A stretch of DNA of 62,821 bases, counting the filler, from an uncultured bacterium (GTDB lineage: Bacteria > DYJV01), in the NCBI GenBank assembly GCA_964543655.1. It is 4 parts of 4 records of this genome, joined end to end, with 100 filler letters (N's around TTAATTAATTAA, not from the genome) between each part and the next. Parts side by side here need not be neighbours in the genome. Positions count along the whole stretch, not along the records: positions 16,957 to 43,557 come from CAZIZE010000018.1; 3 more parts are not named here. One strand, given 5' to 3'. Under the pieces are notes generated by a model. That model saw nothing but the letters and a program-made list of their open reading frames with translations. It made no database searches and was not told the DNA's origin. Position numbers and translations under genes: made by a program. Positions within the stretch are counted from its first letter, which is position 1. Every line of letters begins with the position of its first letter. Positions 1-62,821 of this stretch are shown in pieces.

Positions 1-71
1 TTCTCAGCAAGCTTCTTTTTTAAAGCAAATAACTCCATCTCCATAGAATACTCTTTGCAACAAATCCTCAT
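1..71 (-). CDS. Small hypothetical protein, 5' part only (MRICCKEYSMEMELFALKKKLAE...), runs off the window start
   Basis: Not in ORF track. Minus-strand ATG at 71, SD GGAGGT at 75-80, promoter TTGAAA-17-TAATTT with extended TG at 95-123; open frame to base 1. Confidence 0.6.
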   Translation of the reverse strand, partial: MRICCKEYSMEMELFALKKKLAE

Positions 72-196
72 AATACCTCCAAAGTTTTTTAAAAAAATTA
101 TCACATCTTTAGCTATTTTTCAATGTAGATTCTTTTCACCTATTATGCTTTATCACAGATTAACATATATATTGTTTTTTTCAATATAAAATTTTA

Positions 197-275
197 AAAA
201 TAAGGAAACTTTACTTGACTTAAAAATACTCATAATCTATACTGAAGAATATCTTAACTTCAAGAATAGGAGTTT
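197..275 (+). repeat. 79-bp exact direct repeat, copy 1 (copy 2 at 62743-62821)
   Basis: AAAATAAGGAAACTTTACTTGACT...AATAGGAGTTT identical base for base to the last 79 nt of the window. Confidence 0.97.
215..243 (+). promoter_or_regulatory. sigma70-type promoter TTGACT-N17-TATACT
   Basis: Near-consensus hexamers, 17-bp spacer, SD AGGAG before ATG 278. Confidence 0.8.
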
Positions 276-277
276 TT

Positions 278-1300
278 ATGAAAATAGGGAATTTATTAAC
301 AACTGCTATGGGAGTAATGCCACACACAGATGTTGATGCAGCTCTCAACCTTGCTCTTTCTCTTGATATACCTTTCTGGCCACAGCTTGCACTATATAAC
401 TATTATGAAGATATGTATGTACAAGCATCTGAAAATTTTCCTGGAATAATTTTAGATCTTGAAAAAAGAACTTTAAGATTCTCAACTGAAAAATTCTATC
501 AAGAACTCGAACTTAGCATGAGTAATTGGGAAAATGATGATTTTTTTGATATAAGTGAAAAATATTCTGTTGTTTATCATAAATTTCTAAATCTTGATCT
601 TACAAAATATATTGCAATTAGAGGTCAAATGGAAGGACCAATTAGTTTTGGATTTTATATTAAAGATGAAAATGATAGACCTATACTTTTTAATGATGAA
701 ATAAGACCTTTTATGTTTGAGTTTATGGCTAAAAGGGTTAATGTGCAGCTTAAAAGATTGAAAGAAAAAAACAAAAATGCATTTATGTTCATTGATGAAC
801 CAGGGTTACAGTTTCTTTTCAGTGCTTTATCAGGATACAGTGATGTTTTTGCAAAACAAGATATTGAAAATCTTCTTAGTATGATAGATAGGCCAAGAGG
901 AATTCACCTGTGCGGTAACCCAGATTGGGATTTTCTATTTGGTTTTGATATGGATATAATTTCAATAGATATACATACCAACCAAAAGGTAATTCCACTT
1001 TATGGAAATTCAATTAAGAATTTTATTGAAAGAGGTGGTGTAATTGTATGGGGTATTGTGCCAACCAACTTTGAGCCATTTGTAAAAGAAAATCTTGATT
1101 CTTTAAAAAATCTTTTAAAAAAAATATGGGACATTGTTATTAAAGCAGGAGTTGATGAGGAGCAGCTTTTATCTCAGAGTTTACTTTCCCCAGCTACTTG
1201 CTGCCTTGTAAACAAAGATAAAGATAAAACAGTTACAAAAGCCTTTGGAATTTTAAAAGCTCTCTCTCAGGAGCTTAGAGAGGAATATAATCTTATATGA
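278..1300 (+). CDS. Core (single-barrel, MetE C-terminal-like) methionine synthase family protein
   Basis: 340 aa; TAMGVMPH..PFWPQL N-terminus, GPI, IDEP, Zn-ligand-like HLC and late TCC motifs. Confidence 0.7.
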   Translation: MKIGNLLTTAMGVMPHTDVDAALNLALSLDIPFWPQLALYNYYEDMYVQASENFPGIILDLEKRTLRFSTEKFYQELELSMSNWENDDFFDISEKYSVVYHKFLNLDLTKYIAIRGQMEGPISFGFYIKDENDRPILFNDEIRPFMFEFMAKRVNVQLKRLKEKNKNAFMFIDEPGLQFLFSALSGYSDVFAKQDIENLLSMIDRPRGIHLCGNPDWDFLFGFDMDIISIDIHTNQKVIPLYGNSIKNFIERGGVIVWGIVPTNFEPFVKENLDSLKNLLKKIWDIVIKAGVDEEQLLSQSLLSPATCCLVNKDKDKTVTKAFGILKALSQELREEYNLI

Positions 1301-3042
1301 ATCATTTAAAAAATCAGAAAAGTCCCTATCTTTTACAGCATGCGGATAATTTAGTAAATTGGCTACCCTGGTGCAAAGAAGCATTTGAACAAGCCATAAA
1401 AAATGATAAACCTCTATTTATATCAATAGGTTATTCAACATGTTATTGGTGTCAAGTTATGAATAATGAATGTTTCAATGATGTTGAAGTGGCAAATCTT
1501 ATTAATGATATTTTTGTTCCAATAAAAGTAGATAGAGAGGAAAGGAGAGATGTTGACAATTTTTATATGCACTGCTCATACATTATGACCAAAAACAGTG
1601 GATGGCCTTTAACAGTTTTTGCAACCCCAGAAGGAAAACCTTTTTTTGTACAAACTTATATTCCAAAATTTTCCAGTGCTCAAAACTTAGGAATGATTGA
1701 ACTATTACCTAAAATTGGACAATTATGGAAAAATAAAAGAGAAGAAATTAATAGAAGTTCAGAGCAGATTTATAATATAATTAAGAATTCTAATAACTTT
1801 TCTTCAAAAAATGGCTCATTTATAGAAAAAGAATTGCTCGATTATACTTATGAGCTTCTTTACAATAATTTTGATCTTAGATATGGTGGTTTTGGCAAAG
1901 CACCTAAATTCCCTTTTCCCAATAATTTACAGTTTCTCTTAAATTATGGCAAAGAGAAAAAACTTGAAAAACCTGTTGGAATATCATTAAAAACGCTAAT
2001 GAATATTAGACTTGGTGGTATATATGATCAGGTTGGTGGTGGTATTCATAGATATTCTACTGATGAAAGATGGTTAATTCCACATTTTGAAAAAACTCTC
2101 TATGATCAAGCTTTAATTGCAGAATGCTACATAGATGCTTACAACATTACAAAAGACAATTTTTATAAAAACGCATTTATTGATATTTTCAACTACTGCT
2201 TTAAAAATTTGTTGTACAAAGGAGCTTTCTTTGCTGGTGAAGATGCAAAAGCAGATTTTTATTTATGGTCATACAATGAACTTATTGAAAATTTCAGTGA
2301 GGAGATAGATGAAATTTTATCAATTACAGAAGATGGAAATTTTTTAGATGAAGTAACTGGTGAAAAAACAGGAAAAAATATTCTGTCAATTAAAAATTTA
2401 AATGCATTTAATAAATTTCTCAAAATCAGGGAAAAGTTTATAGCACTTAGAGAAAAAAGGATTAGTCCCGAAAAGGATAGAAAAATTTTAAGTGACTGGA
2501 ACAGTATTATGGCTGTGGCTCTTTTCAAAGGTTTTTCAGCAACTAAAAATATACAATACATAAAACAAGCCAATAATATTATAGATTTTATTCTAAAAAA
2601 TATGTGCAATCAATATACTCTTTTTCACTGCTACATTAGCAATGAAAAAAGTGTTGAAGGATTTTTGGACAATTACATATTTTTTATTAATGCACTTTTG
2701 CATTCATATAAAACCCAGAATAAAAATGAACACTTAGAATTAGCAAACAGGTTTATGAATTATACTATTGAAAATTTTTGGGACTTTGATAATGGTGGGT
2801 TCTTTTTTACACATAAAAAAACAAATTATCCTCTTTTGAGGAAAAAAGAATTTACAGATTCAGTTTTACCATCTGCTAACTCAGTTGCTTTTGCTACATT
2901 AATAGACCTTTATAATTTTACAAATAATTTTAAATACAAAAATTTTGCTGAAGATTTAATAAAAATCTATTATCAGATTGTAAATTCATCTCCCATATCT
3001 TTTTTAAAATTTTTATCCGCTTATATTAACTTTAAATTTTAG
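1297..3042 (+). CDS. Thioredoxin-domain protein of YyaL/SSP411 (DUF255) family
   Basis: SPYLLQHADN, GYSTCYWC, KVDREERRDVD, GGFGKAPKFP, PHFEKTLYDQA motifs. Confidence 0.9.
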   Translation: MNHLKNQKSPYLLQHADNLVNWLPWCKEAFEQAIKNDKPLFISIGYSTCYWCQVMNNECFNDVEVANLINDIFVPIKVDREERRDVDNFYMHCSYIMTKNSGWPLTVFATPEGKPFFVQTYIPKFSSAQNLGMIELLPKIGQLWKNKREEINRSSEQIYNIIKNSNNFSSKNGSFIEKELLDYTYELLYNNFDLRYGGFGKAPKFPFPNNLQFLLNYGKEKKLEKPVGISLKTLMNIRLGGIYDQVGGGIHRYSTDERWLIPHFEKTLYDQALIAECYIDAYNITKDNFYKNAFIDIFNYCFKNLLYKGAFFAGEDAKADFYLWSYNELIENFSEEIDEILSITEDGNFLDEVTGEKTGKNILSIKNLNAFNKFLKIREKFIALREKRISPEKDRKILSDWNSIMAVALFKGFSATKNIQYIKQANNIIDFILKNMCNQYTLFHCYISNEKSVEGFLDNYIFFINALLHSYKTQNKNEHLELANRFMNYTIENFWDFDNGGFFFTHKKTNYPLLRKKEFTDSVLPSANSVAFATLIDLYNFTNNFKYKNFAEDLIKIYYQIVNSSPISFLKFLSAYINFKF

Positions 3043-3111
3043 CTTGAAATTTAAGAGTTTTAAATGTAAAAGAAACCCTCTTAAAAAATTTTTAAAACGC
3101 AGGAGGAAAGC

Positions 3112-5691
3112 ATGTCAGGTAATAACAATTACAACCCCTCTGAAATAGAGCATAAATGGCAAAAAAAATGGGAAGAAAATAAATTATTTAAAGTAGATGT
3201 AGATGATAAAAAACCTAAGTATTACCTACTTGAAATGTTCCCATATCCCTCTGGTAAAATCCATATGGGACATGTGCGTAATTATACAATTGGAGATGTT
3301 GTTGCTCGTTATAAAAGAATGAAAGGATTTAATGTTCTTCATCCAATGGGATGGGATGCATTTGGGCTGCCAGCTGAAAATGCAGCTATACAAAATAACA
3401 CACATCCTGCTAAATGGACATATGAAAATATTGAGTATATGAAAAATCAACTGAAAAAACTTGGATTTAGTTACGATTGGGATAGAGAATTTGCAACCTG
3501 TGATGAGGATTACTATAAATGGGAACAACTTATTTTTATTAAAATGTTTGAAAAGGGTCTTGCATACAAATCAAAAGGTAATGTAAATTGGTGTGAAAAG
3601 TGTGGAACTGTTCTTGCCAATGAGCAGGTAGAGGATGGATGTTGCTGGCGTTGTGGAAATGAAGTTGAAATCAAAGAGCTTGAACATTGGTATTTTAAAA
3701 TCACAGATTATGCAGAAGAATTACTTAACTGGACGTACAAATTAAAAGGATGGCCTGAAAAAGTTTTAATAATGCAGAGGAACTGGATAGGTAAGAGCTA
3801 TGGTAGTGAAATAAAATTTAAAATTGCAGATTCAGATGATTTTATAACTGTTTTTACAACAAGGCCAGATACTCTCTATGGTGCTACTTTTATGAGCCTT
3901 GCACCAGAGCATCCTATGGTAGAAAAGCTTGTTAAAGGTGAAAACAGAAAAGAAATTTTACAAAAAATTCAGGAAATGAAAAAAGAGGATAAAATTAAAA
4001 GAACTTCAGAGGATTATGAAAAAAAGGGCGTTTTTACCGGCTCATACTGTATTAATCCTGTTACCAACAAACAAATTCCAATATATGTTGCAAATTTTGT
4101 TCTCATGGATTATGGAACAGGTGCTGTAATGGCTGTTCCTGCACATGACCAGAGAGATTTTGAATTTGCAAAAAAATATAATCTTCCTATAATACCTGTT
4201 ATAAAACCTGTTAATAAAGATTTAGACGTAGAAAACCTTACAGAAGCGTACGAAGAAGAGGGTATTTTAATTAACTCTGATCAATTTAATGGCCTTGACA
4301 ATGAAAAAGCCAAAGAAGAGATTACCAAATACCTTGCCTCTTTAGGACTTGGAAAAAGAACAGTTAATTATAGATTAAGGGATTGGTCTATTTCAAGGCA
4401 AAGATATTGGGGCGCACCAATACCTGTTGTTTACTGTGAAAAATGTGGCACTGTACCTGTCTCTGAAAAAGATTTGCCAATTGTTCTTCCAAAAGATGTT
4501 AAGTTTACCTCATCAGGAGATGTTTTAAAACAACTTCAAAATTTTGTAGAAACATCATGTCCTAAATGTGGTGCTCCTGCTAAAAGAGAAACTGACACAA
4601 TGGATACTTTTGTTGAATCATCATGGTATTTTATGAGATACGCATCACCACATTGCAACCATGCACCTTTTGAAAAAGAGGAAGTAAAATATTGGCTACC
4701 AGTGGATCAATATATTGGTGGGATTGAACATGCTGTTTTACATTTATTATATTCAAGGTTTTACACAAAAGTTTTAAGAGATCTGGGTTATTGCAGCATT
4801 GATGAGCCTTTTATTAATCTTTTAACTCAGGGAATGGTCTGCATGGAAACTTACAGTTGTCCTGAGCATGGATGGTTATTTCCAGAGCAGGTAAAAAATG
4901 GTAAATGTGCTATATGTGGTTCTAATGTTACCATTGGTAGAGTAGAAAAAATGTCAAAAAGCAAAAAAAATGTAGTTGACCCAGAGAGGATAATAAAAGA
5001 GTATGGTGCAGATACAGCAAGGTTATTTATACTTTTTGCCTCACCACCAGATAAAACACTTGAATGGAGTGAGCAAGGTGTTGAAGGTTCATTTAGATTT
5101 TTGAAAAGAGTTTGGAATCTTGTTGTTTCCAATATTGATATTTTAAAAGATGTGCACCCATACAGAAAAAGTGATGGAAATTTAAGTGGTGATATAAAAG
5201 CTTTGAGAAGGAAGACTCATGAAACAATAAAAAAGGTAAATAATGACATTGAAGATAGGTTTCATTTTAATACAGCTATAAGTGCTATTATGGAGCTTGT
5301 AAATAGCGCTAATCAAGCTAAAATTAATAGCAACATTGAGAAAAAAGTATTTAGAGAAACTGTTGAAACAATTATTTTACTTCTAAGCCCATTTGTGCCT
5401 CATTTTGCTGATGAACTTTGGGAAAAATTAACAGAAAATAATAATGATTTTTTAATTAATAAGCAATTTCCAGCATGGGATGAAGAAGCTCTTAAAAAGG
5501 ATGATAAATTAATTGTTGTTCAGATAAATGGCAAAGTACGGGGAAAGTTGGTGGTGGATATTAATCTTTCTGAGGATGAAATAAAAGAAAAAGCTTTTAA
5601 TGATGAAAGAATAAAGAAATTCACTCAAAATAAAACAGTTAGAAAAGTAATTTATGTTAAAGATAAATTGCTCAACATTGTTGTCGGTTAA
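3112..5691 (+). CDS. leuS: Leucine--tRNA ligase
   Basis: [13 protein letters not shown] (HIGH), KMSKS, editing-domain FTTRPDT; SD AGGAGG. Confidence 0.98.
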
Positions 5692-6324
5692 ATGAAATTT
5701 GATATAATATACCATAAGCTTGAAGAACTATATGGTGAGCAGCTATGTGCTGTTGATAAATTTAAAACACCTTACAAAGTTTTAATATCATGCATAATAT
5801 CTTTAAGGACCAAAGATGAGGTTACTGAACTTGCTTCAAAAAGATTATTCAAAGTGGCTCCAGCAGCCCAAAATATGATTAAATTAACCTCAGATGAGAT
5901 TAGCAGGCTAATATATCCTGCTGGCTTTTACAGGAGAAAAGGAAAACAGATTTTAAATATTTCAAAAATCTTAGTAGAAAAATATAATGGCATTCCACCT
6001 GATAATATTGAAGCACTTCTAAAACTTCCCGGTGTTGGAAGGAAAACAGCCAATCTTGTTTTAAGCGCTGGCTTTGGGAAAAATGCAATTTGTGTGGACA
6101 CACATGTTCATAGAATCTCTAATAGAACTGGAATAATTAATACAAAAACACCAGAGGAAACAGAATATAAATTAATGGAAAATTTAAGTAAAAAATATTG
6201 GAAAGAGATAAATCACCTTATGGTACTTCATGGTAAAGCTATCTGCACTCCAATTTCACCAAAGTGTTCCCAATGTGTATTAAACAAAATATGTGAGAAA
6301 ATAGATGTTACAAAATCAAGATAG
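5692..6324 (+). CDS. nth: Endonuclease III (HhH-GPD, 4Fe-4S)
   Basis: LPGVGRKTA Hh[11 protein letters not shown]6-C-X2-C-X5-C tail. Confidence 0.95.
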
Positions 6325-7177
6325 ATTTCTTGGCGCTCACCAGTCAATCTCTGGAGGGATACACAAATCAATATTAAGAGCTGTTGAAATAAAAAGCAAT
6401 GCTCTTCAAATTTTTACAAAAAATTCAAATAGATGGAAAGGAAAAGAGCTCAATGAAAGTAATATAAAAGAGTTTTTTAAATTAAAAGAGAAATTTAAAT
6501 TTGAAAAAATTATTGCGCACGCTCCATACCTTGTAAATCTTGCATCACCAAACAGTGAAATAATTAAAAAATCAACTGAATCATTAATTGAAGATATTAA
6601 TAATTGCCTTAAATTAAAAATAAATTACCTTGTTCTTCATCCAGGCTCACACAAAGGAGAAGGAGAGGAAAAAGGTATTGCAAATATCAGTAAAAATCTT
6701 GATAATATATTAAAAATTTTCAAAAAAGAAAATTTCTACATCTTATTAGAAACAACTGCTGGTCAGGGTAATTCCATTGGTCACAGGCTTGAACATTTGC
6801 AAAAAATTAGAGAAAAAATGAAATATAAAGAGAAAATAGGTTATTGCCTTGATACCTGCCATCTGTTTGCAGCTGGCTACGATTTTAGAACAGAGCAATC
6901 ATACAGTTATTTAAAATATCAACTTTCAACAATTCTTGGTATAGATAATATTTATGCAATTCATGTTAATGATTCTAAAAAAGATCTTGGTAGCAGAATA
7001 GACAGGCATGAACATATTGGAAAAGGTTTTATTGGAAAAGAAGGATTCAGATTTTTTTTAAATGATAAGGATTTTTTTAATATTCCTTTTATTCTTGAAA
7101 CTCCCAAAGAGAATAATATGGATCAGAAAAATTTAAAAATTTTACGAGAATTAATTGCTGAAAATTTTGAACTTTAA
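6305..7177 (+). CDS. nfo: Endonuclease IV (AP endonuclease)
   Basis: [43 protein letters not shown]. Confidence 0.95.
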
Positions 7178-7201
7178 AGGTAATTATTTGTAGATGAATT
7201 G

Positions 7202-7232
7202 AAAAAAAAGCAGGCAAAAGCCTGCTTTTTTT
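7202..7232. terminator. Bidirectional intrinsic terminator between nfo and glnA
   Basis: A8-GCAGGC-AAAA-GCCTGC-T7 between convergent genes. Confidence 0.9.
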
Positions 7233-8643
7233 AAATATCAAAATATAATTCAAACTCATGTGGATGAGGTCTCATTCTTACTGGGTCAGCCTCATTTTCT
7301 CTCTTATACTCAATCCAATCATTAATACATCTTTCTGTGAACACATCACCTTTCATTAAAAATTCATGATCTTTTTCAAGTGCATCAAGTGCTTCTTCAA
7401 GAGAACCTGGTGTAGAAGGTACATTTGAAAGCTCTTCTGGAGTTAATGAATAAATATCTTTATCAAGAGCTTCACCTGGATCTATTTTATTTTCAATTCC
7501 ATCAAGACCTGCCATTAACATTGCTGCAAAAGCCATATATCCATTTGCTGATGGGTCCGGGAATCTCACTTCTATTCTTTTTGCTTTTTCACTCATAGAA
7601 TACATTGGGATTCTAACAGCAGCACTTCTGTTTCTACTTGAATATGCAAGGTTAACTGGTGCTTCATAACCAGGAACCAATCTTTTGTATGAATTTGTTG
7701 TAGGGTTGGTAAAAGCACAGATAGCTTTTGCATGCTTTAAAATACCACCAATATACCATAATGCTTCTTTGCTCATTCCTCCATACTCATTGCCAGCAAA
7801 TAGATTTTTACCACCTTTCCAGATTGACTGGTGAGTATGCATACCTGTACCATTATCTCCAAATAGTGGCTTAGGCATAAAAGTAACTGTTTTGCCATTT
7901 CTCCATGCTACATTTTTTATAATGTATTTGTACCACATTAACTTATCGCCCATTTTCAACAATTCATCAAATCTCAAGTCTATTTCAGCTTGACCAGCTG
8001 TAGCAACTTCATGATGCTGACATTCAACATCCATTCCAAGCTTCATCATCTCCATAACCATTTCATTTCTTAAATTTTGTAAACTGTCTGTTGGTGGAAC
8101 TGGAAAATAACCTTCTTTATACCTTGGTTTATATCCTAAGTTAGGATTTTCTTCTCTTGCTGTGTTCCATCTACCTTCTACTGAATCAACTTCGTAGTAG
8201 CTTTTATTTTGTGATGTAATATATCTAACATCGTCAAAGATAAAAAATTCTGGCTCTGGGCCAAAATATGCAACATCACCAATACCTGAAGATTTAAGAT
8301 AGTTTTCTGCTTTTTTAGCAACATTTCTTGGATCTTTCTCATAAGCTTCTCTTGTAATTGGGTCAACAATGTCACAGATTAAACTAAGAGTTGTTACATC
8401 ATTAAATGGATCAATACAAGCTGTTGCAGCATCAGGTACAACAAGCATGTCACTTGCATGAATTGGCTGCCATCCTCTGATACTTGAGCCATCAAAGCCA
8501 AATCCATCTTCAAATGAACCTTCGTCAAGCTCTGAAAGAGGAACAGAAAAATGCTGCCACATTCCTACAAAATCTGTAAATTTTAGATCTACCATCTTTA
8601 CATCATTTTCTTTTGCAAAATTTAATACTTCTTTTGGTGTCAT
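7231..8643 (-). CDS. glnA: Glutamine synthetase type I (beta)
   Basis: [37 protein letters not shown]; adenylylation-type Tyr in DKDIYSL. Confidence 0.98.
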
Positions 8644-8688
8644 TCAACCAACCTCCTTTTTATTAGTAGTGTTAAAATTTATTTCAAA

Positions 8689-9033
<345 letters not shown>

Positions 9034-9071
9034 CTATTCCTCCATTAATATAATAAATCTTCAGATAATAT

Positions 9072-9087
9072 AACAAAATTCATACCA
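9072..9087 (-). promoter_or_regulatory. Putative sigma54 promoter for glnB-glnA (TGGTATGAATTTTGTT)
   Basis: GG-N10-GT (one mismatch at -12) about 40 nt upstream of glnB, next to a divergent sigma54 activator. Confidence 0.55.
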
Positions 9088-9188
9088 TAAAAACAATTTT
9101 TTAACAAGTAATTTTTCCCAATTATAATTGTATAAAATCAACCTGTTATAGAATTGGTGAATAAATTATTTTAGTAAATAAGAATTTC

Positions 9189-9240
9189 ACAAATACAAAA
9201 TTGTTCTAAATAACATTATTTGATACAATTTTGTATTTGT
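9189..9240. promoter_or_regulatory. Perfect 16-bp inverted repeat, candidate upstream activator sequence
   Basis: ACAAATACAAAATTGT (9189-9204), 20-bp spacer, ACAATTTTGTATTTGT (9225-9240); each arm contains ACA-N4-TGT. Confidence 0.65.
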
Positions 9241-9291
9241 TTTATGATTTCATTATTGCATTAATTTATTTTTTATGGCATATCTTAATCT

Positions 9292-10782
9292 ATGAGCATA
9301 TACCTTGAAACATTAAAAAATATTAGCAAATTGATAAATGAAAATCTTGAATTCTCTACAATTCTTTATAAAGTCCTTGAAATTCTTGCTAAAAATGTAG
9401 GAATGGAACGAGGCATTATATCTGTTTACAGGCAGGATCTTGAAGAAATATTTGTAGATGTTGCTTACGGTATTCCAGAGAAAAAAGATAAAATTTACTA
9501 TAAATTGGGAGAAGGTATTACTGGACAGGTTGTTTCATCAGGTAGGCCAATTGCAGTACCACATCTTGACCAGGAACCACTCTTTCTTGATAGAACAGGT
9601 GCAAGAAAGAATATTAACAGGTCAAAACTTGCTTTTATATGTGTACCCATTAAATATGGCTATGAGACAGTTGGTGCCCTATCTGTTGATCATGTGTCCA
9701 AAGATATTAATCTTGATGTTGAAGTTAAATTTCTTGAAACAGTTGCTAATATGATTGCATCAAAAGTTTACATTAGAAGAATCCAGGAGGAAAATTATAA
9801 GCTTAAAGAAACCATAAAGCGACATAGCCCTGTTGGCAGCATGATAGGGAACTCTGAAGCAATGAGAGAGGTTTCATACCTTATAGCACAGGTTGCAGAG
9901 ACCAATTCTACAATTTTAATTACAGGAGAAACTGGCACAGGCAAAAGTCTTGTTGCATATGAGATACATCACTTAAGTAGACGTTCTAAAGGGCCATTTA
10001 TAAAGTTAAATTGTGGTGCAATACCAGAAAATTTAATAGAAAGTGAATTATTTGGCCATGAAAAGGGAGCTTTTACAGGTGCTGTTTCCCGTCAGATAGG
10101 AAAATTTGAAATAGCAAATGGTGGCACTATCTTTCTTGATGAAATAGGAGAACTTCCTCTTTCTCTTCAACCAAAGCTGTTAAGGATACTTGAGGAGAAG
10201 TGCTTTGAAAGAATTGGTGGTAATAAAACAATCTATACTGATGTAAGAATACTTGCAGCAACTAATAAAAATTTAGAAAAAGAAGTTGAAGAGGGAAAGT
10301 TCAGAAAAGACCTTTTCTACAGGTTAAATGTTTTTCCAATACATCTACCACCACTTAGAGAGAGAGGGGCAGATATAATAATGCTTGCAGATTATTTTAC
10401 ACAAAAGCTCAGCTCTCAACTCAGAAAAAATGTTTCTGGAATTGATAATTCAGCAATTGATATACTACTTTCATATAATTGGCCTGGTAATGTTAGGGAG
10501 TTACAAAATTGTATAGAGAGAGCTATTCTTCTTGATAGAGATGGTATAATAAAAGTTGATGACTTACCTGCCTATGTAAAGTTGGAAAAAGAGGGTACTG
10601 TAAAATTTAATGGAAATTTCCAATATTTAATGGAATCTTATGAAAAGTCATTGATAATAAATGCATTAAAAGAAGCTAAAGGTAACCAAACTAAAGCAGC
10701 AAAATTTTTAGGTACAACCAAGAGAATCATTCAATATAAAGTTCAAAAATATAATATTGATTACACAAAATTTAAAAATTAA
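9292..10782 (+). CDS. NifA-like GAF-AAA+-HTH sigma54 enhancer-binding protein
   Basis: N-terminal GAF (GEGITGQV, FICVPI), GETGTGKS, GAFTGA, WPGNVREL, C-terminal Fis-type HTH. Confidence 0.92.
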   Translation: MSIYLETLKNISKLINENLEFSTILYKVLEILAKNVGMERGIISVYRQDLEEIFVDVAYGIPEKKDKIYYKLGEGITGQVVSSGRPIAVPHLDQEPLFLDRTGARKNINRSKLAFICVPIKYGYETVGALSVDHVSKDINLDVEVKFLETVANMIASKVYIRRIQEENYKLKETIKRHSPVGSMIGNSEAMREVSYLIAQVAETNSTILITGETGTGKSLVAYEIHHLSRRSKGPFIKLNCGAIPENLIESELFGHEKGAFTGAVSRQIGKFEIANGGTIFLDEIGELPLSLQPKLLRILEEKCFERIGGNKTIYTDVRILAATNKNLEKEVEEGKFRKDLFYRLNVFPIHLPPLRERGADIIMLADYFTQKLSSQLRKNVSGIDNSAIDILLSYNWPGNVRELQNCIERAILLDRDGIIKVDDLPAYVKLEKEGTVKFNGNFQYLMESYEKSLIINALKEAKGNQTKAAKFLGTTKRIIQYKVQKYNIDYTKFKN

Positions 10783-10971
10783 AATTTTATTAACTGAGCA
10801 CTATCCATTAAAATAACTAAACACAAATATCAAATATTTAAATCTAAAATCTAAATTTCAAACTCCACCTGCTATTTTCACATTCCACACCCCTTTTTAT
10901 CAATCACTAATAAAAAACCAGATATTAAATCCAACAGCAATCTTTAACTGCTTATATTTACCACAAAAGCA

Positions 10972-11003
10972 GTCATTTTGAGGGCTGTAGCCCGAAAAAT
11001 CTC
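10972..11003 (+). repeat. Single REP-like element GTCATTTTGAGGGCTGTAGCCCGAAAAATCTC
   Basis: Internal GGGCT/AGCCC hairpin; ends resemble the GTCATTCTGA...GAAGAATCC element at 55231-55268. Confidence 0.6.
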
Positions 11004-11027
11004 TTGCTTCAAGGTTGGTTTTGTATT

Positions 11028-11100
11028 ATACAATTTTCTATCTGAAATGACATTTGTAATGTTCTTAAGTTGAACTATGAACTTTGAACTGCAAACTTGC
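11028..11100 (-). repeat. Dispersed intergenic repeat, copy A (internally shorter)
   Basis: Reverse strand reads GTTCAAAGTTCATAGTTCAAC-TTAAGAACATTACAAATGTCATTTCAGATAGAAAATTGTAT, homologous to 29462-29566 and 55392-55490. Confidence 0.75.
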
Positions 11101-11112
11101 ATTAAACTAATA

Positions 11113-11850
11113 TTAATCCCTTGCCTGCTGAACTGATTTGTATGCTAACATAAAAAATATTGTCCCTAAAACAAATAGATATATGTATGAATAAGGATTT
11201 GGTATTCCTCCCAAAGCAGATGCCCTAACCTCTTTGCTAACTACTGTAATTGGTAAGTATTTAAGTATTGTTTGAGCCCATATTGGTAGATTTTTTAATG
11301 GAAAAAGAGTGCCTCCAAGGAAAGACATTGGAAAAATAATAAAGTTTGATAACATTGCTTGATCAGCATGAGACTTCACTCTCATTGCAGCAAAAACAGC
11401 AATAGATGCGAAGATATAAGAGTTTAATACTATCCCAGCCCAAAAACCAATGCTGTAATTAAGCTTAACACCTGTTAAAAGCCCAAGAAAAATTATTATA
11501 AAGATACTTATAAATGCCTTGGTAATCCCTGTGATAACCTCAGCAAGAACATATATTACATCATGAAGTGGTGATGCCTGAAACTCTTCAAAAACTTTCC
11601 AGTAAAACCTTGTAATATTAATTTCAGAAGCTATGTTAAATGCCTGAGTCATTGAGTTCATTGCAATTAAACCAGGTAACAGAAATGTTAGATAAGGAAT
11701 ATTATTAATTTTAACCCCTTTACCTATACCAAAACCAAAAGCAATAATATAAAGGGTAGGTGCTATTGCTATTGAAAATAAAAGTTTTATCCCCTTACTC
11801 CTCATAATCAAAAGCTCTCTTAAATAAACAGCTATAAATCCTTTAATCAT
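11113..11850 (-). CDS. ABC-2 type transporter permease
   Basis: Six hydrophobic segments, YLTFLLPG, FLGGTLFP; follows ABC ATPase. Confidence 0.9.
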   Translation of the reverse strand: MIKGFIAVYLRELLIMRSKGIKLLFSIAIAPTLYIIAFGFGIGKGVKINNIPYLTFLLPGLIAMNSMTQAFNIASEINITRFYWKVFEEFQASPLHDVIYVLAEVITGITKAFISIFIIIFLGLLTGVKLNYSIGFWAGIVLNSYIFASIAVFAAMRVKSHADQAMLSNFIIFPMSFLGGTLFPLKNLPIWAQTILKYLPITVVSKEVRASALGGIPNPYSYIYLFVLGTIFFMLAYKSVQQARD

Positions 11851-12685
11851 CTGATACCTTTTTCCCTGTATATGTTATAAACGCATCTTCGAGATTGACT
11901 CTTCTAATATGAAATTTTTTGTAATCCTTTTTAAAAAAGTTCGAAATTTCATTCTTATCTTTGAAAAATAGAGTTTTAAAATTATTATCATCAATAATAT
12001 CAACAGCATATTGGCCAATTGCATGTTTTAAATTGTCAGGAGTATCAATCTTTACAATATTTCCCTCATCAATAAATGCAACTCTATCAGCTAAAAATTC
12101 TGCTTCTTCAATATAATGAGTTGTTAAAAAAATTGTAGCACCATTTTCCTGAATTTTTTTTATTAACCACCATATTTTTCTTCTAATGGATGGATCAAGA
12201 CCAACAGTAGGCTCATCAAGAAACAATACCTTTGGAGAATGCATAAGTGCTCTTGCAATTAAAACTCTTCTTCTCATTCCTCCTGACAAACCTTTAACCT
12301 TGAAGTGTTGCTTTTCCAACATTCCAACATATTCTAACATTTCATCTGTTTTTCTTTTAATCTCTTTTATACTCATTGAATAGAGTAACCCATGTATAAA
12401 AAGATTTTCCCTGACAGTAAGGTCTATGTCAAGATTAATTGATTGGGGGATTAATCCACAAAGTTTTTTTCCTTCATATTTATTTTTGAAAATATCTATG
12501 CCATTTATATAAATTTCACCTTCATCTTTCTTTGTAAGCCCATTGATAATTCTAATGCATGTAGTTTTTCCTGCGCCATTTGGTCCAAGGAGGGCAAATA
12601 ATTCTCCTCTTTCTACTTTAAGGTTTATACCTTTTAATGCTTTTACTTTCTTATAACTTTTCTTTAAATTTTTTATCTCAATCAT
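11843..12685 (-). CDS. ABC transporter ATP-binding protein (NodI/DrrA-like)
   Basis: GPNGAGKTT, LSGGMRRR, LDEPT, TTHY. Confidence 0.93.
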   Translation of the reverse strand: MIEIKNLKKSYKKVKALKGINLKVERGELFALLGPNGAGKTTCIRIINGLTKKDEGEIYINGIDIFKNKYEGKKLCGLIPQSINLDIDLTVRENLFIHGLLYSMSIKEIKRKTDEMLEYVGMLEKQHFKVKGLSGGMRRRVLIARALMHSPKVLFLDEPTVGLDPSIRRKIWWLIKKIQENGATIFLTTHYIEEAEFLADRVAFIDEGNIVKIDTPDNLKHAIGQYAVDIIDDNNFKTLFFKDKNEISNFFKKDYKKFHIRRVNLEDAFITYTGKKVSDD

Positions 12686-13782
12686 TTTCCGAGCATTTCT
12701 TTGTAAACTTCATAATTGCCATTTACCATTTTCTCAACAGAGAAATTTTCCATAATATAATCTCTGCCATTTGAAAATTTCTCCTTGTATTCATCAAGGT
12801 TTTCAATAACTTTTATTAATTTTTCAGATAATGATTTGACATTGCCTTTTTCAACAAGAAAACCAGTTATGCCATCTTTAATTATTTCAGGTATTCCACC
12901 TGCATTTGTGGCAACTACAACCTTGTTTAAAGTTAATGCATCTAAAATTGATGTGCATAACCCTTCGTCAAGGCTTGACATTACAAAAATATCAGCTGCA
13001 TTGATAAAAGCAGGCACATCATTTCTAAATCCTGTGAATACAACATTTTTCTCTATATTAAATTCTCTACTTAATTCCTTTAAATGCTCCTTTAATTTAC
13101 CATCACCAACTATAATAAGCTGTGAATTGGGGAATCTTTTTACTACTTCTGAATATGCTTTTATCAGATATTCCTGACCTTTATGTGCTTCAAGTGCAGC
13201 AACATTTACAATCTTTATTGAATTTTCCAATATTCCAAATTCATCAAAAATATATTTATATTCATCTTTTTTCATTATTGGCATTGGGATAACACCTGAA
13301 TATACCGGTATAATTCTCTTTTTTACCCCATCTTCAATTAATATATTTTTAATTGTTTTTGAAATACTAATTATTTCATCACACATCTTATTATATTTAA
13401 AAAGTGATAAAAACTTTACCCCTTTTCTATGAATTGAAAAGTCCACTCTCCTTGAAACAAGAAGCTTTGTTTTTAACCCAAGTGTTGCAAAATATCCTAT
13501 TGTGTGAGCATGAGATGTGTGGCAATGGAGTATATCAATATTGTTCTTTTTTAAATAACTCCTGATTAAAAAAACAGCAGGTGGGTAAAATTCTCCCTTC
13601 ATTTCAACTTCAAAAATAGGTATATCTGGTAGGTTATCTCTAATTTTATCCTTTATTTTTGAATTTTTATTACAAATTAAATGGCTTTTTATACCTTTTT
13701 TCAATAATCCTTCAATTAAAAAGTAAACCTGTCTTTCACCGCCTCTAAAAGTTCTCTCTGTGTTTAAATGTGCTATATTCAT
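12682..13782 (-). CDS. Glycosyltransferase family 4
   Basis: RGGERQ N-terminus, EGLCTSILDA, GGIPEII. Confidence 0.88.
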   Translation of the reverse strand: MNIAHLNTERTFRGGERQVYFLIEGLLKKGIKSHLICNKNSKIKDKIRDNLPDIPIFEVEMKGEFYPPAVFLIRSYLKKNNIDILHCHTSHAHTIGYFATLGLKTKLLVSRRVDFSIHRKGVKFLSLFKYNKMCDEIISISKTIKNILIEDGVKKRIIPVYSGVIPMPIMKKDEYKYIFDEFGILENSIKIVNVAALEAHKGQEYLIKAYSEVVKRFPNSQLIIVGDGKLKEHLKELSREFNIEKNVVFTGFRNDVPAFINAADIFVMSSLDEGLCTSILDALTLNKVVVATNAGGIPEIIKDGITGFLVEKGNVKSLSEKLIKVIENLDEYKEKFSNGRDYIMENFSVEKMVNGNYEVYKEMLGK

Positions 13783-14711
13783 TTCATTATAACCATTAGA
13801 ATAACAATAAAAATAAAAGAAGATGTATACATCAACTTATAACTTTTTTCAATGTGTTTTAAGTTCAAATCTTCAACTTTTTCTCCAATATAAGGCTTTT
13901 CAAACCACACACCAAAATAGGGAGTAGGACCTCCAAGTTGTATATTCAATGCTCCTGCTGTAGCAGCCTCAGGATAGCCACTATTTGGGCTATCTGTTTT
14001 ATTTCTGTCTCTAATCATTACTTTCAGGCTGTTTTTATAATTGTATCTTAAAATAAAGGCAGAAATAACAATTAAAATACCTGTAATTCTTGCAGGTATA
14101 AAATTTAAAATATCATCAAGTTTTGCAGCAAACCAGCCAAAGTTGAAATATTTCTCATTTTTATAACCAATCATCGAATCAAGGGTATTTGCTGCTTTAT
14201 AAAAATATGCACCAGCAATGCCACCAATGGCAAAATAAAAACATGGTGCAATGATGCCATCTGTTATATTTTCTGAAATTGTTTCAACAATGCTTCTAAT
14301 AATATCTTCTCTTTCAAGCTCATTTGCATCTCTACTAACAAGCATTGCTAATTCTGACTTAGCTTTTACTATATTATTATTTTTCAGGGCACTGTATACT
14401 TTTAACGTCTCCATATGGAGGCTTCTCATTGAAATAGCAAAGCTTCCAAGAATTGCACTTAGAAGAAAATTTATACTACTATCAAATAGTGAAAATATAG
14501 ATAAAAGAATTTTTACTGCACAGGTAGTTATTAATATTATAAAAATTGTAAAAATTGCTCCTGCTAATTTTTTATTATAAAATCCATAGAAAAATCTTTC
14601 AAAAAATGAAATAGTTTTGCCTATTATCACAACAGGATGTTTGAATATAAGAGGTGGGTCACCAAATATTAGGTCAATAATAAATGAGCTTAAAATTAAC
14701 TGTTTTAACAT
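13779..14711 (-). CDS. cbiB: Adenosylcobinamide-phosphate synthase CbiB/CobD
   Basis: DLIFGDP..HPV, VSRD, ENITDG, NTLDSMIGY, SPNSGYPEA. Confidence 0.93.
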   Translation of the reverse strand: MLKQLILSSFIIDLIFGDPPLIFKHPVVIIGKTISFFERFFYGFYNKKLAGAIFTIFIILITTCAVKILLSIFSLFDSSINFLLSAILGSFAISMRSLHMETLKVYSALKNNNIVKAKSELAMLVSRDANELEREDIIRSIVETISENITDGIIAPCFYFAIGGIAGAYFYKAANTLDSMIGYKNEKYFNFGWFAAKLDDILNFIPARITGILIVISAFILRYNYKNSLKVMIRDRNKTDSPNSGYPEAATAGALNIQLGGPTPYFGVWFEKPYIGEKVEDLNLKHIEKSYKLMYTSSFIFIVILMVIMK

Positions 14712-16591
14712 TATTTATTATTTCTCTTTTTAACTTCTCTCCATTTTTTTAAATAAATTGATATTACTGATATTGCAGCTGGTGTAACACCTGAAATTCT
14801 TGAAGCCTGCCCGAGAGTGAGAGGTTTTATACTGGTAAGTTTCTCCTTTATCTCATTTGATATTCCAGGAATTAAATTATAATCAAAATCAGGTGGAATT
14901 TTCTTATTTTCAAGTTCTTTAAATCTTTTAATACTCTCAAGCTGCCTTTTAATATATCCTTCATATTTTACCTGAACCTCAGCCTGTTTATTAATATGGT
15001 AATTGTACTGCTTTATATTTGTCAGGTTAAAAATATCCTCTATTCTGATTTCTGGTCTTTTTAAAAGAGCAAATGCTGTAACAGATTCTTTTAAATAAGT
15101 TTTTAGTTTTTTCAAATATTCATTAGTAGAATTTGAAACATAAATTTTCGTGGTTTTTAATTTTTCTATTAATTCCTCTGTTTTTTCCTTTTTGTAAATC
15201 ATTTTTTCATATTGCTCTTTATCAACTATCCCAATGTTATAACCAATCTCTGTTAATCTCAGGTCAGCATTGTCCTCTCTAAGAAGTAATCTATATTCTG
15301 CTCTTGATGTAAACATTCGATATGGTTCTTTTGTGCCCTTAGTTATTAAATCATCAACAAGCACAGCCATATAGCATTGTGATCTGTCAGGAATAAAAGG
15401 CTCCTTTTCTAAAAGAGAGAGAGAAGCGTTGAGTCCTGCCCACAAACCCTGAGCTGCTGCTTCTTCATAACCAGAGGTTCCATTTATCTGACCTGCAAGA
15501 TAAAGACCTTTTATTAACTTTGTTTCAAGTGTATAATGTAACTGTGTTGGCTCTATATAGTCATATTCTATTGCATAAGCTGGTCTTAAAATTTCTGCAT
15601 TTTCTAAACCTTTAACCTGTCTTAGAATTTTTTCCTGATACTCATATGGGAAACTGTTGCCAAGGCCTTTTGCATAGATTTCTTCTGTTTCTTTTCCTTC
15701 TGGTTCAAGGGTAATTTGATGTCTATCCTTTTCTGGAAATTTCATTATCTTATCTTCAAGAGAGGGACAATATCTTGCACTTTTACCAACTATATCGCCA
15801 CTGTAAAGAGGTGATAGTTTTATATTGTTACGCATAAAAGAGTGTATCTTTTCATTTGTATAAGTAATAAAACAGCTTAACTGCTCTGGATGAAATTTTT
15901 CCATATCAGTCTTGCATGAAAAAGGGATAACAAATTCATCGCCTTTCTGCTCTTCCATAACAGAGAAATCTATACTGCTCTTTTTTAATCGTGGAGGAGT
16001 ACCAGTTTTCATCCTACCCATTTTAAAACCAAGCTCTTTTAAATGAGCAGGTAATGAAATTGAGGCAAATTCACCAGCTCTACCAGCAGGAATTTTTCTT
16101 CTGCCAATGTGGATTAATCCATTTAAAAAAGTGCCTGTAGTAAGAATAACTTTTCTTGCAAAAAATTCTGTGCCAACTTCATCAATCACTCCTTTGATTT
16201 CACCATCTTCCACTATTAGCTTTTCCACCATTGATTGCAAAATATGTATATTTGAAACATGCTCTATAAAATGCTTGATTTTTAACCGATACTCCTGCTT
16301 ATCACATTGAACCCGTGTGCCTCTAACAGCTGGGCCTTTTGATGTGTTTAATGTTCTAAATTGAATACCTGTCTGGTCAGTTATTACAGGCATTAGACCA
16401 CCTAATGCATCTATCTCTTTTACAAGATGGCCTTTGGCGAGCCCGCCAATTGCAGGATTGCAGGACATTTGACCTATTGTATCAAGATTAATATTAAAAA
16501 GCAGAACTGACAATCCAAGCTTTGCAGCAACATATGTTGCCTCTATTCCTGCATGCCCACCACCAACTACAATTATATCAAAATTTCTCAT
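14711..16591 (-). CDS. mnmG: tRNA uridine 5-carboxymethylaminomethyl modification enzyme MnmG (GidA); start reassigned to ATG 16591
   Basis: [49 protein letters not shown]; the track start 16618 lies within the promoter. Confidence 0.97.
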
Positions 16592-16597
16592 AATGAA

Positions 16598-16626
16598 ACT
16601 ATAAAATAAAAAAAGCAAAATTGCAA
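16598..16626 (-). promoter_or_regulatory. sigma70 promoter TTGCAA-N17-TATAGT, 6 nt before mnmG ATG (leaderless)
   Basis: Hexamer spacing and absence of an SD. Confidence 0.65.
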
Positions 16627-16675
16627 TATTATAAAAAAATTTTCAAAAGGAATGTAGAGCTGTTTTAAAATTAAG

Positions 16676-16855
16676 CTAATTATTTAATCTTTTTAATTTA
16701 TTCTGGATATTAGATAGGAATTTTAAAGCTTGAAGTGGTGTGGTGTTTAAAATATCGATATTTTCTATTTCTTTTAAAATATTTTCCTTTTCATTTTTAT
16801 AAATATTTTCAAAAATAGTTTTCTCTTTAATTTTAAATTTGCTCTTTGGTTCTTG
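16676..16855 (-). CDS. mutS: 3' end of DNA mismatch repair protein MutS (cut by gap)
   Basis: Not in ORF track; frame reads ...ILKEIENIDILNTTPLQALKFLSNIQNKLKRLNN*, matching the MutS C-terminal D...TPxxAL helix motif. Confidence 0.65.
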   Translation of the reverse strand, partial: QEPKSKFKIKEKTIFENIYKNEKENILKEIENIDILNTTPLQALKFLSNIQNKLKRLNN

Positions 16856-16856
16856 T

Positions 16857-16956
16857 NNNNNNNNNNNNNNNNNNNNNNNNNNNNNNNNNNNNNNNNNNNN
16901 TTAATTAATTAANNNNNNNNNNNNNNNNNNNNNNNNNNNNNNNNNNNNNNNNNNNN
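16857..16956. other. Artificial contig linker 1
   Basis: 44 N + TTAATTAATTAA (stops in all six frames) + 44 N. Confidence 0.97.
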
Positions 16957-16958
16957 AA

Positions 16959-17738
16959 GTGGATGGAGAGACATTTGGTTATGTAAATAAATTCATTACA
17001 GAACTTAAAAAAAGTGAATATCTTTTTTCATACTTATGGATTGAAAATAATAACAACCGTATAAAAAGAATAGATGAGCTTTTAGAAAATGAAACAACCA
17101 TTGTGGATATTTTGTCAGACAGGACAGGACAAGATTTCATTGCAAATAATTTTACAATATCATCTGCTATTTTTAATCCTAAAGATGATGAATTATTAGT
17201 TGCAGACAACAAAGTTCCAGCTTCAATTGGAGAGTATAGATGTTTTGTCTTATCAGAATTATTTGCAGGTAATGTTAAGGAGAGAGATAAAATTTCAACA
17301 TTAAACAGCTCCACCTTTAATAGGGATAACATTAAAAATATAGTTGATGCGTATGATAATTATTTAGTCTCCTGTAATAAAAGTAAATTTTTAAAATCAA
17401 TTGAAAATATTGACCAAATGCCAGCTCCTCTATTTAAAGCTGTAATTCTTGCTAAAAAAGGGAGGTTGCAACTTGCATTAAAATGCATTGATGAATTAAT
17501 TAAAGGAGATAGCCTTAAAGGTTACAGATTATTTACTACATTACTTTTAAAGGGTATTTTCTTAGATATTTATAAAAAAAGAGAGGAATCAATTACTATT
17601 TATAGAGAATTGCTCTTAAATCAGCATTATCCAGATATTATTTTTTACTGTTTAAAATTTTTAAAAAAACCTGCGAGTAAGAGATATTTGGAGCGTATTG
17701 ACATTAATATGTTTCTGTCTCATATTATAATAGTGTAA
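16959..17738 (+). CDS. Hypothetical protein, 5'-truncated; possible C45-peptidase-like region followed by TPR-like helices
   Basis: Begins at contig edge; ILSDR...TISSAIFNP...LLVA...PAS.GEY segment then amphipathic helices. Confidence 0.45.
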   Translation: MDGETFGYVNKFITELKKSEYLFSYLWIENNNNRIKRIDELLENETTIVDILSDRTGQDFIANNFTISSAIFNPKDDELLVADNKVPASIGEYRCFVLSELFAGNVKERDKISTLNSSTFNRDNIKNIVDAYDNYLVSCNKSKFLKSIENIDQMPAPLFKAVILAKKGRLQLALKCIDELIKGDSLKGYRLFTTLLLKGIFLDIYKKREESITIYRELLLNQHYPDIIFYCLKFLKKPASKRYLERIDINMFLSHIIIV

Positions 17739-18658
17739 TCTTTAATTTCATCAATTGCAACAACCTTATTCCTTCCTCTTCTTTTTGCTTCATATAGCAT
17801 CTGGTCTGCCTGCTGTAAAAGGAGGGATGAGTTAGATGCTCTACTAATATGGGATATTCCAAAGCTCATTGTAATTGGAATAGAAAAATTTTTAATGATG
17901 AAAACCTCATTTTTTAAACTCTGCCTAACCCTCTCTGCAATATTTTTGGCAACTTTTATACTGGTGTGTGGGAGAATTATTAAAAATTCTTCTCCTCCAT
18001 ACCTGCCAACAGTATCATACTTTCGTATACTTTTTTTTAAAATTTTACCAATATGTTTCAACACACTGTCGCCAACAAGATGTCCATAAGAATCATTTAC
18101 TCTTTTAAAAAAATCAATGTCACTCATAATAACAGAAAGATCATCATTTAATCTTTTTGCTCTTTCAAATTCAGAATTAAGCCGTTCAAGAATGGTTTGT
18201 CTGTTAAAAGTGCCAGTAAGAGGATCTTTAATTGAGGCTTCATAAAGTTTGTCATAGCAGTCTTTTAAATTGTTCTGATACGTTAAAATTCTTTCACCAG
18301 CCTTAATTCTGACTTTTAATTCTTCAAAGTTAAAAGGTTTCATAAGGTAATCATCTGCACCTTGAGACAGTGCCTCAACAACGTCCCTTCTCGTTTTCTG
18401 GCCAGTGATAATTATAATGTAAACATAATTATCTCTAAATTTATTTCTAATTAAATTGCAGATTTCAATTCCTGATGTTTCATCAAGAACCCAATCAATT
18501 AATGCCATCTGTATAGAGTGAGTTTTGATTAATTCTAATGCTGCAAAAGGCTTTGAGGCTTCAAAAACATTATAATTCCATTTTGTAAGGTATATTTTTA
18601 AAAGCTCTCTTGAATCTTTGTCATCTTCTATAATTAAAATATTTTTGTTTTCCAGCAT
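17720..18658 (-). CDS. Response-regulator diguanylate cyclase (REC-GGDEF)
   Basis: IIEDD, LIDW, GADDYLMKPF receiver; DPLTG, DIDFFKRVNDSYGH, RKYD I-site, RYGGEEF. Confidence 0.94.
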   Translation of the reverse strand: MLENKNILIIEDDKDSRELLKIYLTKWNYNVFEASKPFAALELIKTHSIQMALIDWVLDETSGIEICNLIRNKFRDNYVYIIIITGQKTRRDVVEALSQGADDYLMKPFNFEELKVRIKAGERILTYQNNLKDCYDKLYEASIKDPLTGTFNRQTILERLNSEFERAKRLNDDLSVIMSDIDFFKRVNDSYGHLVGDSVLKHIGKILKKSIRKYDTVGRYGGEEFLIILPHTSIKVAKNIAERVRQSLKNEVFIIKNFSIPITMSFGISHISRASNSSLLLQQADQMLYEAKRRGRNKVVAIDEIKDYTIII

Positions 18659-18669
18659 AAAATATTAAA

Positions 18670-18685
18670 TGCAATTAACATACCA
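18670..18685 (-). promoter_or_regulatory. sigma54 promoter TGGTATGTTAATTGCA for the diguanylate cyclase
   Basis: GG-N10-GC with TTGCA; predicted +1 at about the ATG. Confidence 0.7.
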
Positions 18686-18705
18686 AAAAAAGAAATATTT
18701 CACTA

Positions 18706-18721
18706 TGGCATTTCTCTTGCA
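18706..18721 (+). promoter_or_regulatory. sigma54 promoter TGGCATTTCTCTTGCA
   Basis: TGGCA-N6-TTGCA, 36 nt upstream of an ATG with SD AAGGAGG. Confidence 0.85.
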
Positions 18722-18757
18722 TTATGTTGTATATTATTAAATTTAAAGGAGGTTTTT

Positions 18758-20086
18758 ATGTGTAACAGAATTTCTTTGAAATTTGTTATTGTGGTAATGT
18801 GTATTTTTTTTACAACAATCCTGTATGCATCTCAATCTTGTGTCACATCAACCTGTCATTCAAAGATTAAAAAGTACAAGTACCTGCATGGACCTGTTGG
18901 AGCAATGCAATGTGATATCTGTCACCAGGCAAGTAAGGCTCAAATTAAAAAACATATAAATAGACCTAAAAGTTTTGTTGATTTTAAATCTCCAACTGGT
19001 GATAAAAGTATATGCATTATGTGTCATGACAACAAATGGAAAGGGAAATATATTCATGAGCCAGTGGCAGATGGTGATTGTACTGGATGTCACAACCCTC
19101 ATGGTGGACCTAATAGATTTTTTATTCAATCAAAAAGGGAAGCAGATACTTGTTTCCAATGTCATGAAAATAATAAAACAGTAAAAAAATTTTTACATGG
19201 CCCAGTAAGTGCTGGAGAGTGTACAGCCTGCCATACACCACATGCTTCAAACTATAAATTTCAATTAAAAGCAAGCCCAGATAAAATTTGTTATACCTGT
19301 CACAGTGATAAAAAAGCTTGGCAGAAATATCCAGTTAAACATATGCCATTTATACGAGGGTGTACCAAATGTCATGATGCACATAATTCTGATGTAAAAA
19401 TGCAGTTAAAAGCAAAAAGTGAAGAAGCACTCTGTTTAAAATGCCATTCAAAAATTAAAAAACATCAAAAGATTGTAAAAGAAATAAAAAATTCAAAATA
19501 TCCTCATAGACCTGTTTTTAAAGGTAAGTGTGGGAGATGCCACAATCCTCATGCTACTAAATTTGATAATCTGTTAAGAGCTTCAGAAAAGAATATTTGT
19601 TTTAAATGCCATAAAAAGATTGCAAAAAGGATAAAAACCTGCAAATATATTCATGGTCCAGTAAAGAGTGATGGATGTGCAGCATGCCATGAAGTACATG
19701 GTTCAAATAATCCTTTTATTCTTGAAAAATACTTTCCTAAAAAATTTTACAACAATTATTCAAAAGGGATGTATGACCTATGCTTTGAATGCCATGATGA
19801 AAAGAAAATATCTGATCCAAATTTTATGGGTACCAATTTTAGAAATGGCAATGTAAATCTCCACTACCTACACGTGTTAATACCAGGAAAAGGTAGAAGT
19901 TGTAAAGCATGCCACGAGGTTCATGCATCGAATCAACCTGATCAGATTAGAAAAGGAGTACCTTTTGGCTCAGGTGGATGGATACTTCCTATACACTTTA
20001 CAAAAACTAAGTTTGGTGGAACATGTGTAGTAGGCTGTCATAAGCCAAAAACTTATGATAGAAGAAAGTTTATTAAAAATCCGTAA
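18758..20086 (+). CDS. Exported 15-heme cytochrome c
   Basis: Signal peptide; 13 CXXCH plus CVTSTCH (CX4CH) and CVVGCH (CX3CH); paired-heme HxPV..CxxCHxPH repeats. Confidence 0.92.
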   Translation: MCNRISLKFVIVVMCIFFTTILYASQSCVTSTCHSKIKKYKYLHGPVGAMQCDICHQASKAQIKKHINRPKSFVDFKSPTGDKSICIMCHDNKWKGKYIHEPVADGDCTGCHNPHGGPNRFFIQSKREADTCFQCHENNKTVKKFLHGPVSAGECTACHTPHASNYKFQLKASPDKICYTCHSDKKAWQKYPVKHMPFIRGCTKCHDAHNSDVKMQLKAKSEEALCLKCHSKIKKHQKIVKEIKNSKYPHRPVFKGKCGRCHNPHATKFDNLLRASEKNICFKCHKKIAKRIKTCKYIHGPVKSDGCAACHEVHGSNNPFILEKYFPKKFYNNYSKGMYDLCFECHDEKKISDPNFMGTNFRNGNVNLHYLHVLIPGKGRSCKACHEVHASNQPDQIRKGVPFGSGGWILPIHFTKTKFGGTCVVGCHKPKTYDRRKFIKNP

Positions 20087-20099
20087 AAAGGAGGTAAAG

Positions 20100-21050
20100 G
20101 TGAAAAGGTTTATATGTTTAGGTTTAATATTTTTATTTATAGAAAGTATTTACGCTTTTCCATTACAAAAGTTAAAAATTGGTGATAAAATAAATCTACA
20201 AAATTTCAATGCAGTTAATTTAAAAGGTGAAAAGTTCAAAAATTATAAAAAAAGAAAATTATTATTTTTATGGAGACATGATAAAAGGTTAAGTAAAAAA
20301 AGTGCTAAAAAATTTATAAAAGTTTGCAGGGATAGAAAAATTCTCTGTATAAGTATTGAGACTAAAGGTGCTTCAATTGAGCAGCAAATGAAAATTTTAA
20401 AAAAAGTTCCTGACACAGTTTATTTTGCCCAAAATGTTTCAGATATAAAAAACTGGGGAATTTTCACTCTACCTGTTACAATATTTCTTGATAAGAACAA
20501 TAAAATAATTCATGCTGTTGGTTATGAAGGTCAATATATTACTAAAATTGAAAGATATATTGATTTTCTTGAAGGGAAAATAAGTAAGGAAGACATAAAT
20601 AAATTAGAAAGAGAGGCTCCAAATTATAGGAAAAGTGTGTTACCTGACCTAAATTATATTCTTACTTTAATTAAAGAAAACCAGATTAATGATGCAGAGA
20701 AAAAATTAACTGAAATAAAAGGGAAACTTAACTTAAAAGAGATTTCATCTCTTGAAAAATTAGGTTATGTTAAAGTTTTGATAAAACTAAAAAAATATAA
20801 TGACGCAGAGAGTGTTTTGAAAACCTTAAACAAATATAATCCTCATGTAAAATTTTATAGGGGAATAATATGTTACAAAAAGGGGAATTATAATAAAGCA
20901 TTAGATTTCTTAAAATCAATTGAAAAGATTTATCCTGACAAAAAATTACTATATTTTTATTTTGGAAAAATTTATAAACTAAAGGGTGATTATAAGAATG
21001 CTGTTGAATATTTTGAAAAAGTTTTTAATTATCTTAATATTGGTATTTAA
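20100..21050 (+). CDS. Exported thioredoxin-like (no CXXC) plus TPR protein; start GTG 20100
   Basis: SD AAGGAGG, signal peptide, LKIGD...WGIFTLPVTIFLDKN redoxin pattern, C-terminal TPRs. Confidence 0.7.
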   Translation: MKRFICLGLIFLFIESIYAFPLQKLKIGDKINLQNFNAVNLKGEKFKNYKKRKLLFLWRHDKRLSKKSAKKFIKVCRDRKILCISIETKGASIEQQMKILKKVPDTVYFAQNVSDIKNWGIFTLPVTIFLDKNNKIIHAVGYEGQYITKIERYIDFLEGKISKEDINKLEREAPNYRKSVLPDLNYILTLIKENQINDAEKKLTEIKGKLNLKEISSLEKLGYVKVLIKLKKYNDAESVLKTLNKYNPHVKFYRGIICYKKGNYNKALDFLKSIEKIYPDKKLLYFYFGKIYKLKGDYKNAVEYFEKVFNYLNIGI

Positions 21051-21891
21051 TTTTTACATAAATGCAAAATGTGGTGAGATATTATTCCCAAAAAATGATA
21101 TTGTAGTATCAAAACAGAAATTACATATTGTTGGAAAGCTTGACAGAAGAGAGGATATTGTTGTTATAATAAATGATAGACCAATTAATATTAGCAGAGC
21201 TTCTCTTATTAAGAAAAAGACTAATGATGGGACATTTTACATTTTCAAAGTGGATTTAACTTTAGATAAAGGCGAGAATATAATTAAAGTAATTAATAGC
21301 GAGCTTGATAAAACTATTTTAATTAAATACCAGAAATATGCAGAGCAACAATTGTCGTGTTTAAAAACGAGTTTATTTCACATGGATGACAATAGGGTCT
21401 TTTGTAAAATCTGCCATAATTTCAATAATATTAAAGAGTGCAATACCTGTCATAGTGATAAAAATCGTGGGAAATTTGTGCATGGTCCTGTTGCAACATG
21501 GCAATGCTTTATATGTCATGACAAAAATAATTATTTTGCTATAAAGCAACCACTTTCTGCTCAATGTTTAAAATGTCATCAGGAGTTTTCTGATGCAATG
21601 TATAATGCAAAATTTGCTCATGCACCATCTGTTGCAGGATATTGTACAATATGCCATTTACCTCATATTGCAAAAGAAAAATATTTTTTAGCTGATAATG
21701 TGAATAAACTTTGTAGCAAATGTCATGAGCATAAAAAAAGTGGATTTCATGTACTTAAGAAAAAAATTAAAGGTCATGTTGATATTTTTTGTACAAAATG
21801 TCATAATCCACATTATGGGGAAACAAAATTTCTATTTAATGGTAAAATCTCAAAGAAAAAATTTTTATGTAAAAGGTGCCATAAAAAATAA
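20998..21891 (+). CDS. Exported octaheme cytochrome c with N-terminal Ig-like domain
   Basis: 8 CXXCH in C-terminal half; N-terminal beta-rich segment with LTLDKGENIIKV; start uncertain (20986 or 20998). Confidence 0.85.
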   Translation: MLLNILKKFLIILILVFNFYINAKCGEILFPKNDIVVSKQKLHIVGKLDRREDIVVIINDRPINISRASLIKKKTNDGTFYIFKVDLTLDKGENIIKVINSELDKTILIKYQKYAEQQLSCLKTSLFHMDDNRVFCKICHNFNNIKECNTCHSDKNRGKFVHGPVATWQCFICHDKNNYFAIKQPLSAQCLKCHQEFSDAMYNAKFAHAPSVAGYCTICHLPHIAKEKYFLADNVNKLCSKCHEHKKSGFHVLKKKIKGHVDIFCTKCHNPHYGETKFLFNGKISKKKFLCKRCHKK

Positions 21892-23210
21892 TGGAATGTA
21901 AAATAATTAATAAAATTAATGAGCTTCCACTTGCCAAAAGATTTTTTATAATTTCAGTAGTTATCCTTCTAATAATTTTGTTGTTTATTAATGTGATTAT
22001 TTTGAATAATTTTAAAAAAGTCTTTATAGAAAGAGAAAAAAATTTGTTCAAACAGTGGATAGAAACTTCTATAAAGGAGCATTTGAGGTTTTTTGTATAT
22101 AAAAAAGAGTGGAATAAAAATATAGATTTTTCACCACTTGTTAATGAAATAAAAAAACTTCCTGATATAATAAATATTACAATTTACTCACCTAATGGTG
22201 ATATTTTATTTACCCTTGATAAACGTGTGAAAAAATTAAAATGCATATTTTCAGATTCTATAAAAGAAGCAAGTAAAGGTAAATATTATGGAAAATTTTT
22301 TGCAATTAAAAGTAGAAGTGGCAACAGAAGTGTTCAAGCCTTTTTTTATCCATTTATATTTCAGGGAAAATTGAATGGCATTATTCAGGTATGCAAAAAC
22401 CCTTCAAACCTTTTAAAGCAGATAGATTTTCTGAGGATAATAGTGCTTGCAATTTCATTTTTTGGTTTTTTATTCTATATAATTATTGTTTACTTTGTAA
22501 TTACAAAGATAGAGAAAAGAGAGCAGAGGTTACAGGAAGAGATTCAGCAGTATCAGAGATTATCATGTTTAGGGCATTTTTCAGCAAAGATGTCTCATGA
22601 ACTTGGTACACCTCTGCATGTTATTCAGGGAAATGTTGAGCTTATTGGAGATATTGTTGATGATAGCTTTGTTAAAGATAGAATAATTGCAGTTAACAGA
22701 CAGATTCATAAAATAAACAATATTATAAAAAATTATCTCTATCTTGCTAAAAATCCTGTACCTGAGTATAATTTTTTCTTTATAAAAGAGTTTTTGTCAA
22801 CATTAATTAACAATTTTTCCTTTATTGTTCCGGATAATATAAAGATAATAATGGAAATTGAGGATTTCACTGTTTATTCAGACAAAGATTTCATAGAGCA
22901 GATTTTGTATAATTTTGTTAAAAATTCAGTTGATAGCATAGGAGAAAAAGAGGGGATTATAAAAATAAGAAGCTATCAGAAGGATAAATATATTCATATT
23001 GAAATTATAGATAATGGAAGAGGTTTTTCTGAGGAGGTTAAAAATAAACTTTTTGACCCATTTTTTACAACCAAGAAAACAGGAAAAGGCACTGGATTGG
23101 GACTTTCTGTGTGTAAAGACTTAATAGAGGCTCTGCATGGAGAAATTTATTGTGAATCTAAGAATGGCTGGACAACTTTTGGTATAAAAGTTCCTTATGA
23201 GAGGAGATAA
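21891..23210 (+). CDS. Membrane sensor histidine kinase
   Basis: Two TM helices flanking a periplasmic domain, SHELGTPL H-box, DNGRG, FDPFFTTK, GTGLGL. Confidence 0.94.
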   Translation: MECKIINKINELPLAKRFFIISVVILLIILLFINVIILNNFKKVFIEREKNLFKQWIETSIKEHLRFFVYKKEWNKNIDFSPLVNEIKKLPDIINITIYSPNGDILFTLDKRVKKLKCIFSDSIKEASKGKYYGKFFAIKSRSGNRSVQAFFYPFIFQGKLNGIIQVCKNPSNLLKQIDFLRIIVLAISFFGFLFYIIIVYFVITKIEKREQRLQEEIQQYQRLSCLGHFSAKMSHELGTPLHVIQGNVELIGDIVDDSFVKDRIIAVNRQIHKINNIIKNYLYLAKNPVPEYNFFFIKEFLSTLINNFSFIVPDNIKIIMEIEDFTVYSDKDFIEQILYNFVKNSVDSIGEKEGIIKIRSYQKDKYIHIEIIDNGRGFSEEVKNKLFDPFFTTKKTGKGTGLGLSVCKDLIEALHGEIYCESKNGWTTFGIKVPYERR

Positions 23211-24511
23211 TGCTAAAGATACTTATTGTTGATGATGATAAAAACTCAAGGGATATTTTAAAACTTTCACTTGAAAAAATTTACAATGTGGAAGTTGCTG
23301 TTAATGGTGTACAGGCACTTGAGAAAATCAGCGAAAATGAGTATGATGTTGTAGTATGCGATTTAATTATGGATGATATTGATGGTTTTGATGTACTTGA
23401 TAAGATTAAAGAATTAAAGAAGGATATCTACTTTATTTTAATCACAGCTTATGGCACTGGAGATATTGCAGTAAAGTCAATACAGAAAGGTGCTTTTGAG
23501 TATCTGAGCAAACCATTTAAAATTTCTACTTTAAAAAATATTCTAAAAAAACTTGAAAATAGATTATCCATTCAAAGCTCAACAGAAAAACATTATGAAG
23601 ATGATGAATCAGGTTTTATTGCAAGGTCACCTGTCTTTCTTGAAACATTAAAACAGATGGCAAGAGTTGCTGTTACAGATGTTCCTGTATTAATAACTGG
23701 TGAAAGTGGTACAGGGAAAGAAGTTATTGCCAAAAATATCCATCTATACAGTACAAGGAAAAATTTCCCTTTTGTTGCTGTTAATTGCTCTGCAATTCCG
23801 CCAACCTTGCTTGAATCTGAGCTGTTTGGTTATGAAAAGGGTGCTTTTACAGGTGCAACCAACAGTAAGCCAGGATATTTTGAGCAGGCAAATAAGGGAA
23901 GTTTATTTCTTGATGAAATTGGTGAATTAAATATAGATTTGCAGGTTAAGCTATTGAGAGTCTTGCAGGAGTGTAAAATAAGAAGATTAGGTGGTAAAAA
24001 AGATATTAATCTTGATATCAGATTTATCTTTGCTACAAATGCTGATTTGAAACAGCTTGTTGCAGATGGCAAATTTAGAGCAGATCTCTTTTATAGATTA
24101 AAAGTTGCTGAAATAAAGATTCCACCTTTAAGAAATAGGAAGGAAGATATTTTACCACTTGCATACCATTTTTTAAGAAAATACACTCCAAAAGAATCAA
24201 TGAAAAACTTTTTCCTATCTAAAGAAGCAGAGAAGATTTTATTAAATTACTCATACCCTGGTAATGTTAGAGAACTTGAAAATATAATTAGATCAGCTGT
24301 TGTAATAGCAAAGGATACAGGGGTAATAATGCCTGATGATCTAAGTATTGATAAAGGAGCAAGAGAAAAAACAATTTCAGCTGAAGATATATCAGAGGCA
24401 TTAAAAAAAGTAAATGGCAATAAAACAAAGGCAGCGCAACTGTTAAATATTGGTAGAGCCACATTGTATAGACTAATGGATAAGTATAAGATAATTTCTA
24501 AAAATGAATAG
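23210..24511 (+). CDS. NtrC-family sigma54-dependent response regulator
   Basis: Receiver (VDDD, VVCD, SKPF), GESGTGKE, GAFTGA, YPGNVREL, HTH. Confidence 0.95.
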   Translation: MLKILIVDDDKNSRDILKLSLEKIYNVEVAVNGVQALEKISENEYDVVVCDLIMDDIDGFDVLDKIKELKKDIYFILITAYGTGDIAVKSIQKGAFEYLSKPFKISTLKNILKKLENRLSIQSSTEKHYEDDESGFIARSPVFLETLKQMARVAVTDVPVLITGESGTGKEVIAKNIHLYSTRKNFPFVAVNCSAIPPTLLESELFGYEKGAFTGATNSKPGYFEQANKGSLFLDEIGELNIDLQVKLLRVLQECKIRRLGGKKDINLDIRFIFATNADLKQLVADGKFRADLFYRLKVAEIKIPPLRNRKEDILPLAYHFLRKYTPKESMKNFFLSKEAEKILLNYSYPGNVRELENIIRSAVVIAKDTGVIMPDDLSIDKGAREKTISAEDISEALKKVNGNKTKAAQLLNIGRATLYRLMDKYKIISKNE

Positions 24512-24571
24512 TGTCTCACAGTGTCTCATAGATTGTTTGATATTGTCTCATAAAAGCATCATTTTGTCTCA
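24512..24571 (+). repeat. Four phased TGTCTCA direct repeats (candidate activator sites)
   Basis: TGTCTCA at 24512, 24522, 24544, 24565 (spacings 10, 22, 21). Confidence 0.7.
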
Positions 24572-24616
24572 CTGATGTACTGTGTGAAATTTATAACTTT
24601 TAAAGGATGCAAGGCA

Positions 24617-24632
24617 TGGCACAAAAATTGCT
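24617..24632 (+). promoter_or_regulatory. sigma54 promoter TGGCACAAAAATTGCT
   Basis: Near-perfect TGGCAC-N5-TTGCW consensus. Confidence 0.88.
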
Positions 24633-24702
24633 TAAAAAATTACAATCTCTCTACCCTTATTTCATATATAAGGACTGGCAAAGGAGGGGAGATTCTTCTC
24701 CT

Positions 24703-26094
24703 TTGCTGAAAATTTTTTCTATTATTCTTTTTTTCACCTTTTTTACTCTAACTAACCTTTTTGCTTTAACATATTCACACAAATTTATTAATTTGAAAAA
24801 ATGCTCATTGTGTCATCCAAAAAAAAATTATAATAAAATAATTCCCACAAAAGCCAATTGTACCACAGGAATTTGCCATGAAGGAATAACCAAGGATAAA
24901 TATGTTCATGGACCTGTAGGTATGAAGCACTGTTTATATTGCCATAAGCCTCATGATTCAAAATATAAAAAATTATTAAATTTAAAAGATTCAAAATTAT
25001 GCTATTTCTGCCATAGAGAGAAAAAGAAAGAATTTACCAGAAAATTTGTTCATGCACCTGTTAAAGAGGGGAAATGTACTAACTGCCACGACCCACATGA
25101 GTCAAATCTTAAATATCAACTAAAAGCTAAGTCCATGCAAAATTTTTGTTTTAAATGCCACAATAAAAAGAAATTTACTGGCAAAAAATATGTGCATGGT
25201 CCCGTAGGTGTTGGCAAATGTATAGACTGTCATGACCCTCATGCAAGTAATAAAGAATTTCTTTTAAAAGAGAATAATAAAGCAAAAATTTTGTGCTTTA
25301 AATGCCATGATAAAAATAGAATAATTGGTGCAAAATATGTTCATGGGCCAGTTGGAGGAGGATTGTGTTACAAATGCCACGACCCTCATTGTTCTAACAA
25401 TAAGAAATTATTAAAAAAAACAATACTTGAGGGAAATTTATGTTTTGAGTGTCATAACAAATATAAAATCATTGACTCCAAATATGTTCATGGTCCTGTA
25501 GGTGCTGGATTATGTTTGTCATGTCATAAAATTCATTCGTCAAATTATAATTTTCTGCTTAGAGACTCCAAGAATGGAGGAAAATTATGTTTTAATTGTC
25601 ATAAAGATGCAAAAATAAAATTTAACAAAAGATATATTCATAAACCAGTGAAAAAAGATTGTACAAATTGCCATGATGCGCATAGCTCTCCATTTAAATT
25701 TCAATTAATAGGTAATCCTAAAATAGATGTTTGCCTGAAATGCCACAAAAAAATTAAAGCTATTTTAGACAAATGTGGTAATAGAAACACACATCCAATA
25801 ATAGATGAGCGAGGATGTAAAGCATGCCATAATCCCCACGCTTCCAATTATAAATATCAACTTTTTAACAATATTAATAAACTTTGCAAACATTGTCATC
25901 CCAAATTCAAGTTTATTAAAAGAAATCATCCAGTAGAAAGGCATCCAGTAAAAGGTGGAAGGAATCCTTTAAACAGAAAAGAGAAATTTAGTTGCGCAAG
26001 CTGCCACAATCCTCATGGTAGCAAATACAAATTTTTATTAATTGGAACTTTAAATAACTTTGAGATTTGCAGAAAATGCCATGTAAATTATTGA
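24703..26094 (+). CDS. Exported 18-heme cytochrome c; start probably TTG 24703
   Basis: 17 CXXCH plus CTTGICH; internal KYVHGPVG repeats; track start 24607 is upstream of the sigma54 promoter whereas 24703 yields a clean signal peptide. Confidence 0.9.
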   Translation: MLKIFSIILFFTFFTLTNLFALTYSHKFINLKKCSLCHPKKNYNKIIPTKANCTTGICHEGITKDKYVHGPVGMKHCLYCHKPHDSKYKKLLNLKDSKLCYFCHREKKKEFTRKFVHAPVKEGKCTNCHDPHESNLKYQLKAKSMQNFCFKCHNKKKFTGKKYVHGPVGVGKCIDCHDPHASNKEFLLKENNKAKILCFKCHDKNRIIGAKYVHGPVGGGLCYKCHDPHCSNNKKLLKKTILEGNLCFECHNKYKIIDSKYVHGPVGAGLCLSCHKIHSSNYNFLLRDSKNGGKLCFNCHKDAKIKFNKRYIHKPVKKDCTNCHDAHSSPFKFQLIGNPKIDVCLKCHKKIKAILDKCGNRNTHPIIDERGCKACHNPHASNYKYQLFNNINKLCKHCHPKFKFIKRNHPVERHPVKGGRNPLNRKEKFSCASCHNPHGSKYKFLLIGTLNNFEICRKCHVNY

Positions 26095-27035
26095 GATTTT
26101 TTATAAATTTTAAAAACCTGCACACGAGAATTAAACATATCTGCAATATAGATATAACCACTGTTATCAACTGTTATACTTGTGGGATAATTAAAATATC
26201 CTGGAAATGTTCCATAATTACCAAATTCAAATAGAAATTTCCCATTTTTATAATTTAGAACTTGAACAATCTGTCTCATATAATCAACAATAAATATTAA
26301 TTGCCTTTTATTATCCACAGCAACTCCTCTTGGTCTACTCAATTTAGATTGAGTTCCCCCTTTTTGAGCTGCTTTATAAAGCAAAGTCCCATATTCAGAA
26401 AAAACATAAAGTTTTCCTAATTTTTCACTTAAAGCAAATATTTTTTGATATTTATCAATAGTTATTGCTGAAAATGTTACATCAACTAATTCACCTTCTT
26501 TTGAAAAAGAATCTTTTATCTGAATTGATTTTATAAAATTACCAATATTATTAAAAATTAAAATTTTATTTATTCCTGCTCCAACAACAAAAATCCATCC
26601 CTTTTTATTAATTGCCATATCTTTTGGAGAGAAATCATTATCACCCTCAAATCCCTTTAAATTAAATTCTCTTATTTTTTTCCAGGCAGGAGAGAATACA
26701 GCAATTTTTGAATATCCACTTATTGCTTTCTGTTCACAAACGTAGATATTATCATTATAAAAACCTATTGCCACAGGTTTTTCAACTCCTCTACCTACTC
26801 CAACAGAGAAAAATGGGAAAAAATTTTTATTAAATAAAATTATCCTTCCCTTTGGTCCATCAATCAGTAAAACTCTTTCAGAAAAAGGATTAAATTTAAT
26901 ATATGTAGGCATTGCAAGCTTTTTTCCAATATCATCTTTATCTATGATTTTAACAAACTTTACACTATAATTTTGGGCAAAAACCTGGAAAAAAAGGGAG
27001 AATGAGAAAAAGATTGTAAAAAAAATTTTAATCAT
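26088..27035 (-). CDS. Exported NHL-repeat beta-propeller protein
   Basis: Signal peptide; LSRPRGVAVD, FNYPTSITVD...IYIADMFNSRVQVF. Confidence 0.9.
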   Translation of the reverse strand: MIKIFFTIFFSFSLFFQVFAQNYSVKFVKIIDKDDIGKKLAMPTYIKFNPFSERVLLIDGPKGRIILFNKNFFPFFSVGVGRGVEKPVAIGFYNDNIYVCEQKAISGYSKIAVFSPAWKKIREFNLKGFEGDNDFSPKDMAINKKGWIFVVGAGINKILIFNNIGNFIKSIQIKDSFSKEGELVDVTFSAITIDKYQKIFALSEKLGKLYVFSEYGTLLYKAAQKGGTQSKLSRPRGVAVDNKRQLIFIVDYMRQIVQVLNYKNGKFLFEFGNYGTFPGYFNYPTSITVDNSGYIYIADMFNSRVQVFKIYKKSQ

Positions 27036-28116
27036 CTTTTGTTGTATGGCAAATAAAGCAACCGCACTGAGAATTTTTAGAACCAGCCTGACACTGGGAG
27101 TAATCCCACCTCATCATGTCATCATATGGTGACCCATGTGCTCTATGGCATGATAAACACATAACCTGGTCTTTACCTAAGGTAACACTTGAAGATGAAG
27201 ATGTCAAGCCTGTAATTATGGAAGGATCCCTTGCCACAGGTGCAATATTACTAAACTGACCAGTTGTTGTTCCATCTTGTGTATTATAAAGCCTGTACTC
27301 GCCACTGTTGGGAATAGCAACATTTGTTGGGTGTCTTAACCAGGGAGAGGCTCCATTGTTATTTACTGATTGTTTTTTGCCATGAAAATAACCATGACAT
27401 CCAGCACAGAAATGGCTAATTGAATTATCAGCCTCACCATCAGCACTTGCACTTCCCATGTATTCATTATGGTCAGAGCTACTTTTTGTTAATTCCCAAT
27501 CATTATCTTCAATCCCTTTGACACCAGTTTTTGGGTCTGGATGATTTGGAGAAATTAGAAATCTATACCACCCATTATTTTCACTAACAAAAGGTTGAGA
27601 GTCATCAGCATGGTGAGCTGGCTTATGACAGCTTTTACATGAAGAAATCTTTGAATGGCAAGAATTGCAATCTCCATGTGCTCCCTGAGGATAGAGCCCA
27701 CCACCTGTATGGGAACCGTGGCAAACATTACAATTTACAGGATCACCAGAGCCATGCCAGCCTGGAGCTTTATCAAGGTTTTCATCTTCATTCATCCCAG
27801 GAATTGATAGGCAATTATGGCCTTTTTTACTATCATTTAAAACCCAGTAAAAATTGCCACCAGCAAGAGTATTTACTCCATAAGAAGGAGCAGAAGTATC
27901 AAGCACATATGGAGTTTTTTCTCCAATAAAATTTGTGCCAGTATGGCATGACACACAGCTTTTTTTTAATAGATATTCTTGTGAATTAGCTATTATTACA
28001 CTGTTATTTTGAGAATTGTGCATTGTATGACAATCAGAGCATGGTCCTGTAACCTTTGTAAAAGAAGTGCTGCAGAAAAGTATTGAAAGTATTATTACCA
28101 GCACAACTCTTTTCAT
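27028..28116 (-). CDS. OmcS-like cytochrome, octaheme variant
   Basis: Signal peptide; CSDCHTMHNS, GGNFYWV, GHN, WLRHP, CLSCHRAH landmarks; 8 CXXCH. Confidence 0.85.
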   Translation of the reverse strand: MKRVVLVIILSILFCSTSFTKVTGPCSDCHTMHNSQNNSVIIANSQEYLLKKSCVSCHTGTNFIGEKTPYVLDTSAPSYGVNTLAGGNFYWVLNDSKKGHNCLSIPGMNEDENLDKAPGWHGSGDPVNCNVCHGSHTGGGLYPQGAHGDCNSCHSKISSCKSCHKPAHHADDSQPFVSENNGWYRFLISPNHPDPKTGVKGIEDNDWELTKSSSDHNEYMGSASADGEADNSISHFCAGCHGYFHGKKQSVNNNGASPWLRHPTNVAIPNSGEYRLYNTQDGTTTGQFSNIAPVARDPSIITGLTSSSSSVTLGKDQVMCLSCHRAHGSPYDDMMRWDYSQCQAGSKNSQCGCFICHTTKDD

Positions 28117-28143
28117 GGCTAATCCTTTTATGATGATTTTAAG

Positions 28144-28174
28144 AAAAAAGGAGGAGAAAATCTCCTCCTTTTTT
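28144..28174 (-). terminator. Intrinsic terminator/stem-loop between the first and second OmcS-like genes
   Basis: AAAAAAGGAGGAGA-AAA-TCTCCTCCTTTTTT perfect 14-bp inverted repeat 27 nt after stop 28202. Confidence 0.88.
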
Positions 28175-28201
28175 GAGATTTTCTTATTGCAGAAATTTCA
28201 A

Positions 28202-29284
28202 TTATTTACTTGTATGACATGCAAAACAACCACAGTTACCATTAGCACTTCCTGCTGTACATTGAGAATAATCCCATCTCAACAGGTCAGCTTGATTAGA
28301 ACCGTGTGCTCTATGACAAGATATACAGAGCACAATTGCATCACCAGAAGCTGATAAAACAGTAGATTTCACAGAGCCATCACTTGTTCCAACTGGTACA
28401 TCTGGAAAATAATCACCATTACTTGATACACTATTGAAAAGAGTAGCATTTGGATAGCTTCCATACTCTTTAGTTTTTACATTGTTCATATCAAAATCTG
28501 TTGGGTGTCTGAGCCATGGAGAACCACTTGTTGAATCATCAACAGAGGAATGTTTATGAAAATTTCCATGACATTCAGCACAGAGATAATTTATAGATGC
28601 AGAATCTATTGTTCCTGATGTTTGATAATCACTTGCATAGTAACCATTGTGGTCAGAAGAGCTTGCTGTGTATTCCCAATCAGCATCTTCTGTACCTTTG
28701 ATACCAAGGAGAAATCTAAAACTTTTACCAACTGTGCTACCATCAATAGTAGTATCATCAGTATGGTGCGCACCGGAGATTGCTGCATAATTGTCTGTTT
28801 TATTGTGATCGCCGTGGCATCCATAAGTACCTGCACATGTTAGCTGATTTGAGCTCCAACTTGTCCCCACAGCACCATTTGCTGTATAATCTGTTGAATT
28901 AAAACCAGGAGGGGTTTGGCCAATTGTTGCATCAGCACTTGCTATTCCCACAACATTGTGACCATCAGCATCAGCACCATTTTTTACCCAGTAAAAATTA
29001 CCACCAGCAAGAGTATTTTTTGTACCATCAAAATTGTAAGTTGGAGCTGAAGTATCAAGTACATAAGGAATTTTATTACTACCATTGTTAGTTCCAGTAT
29101 GGCACCCTACACAGTTTCCTTTGGTAAGAGCACTGTATGGACCACCACTTACAACAGCACTTCCACCTTGAGAATTGTGCATTGTATGGCAGTCAGAACA
29201 TGGGCCAGTTGCTTTTGCATGCAGATTTGGAGAAACCCCTACAATTAACCCTAATGCAATTAAAAGTAATATTATTTTTCTCAT
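28202..29284 (-). CDS. OmcS-like hexaheme cytochrome (likely major subunit)
   Basis: Signal peptide; 5 CXXCH plus CAGTYGCH; CHTMHNS, GGNFYWV, GHN, QLTC, WLRHP, CISCHRAH in OmcS order; SD AAAGGAGG. Confidence 0.88.
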   Translation of the reverse strand: MRKIILLLIALGLIVGVSPNLHAKATGPCSDCHTMHNSQGGSAVVSGGPYSALTKGNCVGCHTGTNNGSNKIPYVLDTSAPTYNFDGTKNTLAGGNFYWVKNGADADGHNVVGIASADATIGQTPPGFNSTDYTANGAVGTSWSSNQLTCAGTYGCHGDHNKTDNYAAISGAHHTDDTTIDGSTVGKSFRFLLGIKGTEDADWEYTASSSDHNGYYASDYQTSGTIDSASINYLCAECHGNFHKHSSVDDSTSGSPWLRHPTDFDMNNVKTKEYGSYPNATLFNSVSSNGDYFPDVPVGTSDGSVKSTVLSASGDAIVLCISCHRAHGSNQADLLRWDYSQCTAGSANGNCGCFACHTSK

Positions 29285-29339
29285 TTTATCCTCCTTTCTA
29301 TTTTAAGATTTTGTGAATAAATTATCTTAATTAAAATAT

Positions 29340-29355
29340 TGCAATAACCATGCCT
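29340..29355 (-). promoter_or_regulatory. sigma54 promoter AGGCATGGTTATTGCA for the OmcS-like operon
   Basis: GG-N10-GC with TTGCA, 55 nt upstream of ATG. Confidence 0.8.
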
Positions 29356-29461
29356 AAATTAAATTTTTCACTAATTCATTACTTCACAGTAATGGTTGAT
29401 ATATTTCTCAATTAATTTTAGTATAAATCAAAATGGATTATGAAAATAGAGGAGTTATAAG

Positions 29462-29566
29462 ACAAGGTTACACTTCAACGTTCAACGTTCATTGTTCAAC
29501 GTTAAAAGATACTTTAATAACAACAATTTAATAATATTATAGATGTTATTTCAAGTAGAAAATTGT
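29462..29566 (+). repeat. Dispersed intergenic repeat, copy B
   Basis: ACAAGGTTAC, heptamer array (GTTCAAC/GTTCATT), ends ATGTTATTTCAAGTAGAAAATTGT. Confidence 0.8.
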
Positions 29567-29631
29567 TTGAGGTTTGGGAGTTCACATTTAAGTAAGAGAA
29601 TAGAGATTGTTCTGATAACTTTATACCCTGA

Positions 29632-29647
29632 TGGAACATTTGTTGCA
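29632..29647 (+). promoter_or_regulatory. sigma54 promoter TGGAACATTTGTTGCA for the assembly operon
   Basis: GG-N10-GC with TTGCA; predicted +1 only about 3 nt before ATG 29661. Confidence 0.7.
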
Positions 29648-29660
29648 TGCGTGAGAAAAT

Positions 29661-31604
29661 ATGAGAAATTTAATTTGTTTTTTTACAATCTGTTTTATTC
29701 TGTCTCATAATTGTATTATGGCTTTAAACTTCAGAGGTGGTTATGATATTAGAAAAAGTTCTGAAAAATCAGAGAGTTTTAAAGAAAATTTCTCTTTCTT
29801 TAAAATTTTTCAACCTACTAAAAGAATTTCATTATCAAGTTCTCTAAGGTATACAAAAACTAAAAGTTCAACTCACAGAACTGAAATAATCACTCCTACT
29901 GCAAATTTTAACCTTTCAAATGATATTTTTAATTTAAATATGTCTGGGACAATGACTGAGACACGTGATACAAAAAGAAATGATTTATCAACCAACTTAA
30001 TCAATATTAGTTTATCATCTTTTTATAAAAAAATTTTAGACACAAAAATTACATACACCAAATCAAATTCAAGAGATAATGGGGCTCCTCATAAAATAAA
30101 TTTTACTACTACAAATTATGGTATTACAGTTAAGAGAAGTTTTTTTAAGTATTTAAACCTAACATATGATTTAAAAAAAGATATATCTTCAAACAGGGTG
30201 AATAAAGGAAAGGTAGTGAATAAATCTAATACTTTTATTGCGTCACTTTCTTCAATATCCTATAGAAAAAGAAAATTTTTTGCAACTTTTTCATCAAACT
30301 TTAATTATAAAAAAAATAAAACAAAGAGCACAGTTTTTGAGCCTGGATATGCAAGATTTCCAGTTAATGTTAATGCAACCTGGGATTTTAACCTAAAAGA
30401 GCCGGATAATTTTATAAAAAAGGATAATAATATCATTATTTCTGTACCAGAACAAGGATTAGATTTAATTTATTTTTATACTGATAACATTTTTTTAGAA
30501 GATGTTCCATATTTTGTAAAATGGAACATTTATTGGAGTGAAACAGGGGAAGATGACTCATGGGAGCTTTTACATTCTTATGTATCGCTACCATTTAGAT
30601 TTTCAGAGCGATTTGATAAAAAAGGATTTTTAAAATTTGAAGTTGTTGACACAAACAACCAGAAAGTTGAAATAACCACACCTTTGGTGGAATGTTATAT
30701 ATTGGAAAAAACAGATAAGAATTATGCTGTTATGAAAGTTTTTTCAAGAAGTTTCACATCAAATTATAGTATGGGATACAATTTCACAGAAAAAATAGAG
30801 TCATTTTATAACTTTAATTTTTCCCTAACAAATCCTTCTCCTGGTTATAGAGTTAGCACTATTTCACACTCTTTAACAACAAGATATAATTTAACAAAAT
30901 TATTCAGCCCTTCATTTATGGTTTCTCAAAATTTAAAATATAATGAACATGCTGAGGATACATCAAATATTGATCTTTCTATTACAAATAACTTTAATTT
31001 TTTAAACACATTAAGCTCTGTTTTTTCATATTCAAAATCTATTTCATATACTGAAAACAGGAAGACCACAGCAATTGATACTTATACAATTTCAACAAAT
31101 GCAAAAATTTATCCTGATTTAATAGCAAAATGGGATAATAGCTTTGCAGTTACAAAAAATTATTTAAACAGCTCCACTTCAGATGTTTACACAACAAATT
31201 TAGGAATAGTTGCAAGATTCACTCCTTCAATTACAGTAACAACAAATTATTCTCTTACAAAAAATTTAAAACCAACTGCTTCTGTTAATCAAACAATAAG
31301 TTTAAATATTGCATGGAGAATTTCTGAAATGATGTTTATTAATATTGGAGAAAATGTTTCTTTGCCAGAATCTGGAAATAAAGATTTTAACCATAATCTT
31401 TCATTCTGGGTTGCTTTTACTAAAAAAATTCAGTACAATTTTACATATTCAGGGACAAATGGCAAAACTAAAAATAGTAACTTTTCAAATTTTTTGTCAT
31501 GGAAAATAAATAGAAATTTTTCTTTGAAATTATCATTTAATCAACAATTTCAGGAAGGAGATTATCAATGGGATACTTATGCAAGTATAAGTTTTACATT
31601 TTAA
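29661..31604 (+). CDS. Large outer-membrane beta-barrel protein
   Basis: Signal peptide, S/T/N-rich alternating strands, C-terminal YASISFTF; central non-barrel insertion. Confidence 0.8.
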   Translation: MRNLICFFTICFILSHNCIMALNFRGGYDIRKSSEKSESFKENFSFFKIFQPTKRISLSSSLRYTKTKSSTHRTEIITPTANFNLSNDIFNLNMSGTMTETRDTKRNDLSTNLINISLSSFYKKILDTKITYTKSNSRDNGAPHKINFTTTNYGITVKRSFFKYLNLTYDLKKDISSNRVNKGKVVNKSNTFIASLSSISYRKRKFFATFSSNFNYKKNKTKSTVFEPGYARFPVNVNATWDFNLKEPDNFIKKDNNIIISVPEQGLDLIYFYTDNIFLEDVPYFVKWNIYWSETGEDDSWELLHSYVSLPFRFSERFDKKGFLKFEVVDTNNQKVEITTPLVECYILEKTDKNYAVMKVFSRSFTSNYSMGYNFTEKIESFYNFNFSLTNPSPGYRVSTISHSLTTRYNLTKLFSPSFMVSQNLKYNEHAEDTSNIDLSITNNFNFLNTLSSVFSYSKSISYTENRKTTAIDTYTISTNAKIYPDLIAKWDNSFAVTKNYLNSSTSDVYTTNLGIVARFTPSITVTTNYSLTKNLKPTASVNQTISLNIAWRISEMMFINIGENVSLPESGNKDFNHNLSFWVAFTKKIQYNFTYSGTNGKTKNSNFSNFLSWKINRNFSLKLSFNQQFQEGDYQWDTYASISFTF

Positions 31605-32158
31605 TAATTTCAATTTTTCTTTTCTCCTCATGTGTGGGAAAAAGGAATTATGTAAAAAAAACTTTCATTAGAGAGAATGTTGATATTTCTTACATAAAAA
31701 AAGTTGCTGTTTTAACTTTTGAAAATCACACAAAACATGAAAATGCTGGTGAAATAGTCAGAGATATTGTTACTACAGAAATTCTTGCAATGAAGATTTT
31801 TGATACTGTTGGAAAAAGTATGGTTAATGCTGTTTTAATGGATGAAGTTGGTCAGGAATCCGCTGAATCAGGATTTGATAAGGAACTTCTTAAAAGAATA
31901 GCAAAAAGATTAAAAGTGGATGGTTTGATTATAGGCTCTGTTGATGCATATGGAGATAAAAGAGATGGAATGTATACCTACCCAGTTGTTACATTAACGC
32001 TACGATTAATAGATGGTAAAAGTGGTATTATTTTATGGCAAACAAGTGGGACAGAAACAGGATATAGTCTTGGTGAGAGATTATTTGGAATAAAAGCAAA
32101 AGATATTAATCAATTAACCTTTGAATTGGTTGAAAAACTTCTGTCAACTTTAAAATAA
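31568..32158 (+). CDS. CsgG/PelC-like lipoprotein
   Basis: Lipobox FSSC; KVAVLTFEN, LKVDGLIIGSV, LRLIDGKSGIILW pattern. Confidence 0.75.
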   Translation: MGYLCKYKFYILIISIFLFSSCVGKRNYVKKTFIRENVDISYIKKVAVLTFENHTKHENAGEIVRDIVTTEILAMKIFDTVGKSMVNAVLMDEVGQESAESGFDKELLKRIAKRLKVDGLIIGSVDAYGDKRDGMYTYPVVTLTLRLIDGKSGIILWQTSGTETGYSLGERLFGIKAKDINQLTFELVEKLLSTLK

Positions 32159-33604
32159 ATGAGAAAAATTTTTATAATTTTGTTTATCTTATGGATTAAT
32201 AATATTTTTGCAGCAATAGTAGTAATGCCTTTTGAAGATTTGTCAAAAGATTTAAATGGACTTGATTTGCAAATCTCAACAACTTTTGCAAATAAACTTG
32301 TTGATAGAGGTTTTGAAGTTGTGTACCCAGTTGAAATAATGAACTATCTTGAAAAGAGAAAAAATCCAGTAACAGGATGGATTGATAGGATTTCTGCACA
32401 AGAAATTTCAAAAGTTTTTAATGCAAAATTGATATTATTAGGTACTATTATTGAAAAAAGCAGGGAAAATCTTGAGTTTTGCTTAGCTGTGAGAATGTTG
32501 ATATTGCCTGATTACAGATTAGTTTGGGGCAAGGTTGCTACTATATCAAAATCAGAGCAGATTTCAATTCTTGATTTAAAAAGAAAAAAATGGAATCAGC
32601 TTGTTAGTGAAACAATTGATAAGATATTATTTAAGATTCCAGAAACAGTTTTGACAAAATCTTTTTCACGACCTGATATGGATATAGAGTCAGTTACTAT
32701 AGAGCCAAAATTTTTAAAAAAAAATCATTATTTAAATTGTAGAGCTGTTTTGAGGTTTTCAGGAAGGATTCCAGACAAAATGTTTTTAACAGTTAATAAT
32801 AGAAAATTACCAGTTACTCTGTTTAAAAATTCATTTAATATAAAAATCAAAGCACCTGAAAAAGATAATAGATACCCAGTTGTTCTAACATGTAAGTGGG
32901 GCAAGCCATTTTATTTTTCAAAAAAATTTTTTCTGGGCTCTTTTACAGTTGATAATAAAAGACCCAGGTTTTTTCTAAATTATAAATTTGGGACAGTTTT
33001 AAATAAGAAAATATTTTTTAGCAAATTTATTAAAATTATTCCTGTAATAAAAGGTGATAAAAATATTTCAAAGTGGTTATTTGAAGTTTTTAGTGTTGAA
33101 GATAATCAAACCCTTACAAAAATTGAAAATTATGGAAACATTCCCAATTACTTTATTTGGAAAGGTTTAAATTCAAGAGGTGCTATGCTGCCAAATGGAA
33201 AATACAAATTAAGTGTAACTATATGGGATAAAGCTAAAAATGTTGCTCAGGATAGTTTGGATATATATTTAATAAAAATGATTAATCCACCTGAGGTTAC
33301 AGGTGTTGTAGAAAAGGAAAAAATTTATATAAAATTTAATTTTAAGCCTCATCCAGTGCCAATAAGTTTTTGCAGAATTGAAATTTTTGATGAAAATGGC
33401 AGCTTAATTGCTTCTAAAATATCTGAAAATGGGTTTATTAATGAAATTGAATTGCCTAATCATTTCAATATTAAAAAAGTTTATTATAATCTGATAGTTA
33501 GAGATATTCTTGGAAATAAATTGAGTATTAAAAAAAGAAGGATTGAGTTTAGAAAAATTGAAAAAGAGAAAAAGATTGAGAAAAAATGGATAAATGAATT
33601 TTAA
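32159..33604 (+). CDS. Exported protein with CsgG-like N-terminal domain and FlgD-type Ig domains
   Basis: VVMPFEDLS, AKLILLGTI, RLVWG; FIWKGLNSRGAMLPNGKYKL motif. Confidence 0.7.
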   Translation: MRKIFIILFILWINNIFAAIVVMPFEDLSKDLNGLDLQISTTFANKLVDRGFEVVYPVEIMNYLEKRKNPVTGWIDRISAQEISKVFNAKLILLGTIIEKSRENLEFCLAVRMLILPDYRLVWGKVATISKSEQISILDLKRKKWNQLVSETIDKILFKIPETVLTKSFSRPDMDIESVTIEPKFLKKNHYLNCRAVLRFSGRIPDKMFLTVNNRKLPVTLFKNSFNIKIKAPEKDNRYPVVLTCKWGKPFYFSKKFFLGSFTVDNKRPRFFLNYKFGTVLNKKIFFSKFIKIIPVIKGDKNISKWLFEVFSVEDNQTLTKIENYGNIPNYFIWKGLNSRGAMLPNGKYKLSVTIWDKAKNVAQDSLDIYLIKMINPPEVTGVVEKEKIYIKFNFKPHPVPISFCRIEIFDENGSLIASKISENGFINEIELPNHFNIKKVYYNLIVRDILGNKLSIKKRRIEFRKIEKEKKIEKKWINEF

Positions 33605-34154
33605 AAAAATAATTTTTTTAAATTTTTTTATACTAATTTTTATGGCATGTGCATCAAAATCTCCAAAGGTTTTTATGTTTCAAAATATTAAAAATAAGGA
33701 GAAAGTTGTTTTACTTCCATTAAAAAATAATTCAAAAAATATTGCAGCAGGGAGAATTATTTATAGAATTTTACTTTCTGACCTTATTAAATCAGAAAGA
33801 TTTGAGCCAATTGAAGAAGGTGAAGTTAGAAATTTTATGCAGAAAAATATGTTGTATCCAGGAGATATTCCAAATTATAATCAGCTATCTATTTTAAAAA
33901 GTATTACAAAAGCTGATATACTTATAGGCGGAGATGTCCTCGATGCAGGAAATATTAATGGTGATGTAAAAATTACTCTTATACTATGGGCAAGAGATAT
34001 TAATAATGGAAAGCTTCTCTGGACAACTTATTATGTAAAAAGAGGAGATGATTACAGAAAGATATTTCACTTTGGAAAAGTTTACTCAATTGGTGAATTA
34101 TCTTTAAAAATGATAGATGATATTGTGAAATCATGGGAAAGGGAAGGAGGATAA
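33594..34154 (+). CDS. CsgG/PelC-like lipoprotein
   Basis: Lipobox FMAC; KVVLLPLKN, ADILIGGDV, DINNGKLLW. Confidence 0.75.
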   Translation: MNFKKIIFLNFFILIFMACASKSPKVFMFQNIKNKEKVVLLPLKNNSKNIAAGRIIYRILLSDLIKSERFEPIEEGEVRNFMQKNMLYPGDIPNYNQLSILKSITKADILIGGDVLDAGNINGDVKITLILWARDINNGKLLWTTYYVKRGDDYRKIFHFGKVYSIGELSLKMIDDIVKSWEREGG

Positions 34155-34155
34155 T

Positions 34156-35745
34156 TTGAAGAAAATTATTTTAAGTTTAATCTTGGTTTGCTGTATAACC
34201 AGTTTTGCAAAAGCAAGTTATCTTGTGGAAATTAACAGTGTTAAGTACTCACCTGTTCAATTTAAAATCTGGTGGAAATTTTGGAAAGATAAAAACACAC
34301 CTTTTCCTAAGACACCTGAAAAGTTTATTAATTGGATTTTATTATCTAATGAAGCTAAGTTTATGAATCTTGATGAAGAGCCCAATTATAAACATAAATT
34401 AAATATATTTCTTCAGGTAAGGTCATTGTTACAGCTAAGATATGATGAGGTTGAAAAAAAGATAAAGATTAATCCTGACACATTAATGGAATATTATAAT
34501 AAAAAATTTTCACCTTTTTATGGAATAAAAATTTTAATGAGTGATAATGTAAGCGAATGTGCAAAATGGAAATCAGAAATTAAATCTAAGGAGGATTTTA
34601 ACAAGATTTTTGAAAGATTAAAAACAAAAGGAAAAGCAAGAAATCTTGGATGGAAAAGACCAATAAATATCCCTGAGGTTTTTAAAAAAATTGTATTTAA
34701 TGCAGAAGAGAATAAAATATATGGACCAATTAAATATAAAAAAATTTACTATCTTATTGTTGTAACAGACAAATTTGCTGGGAGTAAAAAAGATTTTCAG
34801 AAAATTCACAAAGAAGTTGCTTATAGTTACAGAAAATATATGGATAATATTTTAACAAAAGATTTAATTGAAAGACTTAAGAAAAAGTATCCAGTAACTG
34901 TTAAATGGAATTATATTAATAAAATTAAACCATTTGATAACATTTCATCAGAAATTAGCAAGAAAGTTGTCATTGAGATTGGAGATAAAAAATTAACAGG
35001 AGAAAAGTTTAAGCATGATCTTGAAAAGGATATAAATACACGTGGCCTGAGAAAAAAATTAGATGGGAAAAGATTGAAGGAGATAAAAAAATTTCTTGTT
35101 CAGAGTATTATTAGCCAGACATTGACAACAATGGAAGCTTTGAATAGGCATTATGAAAAAAGTGTTATGAAAGATATTTTCTGGTTTTACAAAAGAAATA
35201 GGTTAATTAAAGAGTTTGAAAATAAGATAATTTTGCCAAAAGTGAAGATTACAGATGCAGAAATAAAGAAATACTACAATGAGCATAAAAAAGATTTTAC
35301 CACACCAGATTTGGTTGAAATTTCTGTTATTCAAACACATGATGAAAAGCTTATAAAAAATGCTTACAAAAGGATAAAAAATGGTGAAAGTTTTTATGAA
35401 ATAGCAAGAGAAGTCCAGTTTCATGGTGCAAAGCCTGAAACAAGGAGAATGGATAATCTTGTAAAAGAGCTTAGAGATAGAGTAAAGATTATGAAGGATG
35501 GTGAAATTTCACCTATTATAAAATATAAAGATTGGTTCTTTATTGTTAAATTAATTAAAAAAGAGAAAAAGAAACTTCATGAATTTGAAAAAGTAAAAAA
35601 AAGTATAAAAAATATTATATTTAAAGAAAAATTTAAGAAATTAGAAGATGAATATTTAGAAAAATTAAAAAATAGATCAAAAATAAAAATTAATGAAAAG
35701 GAATGGGCAAAAATTAAAAAAGAACTTGGGGGCATCAATGAATAA
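34156..35745 (+). CDS. PpiC/SurA-type peptidyl-prolyl isomerase chaperone (duplicated modules)
   Basis: TTG start with SD AAGGAGG; signal peptide; ITDAEIKKYY, GESFYEIAR, GEISPII, KIKIN tail. Confidence 0.82.
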   Translation: MKKIILSLILVCCITSFAKASYLVEINSVKYSPVQFKIWWKFWKDKNTPFPKTPEKFINWILLSNEAKFMNLDEEPNYKHKLNIFLQVRSLLQLRYDEVEKKIKINPDTLMEYYNKKFSPFYGIKILMSDNVSECAKWKSEIKSKEDFNKIFERLKTKGKARNLGWKRPINIPEVFKKIVFNAEENKIYGPIKYKKIYYLIVVTDKFAGSKKDFQKIHKEVAYSYRKYMDNILTKDLIERLKKKYPVTVKWNYINKIKPFDNISSEISKKVVIEIGDKKLTGEKFKHDLEKDINTRGLRKKLDGKRLKEIKKFLVQSIISQTLTTMEALNRHYEKSVMKDIFWFYKRNRLIKEFENKIILPKVKITDAEIKKYYNEHKKDFTTPDLVEISVIQTHDEKLIKNAYKRIKNGESFYEIAREVQFHGAKPETRRMDNLVKELRDRVKIMKDGEISPIIKYKDWFFIVKLIKKEKKKLHEFEKVKKSIKNIIFKEKFKKLEDEYLEKLKNRSKIKINEKEWAKIKKELGGINE

Positions 35746-37651
35746 AAGAACAATATTTTTACTATTTTTTTGTGTTGCATTGTTGAGCTTTTGGAGATGT
35801 GCGCCCACTACCCAGGAGGTTAAACCAACCACTGTTAAAGCAAAGAAAAATTGCCTTGATTGCCACAAAGATTATTATGCAAAAGTTAGAAAAAATGGCA
35901 AATTTATCCATTCTCCTGTTGAGAAAAATCGTTGCAAAGCCTGTCATAGGACTCATGGATTAATTGGTGGCACATATTTGAAAATGGATGAGCCTAAGCT
36001 TTGTTTAATATGTCATCAGGATATTGTAAAGGCTTTTAACAAACAGGTTATACATAAACCATTTAAAAGTGGAAAATGCAACAAATGTCACAATCCTCAC
36101 TCGGCACCTGCAAAATTTCTTTTAAAAGAAAAACCAGATACTCTATGTATATCCTGCCATAAAAATATTATGTCTGGTAAAATTAAACATGAAGCTTTGA
36201 AAAATGGTTGCCTGTCGTGTCATAATGGACATGCATCGAATTTTAGTGGCCTTGTGAAGGAATCTTCCAATAAAATATGTTTAAAATGCCATAAAAATCT
36301 TGAAAAATCTCATTTTGATTTTAACGTGAAAAGGAGATGCTCTGAATGCCACAATCCTCATACTGCTAACAATAAAAAATTAATTAGAAAATATATTCAT
36401 ATACCAATGGAGAAAGGTGAGTGTAATAAATGTCACAAAAAAGACCTTACTCTTATTAAACCTGTTAAATCATTATGTAATAATTGTCATAAAAAAAATA
36501 ATTTTCAGATGTACCATTCACCATACAATAAAGGTAAATGTTTACAATGTCATGCACCTCATGCAAGTTCATTTAAAGCTCATTTAATTCAAAAAGAGAC
36601 TACTTTATGTTTGAAATGTCATCAGTATGGAAAAGAGATTAAAAAAATAAAATTTAAAACCATTCATGCTCCAATAAAAAATGGAAAGTGTATTCAGTGC
36701 CATTCTGGACATGGTTCAAATTTTAAAAATTTATTGAAAAATAGTGTAAATACTCTATGTTTGAAATGTCACTCTAAAATAAAGCGAGGTGCTTTTCAAC
36801 ATCTTAATTTTAAAGAAAAAAATTGTTTATTATGTCATAAACCTCATGAATCTAAATATAAAAAGTTATTAAAAGCTCCTCAAAAAAAATTATGTTTTAA
36901 ATGCCATAAAGAGACAAAAAAAGAGGAGATTCTTTACAGTATCCATACTCCTTTTAAAAATGGAAATTGCTCAGGATGTCATGAGCCTCACTGGGCAGAT
37001 AATAAACAGTTTCTTAAAAAGAAAAACAATTGCTCTTCATGTCATAATGAGTTTATTAAGAAAAAATCTAAAAATTTTGTTCATAAACCTTTTAAAAGAG
37101 GTGAATGTAAGATTTGCCATTCACCACATGCTTCAAATTATGCTTTTCAAATAAAAGATTCTCTTGATAAGATATGTTTTAAATGTCATAATAATTTTCA
37201 AAGAATGATGAATTCAACTAAATATGTACATGCTCCTGTGGAAAAAGGCAACTGTAATACCTGTCATGATTCTCATGGAGAAAATAACAAATTTTATCTA
37301 AAATTTAAAGTAAAGGAACTTTGTGTGCAATGCCACTTGGATATTAGCAAATCATGGAAAGATGGAAAAACTCATAAACCTGTTACAGAAAAAGATTCTT
37401 GTATAAAATGCCATTCACCTCATTTTGCTGATAATTCGAATTTTTTAAATACACCAAAAGATAAAATTTGTTTGCAATGTCATGAAGTAACCTCTGCTTT
37501 AACTGCTAAGCATGATTATATAAAGCCATCTGGTGCTTCTTGTGTTGATTGTCATGACCCTCATGGTGCACTGGAAAATAATCTTGTGTATCCAATAGAA
37601 CATGCACCTTTTAAAAAGGGTAATTGCAAAAGCTGTCATGGAGGGAGATAA
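35738..37651 (+). CDS. 26-heme cytochrome c, probable lipoprotein
   Basis: 26 CXXCH counted; start ATG 35738; hydrophobic leader ending FWRC (non-canonical lipobox). Confidence 0.93.
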   Translation: MNKRTIFLLFFCVALLSFWRCAPTTQEVKPTTVKAKKNCLDCHKDYYAKVRKNGKFIHSPVEKNRCKACHRTHGLIGGTYLKMDEPKLCLICHQDIVKAFNKQVIHKPFKSGKCNKCHNPHSAPAKFLLKEKPDTLCISCHKNIMSGKIKHEALKNGCLSCHNGHASNFSGLVKESSNKICLKCHKNLEKSHFDFNVKRRCSECHNPHTANNKKLIRKYIHIPMEKGECNKCHKKDLTLIKPVKSLCNNCHKKNNFQMYHSPYNKGKCLQCHAPHASSFKAHLIQKETTLCLKCHQYGKEIKKIKFKTIHAPIKNGKCIQCHSGHGSNFKNLLKNSVNTLCLKCHSKIKRGAFQHLNFKEKNCLLCHKPHESKYKKLLKAPQKKLCFKCHKETKKEEILYSIHTPFKNGNCSGCHEPHWADNKQFLKKKNNCSSCHNEFIKKKSKNFVHKPFKRGECKICHSPHASNYAFQIKDSLDKICFKCHNNFQRMMNSTKYVHAPVEKGNCNTCHDSHGENNKFYLKFKVKELCVQCHLDISKSWKDGKTHKPVTEKDSCIKCHSPHFADNSNFLNTPKDKICLQCHEVTSALTAKHDYIKPSGASCVDCHDPHGALENNLVYPIEHAPFKKGNCKSCHGGR

Positions 37652-38826
37652 TGAGAATAAAATTTAAAATATTTTTAGTAATTTTTCTATTAGCAGGGAC
37701 AAACCTATATTCTTTTTCAGGGGATAAATGCCTTAAATGCCATCAAAAAAAGGATATTTTCAAAGGAGCATATACTCATTCACCTGTTAAAAAAAAGGAA
37801 TGTATTTTATGCCACAGGGCTCATGCATCAAAATTTGATAATTTGTTGAATATGTCTGTTGATAAATTATGTAAAAAATGCCATGCAAATTTATTTAAAA
37901 AAGCTTTAAAAGCAAAATTTATTCATCCACCTTTTAAAAAAAATGCGTGTATCAGATGCCATGAGTCACATTCATCTAATTTTAAATCATTATTAAAAAA
38001 TCCTCCAAAAAAATTATGTGTTACATGCCATAAAACCTTAAAAACAAAGTTTAAATTTCAGCATAGTCCTTTTAAAAAGGGAAAATGCCTATCGTGTCAT
38101 ACAGATCACTATGCTGATGATATGAGGTTTATTAAAAAGAGTGGCTCAAAAATCTGTTTAAATTGCCATAAAATTAGTAACACATTAAAAAGAAAACATA
38201 GGGAAAACTTTGTTACCAATAATTGTCTTACGTGCCACAATCCACATGGGAGCAATAATAAAGCATTGTTAAGAAAAGTTTCTCACAAACCATTTGCCCA
38301 GAAAAAATGTGATACGTGTCATAAAAAAAATATAAATAGCAAGCAACTATGCATTGGATGCCACAAAAATGTTATGAAAAGTTTTGATAGAATACATAAC
38401 CATCTTCTTGGTGGAATTGATAAAAATCCATGTTTAATTTGTCATAATCCTCATGTTGGAGATAGCGAAGCACTTTTGAAAGATGCTCCATCAAGATTGT
38501 GTCAGAAATGCCATTTTGAAACATATAAACAGAAAATTTCATCTCTCTACATTCATCCTGATTGGGACAAATGCACCAATTGCCATGAAGGTCATGGTGA
38601 GAATAATATTGCAATGTTAAAAGGTGGTCCCACAAAATCTTGTGCAAAATGCCATGAAACACACACAAAATTTACACACCCCATTGGGAAGAAAATTAAG
38701 GACCCAAGAAATGGGCAAACATTATCTTGTGTAACATGTCATGACCCAATGGGAACAAATTTTAAATACAATCTTAGATTAAGCGGGGAAGGTGAGCTAT
38801 GTTTAGAATGTCACAAAAATTATTAA
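37651..38826 (+). CDS. Periplasmic 16-heme cytochrome c
   Basis: 16 CXXCH counted; ATG 37651 overlaps upstream stop; signal peptide. Confidence 0.93.
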   Translation: MRIKFKIFLVIFLLAGTNLYSFSGDKCLKCHQKKDIFKGAYTHSPVKKKECILCHRAHASKFDNLLNMSVDKLCKKCHANLFKKALKAKFIHPPFKKNACIRCHESHSSNFKSLLKNPPKKLCVTCHKTLKTKFKFQHSPFKKGKCLSCHTDHYADDMRFIKKSGSKICLNCHKISNTLKRKHRENFVTNNCLTCHNPHGSNNKALLRKVSHKPFAQKKCDTCHKKNINSKQLCIGCHKNVMKSFDRIHNHLLGGIDKNPCLICHNPHVGDSEALLKDAPSRLCQKCHFETYKQKISSLYIHPDWDKCTNCHEGHGENNIAMLKGGPTKSCAKCHETHTKFTHPIGKKIKDPRNGQTLSCVTCHDPMGTNFKYNLRLSGEGELCLECHKNY

Positions 38827-39650
38827 TACTTTTTTTCACATTACTTATTTCATTGGCTAATGCTTCAGAATGGAAGTTGATTGGCTCAATAGAAACTGGG
38901 CCATCTGGAATTCATTTGAAAAATCCTCTTTCTGTTTTTGTTTCAGCAAATTCTATTATTTACGTTACTGATTCTCAGAATGGGAGATTTATATCTTATT
39001 CTGAAAAATTAAAACCATTAAAGCAGTTTAATGCAGGTGGTGAATTAAAAACACCAGCTGGAATGATAAAAGATTCAAATGGTAATATATGGTATATAGA
39101 ACGTGCAACTAATAGCATAGGATATATAAATCTTAGAGAAAAAAAGATTATTAAAAAAAATCTTAATATTTTTCCTGATAGAATATCAATTTATAAAGAC
39201 AATATAGTAGTTGTAGACAGATTTTCTGGTAAAATCGATTTAATTAATAAGAATTTCCAAATTATAAAAAAATTATTTCCAGTTAATAAAAGCTGGAAAG
39301 GTTTTTATGATGTAAAAGTAAAAGATGATAAAATTTGTGGAATGGAAAATTTAACAGGAAGAATATTCTGCTTTAATATGGTTACTAATAAAGAGTCAAT
39401 TATTAAAATTGAGCCTAAATTGGTTCAACCTGTTTCATTTGATATTGATAAAGATTCTAATGTGTATATTATTGATAGGTATTTGAAAAAAGTTTTGATT
39501 TTCAATTCATCAGGTAAGTATGTATCATCTATGTTAACAGAAGGAGAGAGACCAGGAGAGTTATATTATCCATGGCAAATTTTAATAAAAAATAATAGAA
39601 TTTTTATAGTAGATGAGGGTAATGGAAGAATTGATGTGTTTAAATTGTAA
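38808..39650 (+). CDS. Exported NHL-repeat beta-propeller protein
   Basis: Signal peptide; IYVTDSQNGR, GELYYPWQI, IFIVDEGNGRIDVF. Confidence 0.88.
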   Translation: MSQKLLILFFTLLISLANASEWKLIGSIETGPSGIHLKNPLSVFVSANSIIYVTDSQNGRFISYSEKLKPLKQFNAGGELKTPAGMIKDSNGNIWYIERATNSIGYINLREKKIIKKNLNIFPDRISIYKDNIVVVDRFSGKIDLINKNFQIIKKLFPVNKSWKGFYDVKVKDDKICGMENLTGRIFCFNMVTNKESIIKIEPKLVQPVSFDIDKDSNVYIIDRYLKKVLIFNSSGKYVSSMLTEGERPGELYYPWQILIKNNRIFIVDEGNGRIDVFKL

Positions 39651-40725
39651 ACTTTTTATTATTTTGATTATTATTTTGTTTGCAAATTTACTTTATGGTA
39701 GGGTTACAAATAAACGATGCTCAGACTGCCATACAATGCATAATTCACAAAACAACCAGGTTGTTTTCTCTGGTGGTCCAAGCAGGGCACTTTTGACAAA
39801 TGGTTGTATTGGTTGCCATTCATCTGTTTCACCACCTGCTACTTCACCAACTGTTCCCTATATTCTTTATAGTAATTCTCCAACTTATAATTTTGATGGT
39901 GCTAAAAATACTCTTGCTGGAGGAAATTTTTATTGGGTTGCTGATAGTGGAGAAAATGATGATAAAAAGGGTCATAATGTTTATGGGATATCCTCACCTG
40001 AATCATCTTTAACACCAATAGGTTTTGATTCTGCTTATACAGACAAAGATGGAAACATACTTGGAAATAATGGTTCTTGGGATAAACAGCTAAGATGTGC
40101 AGGAGCATATGGGTGCCATGGTAAGCATTTGTCAGGATTGGGTATTGACCAGGTCTCTGCAATATATGGGGCACATCATGCAGATGATTCTGTAATAGAT
40201 GGCTCAACAGTAGGAAAAAGTTTTAGGTTCTTGTATGGAATTAAAGGAAGCGAGGATAGTGACTGGGAATTCACAACAAGTTCATCAGATCACAATGGTT
40301 ATTATGCAGTTGATAGAGTAGCAGATGTTTTTCCAGATAAAGCTTCAATAAATTATTTATGTGCAGAGTGCCATGGAGATTTTCACTCATCAAATATAGG
40401 CACAGGTTCGCCATGGTTGAGGCATCCAACTGATTATGACTTAAATAATGTATCTTCAAAGGAGTATGGAAATTATCCAAATGCATCAGAATTTTCTTCT
40501 GTTTCAAATTTACATGAATATTTTCCAGATGTACCAGTAGGTAATGATCAGGGAAGTGTTGAATCTACTGTACTTCAATCATCAGGAGATGCTATTGTTT
40601 TATGTATTTCTTGCCATAGAGCACATGGTTCCCCATATAAATTTAATTTAAGATGGGATTATTTTTCTTGGCCTTCAGGAGGAGTAAAAAATGGCTGTAA
40701 TGCATGTCATTCAGCAAAAAATTAA
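39634..40725 (+). CDS. OmcS-like hexaheme cytochrome, paralog of 28202-29284
   Basis: 5 CXXCH plus CAGAYGCH; long stretches identical to the 28202-29284 protein; start approximate. Confidence 0.87.
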   Translation: MCLNCKLFIILIIILFANLLYGRVTNKRCSDCHTMHNSQNNQVVFSGGPSRALLTNGCIGCHSSVSPPATSPTVPYILYSNSPTYNFDGAKNTLAGGNFYWVADSGENDDKKGHNVYGISSPESSLTPIGFDSAYTDKDGNILGNNGSWDKQLRCAGAYGCHGKHLSGLGIDQVSAIYGAHHADDSVIDGSTVGKSFRFLYGIKGSEDSDWEFTTSSSDHNGYYAVDRVADVFPDKASINYLCAECHGDFHSSNIGTGSPWLRHPTDYDLNNVSSKEYGNYPNASEFSSVSNLHEYFPDVPVGNDQGSVESTVLQSSGDAIVLCISCHRAHGSPYKFNLRWDYFSWPSGGVKNGCNACHSAKN

Positions 40726-41956
40726 AAAGATAATTTTTTTTATATGCTTAATATTAACTGTATGCTCCTATCTTTATTCTGGTGCATATAAAAACTCAGC
40801 TCATGGAAATACAATATATGGAGTGAATAGAAGCAGTGTTTCAGGTTATGGTTATTCAAGGGGAAATTGTGCCCACTGTCATGAACAGCATACTTCAATT
40901 TCAGGTAGCGAGCCAGCACCAAGCTCTGGAACTCCTTCTAAATTTTGTCTTTTTGCTGATAATTTTAACAGTAATAAGCAGACCGGGCCATATACTCAAT
41001 CAGACAATTTCTGTTTTTACTGCCATGTTTCATCTGGTTCTCAACAAAGTGAAGGTGGTATTACAAACTATCAGTATAGCAACACTTTTGGTGGCTATAC
41101 AACTAATTTTGTTTCTGATATTTTAGGTGCATTTAATCTTGATTCCAATAGCTCAACATATCCTGGCTCTTATCATAATCTTTATGATATCCAGAGATTT
41201 GCAAAGGATAAATTCAATTTTTTCAAGGCTGATTCAAATCCCTGTACAGCTTGTCATAATCCACACCTTGCAAAGAGGAACAAAGCTAATCCAAAAGATG
41301 CATCATATACAGCTATTTCAAGGCCAACTGACCATGATAATCTCTGGGGAGATGATGCCACAGAGAGAATGAGCAAATATTCAAATTATAGAGCACCTTA
41401 CTACTACGGTTCAACAACTCTTTATGAGCCAGGTGGTGTTACTTCTAATGATGGCTCAGAAATGCCTGATTATAATACATTTTGTCTTGATTGCCATCAA
41501 TACCAGGTCCCCACTACTCAATCTGCATCAATGAATCCCAATACTCCATCCGGTTATTTAACTGCAATTAATTGGGGTCCAACAGGTGATATGCATGGAG
41601 CAGCTCCAAGATTATTTGATATTGGTGGAGGACCTCAGCGATGTTCAGGTACTATTATAGCACCATATTCAAATTCACCTGTAAATAGCAATTATCTTTT
41701 ATCATGTCTTGATTGTCATGAACCGCATGGTAGCAAACTTTACTCAACAAGACCATCATCTTACCTTCTCAGAAAAGAGATAAATAACAATGTTGTTGGA
41801 GGATGTGGTCCAGCTCAGGAAAATTTTTGTGAATCATATTTCTGTTACAGCTGCCACACAAATAATCATGCAGGTCCTGGAAACTGTTTTGTCTGCCATT
41901 ATCATGGTGCTGAAAATATTGGTTGTGGTGGTCCATGGTATGGTAAAAATTTTTAA
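40691..41956 (+). CDS. Exported heptaheme cytochrome c, possibly a distant OmcS-type fold
   Basis: Signal peptide, 7 CXXCH widely spaced, S/T/N/G-rich; start uncertain. Confidence 0.82.
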   Translation: MAVMHVIQQKIKKIIFFICLILTVCSYLYSGAYKNSAHGNTIYGVNRSSVSGYGYSRGNCAHCHEQHTSISGSEPAPSSGTPSKFCLFADNFNSNKQTGPYTQSDNFCFYCHVSSGSQQSEGGITNYQYSNTFGGYTTNFVSDILGAFNLDSNSSTYPGSYHNLYDIQRFAKDKFNFFKADSNPCTACHNPHLAKRNKANPKDASYTAISRPTDHDNLWGDDATERMSKYSNYRAPYYYGSTTLYEPGGVTSNDGSEMPDYNTFCLDCHQYQVPTTQSASMNPNTPSGYLTAINWGPTGDMHGAAPRLFDIGGGPQRCSGTIIAPYSNSPVNSNYLLSCLDCHEPHGSKLYSTRPSSYLLRKEINNNVVGGCGPAQENFCESYFCYSCHTNNHAGPGNCFVCHYHGAENIGCGGPWYGKNF

Positions 41957-42173
41957 TAAAAAAAATAGTGGAAAATTTAAAATAAATATGTTAATAATAA
42001 GTTAAGCTTAAAGATATGATTAAGGTATTGTAGTCATAACGTGTTAATTCGAGAGACAATTTCTATACTTGCCTCCCTTTCTTCGAATTCGATTCACTAC
42101 TCTAATTAACCAAAAAATTTGACAAGCAAATTATCATTTCTCATATCAAAAAAATTTAAAAGGAGATTAAAGT

Positions 42174-43557
42174 ATGAAAAAAATTAGAAAAGTATGTTTA
42201 GGAGTCTTTTTTTTATTACTGTTTATTCAGGGATTATTTGCAGAAAATTGCACAGTAAAGGATGTTGCGACATTTAAATCTTCAGGTGCTATTTACTATG
42301 CTACATTTAAAGATAGTAAATTATGGCTGTATGAGCCAGGTTATAGTTCAAACTCATTTAAAATTGAAATGGTTGATTTAAATAATCCAATGTCACCTAT
42401 GTTATTAAGTACATTGAATTTTCAATATAAAGATGCATATTCATATTCAGCAGGTGACCATCTTTTTGATTTTTTAGGTAGCGATTATATTATTGCTGTT
42501 GGTACAAACCCTGCTAATTTGATTAATATAGCTTCCAACTCTTCTGCCTATGTTAATTTGAAATCTAATAATGTAGAAAGTGAAGTGTTTTCTTATGGAA
42601 ATTATGTTTACATGAATGGTAATTCTGATGATTCAATTGATATCTATCAATTAACAGCTAACACTCTTTCATTTTTAAGTTCATTTAAAGCATGTAATAG
42701 TGATAAAGAGGTAGCAAAAATATCTTATGCTGGCAATGGATATTTGGGATTATCTTGCAATGATTACAATGAGTCAAAATCATTCCATAAGGTATTTAAG
42801 TTAGCATCATCATTACCTACTTTTACAAATTTTGAAATTTTAGATACATCGTCTAATTCTAAAATAGTTTATATTGACAGTACTAATGTGTATTTGTGGT
42901 CAACTGATAAAAATGATTATTTAAAAGGTACTCTAAAAATATATAACTTATCACAGAGAAATCTTGTAAATTCAATTCCTATGAATAGTTGTTCGAGACA
43001 ACCAGCAATTTATGGAGATTATGCAATTTGTGTTAAAGATGAAATGGGATTTATGATTTATGACATGAAATCTAATAGTAAAATTGCAGAGTGGGAGGAT
43101 AAAGATTCAAATATATGGGGTATAGTTCCTTTTTCAAAAGATAATGAACTTTATATAGCGTTATGGGCTATCTGGTTAGATAAAAATCAGAATAGTGGTT
43201 TTAAAATTTTTAAAATAGATAATTGTCAATCTTCTACATCTCAGCAGACAGAAGAAAATAATGAGTTACCCACAAACTGCTCTGTTTACGATTATAATAG
43301 TCAGTCATTTTCCTTGAATTGTATAAATATTGGAAATGAATTTTATTCTGTATCAATGAAGTTAATAGAAGCAACTAAATCACAAATAACATTTCAAATA
43401 TATAATTATGCTAAGTTAAATTCAGGCTCTTCTGAAAATTGTTCAAATTTTAATTTTTTTACTAATACACTATTTGTACCTTGTATAAAAGTGGGAGAGC
43501 AATTGTTTAATTTAGAACTCTATCTTTCTACTCCTGATGGTAAATTAGACTTAAAAG
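42174..43557 (+). CDS. Secreted beta-propeller-like protein with tandem Cys-containing C-terminal modules (cut by gap)
   Basis: SD AAGGAG, signal peptide, LVIVD-like segments (MVDLNNPMSP), two NCS...C repeats. Confidence 0.6.
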
Positions 43558-43657
43558 NNNNNNNNNNNNNNNNNNNNNNNNNNNNNNNNNNNNNNNNNNN
43601 NTTAATTAATTAANNNNNNNNNNNNNNNNNNNNNNNNNNNNNNNNNNNNNNNNNNNN
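43558..43657. other. Artificial contig linker 2
   Basis: 44 N + TTAATTAATTAA + 44 N. Confidence 0.97.
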
Positions 43658-44226
43658 CCTGTTATAAATACAAACCTTATATATCTATCACTATCCTTTA
43701 TTACTCCATAAAAATTTCTCAATATACTCCTTGCTTTTATTGCCATTTCTTGATTGGTGATATTATCCAATATCGGTTTATCATATTCATCTATTAAAAT
43801 TACTACTTTAGATTGGTATTTTTTATATGCCTTTTTTATTAATTCTACAAAGCAATCATCATTTGATTTTTTCTCACATTCTATTTCTAATTCTTCCTGA
43901 TTATTCTCAAGGTTAAATGATATTTTTCTATTAATTGTTTCAACATCCGCAAAATCACCGCTACCAAAACTTATTCTAATAACAGGATGAGGCTTAAAAT
44001 CGTATTTATCATAAATATAGAGCCCTTTAAAAAGCTCTCTACTTCCAAGAAATATCTCTGATAATGTGTCAAGAAAAAGAGATTTGCCAAACCTTCTTGG
44101 TCGGGAAAGGAAATAGTACCCACTTCGCTCTATAAGTCTTAAAGCAATCTCTGTTTTATCAACATAGTAACAATTTTCCTCTATGATTTTGCTAAAAGTT
44201 TGAATACCTATTGGAAGCTTTTTCAT
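43658..44226 (-). CDS. AAA-ATPase-like protein (usually fused to a PD-(D/E)XK nuclease), N-terminal part only
   Basis: KKLPIGIQTF, YYVDKT, SRPRRFGKSL, ILIDEYDKP, FVFIT; cut by gap. Confidence 0.9.
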
Positions 44227-44232
44227 ATTGAT

Positions 44233-44261
44233 AACTTATCAAAAATTTTGGATAAATTCAA
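44233..44261 (-). promoter_or_regulatory. sigma70 promoter TTGAAT-N17-TAAGTT (extended TG), 6 nt before ATG (leaderless)
   Basis: Hexamer spacing; no SD. Confidence 0.6.
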
Positions 44262-44320
44262 GATTAAATTAGAATTTAGTGATTGATGTTTACTTGGCCA
44301 ACATTAACTCAAAAACTAAT

Positions 44321-46447
44321 TTACCCACCCCTTTCAACATTAATTACCCCCTCTATTCTATTCAATCTATTAACAAGAGCAACATAATCTTTGGTTGATT
44401 TCATTTCAACAAAAATATCAGCAATTGCTCTACCATCTTCTGTTGTATCAATATGAACATTTGTCATATTAAAACCAAGATTTGATATTGCATTGCTCAG
44501 CTCAACGAGCAATCCCTTTCTATCAGCAGCTATTATTCTAATTTTAACATTTCTTTTATCAACTTTTTCCTTATCCCATTCAACTTCAATTATTCTCTCC
44601 GGGTCAAAGTTTAACACATTATGACAATCTCTTCTATGAATTGTAATTCCTTTGCCTCTTGTAATATATCCAACTATATCATCACCAGGTAAAGGATTGC
44701 AACACTTTCCATAAGAAATCATATAATTTGCAACACCATCTATTAAAATTCCTGTTGATTGAGCTTTTGTCTCTTCTTTAAACTCTTTTTTAAAAGGTTT
44801 TTCTTTTGGCTCTTCTGGAATAATTTTATGAACAACCTGTTTTGGAGATATTTTGCCATAACCAATTGCAGCAAAGAAAGTATCTTCATCAACAAAATTA
44901 AAAGCTTTCATTACTTCTGAAATTTCTTTTTTATAATCTTCAAAATCAAGCTTATTTTTTTGAAACTCTTTTTCAAGTAAAACTTTTCCAATGGTAACAT
45001 TTGTTTCAAAACTTTCCTGTTTGATAAATTGTCTTATTTTACTTCTTGCTTTGGAAGTTTTTACATACTTAAGCCAATCTTTATTAGGTTTACCATTTTT
45101 AGATGTAATAATCTCTACTCTGTCACCTGTTTGTAACTCATATTTTAGAGGGACAATAGCTCCATTCACCTTAGCCCCAACACATTTATTACCAATAGCA
45201 GTATGAATAGCATAGGCAAAATCAATTGGTGTAGAACCAGCTGGCAGTTCTATTAACTCTCCAGCTGGTGTAAATACATATACAGAATCTGAAAGAACTT
45301 CTGTTTTAATTGTGGAAAAAAATTGATTTGCATCTTTTATATCATCTTTCAGTTCCATAACTTGCCTTAACCAATTAAAAACCCTGAAACTTTCATCGTC
45401 CTTTGTTTTATTCTCCTTATAAAGCCAGTGTGCAGCAATACCTTCTTCTGCAATTTTGTGCATCTCCTCTGTTCTAATCTGTATCTCTATAAAATCACCA
45501 AATGGACCAATAACAGTGGTATGAATTGATTGATACATGTTGCTTTTTGGCATTGCTATAAAATCTTTAAATCTTCCTGGCACAGGCTTCCATAATGAGT
45601 GAATAATACCAAGAACTTGATAACATTCAGGAACTGTTTTAACAATAACCCTAAAAGCAAGAATATCATAAATCTGACTAATATCAATGTTCCTTTTTAC
45701 CATTTTTTTGTAAATGCTGTATAGATGCTTTAGCCTTCCTGATATTCTCCCTTCTATTTTATGAAATTTCAAATTCCGCTCAATGATTTTTATTACTTCA
45801 TTTATATATTTATCTTTTTCATGTTGAATTTCATCAATTCTTTTCTTAATTGCTTCATAAGCTGATGGTTTCAAATATTTTAAAGAAAGGTCTTCAAGCT
45901 CACTTTTTATCCATGAAATTCCAAGACGATTTGCAAGGGGACCATAAACATCAAGAGTCTCTTGAGCAATTCTAATCTGTTTATCAGGTGGCATAAACTG
46001 TAGGGTTCTCATATTATGCAATCTATCTGCAAGCTTTATAATAATCACACGAATATCATTAGTAGACGCTATTATTAATTTACGAAAATTTTCAGCTATT
46101 TTATGTTGAGCAGATTTAAAATTTAATCTACTGATTTTCGTAACACCATCAACAAGTTTTGCCACTTCTCTACCAAAAAGCTTTTCAACCTCATCAAGAG
46201 TCGCATGAGTATCTTCAACAACGTCGTGGAGTAATCCTGTAACTATTGTGGGAATATCCATGTTCATATCAGTAAGTATCTTTGCAACAGCAATTGGATG
46301 AACAAGGTATGGCTCACCATTTAATCGCACCTGGCCTTTATGAACTTTCGCTGAGTAGATGTAAGCTTTATTAACAATGGCTATTTGCTCAGACGGGTAA
46401 ATTGTTATAAGCTTGTCTAATATGTCATTGATTCTTACTCTTTCCAT
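44321..46447 (-). CDS. rel: Bifunctional (p)ppGpp synthetase/hydrolase Rel (RelA/SpoT); start ATG 46447
   Basis: GEPYLVHP, LHDVVEDT, KLADRLHNMRT, GRFKDFIA, TGS and ACT domains. Confidence 0.96.
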   Translation of the reverse strand: MERVRINDILDKLITIYPSEQIAIVNKAYIYSAKVHKGQVRLNGEPYLVHPIAVAKILTDMNMDIPTIVTGLLHDVVEDTHATLDEVEKLFGREVAKLVDGVTKISRLNFKSAQHKIAENFRKLIIASTNDIRVIIIKLADRLHNMRTLQFMPPDKQIRIAQETLDVYGPLANRLGISWIKSELEDLSLKYLKPSAYEAIKKRIDEIQHEKDKYINEVIKIIERNLKFHKIEGRISGRLKHLYSIYKKMVKRNIDISQIYDILAFRVIVKTVPECYQVLGIIHSLWKPVPGRFKDFIAMPKSNMYQSIHTTVIGPFGDFIEIQIRTEEMHKIAEEGIAAHWLYKENKTKDDESFRVFNWLRQVMELKDDIKDANQFFSTIKTEVLSDSVYVFTPAGELIELPAGSTPIDFAYAIHTAIGNKCVGAKVNGAIVPLKYELQTGDRVEIITSKNGKPNKDWLKYVKTSKARSKIRQFIKQESFETNVTIGKVLLEKEFQKNKLDFEDYKKEISEVMKAFNFVDEDTFFAAIGYGKISPKQVVHKIIPEEPKEKPFKKEFKEETKAQSTGILIDGVANYMISYGKCCNPLPGDDIVGYITRGKGITIHRRDCHNVLNFDPERIIEVEWDKEKVDKRNVKIRIIAADRKGLLVELSNAISNLGFNMTNVHIDTTEDGRAIADIFVEMKSTKDYVALVNRLNRIEGVINVERGG

Positions 46448-46454
46448 TAAAAAG

Positions 46455-46482
46455 ATTTTACTCAATAAAAGTAAAATGTCAA
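46455..46482 (-). promoter_or_regulatory. sigma70 promoter TTGACA-N16-TAAAAT, 7 nt before rel ATG (leaderless)
   Basis: Consensus -35, near-consensus -10, no SD. Confidence 0.65.
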
Positions 46483-46506
46483 CTAATTTTTAACTTTAAA
46501 AAAAAT

Positions 46507-46535
46507 TTGACTTAATATATTTTTTTTGTTAATGT
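46507..46535 (+). promoter_or_regulatory. sigma70 promoter TTGACT-N17-TAATGT for glutamate synthase genes
   Basis: 17-bp spacer, extended TG, SD AAGGAG downstream. Confidence 0.6.
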
Positions 46536-46573
46536 CTCTATCCTTTTTATAAACTGTTTTAAGGAGATGATTA

Positions 46574-47722
46574 ATGTGTAGATTAAGTGCAATGGTTTCA
46601 GATACCTATTTTTCTCCTTTTGAAAATATTTTAGCTCTTGAGACAATGAAAGAGGGTCATGATGGCTCAGGTTTGGGGCTAATTTTAAGAGATTTAGGAG
46701 GAGAATTTGAGCAACTTAAAAATTACCCTATCCTTTCTTGTATTACATCTGATGCTGGATATGAAAAATTAAAAGAATTTATGAATCAAAAAGGCTTTGA
46801 AATTAAGTATAGATGGGAAGCTCCAAAACATGTTGAATCATGGATGGAAATAGAGCCAAGAGACCATTATCTTATTAAAGCCTATGAGTATCCTGAATAT
46901 ATGAGAGACAAATCTACTGAAGAAAAAGAAGAATTTTTACTGAAAACCAGATTGGAGATTAGAGAACTTGGCTTACAAGATGAATCTATTACTGTTTTTT
47001 CTTTTTGGCCAGATACAATTACATTAAAAGAAGTTGGCGATCCTCTTGAGGTTGGTCTATTCTTTGGACTTGATAGGGATTCTTCATTAAAAGCAAAAAT
47101 AATATTTGCTCAAGGTAGGCAAAATACCAATTATGCAATTAATCTTTACGCATGCCATCCATTTTTTATTCAAGGTTATTTTACCATGACAAATGGTGAA
47201 AACACAGCTTTTGTTCCAATTAAAGAATTTTTAATGAGTAGAAGATTTCCAGGTTACATTGGTTACAATAGTGATAGTGAAGTTTTTGCACATATTTTGC
47301 ACTATTCAAGGTCTTTGCTTAATTATCCTTTAAAATATTACAAAGATATAATTACACCAATGCTTGACCACGAGCTTGAATCTTGTAACAGAGAAGATCT
47401 TGAAGCAATTAAATTAATGAAAAAAGCTTTGAGAATGCTTACAATAGATGGCCCTAACTGTGTAATTGGCTGTGATAAAGATAATACTGTTTTTATGGTG
47501 CAAGACACAAAAAAGTTAAGACCAGGTGTTGTTGGTGGAGTAAAGGGCAAAATTGGATTAATGTCTGAAGTTTGCGGATTAACATCTGCAATTCCTGATA
47601 GAGATATGTCAAAAGATGTATTTCCAATGAAATATGATTTGGTTTATGTAAAACCAGGTGCAAAGGAGATTAAGGTATGGAATCAAAAATTAGGCCAGAC
47701 CACAACTATAACATATCAATAA
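46574..47722 (+). CDS. Glutamate synthase, glutamine amidotransferase (Ntn) subunit
   Basis: MCRL N-terminal catalytic Cys, GRQNTN, CHPF, NGEN, SDSEV, LRPG. Confidence 0.85.
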   Translation: MCRLSAMVSDTYFSPFENILALETMKEGHDGSGLGLILRDLGGEFEQLKNYPILSCITSDAGYEKLKEFMNQKGFEIKYRWEAPKHVESWMEIEPRDHYLIKAYEYPEYMRDKSTEEKEEFLLKTRLEIRELGLQDESITVFSFWPDTITLKEVGDPLEVGLFFGLDRDSSLKAKIIFAQGRQNTNYAINLYACHPFFIQGYFTMTNGENTAFVPIKEFLMSRRFPGYIGYNSDSEVFAHILHYSRSLLNYPLKYYKDIITPMLDHELESCNREDLEAIKLMKKALRMLTIDGPNCVIGCDKDNTVFMVQDTKKLRPGVVGGVKGKIGLMSEVCGLTSAIPDRDMSKDVFPMKYDLVYVKPGAKEIKVWNQKLGQTTTITYQ

Positions 47723-49338
47723 AAGATTTACCTTACATAATTGTCTGGGATCCAAACAAATGTACAAGATGTGGCAAATGTACCTCTGTTTGTCCAACTA
47801 AGGCTATTGAGCCAACAGTTTATGTACAGAGATTAGTAGAAAGTGAAGGACCTTTTCCAGCACCATCTACAGTTAAAAAGGTTTTTCATGGAATAAGGCA
47901 AGTTCCTGATGTAGATAGATGGTGTACAGGATGTGCAACATGCACTGCTGTTTGTCCAAATGATGCTATTTATCCTGAGTATAACCCTGCTCATAAGTTT
48001 CTTATTCATAAAAATCAGGGTGGCTATTCATACAGACGTGGTGGCAGAAGAAATGATCCAGATGTTTCTACACTTGACAAATTAAAATTCACAAGAATTT
48101 CAATGCTTACTGACCCTGCGCTTGATGCACAAAGACATGAATTTAACATACGAACTTACCTTGGGAGAATATTACCAGCAGAGAAATTACCATTAATTAT
48201 AAAAAAAGAGGAAAACGAAATACTTGTTGATGATACAGTTTTTGTACCACCTGTTAGAGAAATCTTCCCGATAATGATAGGCTCCATGTCAATGGGTGCA
48301 CTTTCTCCGAGAATGTGGGAAGGTTTAATAATGGGTGTTACTTATCTAAATGAAGTGGAAAAAATTCCTGTTGTTATGTGTTCTGGAGAAGGTGGAGTGC
48401 CACCAAGGCTTTTAAAATCAAGATTTATAAAATATATGATTTTACAAATTGCTTCTGGTTATTTTGGATGGGATGAAATAATTCATGCTATACCACATAT
48501 GAAAGAGGATCCAGCTGGTATTGAGATTAAATATGGTCAAGGTGCAAAACCTGGTGATGGCGGATTATTAATGGCTCAAAAAGTACTTCCTCTTATTGCT
48601 AAAATTAGAGGTGTGCCTACAAATGTAGATTTACCATCACCACCAACACATCAGACCAAATACTCCATAGAGGAAGCAGTTGCTAAAATGATTACATCTA
48701 TGAGCATGGCTTTTGGATTTAGAGTTCCTGTTTATCCTAAAATTTCTGGTACAAAAACAGCAAAAGCTGTTTTAAATAACCTTGCAAGAAATCAGTTTGC
48801 ATCAGCTCTTTCCATTGATGGTGAAGATGGTGGTACAGGAGCAGCATACAATGTTTCTATGGATAAAATGGGTCATCCAATAGCATCTAATTTAAGAGAA
48901 TGTTATCTTGACCTTGTTGCAAGTGGTAAACAGAATGAACTTCCTCTCATAGCTGCAGGAGGTGTTGGAAAAAGTGGCAACCTTGCAGCAAACACAGCTG
49001 CGCTTATAATGCTTGGAGCCAGTGCTGTTAGTATTGGGAAATATATTATGCAGGCTGCTGCTGGATGCCTTGGTGATGAAAGGAATAGATGTAATGTTTG
49101 TAACCTTGGTATTTGTCCAAAAGGCATTACCACTCAGAATCCAAAATTATACAAAAGGCTTGATTCTGAAAAAGTTGCTGAAAGGGTAGTTGAAGTATTT
49201 AAAAGCGCTAATACTGAATTGAAAAAAATATTTGCACCTATGGGTAGAAGTACTCAGTTACCTATTGGTATGAGTGATGGTCTTTCAGTTCAAGATAAAG
49301 CTATTGCTGAAAGATTAAAAATAGATTATGCTTGCTAA
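47677..49338 (+). CDS. Glutamate synthase FMN-binding subunit with N-terminal 2x[4Fe-4S]
   Basis: Two CxxCxxCxxxCP, MSMGALS, GEGG, EIKYGQGAKPGDGG, GGTGAA, CPKGITTQ. Confidence 0.9.
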   Translation: MESKIRPDHNYNISIKDLPYIIVWDPNKCTRCGKCTSVCPTKAIEPTVYVQRLVESEGPFPAPSTVKKVFHGIRQVPDVDRWCTGCATCTAVCPNDAIYPEYNPAHKFLIHKNQGGYSYRRGGRRNDPDVSTLDKLKFTRISMLTDPALDAQRHEFNIRTYLGRILPAEKLPLIIKKEENEILVDDTVFVPPVREIFPIMIGSMSMGALSPRMWEGLIMGVTYLNEVEKIPVVMCSGEGGVPPRLLKSRFIKYMILQIASGYFGWDEIIHAIPHMKEDPAGIEIKYGQGAKPGDGGLLMAQKVLPLIAKIRGVPTNVDLPSPPTHQTKYSIEEAVAKMITSMSMAFGFRVPVYPKISGTKTAKAVLNNLARNQFASALSIDGEDGGTGAAYNVSMDKMGHPIASNLRECYLDLVASGKQNELPLIAAGGVGKSGNLAANTAALIMLGASAVSIGKYIMQAAAGCLGDERNRCNVCNLGICPKGITTQNPKLYKRLDSEKVAERVVEVFKSANTELKKIFAPMGRSTQLPIGMSDGLSVQDKAIAERLKIDYAC

Positions 49339-49360
49339 TCTTTAAAACAGGGAGAAAATA

Positions 49361-51694
49361 ATGAGTCAAAAAGTTATAGAGATTCAGGGCACAATAAATG
49401 GCAAAAGGGTTTCTTCAAAAGATTTAGAATTTCAAATACAAAAAAGTGTTAAAGAAGGTTTTAACTATATAAAAGTTTATGCAAATGGCCAACATGGAAT
49501 TGGTGGTAGAATCTGGCCAAGACCGGACGGTGTAAAGGTTGAAGTTTTTGGAGCATCAGGACAGAGATTGGGAAGTATGGGAATGTTCGGCACTGAAATT
49601 ATTGTTCATGGTTCTGCATCTGATGATGTTGGATGGATTAACTGTGGAGCTAAAATTACAGTACTTGGTGATGTTTCAAATGGTGCTCATAATGCAGGTG
49701 CTCAGGGCATTTTATATGTTCAGGGAAGCGGTGGAGCCAGATGTGACACCATGACCAAAAGGAACCCGAGGTTTGAGCCTTTACAATCATGGTATTTTAG
49801 AGATGTTGGTGATTCATTTGCAGAATTTAAAGCTGGTGGAATTGCTGTTGTTTGTGGAGTTAATCCAAGGAATCCTGATAATATTTTGGGATACCGACCT
49901 TGTGTAGGAATGGTTGGTGGTGTTATATATTTTAGAGGAAATGCCTATGGTTTTAGTGAAAATGATGTAAAAGTTCTTGAGCTCAACGATGAAGATTGGA
50001 AATGGCTTACAGAAAATATGAAAGATTATCTCAAAGCTATTGATAGAGAGGAATATTATCAAGAGCTTACAAAATCAATTAAAGATTGGAAAAAAGTAAT
50101 AGCATTAACCCCTGAAGAAAGACAGGCAAGACATAAAGCGCCTATGCCAATGAGAGAATTTAAAACCAATATTTGGGATGAAGAAGTTGGCAAAGGTGGT
50201 ATTTTTGGAGATTTAATTGAAGTAGATGACACAGTTTTACCTTTCATAGTAACAGGTGAATATAGAAGAAGAATTCCTAAATGGGAAAATAAAAAATTTA
50301 ATGCACCATGTGCTTTTTATTGTCCTACAGGCATACCAACTCAAGAGAGAACATGGTTAATTAGAAATGGACAGGAAGAGGAAGCTTTAAAGCTTGTTCT
50401 TGAATACACACCTTTTCCAGGTTCAGTTTGCGGTACTGTTTGCCCTAATCCATGTATGGATGCATGTTCGAGAGGTATTCATTTAAAAGAGCCAGTTGAT
50501 ATAGCTTACCTTGGTAGATTAAGCCTTGATCTACCTGCTCCTAAAGTAAAGGAGGAAAAGAATAAAAAGATTGCTATTATAGGTGGTGGTCCAGCAGGAA
50601 TGGGTGCTGCATGGAGGCTCAGATTAGAAGGATATAAAGTAACAATTTTTGAAAGAGAAGAAGAGCTTGGTGGAAAAATCTATCAATGTATTCCAAGAAA
50701 TCGATTACCTCAGGAAATTCTTGACAAAGAATTGGAAAGATTCAAATCAATTGGCATAGAAATTAAAAATGGCATTGAGGTTGATAAAGAGCTTTTCAAT
50801 AAAATTTACAATGAATATGATAAAATTATACTTGCAACTGGTGCACATGCACCAAGAGTTATCCCTTTTGAAGGTTATGAGGATGTTATTCCAGGAATAG
50901 TATTTTTAAAAGGGATAAATATTGGGCAACCAATGGATCTTGAAGGGAAAAGGGTTGTTGTTATTGGTGCTGGAAATGTTGGAATGGATATTTGTTGTGA
51001 AGCATATGATCTTGGAGCTTCCAAGGTTATAGCTGTTGATATTCAAAAACCTCTTAGTTTTGGGAAAGAGCAAGCTCTTGCCAAAGAGAAAGGTACAGAG
51101 ATTCTTTATCCTAAGTTTACAGAAAAGTTTGATAAAAATGAGAAAAAAATATACTTTAAAGATGGCTCATATCTTGATGCTGATGTTGTTTTCATTTCAA
51201 TTGGTGAAACACCACAACTTGACTATTTACCAGATAGTGTAGAGCTTTTTAGAGGTTACATCAAAGCTGACTCTTTTGGAAGAACAACTGATCCAAAAAT
51301 TTTAGCTGTTGGTGATGTTACTTCTCAGGGATTAATTACTGATGCTCTTGGAGAAGGAAGAAGGGCAGCTTATCTTGTAGCAGCAGAGCTTGAAGGAAGA
51401 GAGTTTAATTGGGATAATAGAGAAGTTATTGAGTATGAGAAAATAAAACATCAATATTATGAAAGGACCAAAAAGAGTGGTGAATCACCTGATGATGAAG
51501 CAAATAGATGTATGTCATGTGGCCTTTGTAGAGATTGTATGATGTGTGAACAAACCTGCTTTCAAAATGCAATAACAAGAGTTGAGCATGAAGATGGTTC
51601 ATATGAATATGTAGTAGATGACGAGTTATGTATTGGTTGTGGATTCTGTGCAGCAATATGCCCTTGCGGTATTTGGAATATGTATGATGTTTAA
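49361..51694 (+). CDS. Glutamate synthase GXGXG domain fused to GltD-like FAD/NAD(P) oxidoreductase and C-terminal ferredoxin
   Basis: GQRLGSMG/GMVGG repeats, CPTGIP, IIGGGPAG, VIGAGNVGMD, CIGCGFCAAICP. Confidence 0.88.
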   Translation: MSQKVIEIQGTINGKRVSSKDLEFQIQKSVKEGFNYIKVYANGQHGIGGRIWPRPDGVKVEVFGASGQRLGSMGMFGTEIIVHGSASDDVGWINCGAKITVLGDVSNGAHNAGAQGILYVQGSGGARCDTMTKRNPRFEPLQSWYFRDVGDSFAEFKAGGIAVVCGVNPRNPDNILGYRPCVGMVGGVIYFRGNAYGFSENDVKVLELNDEDWKWLTENMKDYLKAIDREEYYQELTKSIKDWKKVIALTPEERQARHKAPMPMREFKTNIWDEEVGKGGIFGDLIEVDDTVLPFIVTGEYRRRIPKWENKKFNAPCAFYCPTGIPTQERTWLIRNGQEEEALKLVLEYTPFPGSVCGTVCPNPCMDACSRGIHLKEPVDIAYLGRLSLDLPAPKVKEEKNKKIAIIGGGPAGMGAAWRLRLEGYKVTIFEREEELGGKIYQCIPRNRLPQEILDKELERFKSIGIEIKNGIEVDKELFNKIYNEYDKIILATGAHAPRVIPFEGYEDVIPGIVFLKGINIGQPMDLEGKRVVVIGAGNVGMDICCEAYDLGASKVIAVDIQKPLSFGKEQALAKEKGTEILYPKFTEKFDKNEKKIYFKDGSYLDADVVFISIGETPQLDYLPDSVELFRGYIKADSFGRTTDPKILAVGDVTSQGLITDALGEGRRAAYLVAAELEGREFNWDNREVIEYEKIKHQYYERTKKSGESPDDEANRCMSCGLCRDCMMCEQTCFQNAITRVEHEDGSYEYVVDDELCIGCGFCAAICPCGIWNMYDV

Positions 51695-51734
51695 TGTAAT
51701 TTATTTGTAGGGATTTATAGGAGCACAAGAAAAA

Positions 51735-52019
51735 TTAAATTATTTCATATTTTATTAATTTTTTCTTTAATGTGTTTCTATTAATCCCTAAAATTTCTGC
51801 TGCTTTTGACTGATTATAATCAGCTTTTTCAAAAACTTTCTTAATAAGTAGCTTTTCAAATAACTCTATTGTAATCTGATATAAATTGTGATTGGCACAT
51901 TTACCATTGCCAAGATGCTTAACTAAATGGTCAAATTTATAATCTAAAATCTCTTCCAGTGTGTATTTGTCAATATCTTCCAAACATTTACATGAAGAAT
52001 CTTTACCATTATCTCCCAT
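51735..52019 (-). CDS. Stand-alone Fis-like HTH protein
   Basis: 94 aa; NQSKAAEILGINRNTLKKKL; immediately after dusB. Confidence 0.85.
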   Translation of the reverse strand: MGDNGKDSSCKCLEDIDKYTLEEILDYKFDHLVKHLGNGKCANHNLYQITIELFEKLLIKKVFEKADYNQSKAAEILGINRNTLKKKLIKYEII

Positions 52020-52020
52020 T

Positions 52021-52983
52021 CTATTTATCCTTGATTTTATAATTTTCTTTCCAATAACTTATTTCATTTAAAATTTCAATACATTTTTTTATTTCAGAAA
52101 TCTTTTTTCGAAACCTGACACTATTAGGCAAACCTTTAGTTAAAAAAATCAGATATTTTTTGCTTAAATTTAAGACTTTCTTTTCATCATAAAACTCTTT
52201 CAAGTATTCAAACAATGTTTTAAAAAATAACATTCGATGATAAAACTCATATTCCATTACCCTTTTATTTTCAAGATAACTTTTCCACTGCTCAATAATG
52301 TATGGATTTTCACATATTTTTCTACCAATCATAACTGCATCACAATTTGTAAAACTAAACATTTTTTCAATATCTCTATAATGCTGTATATCTCCATTGC
52401 CGATTATGAAAAAATCTGGGAATTTATCTTTAGCAACTCTAATGTATTCCCATTGTGCAGGTTTTTTAAAAAATTCTTCTCCAACTCTCGGATGCAATGT
52501 CACAGCATCCACACCTTCATTGAATAGAATATTGATTATTTCAAGATAGTTTAAATTATCCTTAAAAGCACCTAATCTTATTTTTGCTGATAGAAAAACT
52601 GGAAGCCTCCTCAATTTTGAAAAAATCTCCTTTACTTTTAAAGGTTCTGTCATTAACATTACACCAGCACCCTTTTTTATAACCTTTTTTACAGGACATC
52701 CCATATTTATATCAATAAATTTATATCCATAAGTTACAGAAATCTCGGCAGCCTTAAATATTACCTCTGGTTCTGCTCCAAAAAGTTGTAAAATAACTTT
52801 ACCTTTTTCTTTTTTCAATTTTAACATATTTATTGTGTTAGGTTGATTTCTAATAATTCCTTCACAGCTTACCATTTCAGTAAAAGTGGTATCTACTGAT
52901 ACCTCTCTTAATGACAGTCTAAAAGGCTCATTAGTAATCCCTGCTAAAGGAGCAGGCAAAACTGAATATTGGTTAATTTCCAT
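52021..52983 (-). CDS. dusB: tRNA-dihydrouridine synthase B
   Basis: APLAG, TEMVS, QLFG, DINMGCP, IGNGDI, VMIGR. Confidence 0.92.
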   Translation of the reverse strand: MEINQYSVLPAPLAGITNEPFRLSLREVSVDTTFTEMVSCEGIIRNQPNTINMLKLKKEKGKVILQLFGAEPEVIFKAAEISVTYGYKFIDINMGCPVKKVIKKGAGVMLMTEPLKVKEIFSKLRRLPVFLSAKIRLGAFKDNLNYLEIINILFNEGVDAVTLHPRVGEEFFKKPAQWEYIRVAKDKFPDFFIIGNGDIQHYRDIEKMFSFTNCDAVMIGRKICENPYIIEQWKSYLENKRVMEYEFYHRMLFFKTLFEYLKEFYDEKKVLNLSKKYLIFLTKGLPNSVRFRKKISEIKKCIEILNEISYWKENYKIKDK

Positions 52984-53145
52984 AAAATTACCTTTTCAAT
53001 TTTGGGCATTCATTTGGCTTCTCTCTGCTTTTATCAATTGTTAGATTTTCAGGCAATAAAAATTTAAACAATTATTAAAAAAAATTATTTTGAATTTTAA
53101 AAATAGATATTATATTTATAATAGAAAATTTTAGGAGGCTTAAAA

Positions 53146-53850
53146 ATGAAATTTAAAATTTTTATGATGATTTTATTTATAAATATTTTCTTTATTAGTT
53201 GTGCAAGGTATCATGATACAGTTACTCCTCTAAAATTGCCAGGAGCTACATCAAATTACGTTGTATTTGATAATGGTTTAAAAGTAACGGCATATATTGT
53301 ACCAAGCAAAGAAGCTGGCTTTGATGAAGCCTCTGCTAAAGTTTTACCAGTAAAAATCACTATAGAAAATAATAGCAAGCATGCAGCAATTATTGCTGGT
53401 TCTCAAACCTTTCTAATAGATAAAGATAACAATGCATGGCCAATACTACCTTACAATAAAGCAGTAAATAGGATTAAAGAAGCTACTACTATTGGTAATA
53501 CACTTAAAGGAAGTACAACCCCTTCCATTCTTGGAGGCTTACTTGGAGCTGTTGGTGGTCTTGCAATTGGCATTCTTACTGATAAAGATATTGCTGAATC
53601 AGCTGGCAAAGGTGCAGCTGTTGGTGCAGCAGCAGGTGCTACAATTGGAGGGATTTCAGCTTATCAAAATAGTGGAGAAAAAATTTCAAATGATATTTCA
53701 GAAAAACATATTAGAGATAAACAGATTTTACCCAACATGATTACTTATGGTTACCTCTATTTTCCAGGAGAATGCAAATCACCTAATAAGCTTAGACTTG
53801 CAATGGAAATTAATGGCAGGTTAGAGGTAAAAAATATTAATTTAAAATAA
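53146..53850 (+). CDS. Lipoprotein with glycine-zipper segment
   Basis: Lipobox FISC; GGLLGAVGGLAIG...GAAVGAAAGATIGG; SD AGGAGG. Confidence 0.75.
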   Translation: MKFKIFMMILFINIFFISCARYHDTVTPLKLPGATSNYVVFDNGLKVTAYIVPSKEAGFDEASAKVLPVKITIENNSKHAAIIAGSQTFLIDKDNNAWPILPYNKAVNRIKEATTIGNTLKGSTTPSILGGLLGAVGGLAIGILTDKDIAESAGKGAAVGAAAGATIGGISAYQNSGEKISNDISEKHIRDKQILPNMITYGYLYFPGECKSPNKLRLAMEINGRLEVKNINLK

Positions 53851-53859
53851 AAGCTTCAT

Positions 53860-54990
53860 TTAATCAAATCTAATTATAAGACCAAACTCAACCCAGCCAT
53901 ATGGATGATCAAAAGTAGTTTGGGTATATTTATTGTAAAGAAATGGTATCTCGCCATTAAATTGTCTATAAAAAAGCTTACCTCCAAGTGTGAGAATAAT
54001 ATATCTATTTAAAAAATAACCAATTTTACCTTTAAAAATATGGTTATAATTTACATAATTCAAATCTTTACTCCTATAAAGTTTTATAAAAGAGTATTGA
54101 ACCTGGGTTAATGTATGAAATGGTGTTTTTATAAATAGGGAGAAACCTATTTTATAATAAGATTCTTTTCTATGTAAATTATATGGCATAGAAGGAAATC
54201 TTGTCTTATATCTATCTGGAATCATTTTTAAAATATTAGAATCTATTTTTGTATTAATATCAGTCTTTCCATATTCAATAAAGAAATTTGGATAAAATAT
54301 TTTATAAGCTTTGCCTATTATAAGTTTATAATAATTTGAAGAATCATTCATATCTTTTAAGACAAAATAAGGGTCCTCTGTTTTTAAAAAACCTATACTT
54401 AAAGTCATAGTGGGATATTTCCTTGTGAGCCAGAAATAGTTTCTCTCAACTTCAATTGAAAGATTAGTTTGAAATTTTTGTAAATAGTAGTTCATTTCAT
54501 TTACATCTGACATTTTTAAATTATCTGCTTTATTTCTTTTATAACCTATCTCAAATGAAAAAATTGAATTAAATGATTTTTTTATATAAAAGTTGTAACT
54601 ATTGATTTTTAAATTACCTGTTCCAAAGTTAAGTTTCCTTTTGATATATGAACCATGGAGCATAACAGTATCTGTTAAACCATAATTTATTAAAACAGAT
54701 TCATGTTCATAATTTCCAATATTTGCACCATAATTTTTTAAAGATTTTGTCATTTGAGATTTTAAATTTAAAATATCAACACTACTATTTAAAAGCCCAT
54801 AATCTGAATTAATTTCTAAATATTTTGATGGGATATTGGTTGATGCTGAAAAAGAACCTAAATATGGCAAATAATATGATAATTCATCAGAAAACAGTAA
54901 TGAAGTGAAAAAAAAGAAAAAAGAAAAAAGAAAAACCACTGTTTTATAAAGTTTCAAATTTATAGTCTTATTTTGAATTTTTATAACCAA
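53860..54990 (-). CDS. Hypothetical exported, probable outer-membrane beta-barrel protein
   Basis: Signal-like leader, aromatic alternating strands, C-terminal GWVEFGLIIRFD. Confidence 0.55.
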   Translation of the reverse strand: MVIKIQNKTINLKLYKTVVFLFSFFFFFTSLLFSDELSYYLPYLGSFSASTNIPSKYLEINSDYGLLNSSVDILNLKSQMTKSLKNYGANIGNYEHESVLINYGLTDTVMLHGSYIKRKLNFGTGNLKINSYNFYIKKSFNSIFSFEIGYKRNKADNLKMSDVNEMNYYLQKFQTNLSIEVERNYFWLTRKYPTMTLSIGFLKTEDPYFVLKDMNDSSNYYKLIIGKAYKIFYPNFFIEYGKTDINTKIDSNILKMIPDRYKTRFPSMPYNLHRKESYYKIGFSLFIKTPFHTLTQVQYSFIKLYRSKDLNYVNYNHIFKGKIGYFLNRYIILTLGGKLFYRQFNGEIPFLYNKYTQTTFDHPYGWVEFGLIIRFD

Positions 54991-55053
54991 TGAATGTTCC
55001 TTAATTTTTCATCCTTATAAAGAATTATAACTACTTTTTTCAATAAATAGTTG

Positions 55054-55153
55054 NNNNNNNNNNNNNNNNNNNNNNNNNNNNNNNNNNNNNNNNNNNNTTA
55101 ATTAATTAANNNNNNNNNNNNNNNNNNNNNNNNNNNNNNNNNNNNNNNNNNNN
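55054..55153. other. Artificial contig linker 3
   Basis: 44 N + TTAATTAATTAA + 44 N. Confidence 0.97.
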
Positions 55154-55186
55154 TATGCTAAAATTTTTATTTTATAATAATAACTT

Positions 55187-55270
55187 ATGGATTCTTCAGT
55201 CGCTACGCACTTTCAGAATGACCTCAAAAAGTCATTCTGACCCTGAGTTGTACGAAGGAGAAGAATCCAT
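55187..55270. repeat. Inverted pair of REP-like elements
   Basis: ATGGATTCTTC (55187-55197)/GAAGAATCCAT (55260-55270) and TCAGAATGAC (55213-55222)/GTCATTCTGA (55231-55240) nested inverted repeats. Confidence 0.8.
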
Positions 55271-55391
55271 TATAAATAGTTACTTTTATTTACTTATCTA
55301 TTGGATTAATTTTTACCATTTTTTACTGTGCAAAGGTTTTATACAAAAGCAAATTTAAAACCCAACAGCAATTTATTACAAGCGTTCTTAT

Positions 55392-55490
55392 ACAAGCTTA
55401 CGGTTCAACGTTCATAGTTTAACATTGAAAAATGTTTTAATAACAATAAGTTAAGAATGCTGCAAATGTCATTTCAAGTAGAAAATTGTA
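55392..55490 (+). repeat. Dispersed intergenic repeat, copy C
   Basis: ACAAGCTTAC, GTTCAAC-GTTCATA-GTTTAAC, ends AAATGTCATTTCAAGTAGAAAATTGTA. Confidence 0.8.
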
Positions 55491-55499
55491 TTATTAGGT

Positions 55500-55703
55500 T
55501 TAAAGATGGTTATTTTTAAATAAAATCTTACAATTATCCCTCCAGAGACAATTATCTTCAGGGCAATTTAATATTCTATCAGTTGCAAAACATTGAAAAT
55601 TTCCTTCTTTCTCCTGAATTTTCCTGATTAACACTATTTTACTTAATCCAAAAGAGTTTATCCCCATTTTTTTTGCTATTTTTCTTATTTCATTAATTTT
55701 CAA
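55500..55703 (-). CDS. Small SAP/Rho-N-like domain protein with C-terminal Cys4 motif
   Basis: TTG start with SD GAGGTG; EIRKIAKKMGI...LIRKIQEKEGNFQCFAT...CPEDNCLWRDNC. Confidence 0.75.
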   Translation of the reverse strand: MKINEIRKIAKKMGINSFGLSKIVLIRKIQEKEGNFQCFATDRILNCPEDNCLWRDNCKILFKNNHL

Positions 55704-55722
55704 ACTATCACCTCAATTCTTT

Positions 55723-56214
55723 TTAACAAAGATTTAGTGTAATGTTACCAACAAATCCTTCTCTTTTATTAGCTGAAAAATTTTCTACATTTTCATACAT
55801 TAAAGCTCCTGTTGGACAGGCATTAACACATGCAGGAATATCCCTGTCTGGACACCTGTCACATTTAACTACTTTCTTTTCATATCTACTAATATTAATT
55901 ATTCCAAATGGACAAACCATCACACACATAAAACAGCCTATACATCTATCTTCATTACAAATTGTAAAGCCTCTACTATCTTTATACATAGCACCTGTGA
56001 TACAAGCTGTAATACATGGGCTTTCATTGCAATTTCTGCACTGTAGTGGAACTTTTAAGGAGTCATTTGATTCAACAAATACCCTTTTTTGAGGTAACTT
56101 CTCCTCAAAAATAGCTGTAAATAAATTTTTGCTTTCTGAGTGCTCAACTCTACATGCAATTTCACAACTTTTGCAAGCTACACATTTCTCTATATTAATT
56201 AAAATTTCTTTCAT
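55723..56214 (-). CDS. cooF: CooF-type 4Fe-4S polyferredoxin; start ATG 56214
   Basis: Four Cys clusters (CVACKSCEIAC, CRNC..PCITAC, CIGCFMCVMVCP, KCDRC..PACVNACP); SD AAGGAGG; downstream of cooS. Confidence 0.85.
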   Translation of the reverse strand: MKEILINIEKCVACKSCEIACRVEHSESKNLFTAIFEEKLPQKRVFVESNDSLKVPLQCRNCNESPCITACITGAMYKDSRGFTICNEDRCIGCFMCVMVCPFGIINISRYEKKVVKCDRCPDRDIPACVNACPTGALMYENVENFSANKREGFVGNITLNLC

Positions 56215-56215
56215 T

Positions 56216-57403
56216 CTACGCCTCCTTCCTATTTTCACGTATTTGCCACAAATATTTTCCAGCATTTTTAATATCATTAACAAGAACAAAGCCTTTAAGA
56301 GAATCATCTTTGTAAATAAATTTTTTTAAAATTTTACCCTCTTTTATAACTGAAACCTTTTCAAAGAAATCAATGGTTTCATTTTCATAAATTTTTTTCT
56401 TCCCACCAGTGATAATATTATTTTCATAAATAGAAAAAGAATTTATAGCAGTTGCTCCAAAATATTCTCTAATATTTCCAAAAGCCATATTATAGGCAGC
56501 TACTATTCCTTGCTCCCCTGCAAGTGGCCAGAGGGGGACTTTCCATCTCTTATTATGAGCAATATCGTATACAATATTGCAATCACCTGCTGCGTAGATA
56601 TTAGAAATTGAAGTTTCAAGAAAATCATTTGTTAAATATCCATCTTTAAATCTTATCTCTTTTGTAAAGTTTAATGGTGTGGTTTTAACTCCTTTTCCAA
56701 CAATTACACCAGCAGCTTCAAATTCTTTCCCTTTTTCAGTTTTTATAATTAATTTATCACCATTAATAGTAACATCTGTAATTGAATCATTATTAAATAT
56801 CTCTATTCCTCCTTTTTCAAGAACAATATCCTTAATAAACTCACCTGAAAATTTATCAATTAAAAATGACAATATATAATCAGACTTAACTATCCATTTA
56901 ATCTTTACGCCAATTTCTCTAAGTGCAAGCAAAGCTTTTAAACTTACCAACCCGCCACCTTCAACAATGGCTGTATCACCTCTTTTAAAACTATCTTTTA
57001 TTTTTAAAGCATCATCAAACTTTCTTAAAGTAAAAATTGGCAATTCTCTTCTGTAATTAAATTTTGGTTTTGCAGGTTCGCCACCTGTTGCAATTAACAA
57101 TTTAGAAAAATTTACTCCTTTTCCTCCACTTAATTTAATTTTCTGCTTTTCAACATCAACTGATTCAACTTTTTTACCTTTAATAAAATTAATGTTAAAC
57201 TTTTTTAAACTTTCAATCCCCGGCTCAAATAAAAACCGTTTTGAAACTCTATTTTCTATAAAATATGTTAATAAACATCTGCAATATGGCGGATAATCTT
57301 CATCTGTAATCAGGGTAATGTCATATTTTTCATTAATCTCTCTTAGCTTTATAGCAGCTGTAAACCCGGCATTTCCACATCCTATAATAACAAATCTGTT
57401 CAT
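56216..57403 (-). CDS. FAD-dependent NAD(P) oxidoreductase (CODH-associated)
   Basis: VIIGCGNAG, LLIATG, GGGLV, IYAAGD; start MNRF at 57403. Confidence 0.85.
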   Translation of the reverse strand: MNRFVIIGCGNAGFTAAIKLREINEKYDITLITDEDYPPYCRCLLTYFIENRVSKRFLFEPGIESLKKFNINFIKGKKVESVDVEKQKIKLSGGKGVNFSKLLIATGGEPAKPKFNYRRELPIFTLRKFDDALKIKDSFKRGDTAIVEGGGLVSLKALLALREIGVKIKWIVKSDYILSFLIDKFSGEFIKDIVLEKGGIEIFNNDSITDVTINGDKLIIKTEKGKEFEAAGVIVGKGVKTTPLNFTKEIRFKDGYLTNDFLETSISNIYAAGDCNIVYDIAHNKRWKVPLWPLAGEQGIVAAYNMAFGNIREYFGATAINSFSIYENNIITGGKKKIYENETIDFFEKVSVIKEGKILKKFIYKDDSLKGFVLVNDIKNAGKYLWQIRENRKEA

Positions 57404-57414
57404 TTTACTCTCCA

Positions 57415-59313
57415 TTAGATGCCAAGAGCTTTTCTTTTTTCAAGAATATGAGCTTCCATAATATTAACTGCTTTCTCTACATCTTCCTCTATTATAAAGT
57501 ATCCGCCAAAAACTTCTTTTGCTGTTTCTGTTAAAATTTTAACCACTTCTTTACTTCCAAGAATTGGTGGAATTGGCCATAAATGAACTGGTATTCCACT
57601 TGCCACAAAATATGTGCCTATAGAAACAGCTTTTTCAGTCATCCATTCTGGAGCAGAACCAAATAAAGGAAGGTCACTAATATTAACATTTAATGTATCT
57701 GCTATTGCAGATGCAACAACAAGCATCCTGCTACAATCAACACAGCTTCCCATATGAAGAAATGGTGGAATTTTAAGTACCTTGCATACACTTTTCAAAC
57801 CGTCTCCTGCAAAATTAGCATAATCAACTGACAGTAATCCTGCTTTTGCAAGAGCAATTGCCCAACAACCAGTACCTATAACAAGAATATCTCTTTTAAT
57901 TAGCTCTTTAGCAAGGTTAACATGAAAATAATCCTGCTCAACTTTAGGATTATTACAACCAACAATTCCAACAATACCTTTTATCTTCCCATTTTTTACA
58001 GCATCGATTAATGGCTCAACAGTTCCTCCAAGAGCTTCCAAAATCTGCTCAACACTGAATCCCACAATAGCCTCATTTTTATGCTCAGGTATATTAACCT
58101 TACTTTTATCTCTATTTGCAAAATTTTCTATTGCAATTTTTACTATTTTTTCTGCAATTTCATCTGCTCTATCCTCTTCAAATTGAATATGGTCTGCACC
58201 TGGAAACATAGCCTGATCACTTGTAGAGATAAATTTTGTATGAAAACATTTGGTTAAATTTGCCAAAGCTGGAAAAATACATTGCACATCAACTATCATT
58301 GCTTCCACAGCACCTGTTAAAACAGCAAGCTCCTGATGAAGCTCATTACCTGCTATTGGAACATTGTGCCTCATAAGAATTTCATTACCAGTGCAACACA
58401 TTCCTGCAACATTAATTCCAGCAGCACCTTTAGATTTAGCATATTCAATCAATTCTTTTTTTAAAGCAATCTCCACTATTTTCTCAGATAATACAGGCTC
58501 ATGGCCATGGATTACAATATTTACTTCATCAGGTGAAAGCACACCAAGATTTGCATACACAGTGTGAACTTTTGGGGTACCAAATAGAATATCTTGGCAT
58601 TCAGTGGCAATTAAGGAACCACCCCATCCATCACCAAGTGCTGCTCTTATACCTTGTAAAATAAGAGATAATGGGTCATTATCAACTCCTATATGAGTTC
58701 TGTGCATAATATCCACTATCTCTCTATCAATATTTCTTGGCAAAACTCCCATAATTTTTCCAGTTTTTTCATAAAGAGCTTTTTCTATTTGCTCAAGTTT
58801 TTCTTTTAATTTTGGAGCATATGATTCAAGAAATTTTATAGAATTAGAATCTTGCTTGCCATAATCATTTAATGCAATCTCAGCAACTTCCTTTGCTAAT
58901 TGAAATTTATCTTTATTTTCAATATTAATCCCCAACTTTTTAGCAACATTGACTAATTTTGCTTCATCTTTGATTTCATAATCTCTATTCTCTTTTTCAC
59001 CAACCTCCTTTAATAAAAGTGCTGGCCTTCTTCCATGGTCAGAATGCGCAGCTGCTCCAGCAGCAATCATTCTAACAATATTTCTTGCAACTATTGTATC
59101 AGCTGTAGCACCACAAACTCCTTTATCAGGTCCCTCACCAAAAGGGTCTATTCTGCATGGTCCCATAACACAATTTCTACAACAAACACCAAGCTCACCA
59201 AATCCACATTGTGGCTGCTGCTCTTTGAGTCTATCCCAGACTAACTCAAAGTTATTCTTTTTCCCAAAATCTATCATTTCCCTTGCTGCAGGGTCAAAAC
59301 TTTTGCTGCTCAT
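57415..59313 (-). CDS. cooS: Anaerobic Ni-Fe carbon monoxide dehydrogenase catalytic subunit
   Basis: QPQCGFGELGVCCRNCVMGPC, AHSDH, and C-cluster ligands HGHEP, MCCTGNE, DVQC, GCNN, TGC, GSCVD; EKA lysine. Confidence 0.97.
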   Translation of the reverse strand: MSSKSFDPAAREMIDFGKKNNFELVWDRLKEQQPQCGFGELGVCCRNCVMGPCRIDPFGEGPDKGVCGATADTIVARNIVRMIAAGAAAHSDHGRRPALLLKEVGEKENRDYEIKDEAKLVNVAKKLGINIENKDKFQLAKEVAEIALNDYGKQDSNSIKFLESYAPKLKEKLEQIEKALYEKTGKIMGVLPRNIDREIVDIMHRTHIGVDNDPLSLILQGIRAALGDGWGGSLIATECQDILFGTPKVHTVYANLGVLSPDEVNIVIHGHEPVLSEKIVEIALKKELIEYAKSKGAAGINVAGMCCTGNEILMRHNVPIAGNELHQELAVLTGAVEAMIVDVQCIFPALANLTKCFHTKFISTSDQAMFPGADHIQFEEDRADEIAEKIVKIAIENFANRDKSKVNIPEHKNEAIVGFSVEQILEALGGTVEPLIDAVKNGKIKGIVGIVGCNNPKVEQDYFHVNLAKELIKRDILVIGTGCWAIALAKAGLLSVDYANFAGDGLKSVCKVLKIPPFLHMGSCVDCSRMLVVASAIADTLNVNISDLPLFGSAPEWMTEKAVSIGTYFVASGIPVHLWPIPPILGSKEVVKILTETAKEVFGGYFIIEEDVEKAVNIMEAHILEKRKALGI

Positions 59314-59330
59314 GCTCCCCCTCCTTTAAT

Positions 59331-62541
<3,211 letters not shown>

Positions 62542-62742
62542 ATCTCCTCCTCTCTTTTTTTATAATATTAACACTAAATTCCTTTTTTTTCAACTTTTCT
62601 TATGCTTGCAATTTTTTAACTTTGAAAAAATAAGTTAATTTTGATAAACATTAAGTCATACAAAACTAAAAAATTTATAGAATAAGATTTCAAATTATAA
62701 TAAAAATAGTGAAGCATCTTAGCATAAATATTTAAATAAAAG

Positions 62743-62821
62743 AAAATAAGGAAACTTTACTTGACTTAAAAATACTCATAATCTATACTGAAGAATATCT
62801 TAACTTCAAGAATAGGAGTTT
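62743..62821 (+). repeat. 79-bp exact direct repeat, copy 2, containing promoter and SD; window ends just before the expected ATG
   Basis: Identical to 197-275. Confidence 0.97.

Follow-up and report, generated by a model that had tools for sequence, protein, structure and literature searches.

The window, a stretch of 62,821 nucleotides of DNA, consists of four contigs joined by N spacers; leuS, rel and ligA, proposed as taxonomic markers in an earlier sequence-only reading of this DNA, sit on contigs other than C18 (window 16957-43557). The whole locus described here (17720-41956) lies on C18, and all genes named in that reading were found within it by ORF calls, motif counts and Pfam searches. 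Nine multiheme cytochromes are encoded, with 13, 8, 17, 8, 5, 26, 16, 5 and 7 strict CxxCH motifs, i.e. 105. The 110 motifs counted previously (15, 8, 18, 8, 6, 26, 16, 6 and 7) are obtained when five atypical CX3-5CH sites are added: the 442-aa protein has two of them (CX4CH and CX3CH), the 495-aa protein has a CX4CH, and the 360- and 370-aa proteins have a CX5CH each. C18 carries nine of the 23 genome ORFs with at least four CxxCH motifs, and 105 of the 217 motifs of those ORFs, so this clustering is not due to chance. Its gene set and gene order, with the OmcS fold of one product (S6a), identify the locus as one of the OmcS-companion type (osc, or Oet) for extracellular electron transfer.

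The eight-gene osc/Oet block

The core of the locus is a block of eight plus-strand genes (29661-39650). The first (29661..31604, OscD/OetI position) encodes a predicted outer-membrane beta-barrel with an inserted F5/8-type domain and a C-terminal ...SISFTF beta-signal, and its Atlas neighbours are named outer-membrane proteins. Its profile gave no barrel match among solved structures; it matches the barrel beside OmcS homologues in loci L110-L112 (E 1e-58 to 8e-64), and 10 of 31 Geobacteraceae-family genomes. The next three genes encode a PelC/LpoB/CsgG-clan lipoprotein (31568..32158, OscE position) with an invariant Cys22 and profile matches to 5t11 (E 1.7e-10) and PelC 9h80 (E 1.9e-7), a secreted 481-aa protein (32159..33604, OscF position) with a weak PelC-like N-domain and Ig/FlgD domains, and a second PelC-like lipoprotein (33594..34154, OscG position) with an invariant Cys19 (PelC 9h80, E 8.5e-9). 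We take 5T10, 5T11 and 5T0Z to be PelC structures. The previous description of all three as CsgG-like stands at the clan level, but their closest solved structures are of the PelC type and the 481-aa protein has no lipobox in its sequence and is not a lipoprotein. Pfam CsgG (PF03783) did not match any of the three at E<=0.01, and at E<=0.001 it matched 14 of 30, 0 of 35 and 1 of 35 members of their respective families.

The block continues with a parvulin/PrsA-type PPIase chaperone (34156..35745, OscH position; Pfam Rotamase_2, E 2e-22), a 26-heme cytochrome (35693..37651; OscI/HmlB/OetB position, from its 26 CxxCH motifs and tree) and a 16-heme cytochrome (37624..38826; OscJ/HmlA/OetA position, 16 CxxCH motifs), and ends with an NHL beta-propeller (38799..39650; DUF5128 6-bladed propeller E 5.7e-8, NHL 6e-4). 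This is the weaker of the two propellers recognized earlier; the other lies outside the block on the minus strand (26088..27035; Pfam NHL E 4.8e-10), and its gene also comes after an S8-type gene (see below) in L004 and L006-L008.

The same order (barrel, three genes at lipoprotein positions, PPIase, 26-heme, 16-heme, NHL) recurs in Geobacteraceae-family genomes, where it adjoins genes for full-length OmcS homologues. Loci L110, L112 and L113 have homologues of the barrel, lipoprotein, PPIase, 26-heme (32–34% identity) and 16-heme (33–36%) genes, and the hexaheme adjoining the block in L112 matches OmcS 6EF8 over its full length (E 2.9e-56). The proposed common core with the Geobacter OmcS-companion cluster, including homology of the lipoproteins and PPIase, is borne out by collinear homologues of all eight genes in these genomes. 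Among 78 related loci, at least five block genes occur in 39 and all eight in 14, within the DNA examined.

OmcS-family subunits

Three genes of the locus encode OmcS-family cytochromes. S6a (28202..29284, minus strand; 360 aa) is a hexaheme with five CxxCH motifs and one CX5CH. Its identity to OmcS is only 20–27%, and a single-sequence phmmer search with S6a did not find OmcS. Its profile matches 6EF8 with E 5.5e-18, and its structure model (pLDDT 88.5) aligns best with 6ef8_A in VIA-align (Z 15.0, 258 aligned residues, rmsd 5.6; next match Z 5.3), so that the expected OmcS fold of the 360-aa cytochrome was recovered. In Foldseek the model matched OmcS with E 3.4e-5, TM-score 0.43 and rmsd 11.6. 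Five heme motifs coincide in the profile alignment and the sixth is C-terminal in both proteins. Heme 3 is CX5CH in all 119 rows of the family alignment (A1), whereas OmcS has six CxxCH motifs, and the subfamily lacks the N-terminal FH motif of OmcS; heme ligation therefore differs from that in OmcS. The histidine of a CxxCH-x-x-H motif aligns with that of OmcS and is invariant in A1 (H36, 119/119); of 108 long S-type homologues, 103 have it. According to this alignment, S6a keeps the histidine with which an OmcS subunit ligates a heme of its neighbour, one of the 12 ligands in OmcS. Presumably this ligand is His16 of OmcS, with H36 as its equivalent. S6a is the likely major subunit of the predicted filament, since it has its own sigma54-type promoter and a terminator before S8, namely a 14-bp hairpin with A/T tails (28144..28174) that is terminator-like on both strands.

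S8 (27028..28116, minus strand) is 43% identical to S6a and matches the A1 profile with E 2e-90. It has eight CxxCH motifs, three of which lie in the heme-3 region where S6a has its single CX5CH, and it forms its own clade in the tree; its 13 long relatives have 5–7 motifs. S6b (39613..40725, plus strand) is a second hexaheme (five CxxCH and one CX5CH), 58% identical to S6a (A1 profile E 1.4e-155). A fourth OmcS-type subunit, as previously proposed, is not supported: the secreted 7-heme cytochrome (40691..41956, plus strand) belongs to a separate family, most members of which have eight motifs, and whose profile matches OmcE 7tfs weakly (E 8.7e-5) and OmcS not at all. Its model reached a pLDDT of only 39, and its HHalign match to A1 spans just 46 columns. 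It is probably of the 6-8-heme Apc2a/b type. The arrangement had been regarded as a distinct variant, but 3 of the 78 related loci have an S6 + 7/8-heme + S7 + S6 set as well, and L004-L008 share the divergent layout.

Upstream cassette and regulation

The remaining genes lie upstream. A minus-strand gene (17720..18658) encodes a 312-aa REC-GGDEF diguanylate cyclase (Pfam GGDEF E 2e-46, Response_reg E 1e-25) with a GGEEF active site and an RxxD I-site. On the plus strand follow a 15-motif paired-CXXCH cytochrome (18758..20086; 13 CxxCH, CX4CH and CX3CH) as first gene of the cassette, with orthologues of 54–59% identity in L102-L105 and 46% in L008; a secreted protein that ends in TPR repeats and in which alignment A7 shows two invariant cysteines (20055..21050; about 316 aa from its likely start), with 32 homologues, including Flexistipes (45–46%); an 8-heme cytochrome whose N-terminal domain is free of hemes, based on motifs and Pfam (20986..21891; 38–41% in L102, L103 and L105); a membrane sensor histidine kinase (21891..23210; HisKA, HATPase_c; 44% to that of L102/L105); and an NtrC-family REC-sigma54-HTH response regulator (23210..24511; Sigma54_activat E 3e-69; 60% to that of L102/L105). 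The kinase, regulator, cyclase and PPIase assigned by the sequence-only reading were each confirmed by Pfam domains. An 18-motif paired-CXXCH (DmsE/MtrA-like) cytochrome (24607..26094, plus strand; 17 CxxCH and CX4CH) scored 186.8 bits against TIGR03508, below the cut-off of 192.2.

Sigma54-type -24/-12 promoters, scored with a consensus made for the present analysis (maximum 8), were identified at all five transcription-unit heads of the locus, compared with 13 of 659 genome-wide: 27 nt 5' of the cyclase gene (18670..18685, minus strand; 7/8), 52 nt 5' of the 15-heme gene (18706..18721, plus; 7/8), at the 18-heme gene (24617..24632, plus; 8/8), 71 nt 5' of S6a (29340..29355, minus; 7/8) and 29 nt 5' of the barrel gene (29632..29647, plus; 7/8). 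The third falls inside the first-ATG ORF, and the 18-heme gene therefore probably starts at TTG 24703. Sites scoring at least 6 precede 20 of 88 S6-type homologues (1.7 expected), and the barrel-gene site is kept in none of 27 homologues. The genome contains rpoN, and its other matches include flagellar (flhA) and amtB-reading genes, as judged from N-termini. Directly after the regulator stop codon are four TGTCTCA direct repeats (24512..24571, plus strand), the sole cluster of at least three within 100 nt in the genome; similar repeats come after the orthologous regulator in L102 and L105. These repeats are a candidate activator-binding site, and the local regulator would act on the five promoters.

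In L102, which resembles the OmcE-type tetraheme nanowire loci (OmcE 7TFS; 9YUQ), the five-gene cassette from the 15-heme gene to the regulator, with repeats and sigma54 promoter, precedes an OmcE-family gene; here it is joined to an OmcS-type cluster and the internal NHL gene is lost. From these neighbourhoods the cassette is portable: the extra upstream module noted before is indeed present, but it also occurs in other places where the DNA examined has no OmcS-type cluster.

Comparison with known systems

According to work citing Shen et al. (2025 Cell Chem Biol 32:239), G. sulfurreducens OmcS is GSU2504, and the eight-gene block GSU2500-GSU2493 includes 26-heme GSU2495, with roles of OscH in folding, OscEFG in secretion and OscD in morphology. 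The comparison was by published gene order, with homology through L110, L112 and L113. Like OmcS (PDB 6EF8/6NEF) and its osc cluster, the present locus combines OmcS-fold hexahemes with the block in the same order. It differs in its divergent ~360-aa CX5CH subunits without FH motif, in the 8-motif paralogue, in the splitting of subunit genes between a divergent upstream unit and the operon end, and in the added cytochrome/two-component cassette and cyclase.

The order is also that of Oet in HotSeep-1 and Seep-SRB (Murali et al. 2023, PMC10553843). The oetABI cluster of ANME-partner sulfate reducers, Thermodesulfobacteria and Desulfobulbia comprises omb, lipoprotein, OmpA/Ig protein, lipoprotein, PPIase, HmlB (26) and HmlA (16), together with 'OmcS-like' (5–6 hemes) and 'apc2ab' (6–8 hemes) cytochromes (PMC10553843), and the nearest homologues of our genes fall in the oetABI-bearing classes Thermodesulfobacteria and Desulfobulbia. 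A gene for the 12-heme OmcX/ExtA of that comparison is not present in the locus. As in PelBC exopolysaccharide export (PelC 9H80), two lipoproteins and a protein with a PelC-like N-domain are encoded beside a barrel gene, but the predicted cargo here is a cytochrome rather than a polysaccharide.

Proposed function

The host is an uncultured AT-rich bacterium of a phylum with six GTDB genomes and, judged by that phylum's size, lies outside Desulfobacterota. In contrast to the oetABI hosts it lacks sulfate-reduction markers: dsrA was above cut-off in none of the six phylum genomes, and aprA was not found in the host genome (G000, 94% complete), which makes a role in DIET as ANME partner unlikely. 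G000 has AcsABCDE-type genes and Fhs (Wood-Ljungdahl), with ACS/CODH in five of the six phylum genomes, NiFe hydrogenases, a GSU2203/GSU2204-family porin-cytochrome pair above cut-off, NapC/NirT-type octahemes (quinol dehydrogenases), ResB, CcsB and, judged from N-termini, acyl-CoA dehydrogenase-like genes.

The full Geobacter-type nanowire gene set indicates that the host can probably pass respiratory electrons to minerals or other cells. We consider it fairly probable that the locus serves outward respiration via OmcS-type wires, as follows. By analogy with Geobacter, S6a (perhaps also S6b and S8) would be exported to the periplasm and matured by the host ResB/CcsB, its folding aided by the parvulin, and would pass through the barrel and PelC-like lipoprotein assembly. 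It may then polymerise head-to-tail, with subunits bridged by the histidine of CxxCH-x-x-H; electron transfer across the envelope would fall to the 26- and 16-heme cytochromes. The upstream cassette most likely activates all five transcription units, and activation of the cyclase would couple wire synthesis with biofilm formation. The most likely use is respiration of insoluble acceptors, e.g. Fe(III) or Mn(IV) minerals, which fits the hydrogenases, quinol dehydrogenases and porin-cytochrome modules of the host, and its lack of dsrA and aprA. Counting against this reading are the low identity of S6a to OmcS, its modest Foldseek match and different heme ligation, the absence of the cluster from most other genomes of the phylum, and reports in some studies that growth on anodes and Fe(III) oxide does not require OmcS.

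It is unlikely, though worth weighing, that the OetI barrel and the 26- and 16-heme cytochromes form a porin-cytochrome conduit, and that the OmcS-fold proteins, like OscC/OmcT, remain monomeric or in short oligomers at the surface instead of building long wires. Murali et al. model OetABI as such a conduit (PMC10553843), GSU2501-like hexahemes go with the block even when omcS is missing, and S6a has diverged far from OmcS. Yet the inter-subunit histidine position is conserved, a promoter and a terminator serve S6a alone, which would suit an abundant structural subunit, and in syntrophic SRB the OmcS-like proteins rank with the most strongly expressed (PMC10553843).

Rather improbable is that the wires work inward or between cells, so that conductive sulfide minerals or a partner would supply electrons for Wood-Ljungdahl CO2 fixation, or a partner would receive them. 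The ACS/CODH and Fhs genes would agree with this, and ANME-partner SRB are proposed to take up electrons through the same cluster (PMC10553843). Against it, there is no dsrA/aprA sink for incoming electrons, the host has donors of its own (hydrogenases; acyl-CoA dehydrogenase-like genes), and relatives with ACS lack the cluster. The Wood-Ljungdahl pathway, moreover, can also run oxidatively.

We tentatively raise a further possibility, less probable than not: the cassette may be an undescribed portable 'nanowire controller', whose own cytochromes would sense the periplasmic redox state and which, through the TGTCTCA repeats, would switch on the docked wire (OmcS-type here, OmcE-type in L102) and the cyclase; in this dsr-less Wood-Ljungdahl phylum, the wire might contain an OmcS-fold subunit with eight hemes, of which the two additional ones may form branches.

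The system is of a known kind, and what is new is the host phylum and the added control module; as the machinery is published and widespread, a specialist would find the former new and the system itself expected. The locus extends the OmcS/osc machinery to a six-genome phylum of non-sulfate-reducing anaerobes, and adds a candidate mineral-respiring lineage. With its five sigma54 promoters, their cognate activator and a repeat that may bind it, the locus provides a testable handle on nanowire-locus regulation, and the divergent paralogues (CX5CH type, eight-heme type) offer a test of whether such proteins form wires.

Origin of the locus

The locus belongs to the host genome: C18 is joined to contigs C55 and C17 by exact unique 141-bp overlaps, with a host gene crossing the left junction, its GC3 is like that of the genome, and flanking genes are common to G001-G003. 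Contamination of the bin, with C18 stemming from Thermodesulfobacteria or Deferribacteres, the groups of the nearest homologues, and the host claim thus false, is highly improbable and largely refuted by these overlaps and GC3, by a contamination estimate of 0.11% and by a collinear cluster fragment (74% DNA identity) in a second genome of the order, even though the same-genus genome is without the cluster. The cluster was not found in four of the five other phylum genomes, the latter included, and is thus not a core trait. In tetranucleotide distance C18 ranks 51st of 56 contigs, which its heme-motif content may explain.

Cytochrome inventory and proposed function

The locus on contig C18 (window positions 16957-43557), which holds it in its entirety, probably builds nanowires under sigma54 control that serve outward respiration to insoluble acceptors, the OmcS-family cytochrome S6a being the main subunit. 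All nine multiheme cytochrome genes recognized in the sequence-only reading are present, and they are among 23 ORFs with at least four heme motifs in the 2.26-Mb genome. The accompanying total of 110 motifs holds only when five atypical motifs are counted, as strict CxxCH motifs (13, 8, 17, 8, 5, 26, 16, 5 and 7 per gene) add up to 105. Pfam agrees with the assignments of the propellers, PPIase, kinase, sigma54 regulator and diguanylate cyclase (17720..18658, minus strand). The window, made up of four contigs from a single assembly with N spacers between them, has a GC content of 30.4%, and no tRNA was found in it.

The 7-heme protein (40691..41956, plus strand) belongs to a separate family. 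Its profile gave no OmcS match and a weak OmcE match (E 8.7e-5), HHalign joined only 46 columns of its family to the S6a alignment, and its AlphaFold2 model, from 25 sequences, has a pLDDT of 39. Its heme count and position probably place it in the 'apc2ab' class, described in the available part of Murali et al. (S6 Table) as 6-8-heme cytochromes, the Apc2a label reflecting heme count only. Further downstream, positions 42174-43557 encode a secreted protein of over 460 residues, without Pfam or NCBIfam match, whose gene continues beyond C18 into contig C17. Other contigs of the window encode, as judged from translations only, split glutamate-synthase-type genes and a CooS-type CO dehydrogenase with Fe-S partner and oxidoreductase (46574-51694 and 56216-59313).

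OmcS-family subunits

Three cytochromes belong to the OmcS family: S6a (28202..29284, minus strand), S6b (39613..40725, plus strand; 58% identity to S6a) and S8 (27028..28116, minus strand; 43%). S6a has 2047 homologues among 7634 candidates, those with a name including Thermosulfuriphilus (64%), Thermodesulfatator and Thermodesulfobacterium. A phmmer search of the PDB with the single S6a sequence did not find OmcS, which was reached only by profile and fold. The 119-row S6a profile matches 6EF8 with an E-value of 5.5e-18, spanning OmcS residues 7-347. The predicted S6a model (pLDDT 88.5) matches 6ef8_A in Foldseek with E 3.4e-5, TM 0.43 and rmsd 11.6, and in VIA-align with Z 15.0 (258 aligned, rmsd 5.6), the runner-up being OmcE (Z 5.3). 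The 360-aa cytochrome thus models on the OmcS fold, as had been anticipated, and this fold is demonstrated.

The ligand donated across OmcS subunits, which we take to be His16, has an equivalent that is invariant in the S6a alignment and occurs in 103 of 108 long S-type homologues. That one heme ligand of OmcS comes from the adjoining subunit is stated in the accessible part of Filman et al. (PMC6584659). The S6a family differs from OmcS by a CX5CH motif at heme 3 (119/119 rows), by the absence of the N-terminal FH motif, and by its other invariant histidines (H173, H174 and H212). S8 has three CxxCH motifs at the CX5CH site of S6a; 5-7 motifs were counted in its 13 long relatives. No RNA holder is listed for the S8-S6a stretch.

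Polymerisation of S6a would follow the OmcS model; a two-copy complex prediction scored 0.01, with controls not folded. The same cytochromes could instead form a conduit without long filaments, a reading that we regard as unlikely, and we retain the nanowire as the probable product.

The companion block and its proposed exporter

The eight-gene block (29661-39650) encodes, in this order, a predicted barrel, three PelC/CsgG-clan proteins, a PPIase, the 26-heme and 16-heme cytochromes, and an NHL protein. It matches the Geobacter block GSU2500-GSU2493 in gene content, including the 26-heme cytochrome (GSU2495), as given in the available part of bioRxiv 10.1101/2025.11.06.686851. It also fits the roles of osc genes that the accessible text of PMC13194489 cites from Shen et al. 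2025, the gene-by-gene Osc letters being our own mapping by order, and has the same order as tabulated for HotSeep-1 and Seep-SRB in the available portion of PMC10553843 (S5 Table). Among 78 loci surrounding S6a homologues, the best of 581 confirmed, 39 have at least five block genes, and 14 have all eight within 10 kb. The barrel profile matches 10 of the 31 genomes in the family of genome G006.

In three Geobacteraceae-family loci (L110, L112 and L113), window genes or profiles match the barrel, lipoproteins, PPIase, 26-heme and 16-heme genes in order, which confirms the presumed homology of the lipoproteins and PPIase to OmcS-companion genes. The matched block adjoins FH-type hexahemes, one of which matches OmcS end to end (E 2.9e-56). 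A fourth locus, L111, has the same order, though frameshift-fragmented. Gene set and gene order are demonstrated.

The barrel profile matched none of the solved barrel structures. The block lipoproteins are nearer to PelC than to CsgG; CsgG proper was rejected for the three clan proteins of the block, and a PelBC-like exporter of barrel plus ring is suggested, through which the cytochromes would be secreted. Elsewhere, fused cytochromes with 36-42 motifs replace the 26-heme and 16-heme pair (L010, L014 and L071), and osc-type genes occur on contigs labelled Heimdallarchaeota or Chloroflexota (L021, L017, L068 and L075), which are probably mis-binned.

Distinctness of the layout and the upstream cassette

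The locus is only mildly distinct as a variant. A unique four-subunit repertoire, as first proposed, was rejected, since a four-cytochrome set is also found in L051, L054 and L059. The divergent S6a-S8(-NHL) arm, pointing away from the barrel operon, recurs in L004-L008, which are from Thermodesulfobacteria and one Deferribacteres-labelled MAG. The 26-heme protein clusters with these thermophile sequences (99 SH-aLRT, in a quick tree with a long branch); the S-family tree was built from the three window genes and 44 rows drawn from 26 selected loci among the 78. S6a has 79% identity to the L008 subunit as against 23-52% for the other genes, so that the locus looks mosaic. The machinery is already published and widespread, and the survey of Shen et al. 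2025 or its supplements may already list the lineage or layout.

The upstream cassette (18758..24511, plus strand) encodes 15-heme, TPR, 8-heme, kinase and sigma54 regulator proteins. Homologues of the TPR protein number 32, Flexistipes being named among them (45-46%), and a TPR alignment search yielded five metagenome loci, one of them 100% identical to the query. Loci L102 and L105 contain 15-heme, TPR, 8-heme, NHL, kinase (44%) and regulator (60%) genes ordered as in the window, and L103 and L104 contain the cassette in part. In L102, TGTCTCA-like repeats, a sigma54-type site and tetraheme genes come after the regulator; the first tetraheme gene matches 9YUQ (E 2e-20) and OmcE (E 1e-14). 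Four TGTCTCA repeats (24512-24571) lie 3' of the window regulator, the sole such cluster in the genome. Literature searches on the osc cluster, GSU2493-2501, Apc2a and sigma54/omcS yielded no paper that covers the cassette. Upstream of the cassette in L102 (109-8393) are 11-heme, 6-heme, cytochrome b, 3-heme, NHL and 28-heme genes, which suggests a complete inner-membrane-to-wire island.

Promoters and regulation

C18 has five sites with a sigma54 consensus score of at least 7/8 (0.74 expected at the genome rate), distributed one per head over its five transcription units; in the whole genome, such a site is present at 13 of 659 unit heads. These promoter motifs are demonstrated, that of the 18-heme gene (24607..26094, plus strand) being valid only if the start is TTG 24703. 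The host has rpoN, and the local activator would control these units; no palindromic activator site shared upstream of the five promoters was found. Among S6-type homologues, 20 of 88 have an upstream site scoring at least 6 (1.7 expected). No such site was found for barrel-gene homologues (0/27), and none scoring at least 7 at the divergent junctions of L004 and L006-L008; from these absences, the full sigma54 regulon appears particular to the window locus. A sigma70 scan (98 found, 75 expected) was uninformative in AT-rich DNA.

A terminator-like hairpin lies between S6a and S8. The probable ribosome-binding site for the 18-heme gene lies within a 15-pair hairpin (24676-24708), making translational control possible. 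Between two divergent sigma54 promoters is a dispersed repeat of about 100 bp with TTCAACG units (29480-29566), copies of which occur at dozens of sites in the host genome and in its relative G002; a run of this 7-mer is also found 3' of the regulator in L105.

Host genome and origin of the locus

The GTDB phylum of the host comprises six genomes in one order. The 16S gene is absent from the assembly; GyrB has 15 relatives at 70-93%, followed by a gap to Deltaproteobacteria MAGs at 59-60%. An ANME-partner sulfate reducer as host was rejected, because no genome of the phylum (0/6) has dsrA above the cut-off and aprA was not found in the host (94% complete). The host has ACS/CODH genes and Fhs (ACS occurs in 5/6 phylum genomes), NiFe hydrogenases, a Psr/Phs-like reductase, a type II DMSO-family reductase, NapC/NirT octahemes and ResB/CcsB. 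Electrons would flow outward; inward or interspecies flow seems rather improbable, and respiration of insoluble acceptors remains our preferred reading.

Contamination, a highly improbable origin of C18, was rejected: the contig shares unique overlaps with C55 and C17, has a GC3 like that of the genome, and has flanks common to relatives G001-G003. Within the phylum, the cluster is found in the host and G004 only, the latter having a 3.6-kb collinear fragment (70-77% protein and 74% DNA identity). Barrel query and TPR profile found nothing in the five relatives. These overlaps, GC3, shared flanks and patchy presence indicate a resident, ameliorated locus of patchy distribution, originating either from an old acquisition with losses or from transfer within the order. 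No clean empty site emerged: G001 has an unrelated gene after the left-flank gene, and its right-flank genes are on another contig.

Elsewhere in the host genome, L092 (C83:13100-16700) encodes a GSU2203/GSU2204-family (OmcK/L-type) decaheme and porin pair, both over the NCBIfam cut-off. A second candidate conduit, L090 (C20:4900-11500), encodes a 461-aa protein without Pfam match, a 12-heme cytochrome and a 1199-aa, 7-heme MtrC-domain cytochrome. The Psr/Phs-like molybdopterin subunit (L089:1946-4141) is split into ORFs of 178 and 547 residues, 15 nt apart; either a break or an in-frame stop codon decoded as selenocysteine may account for this.
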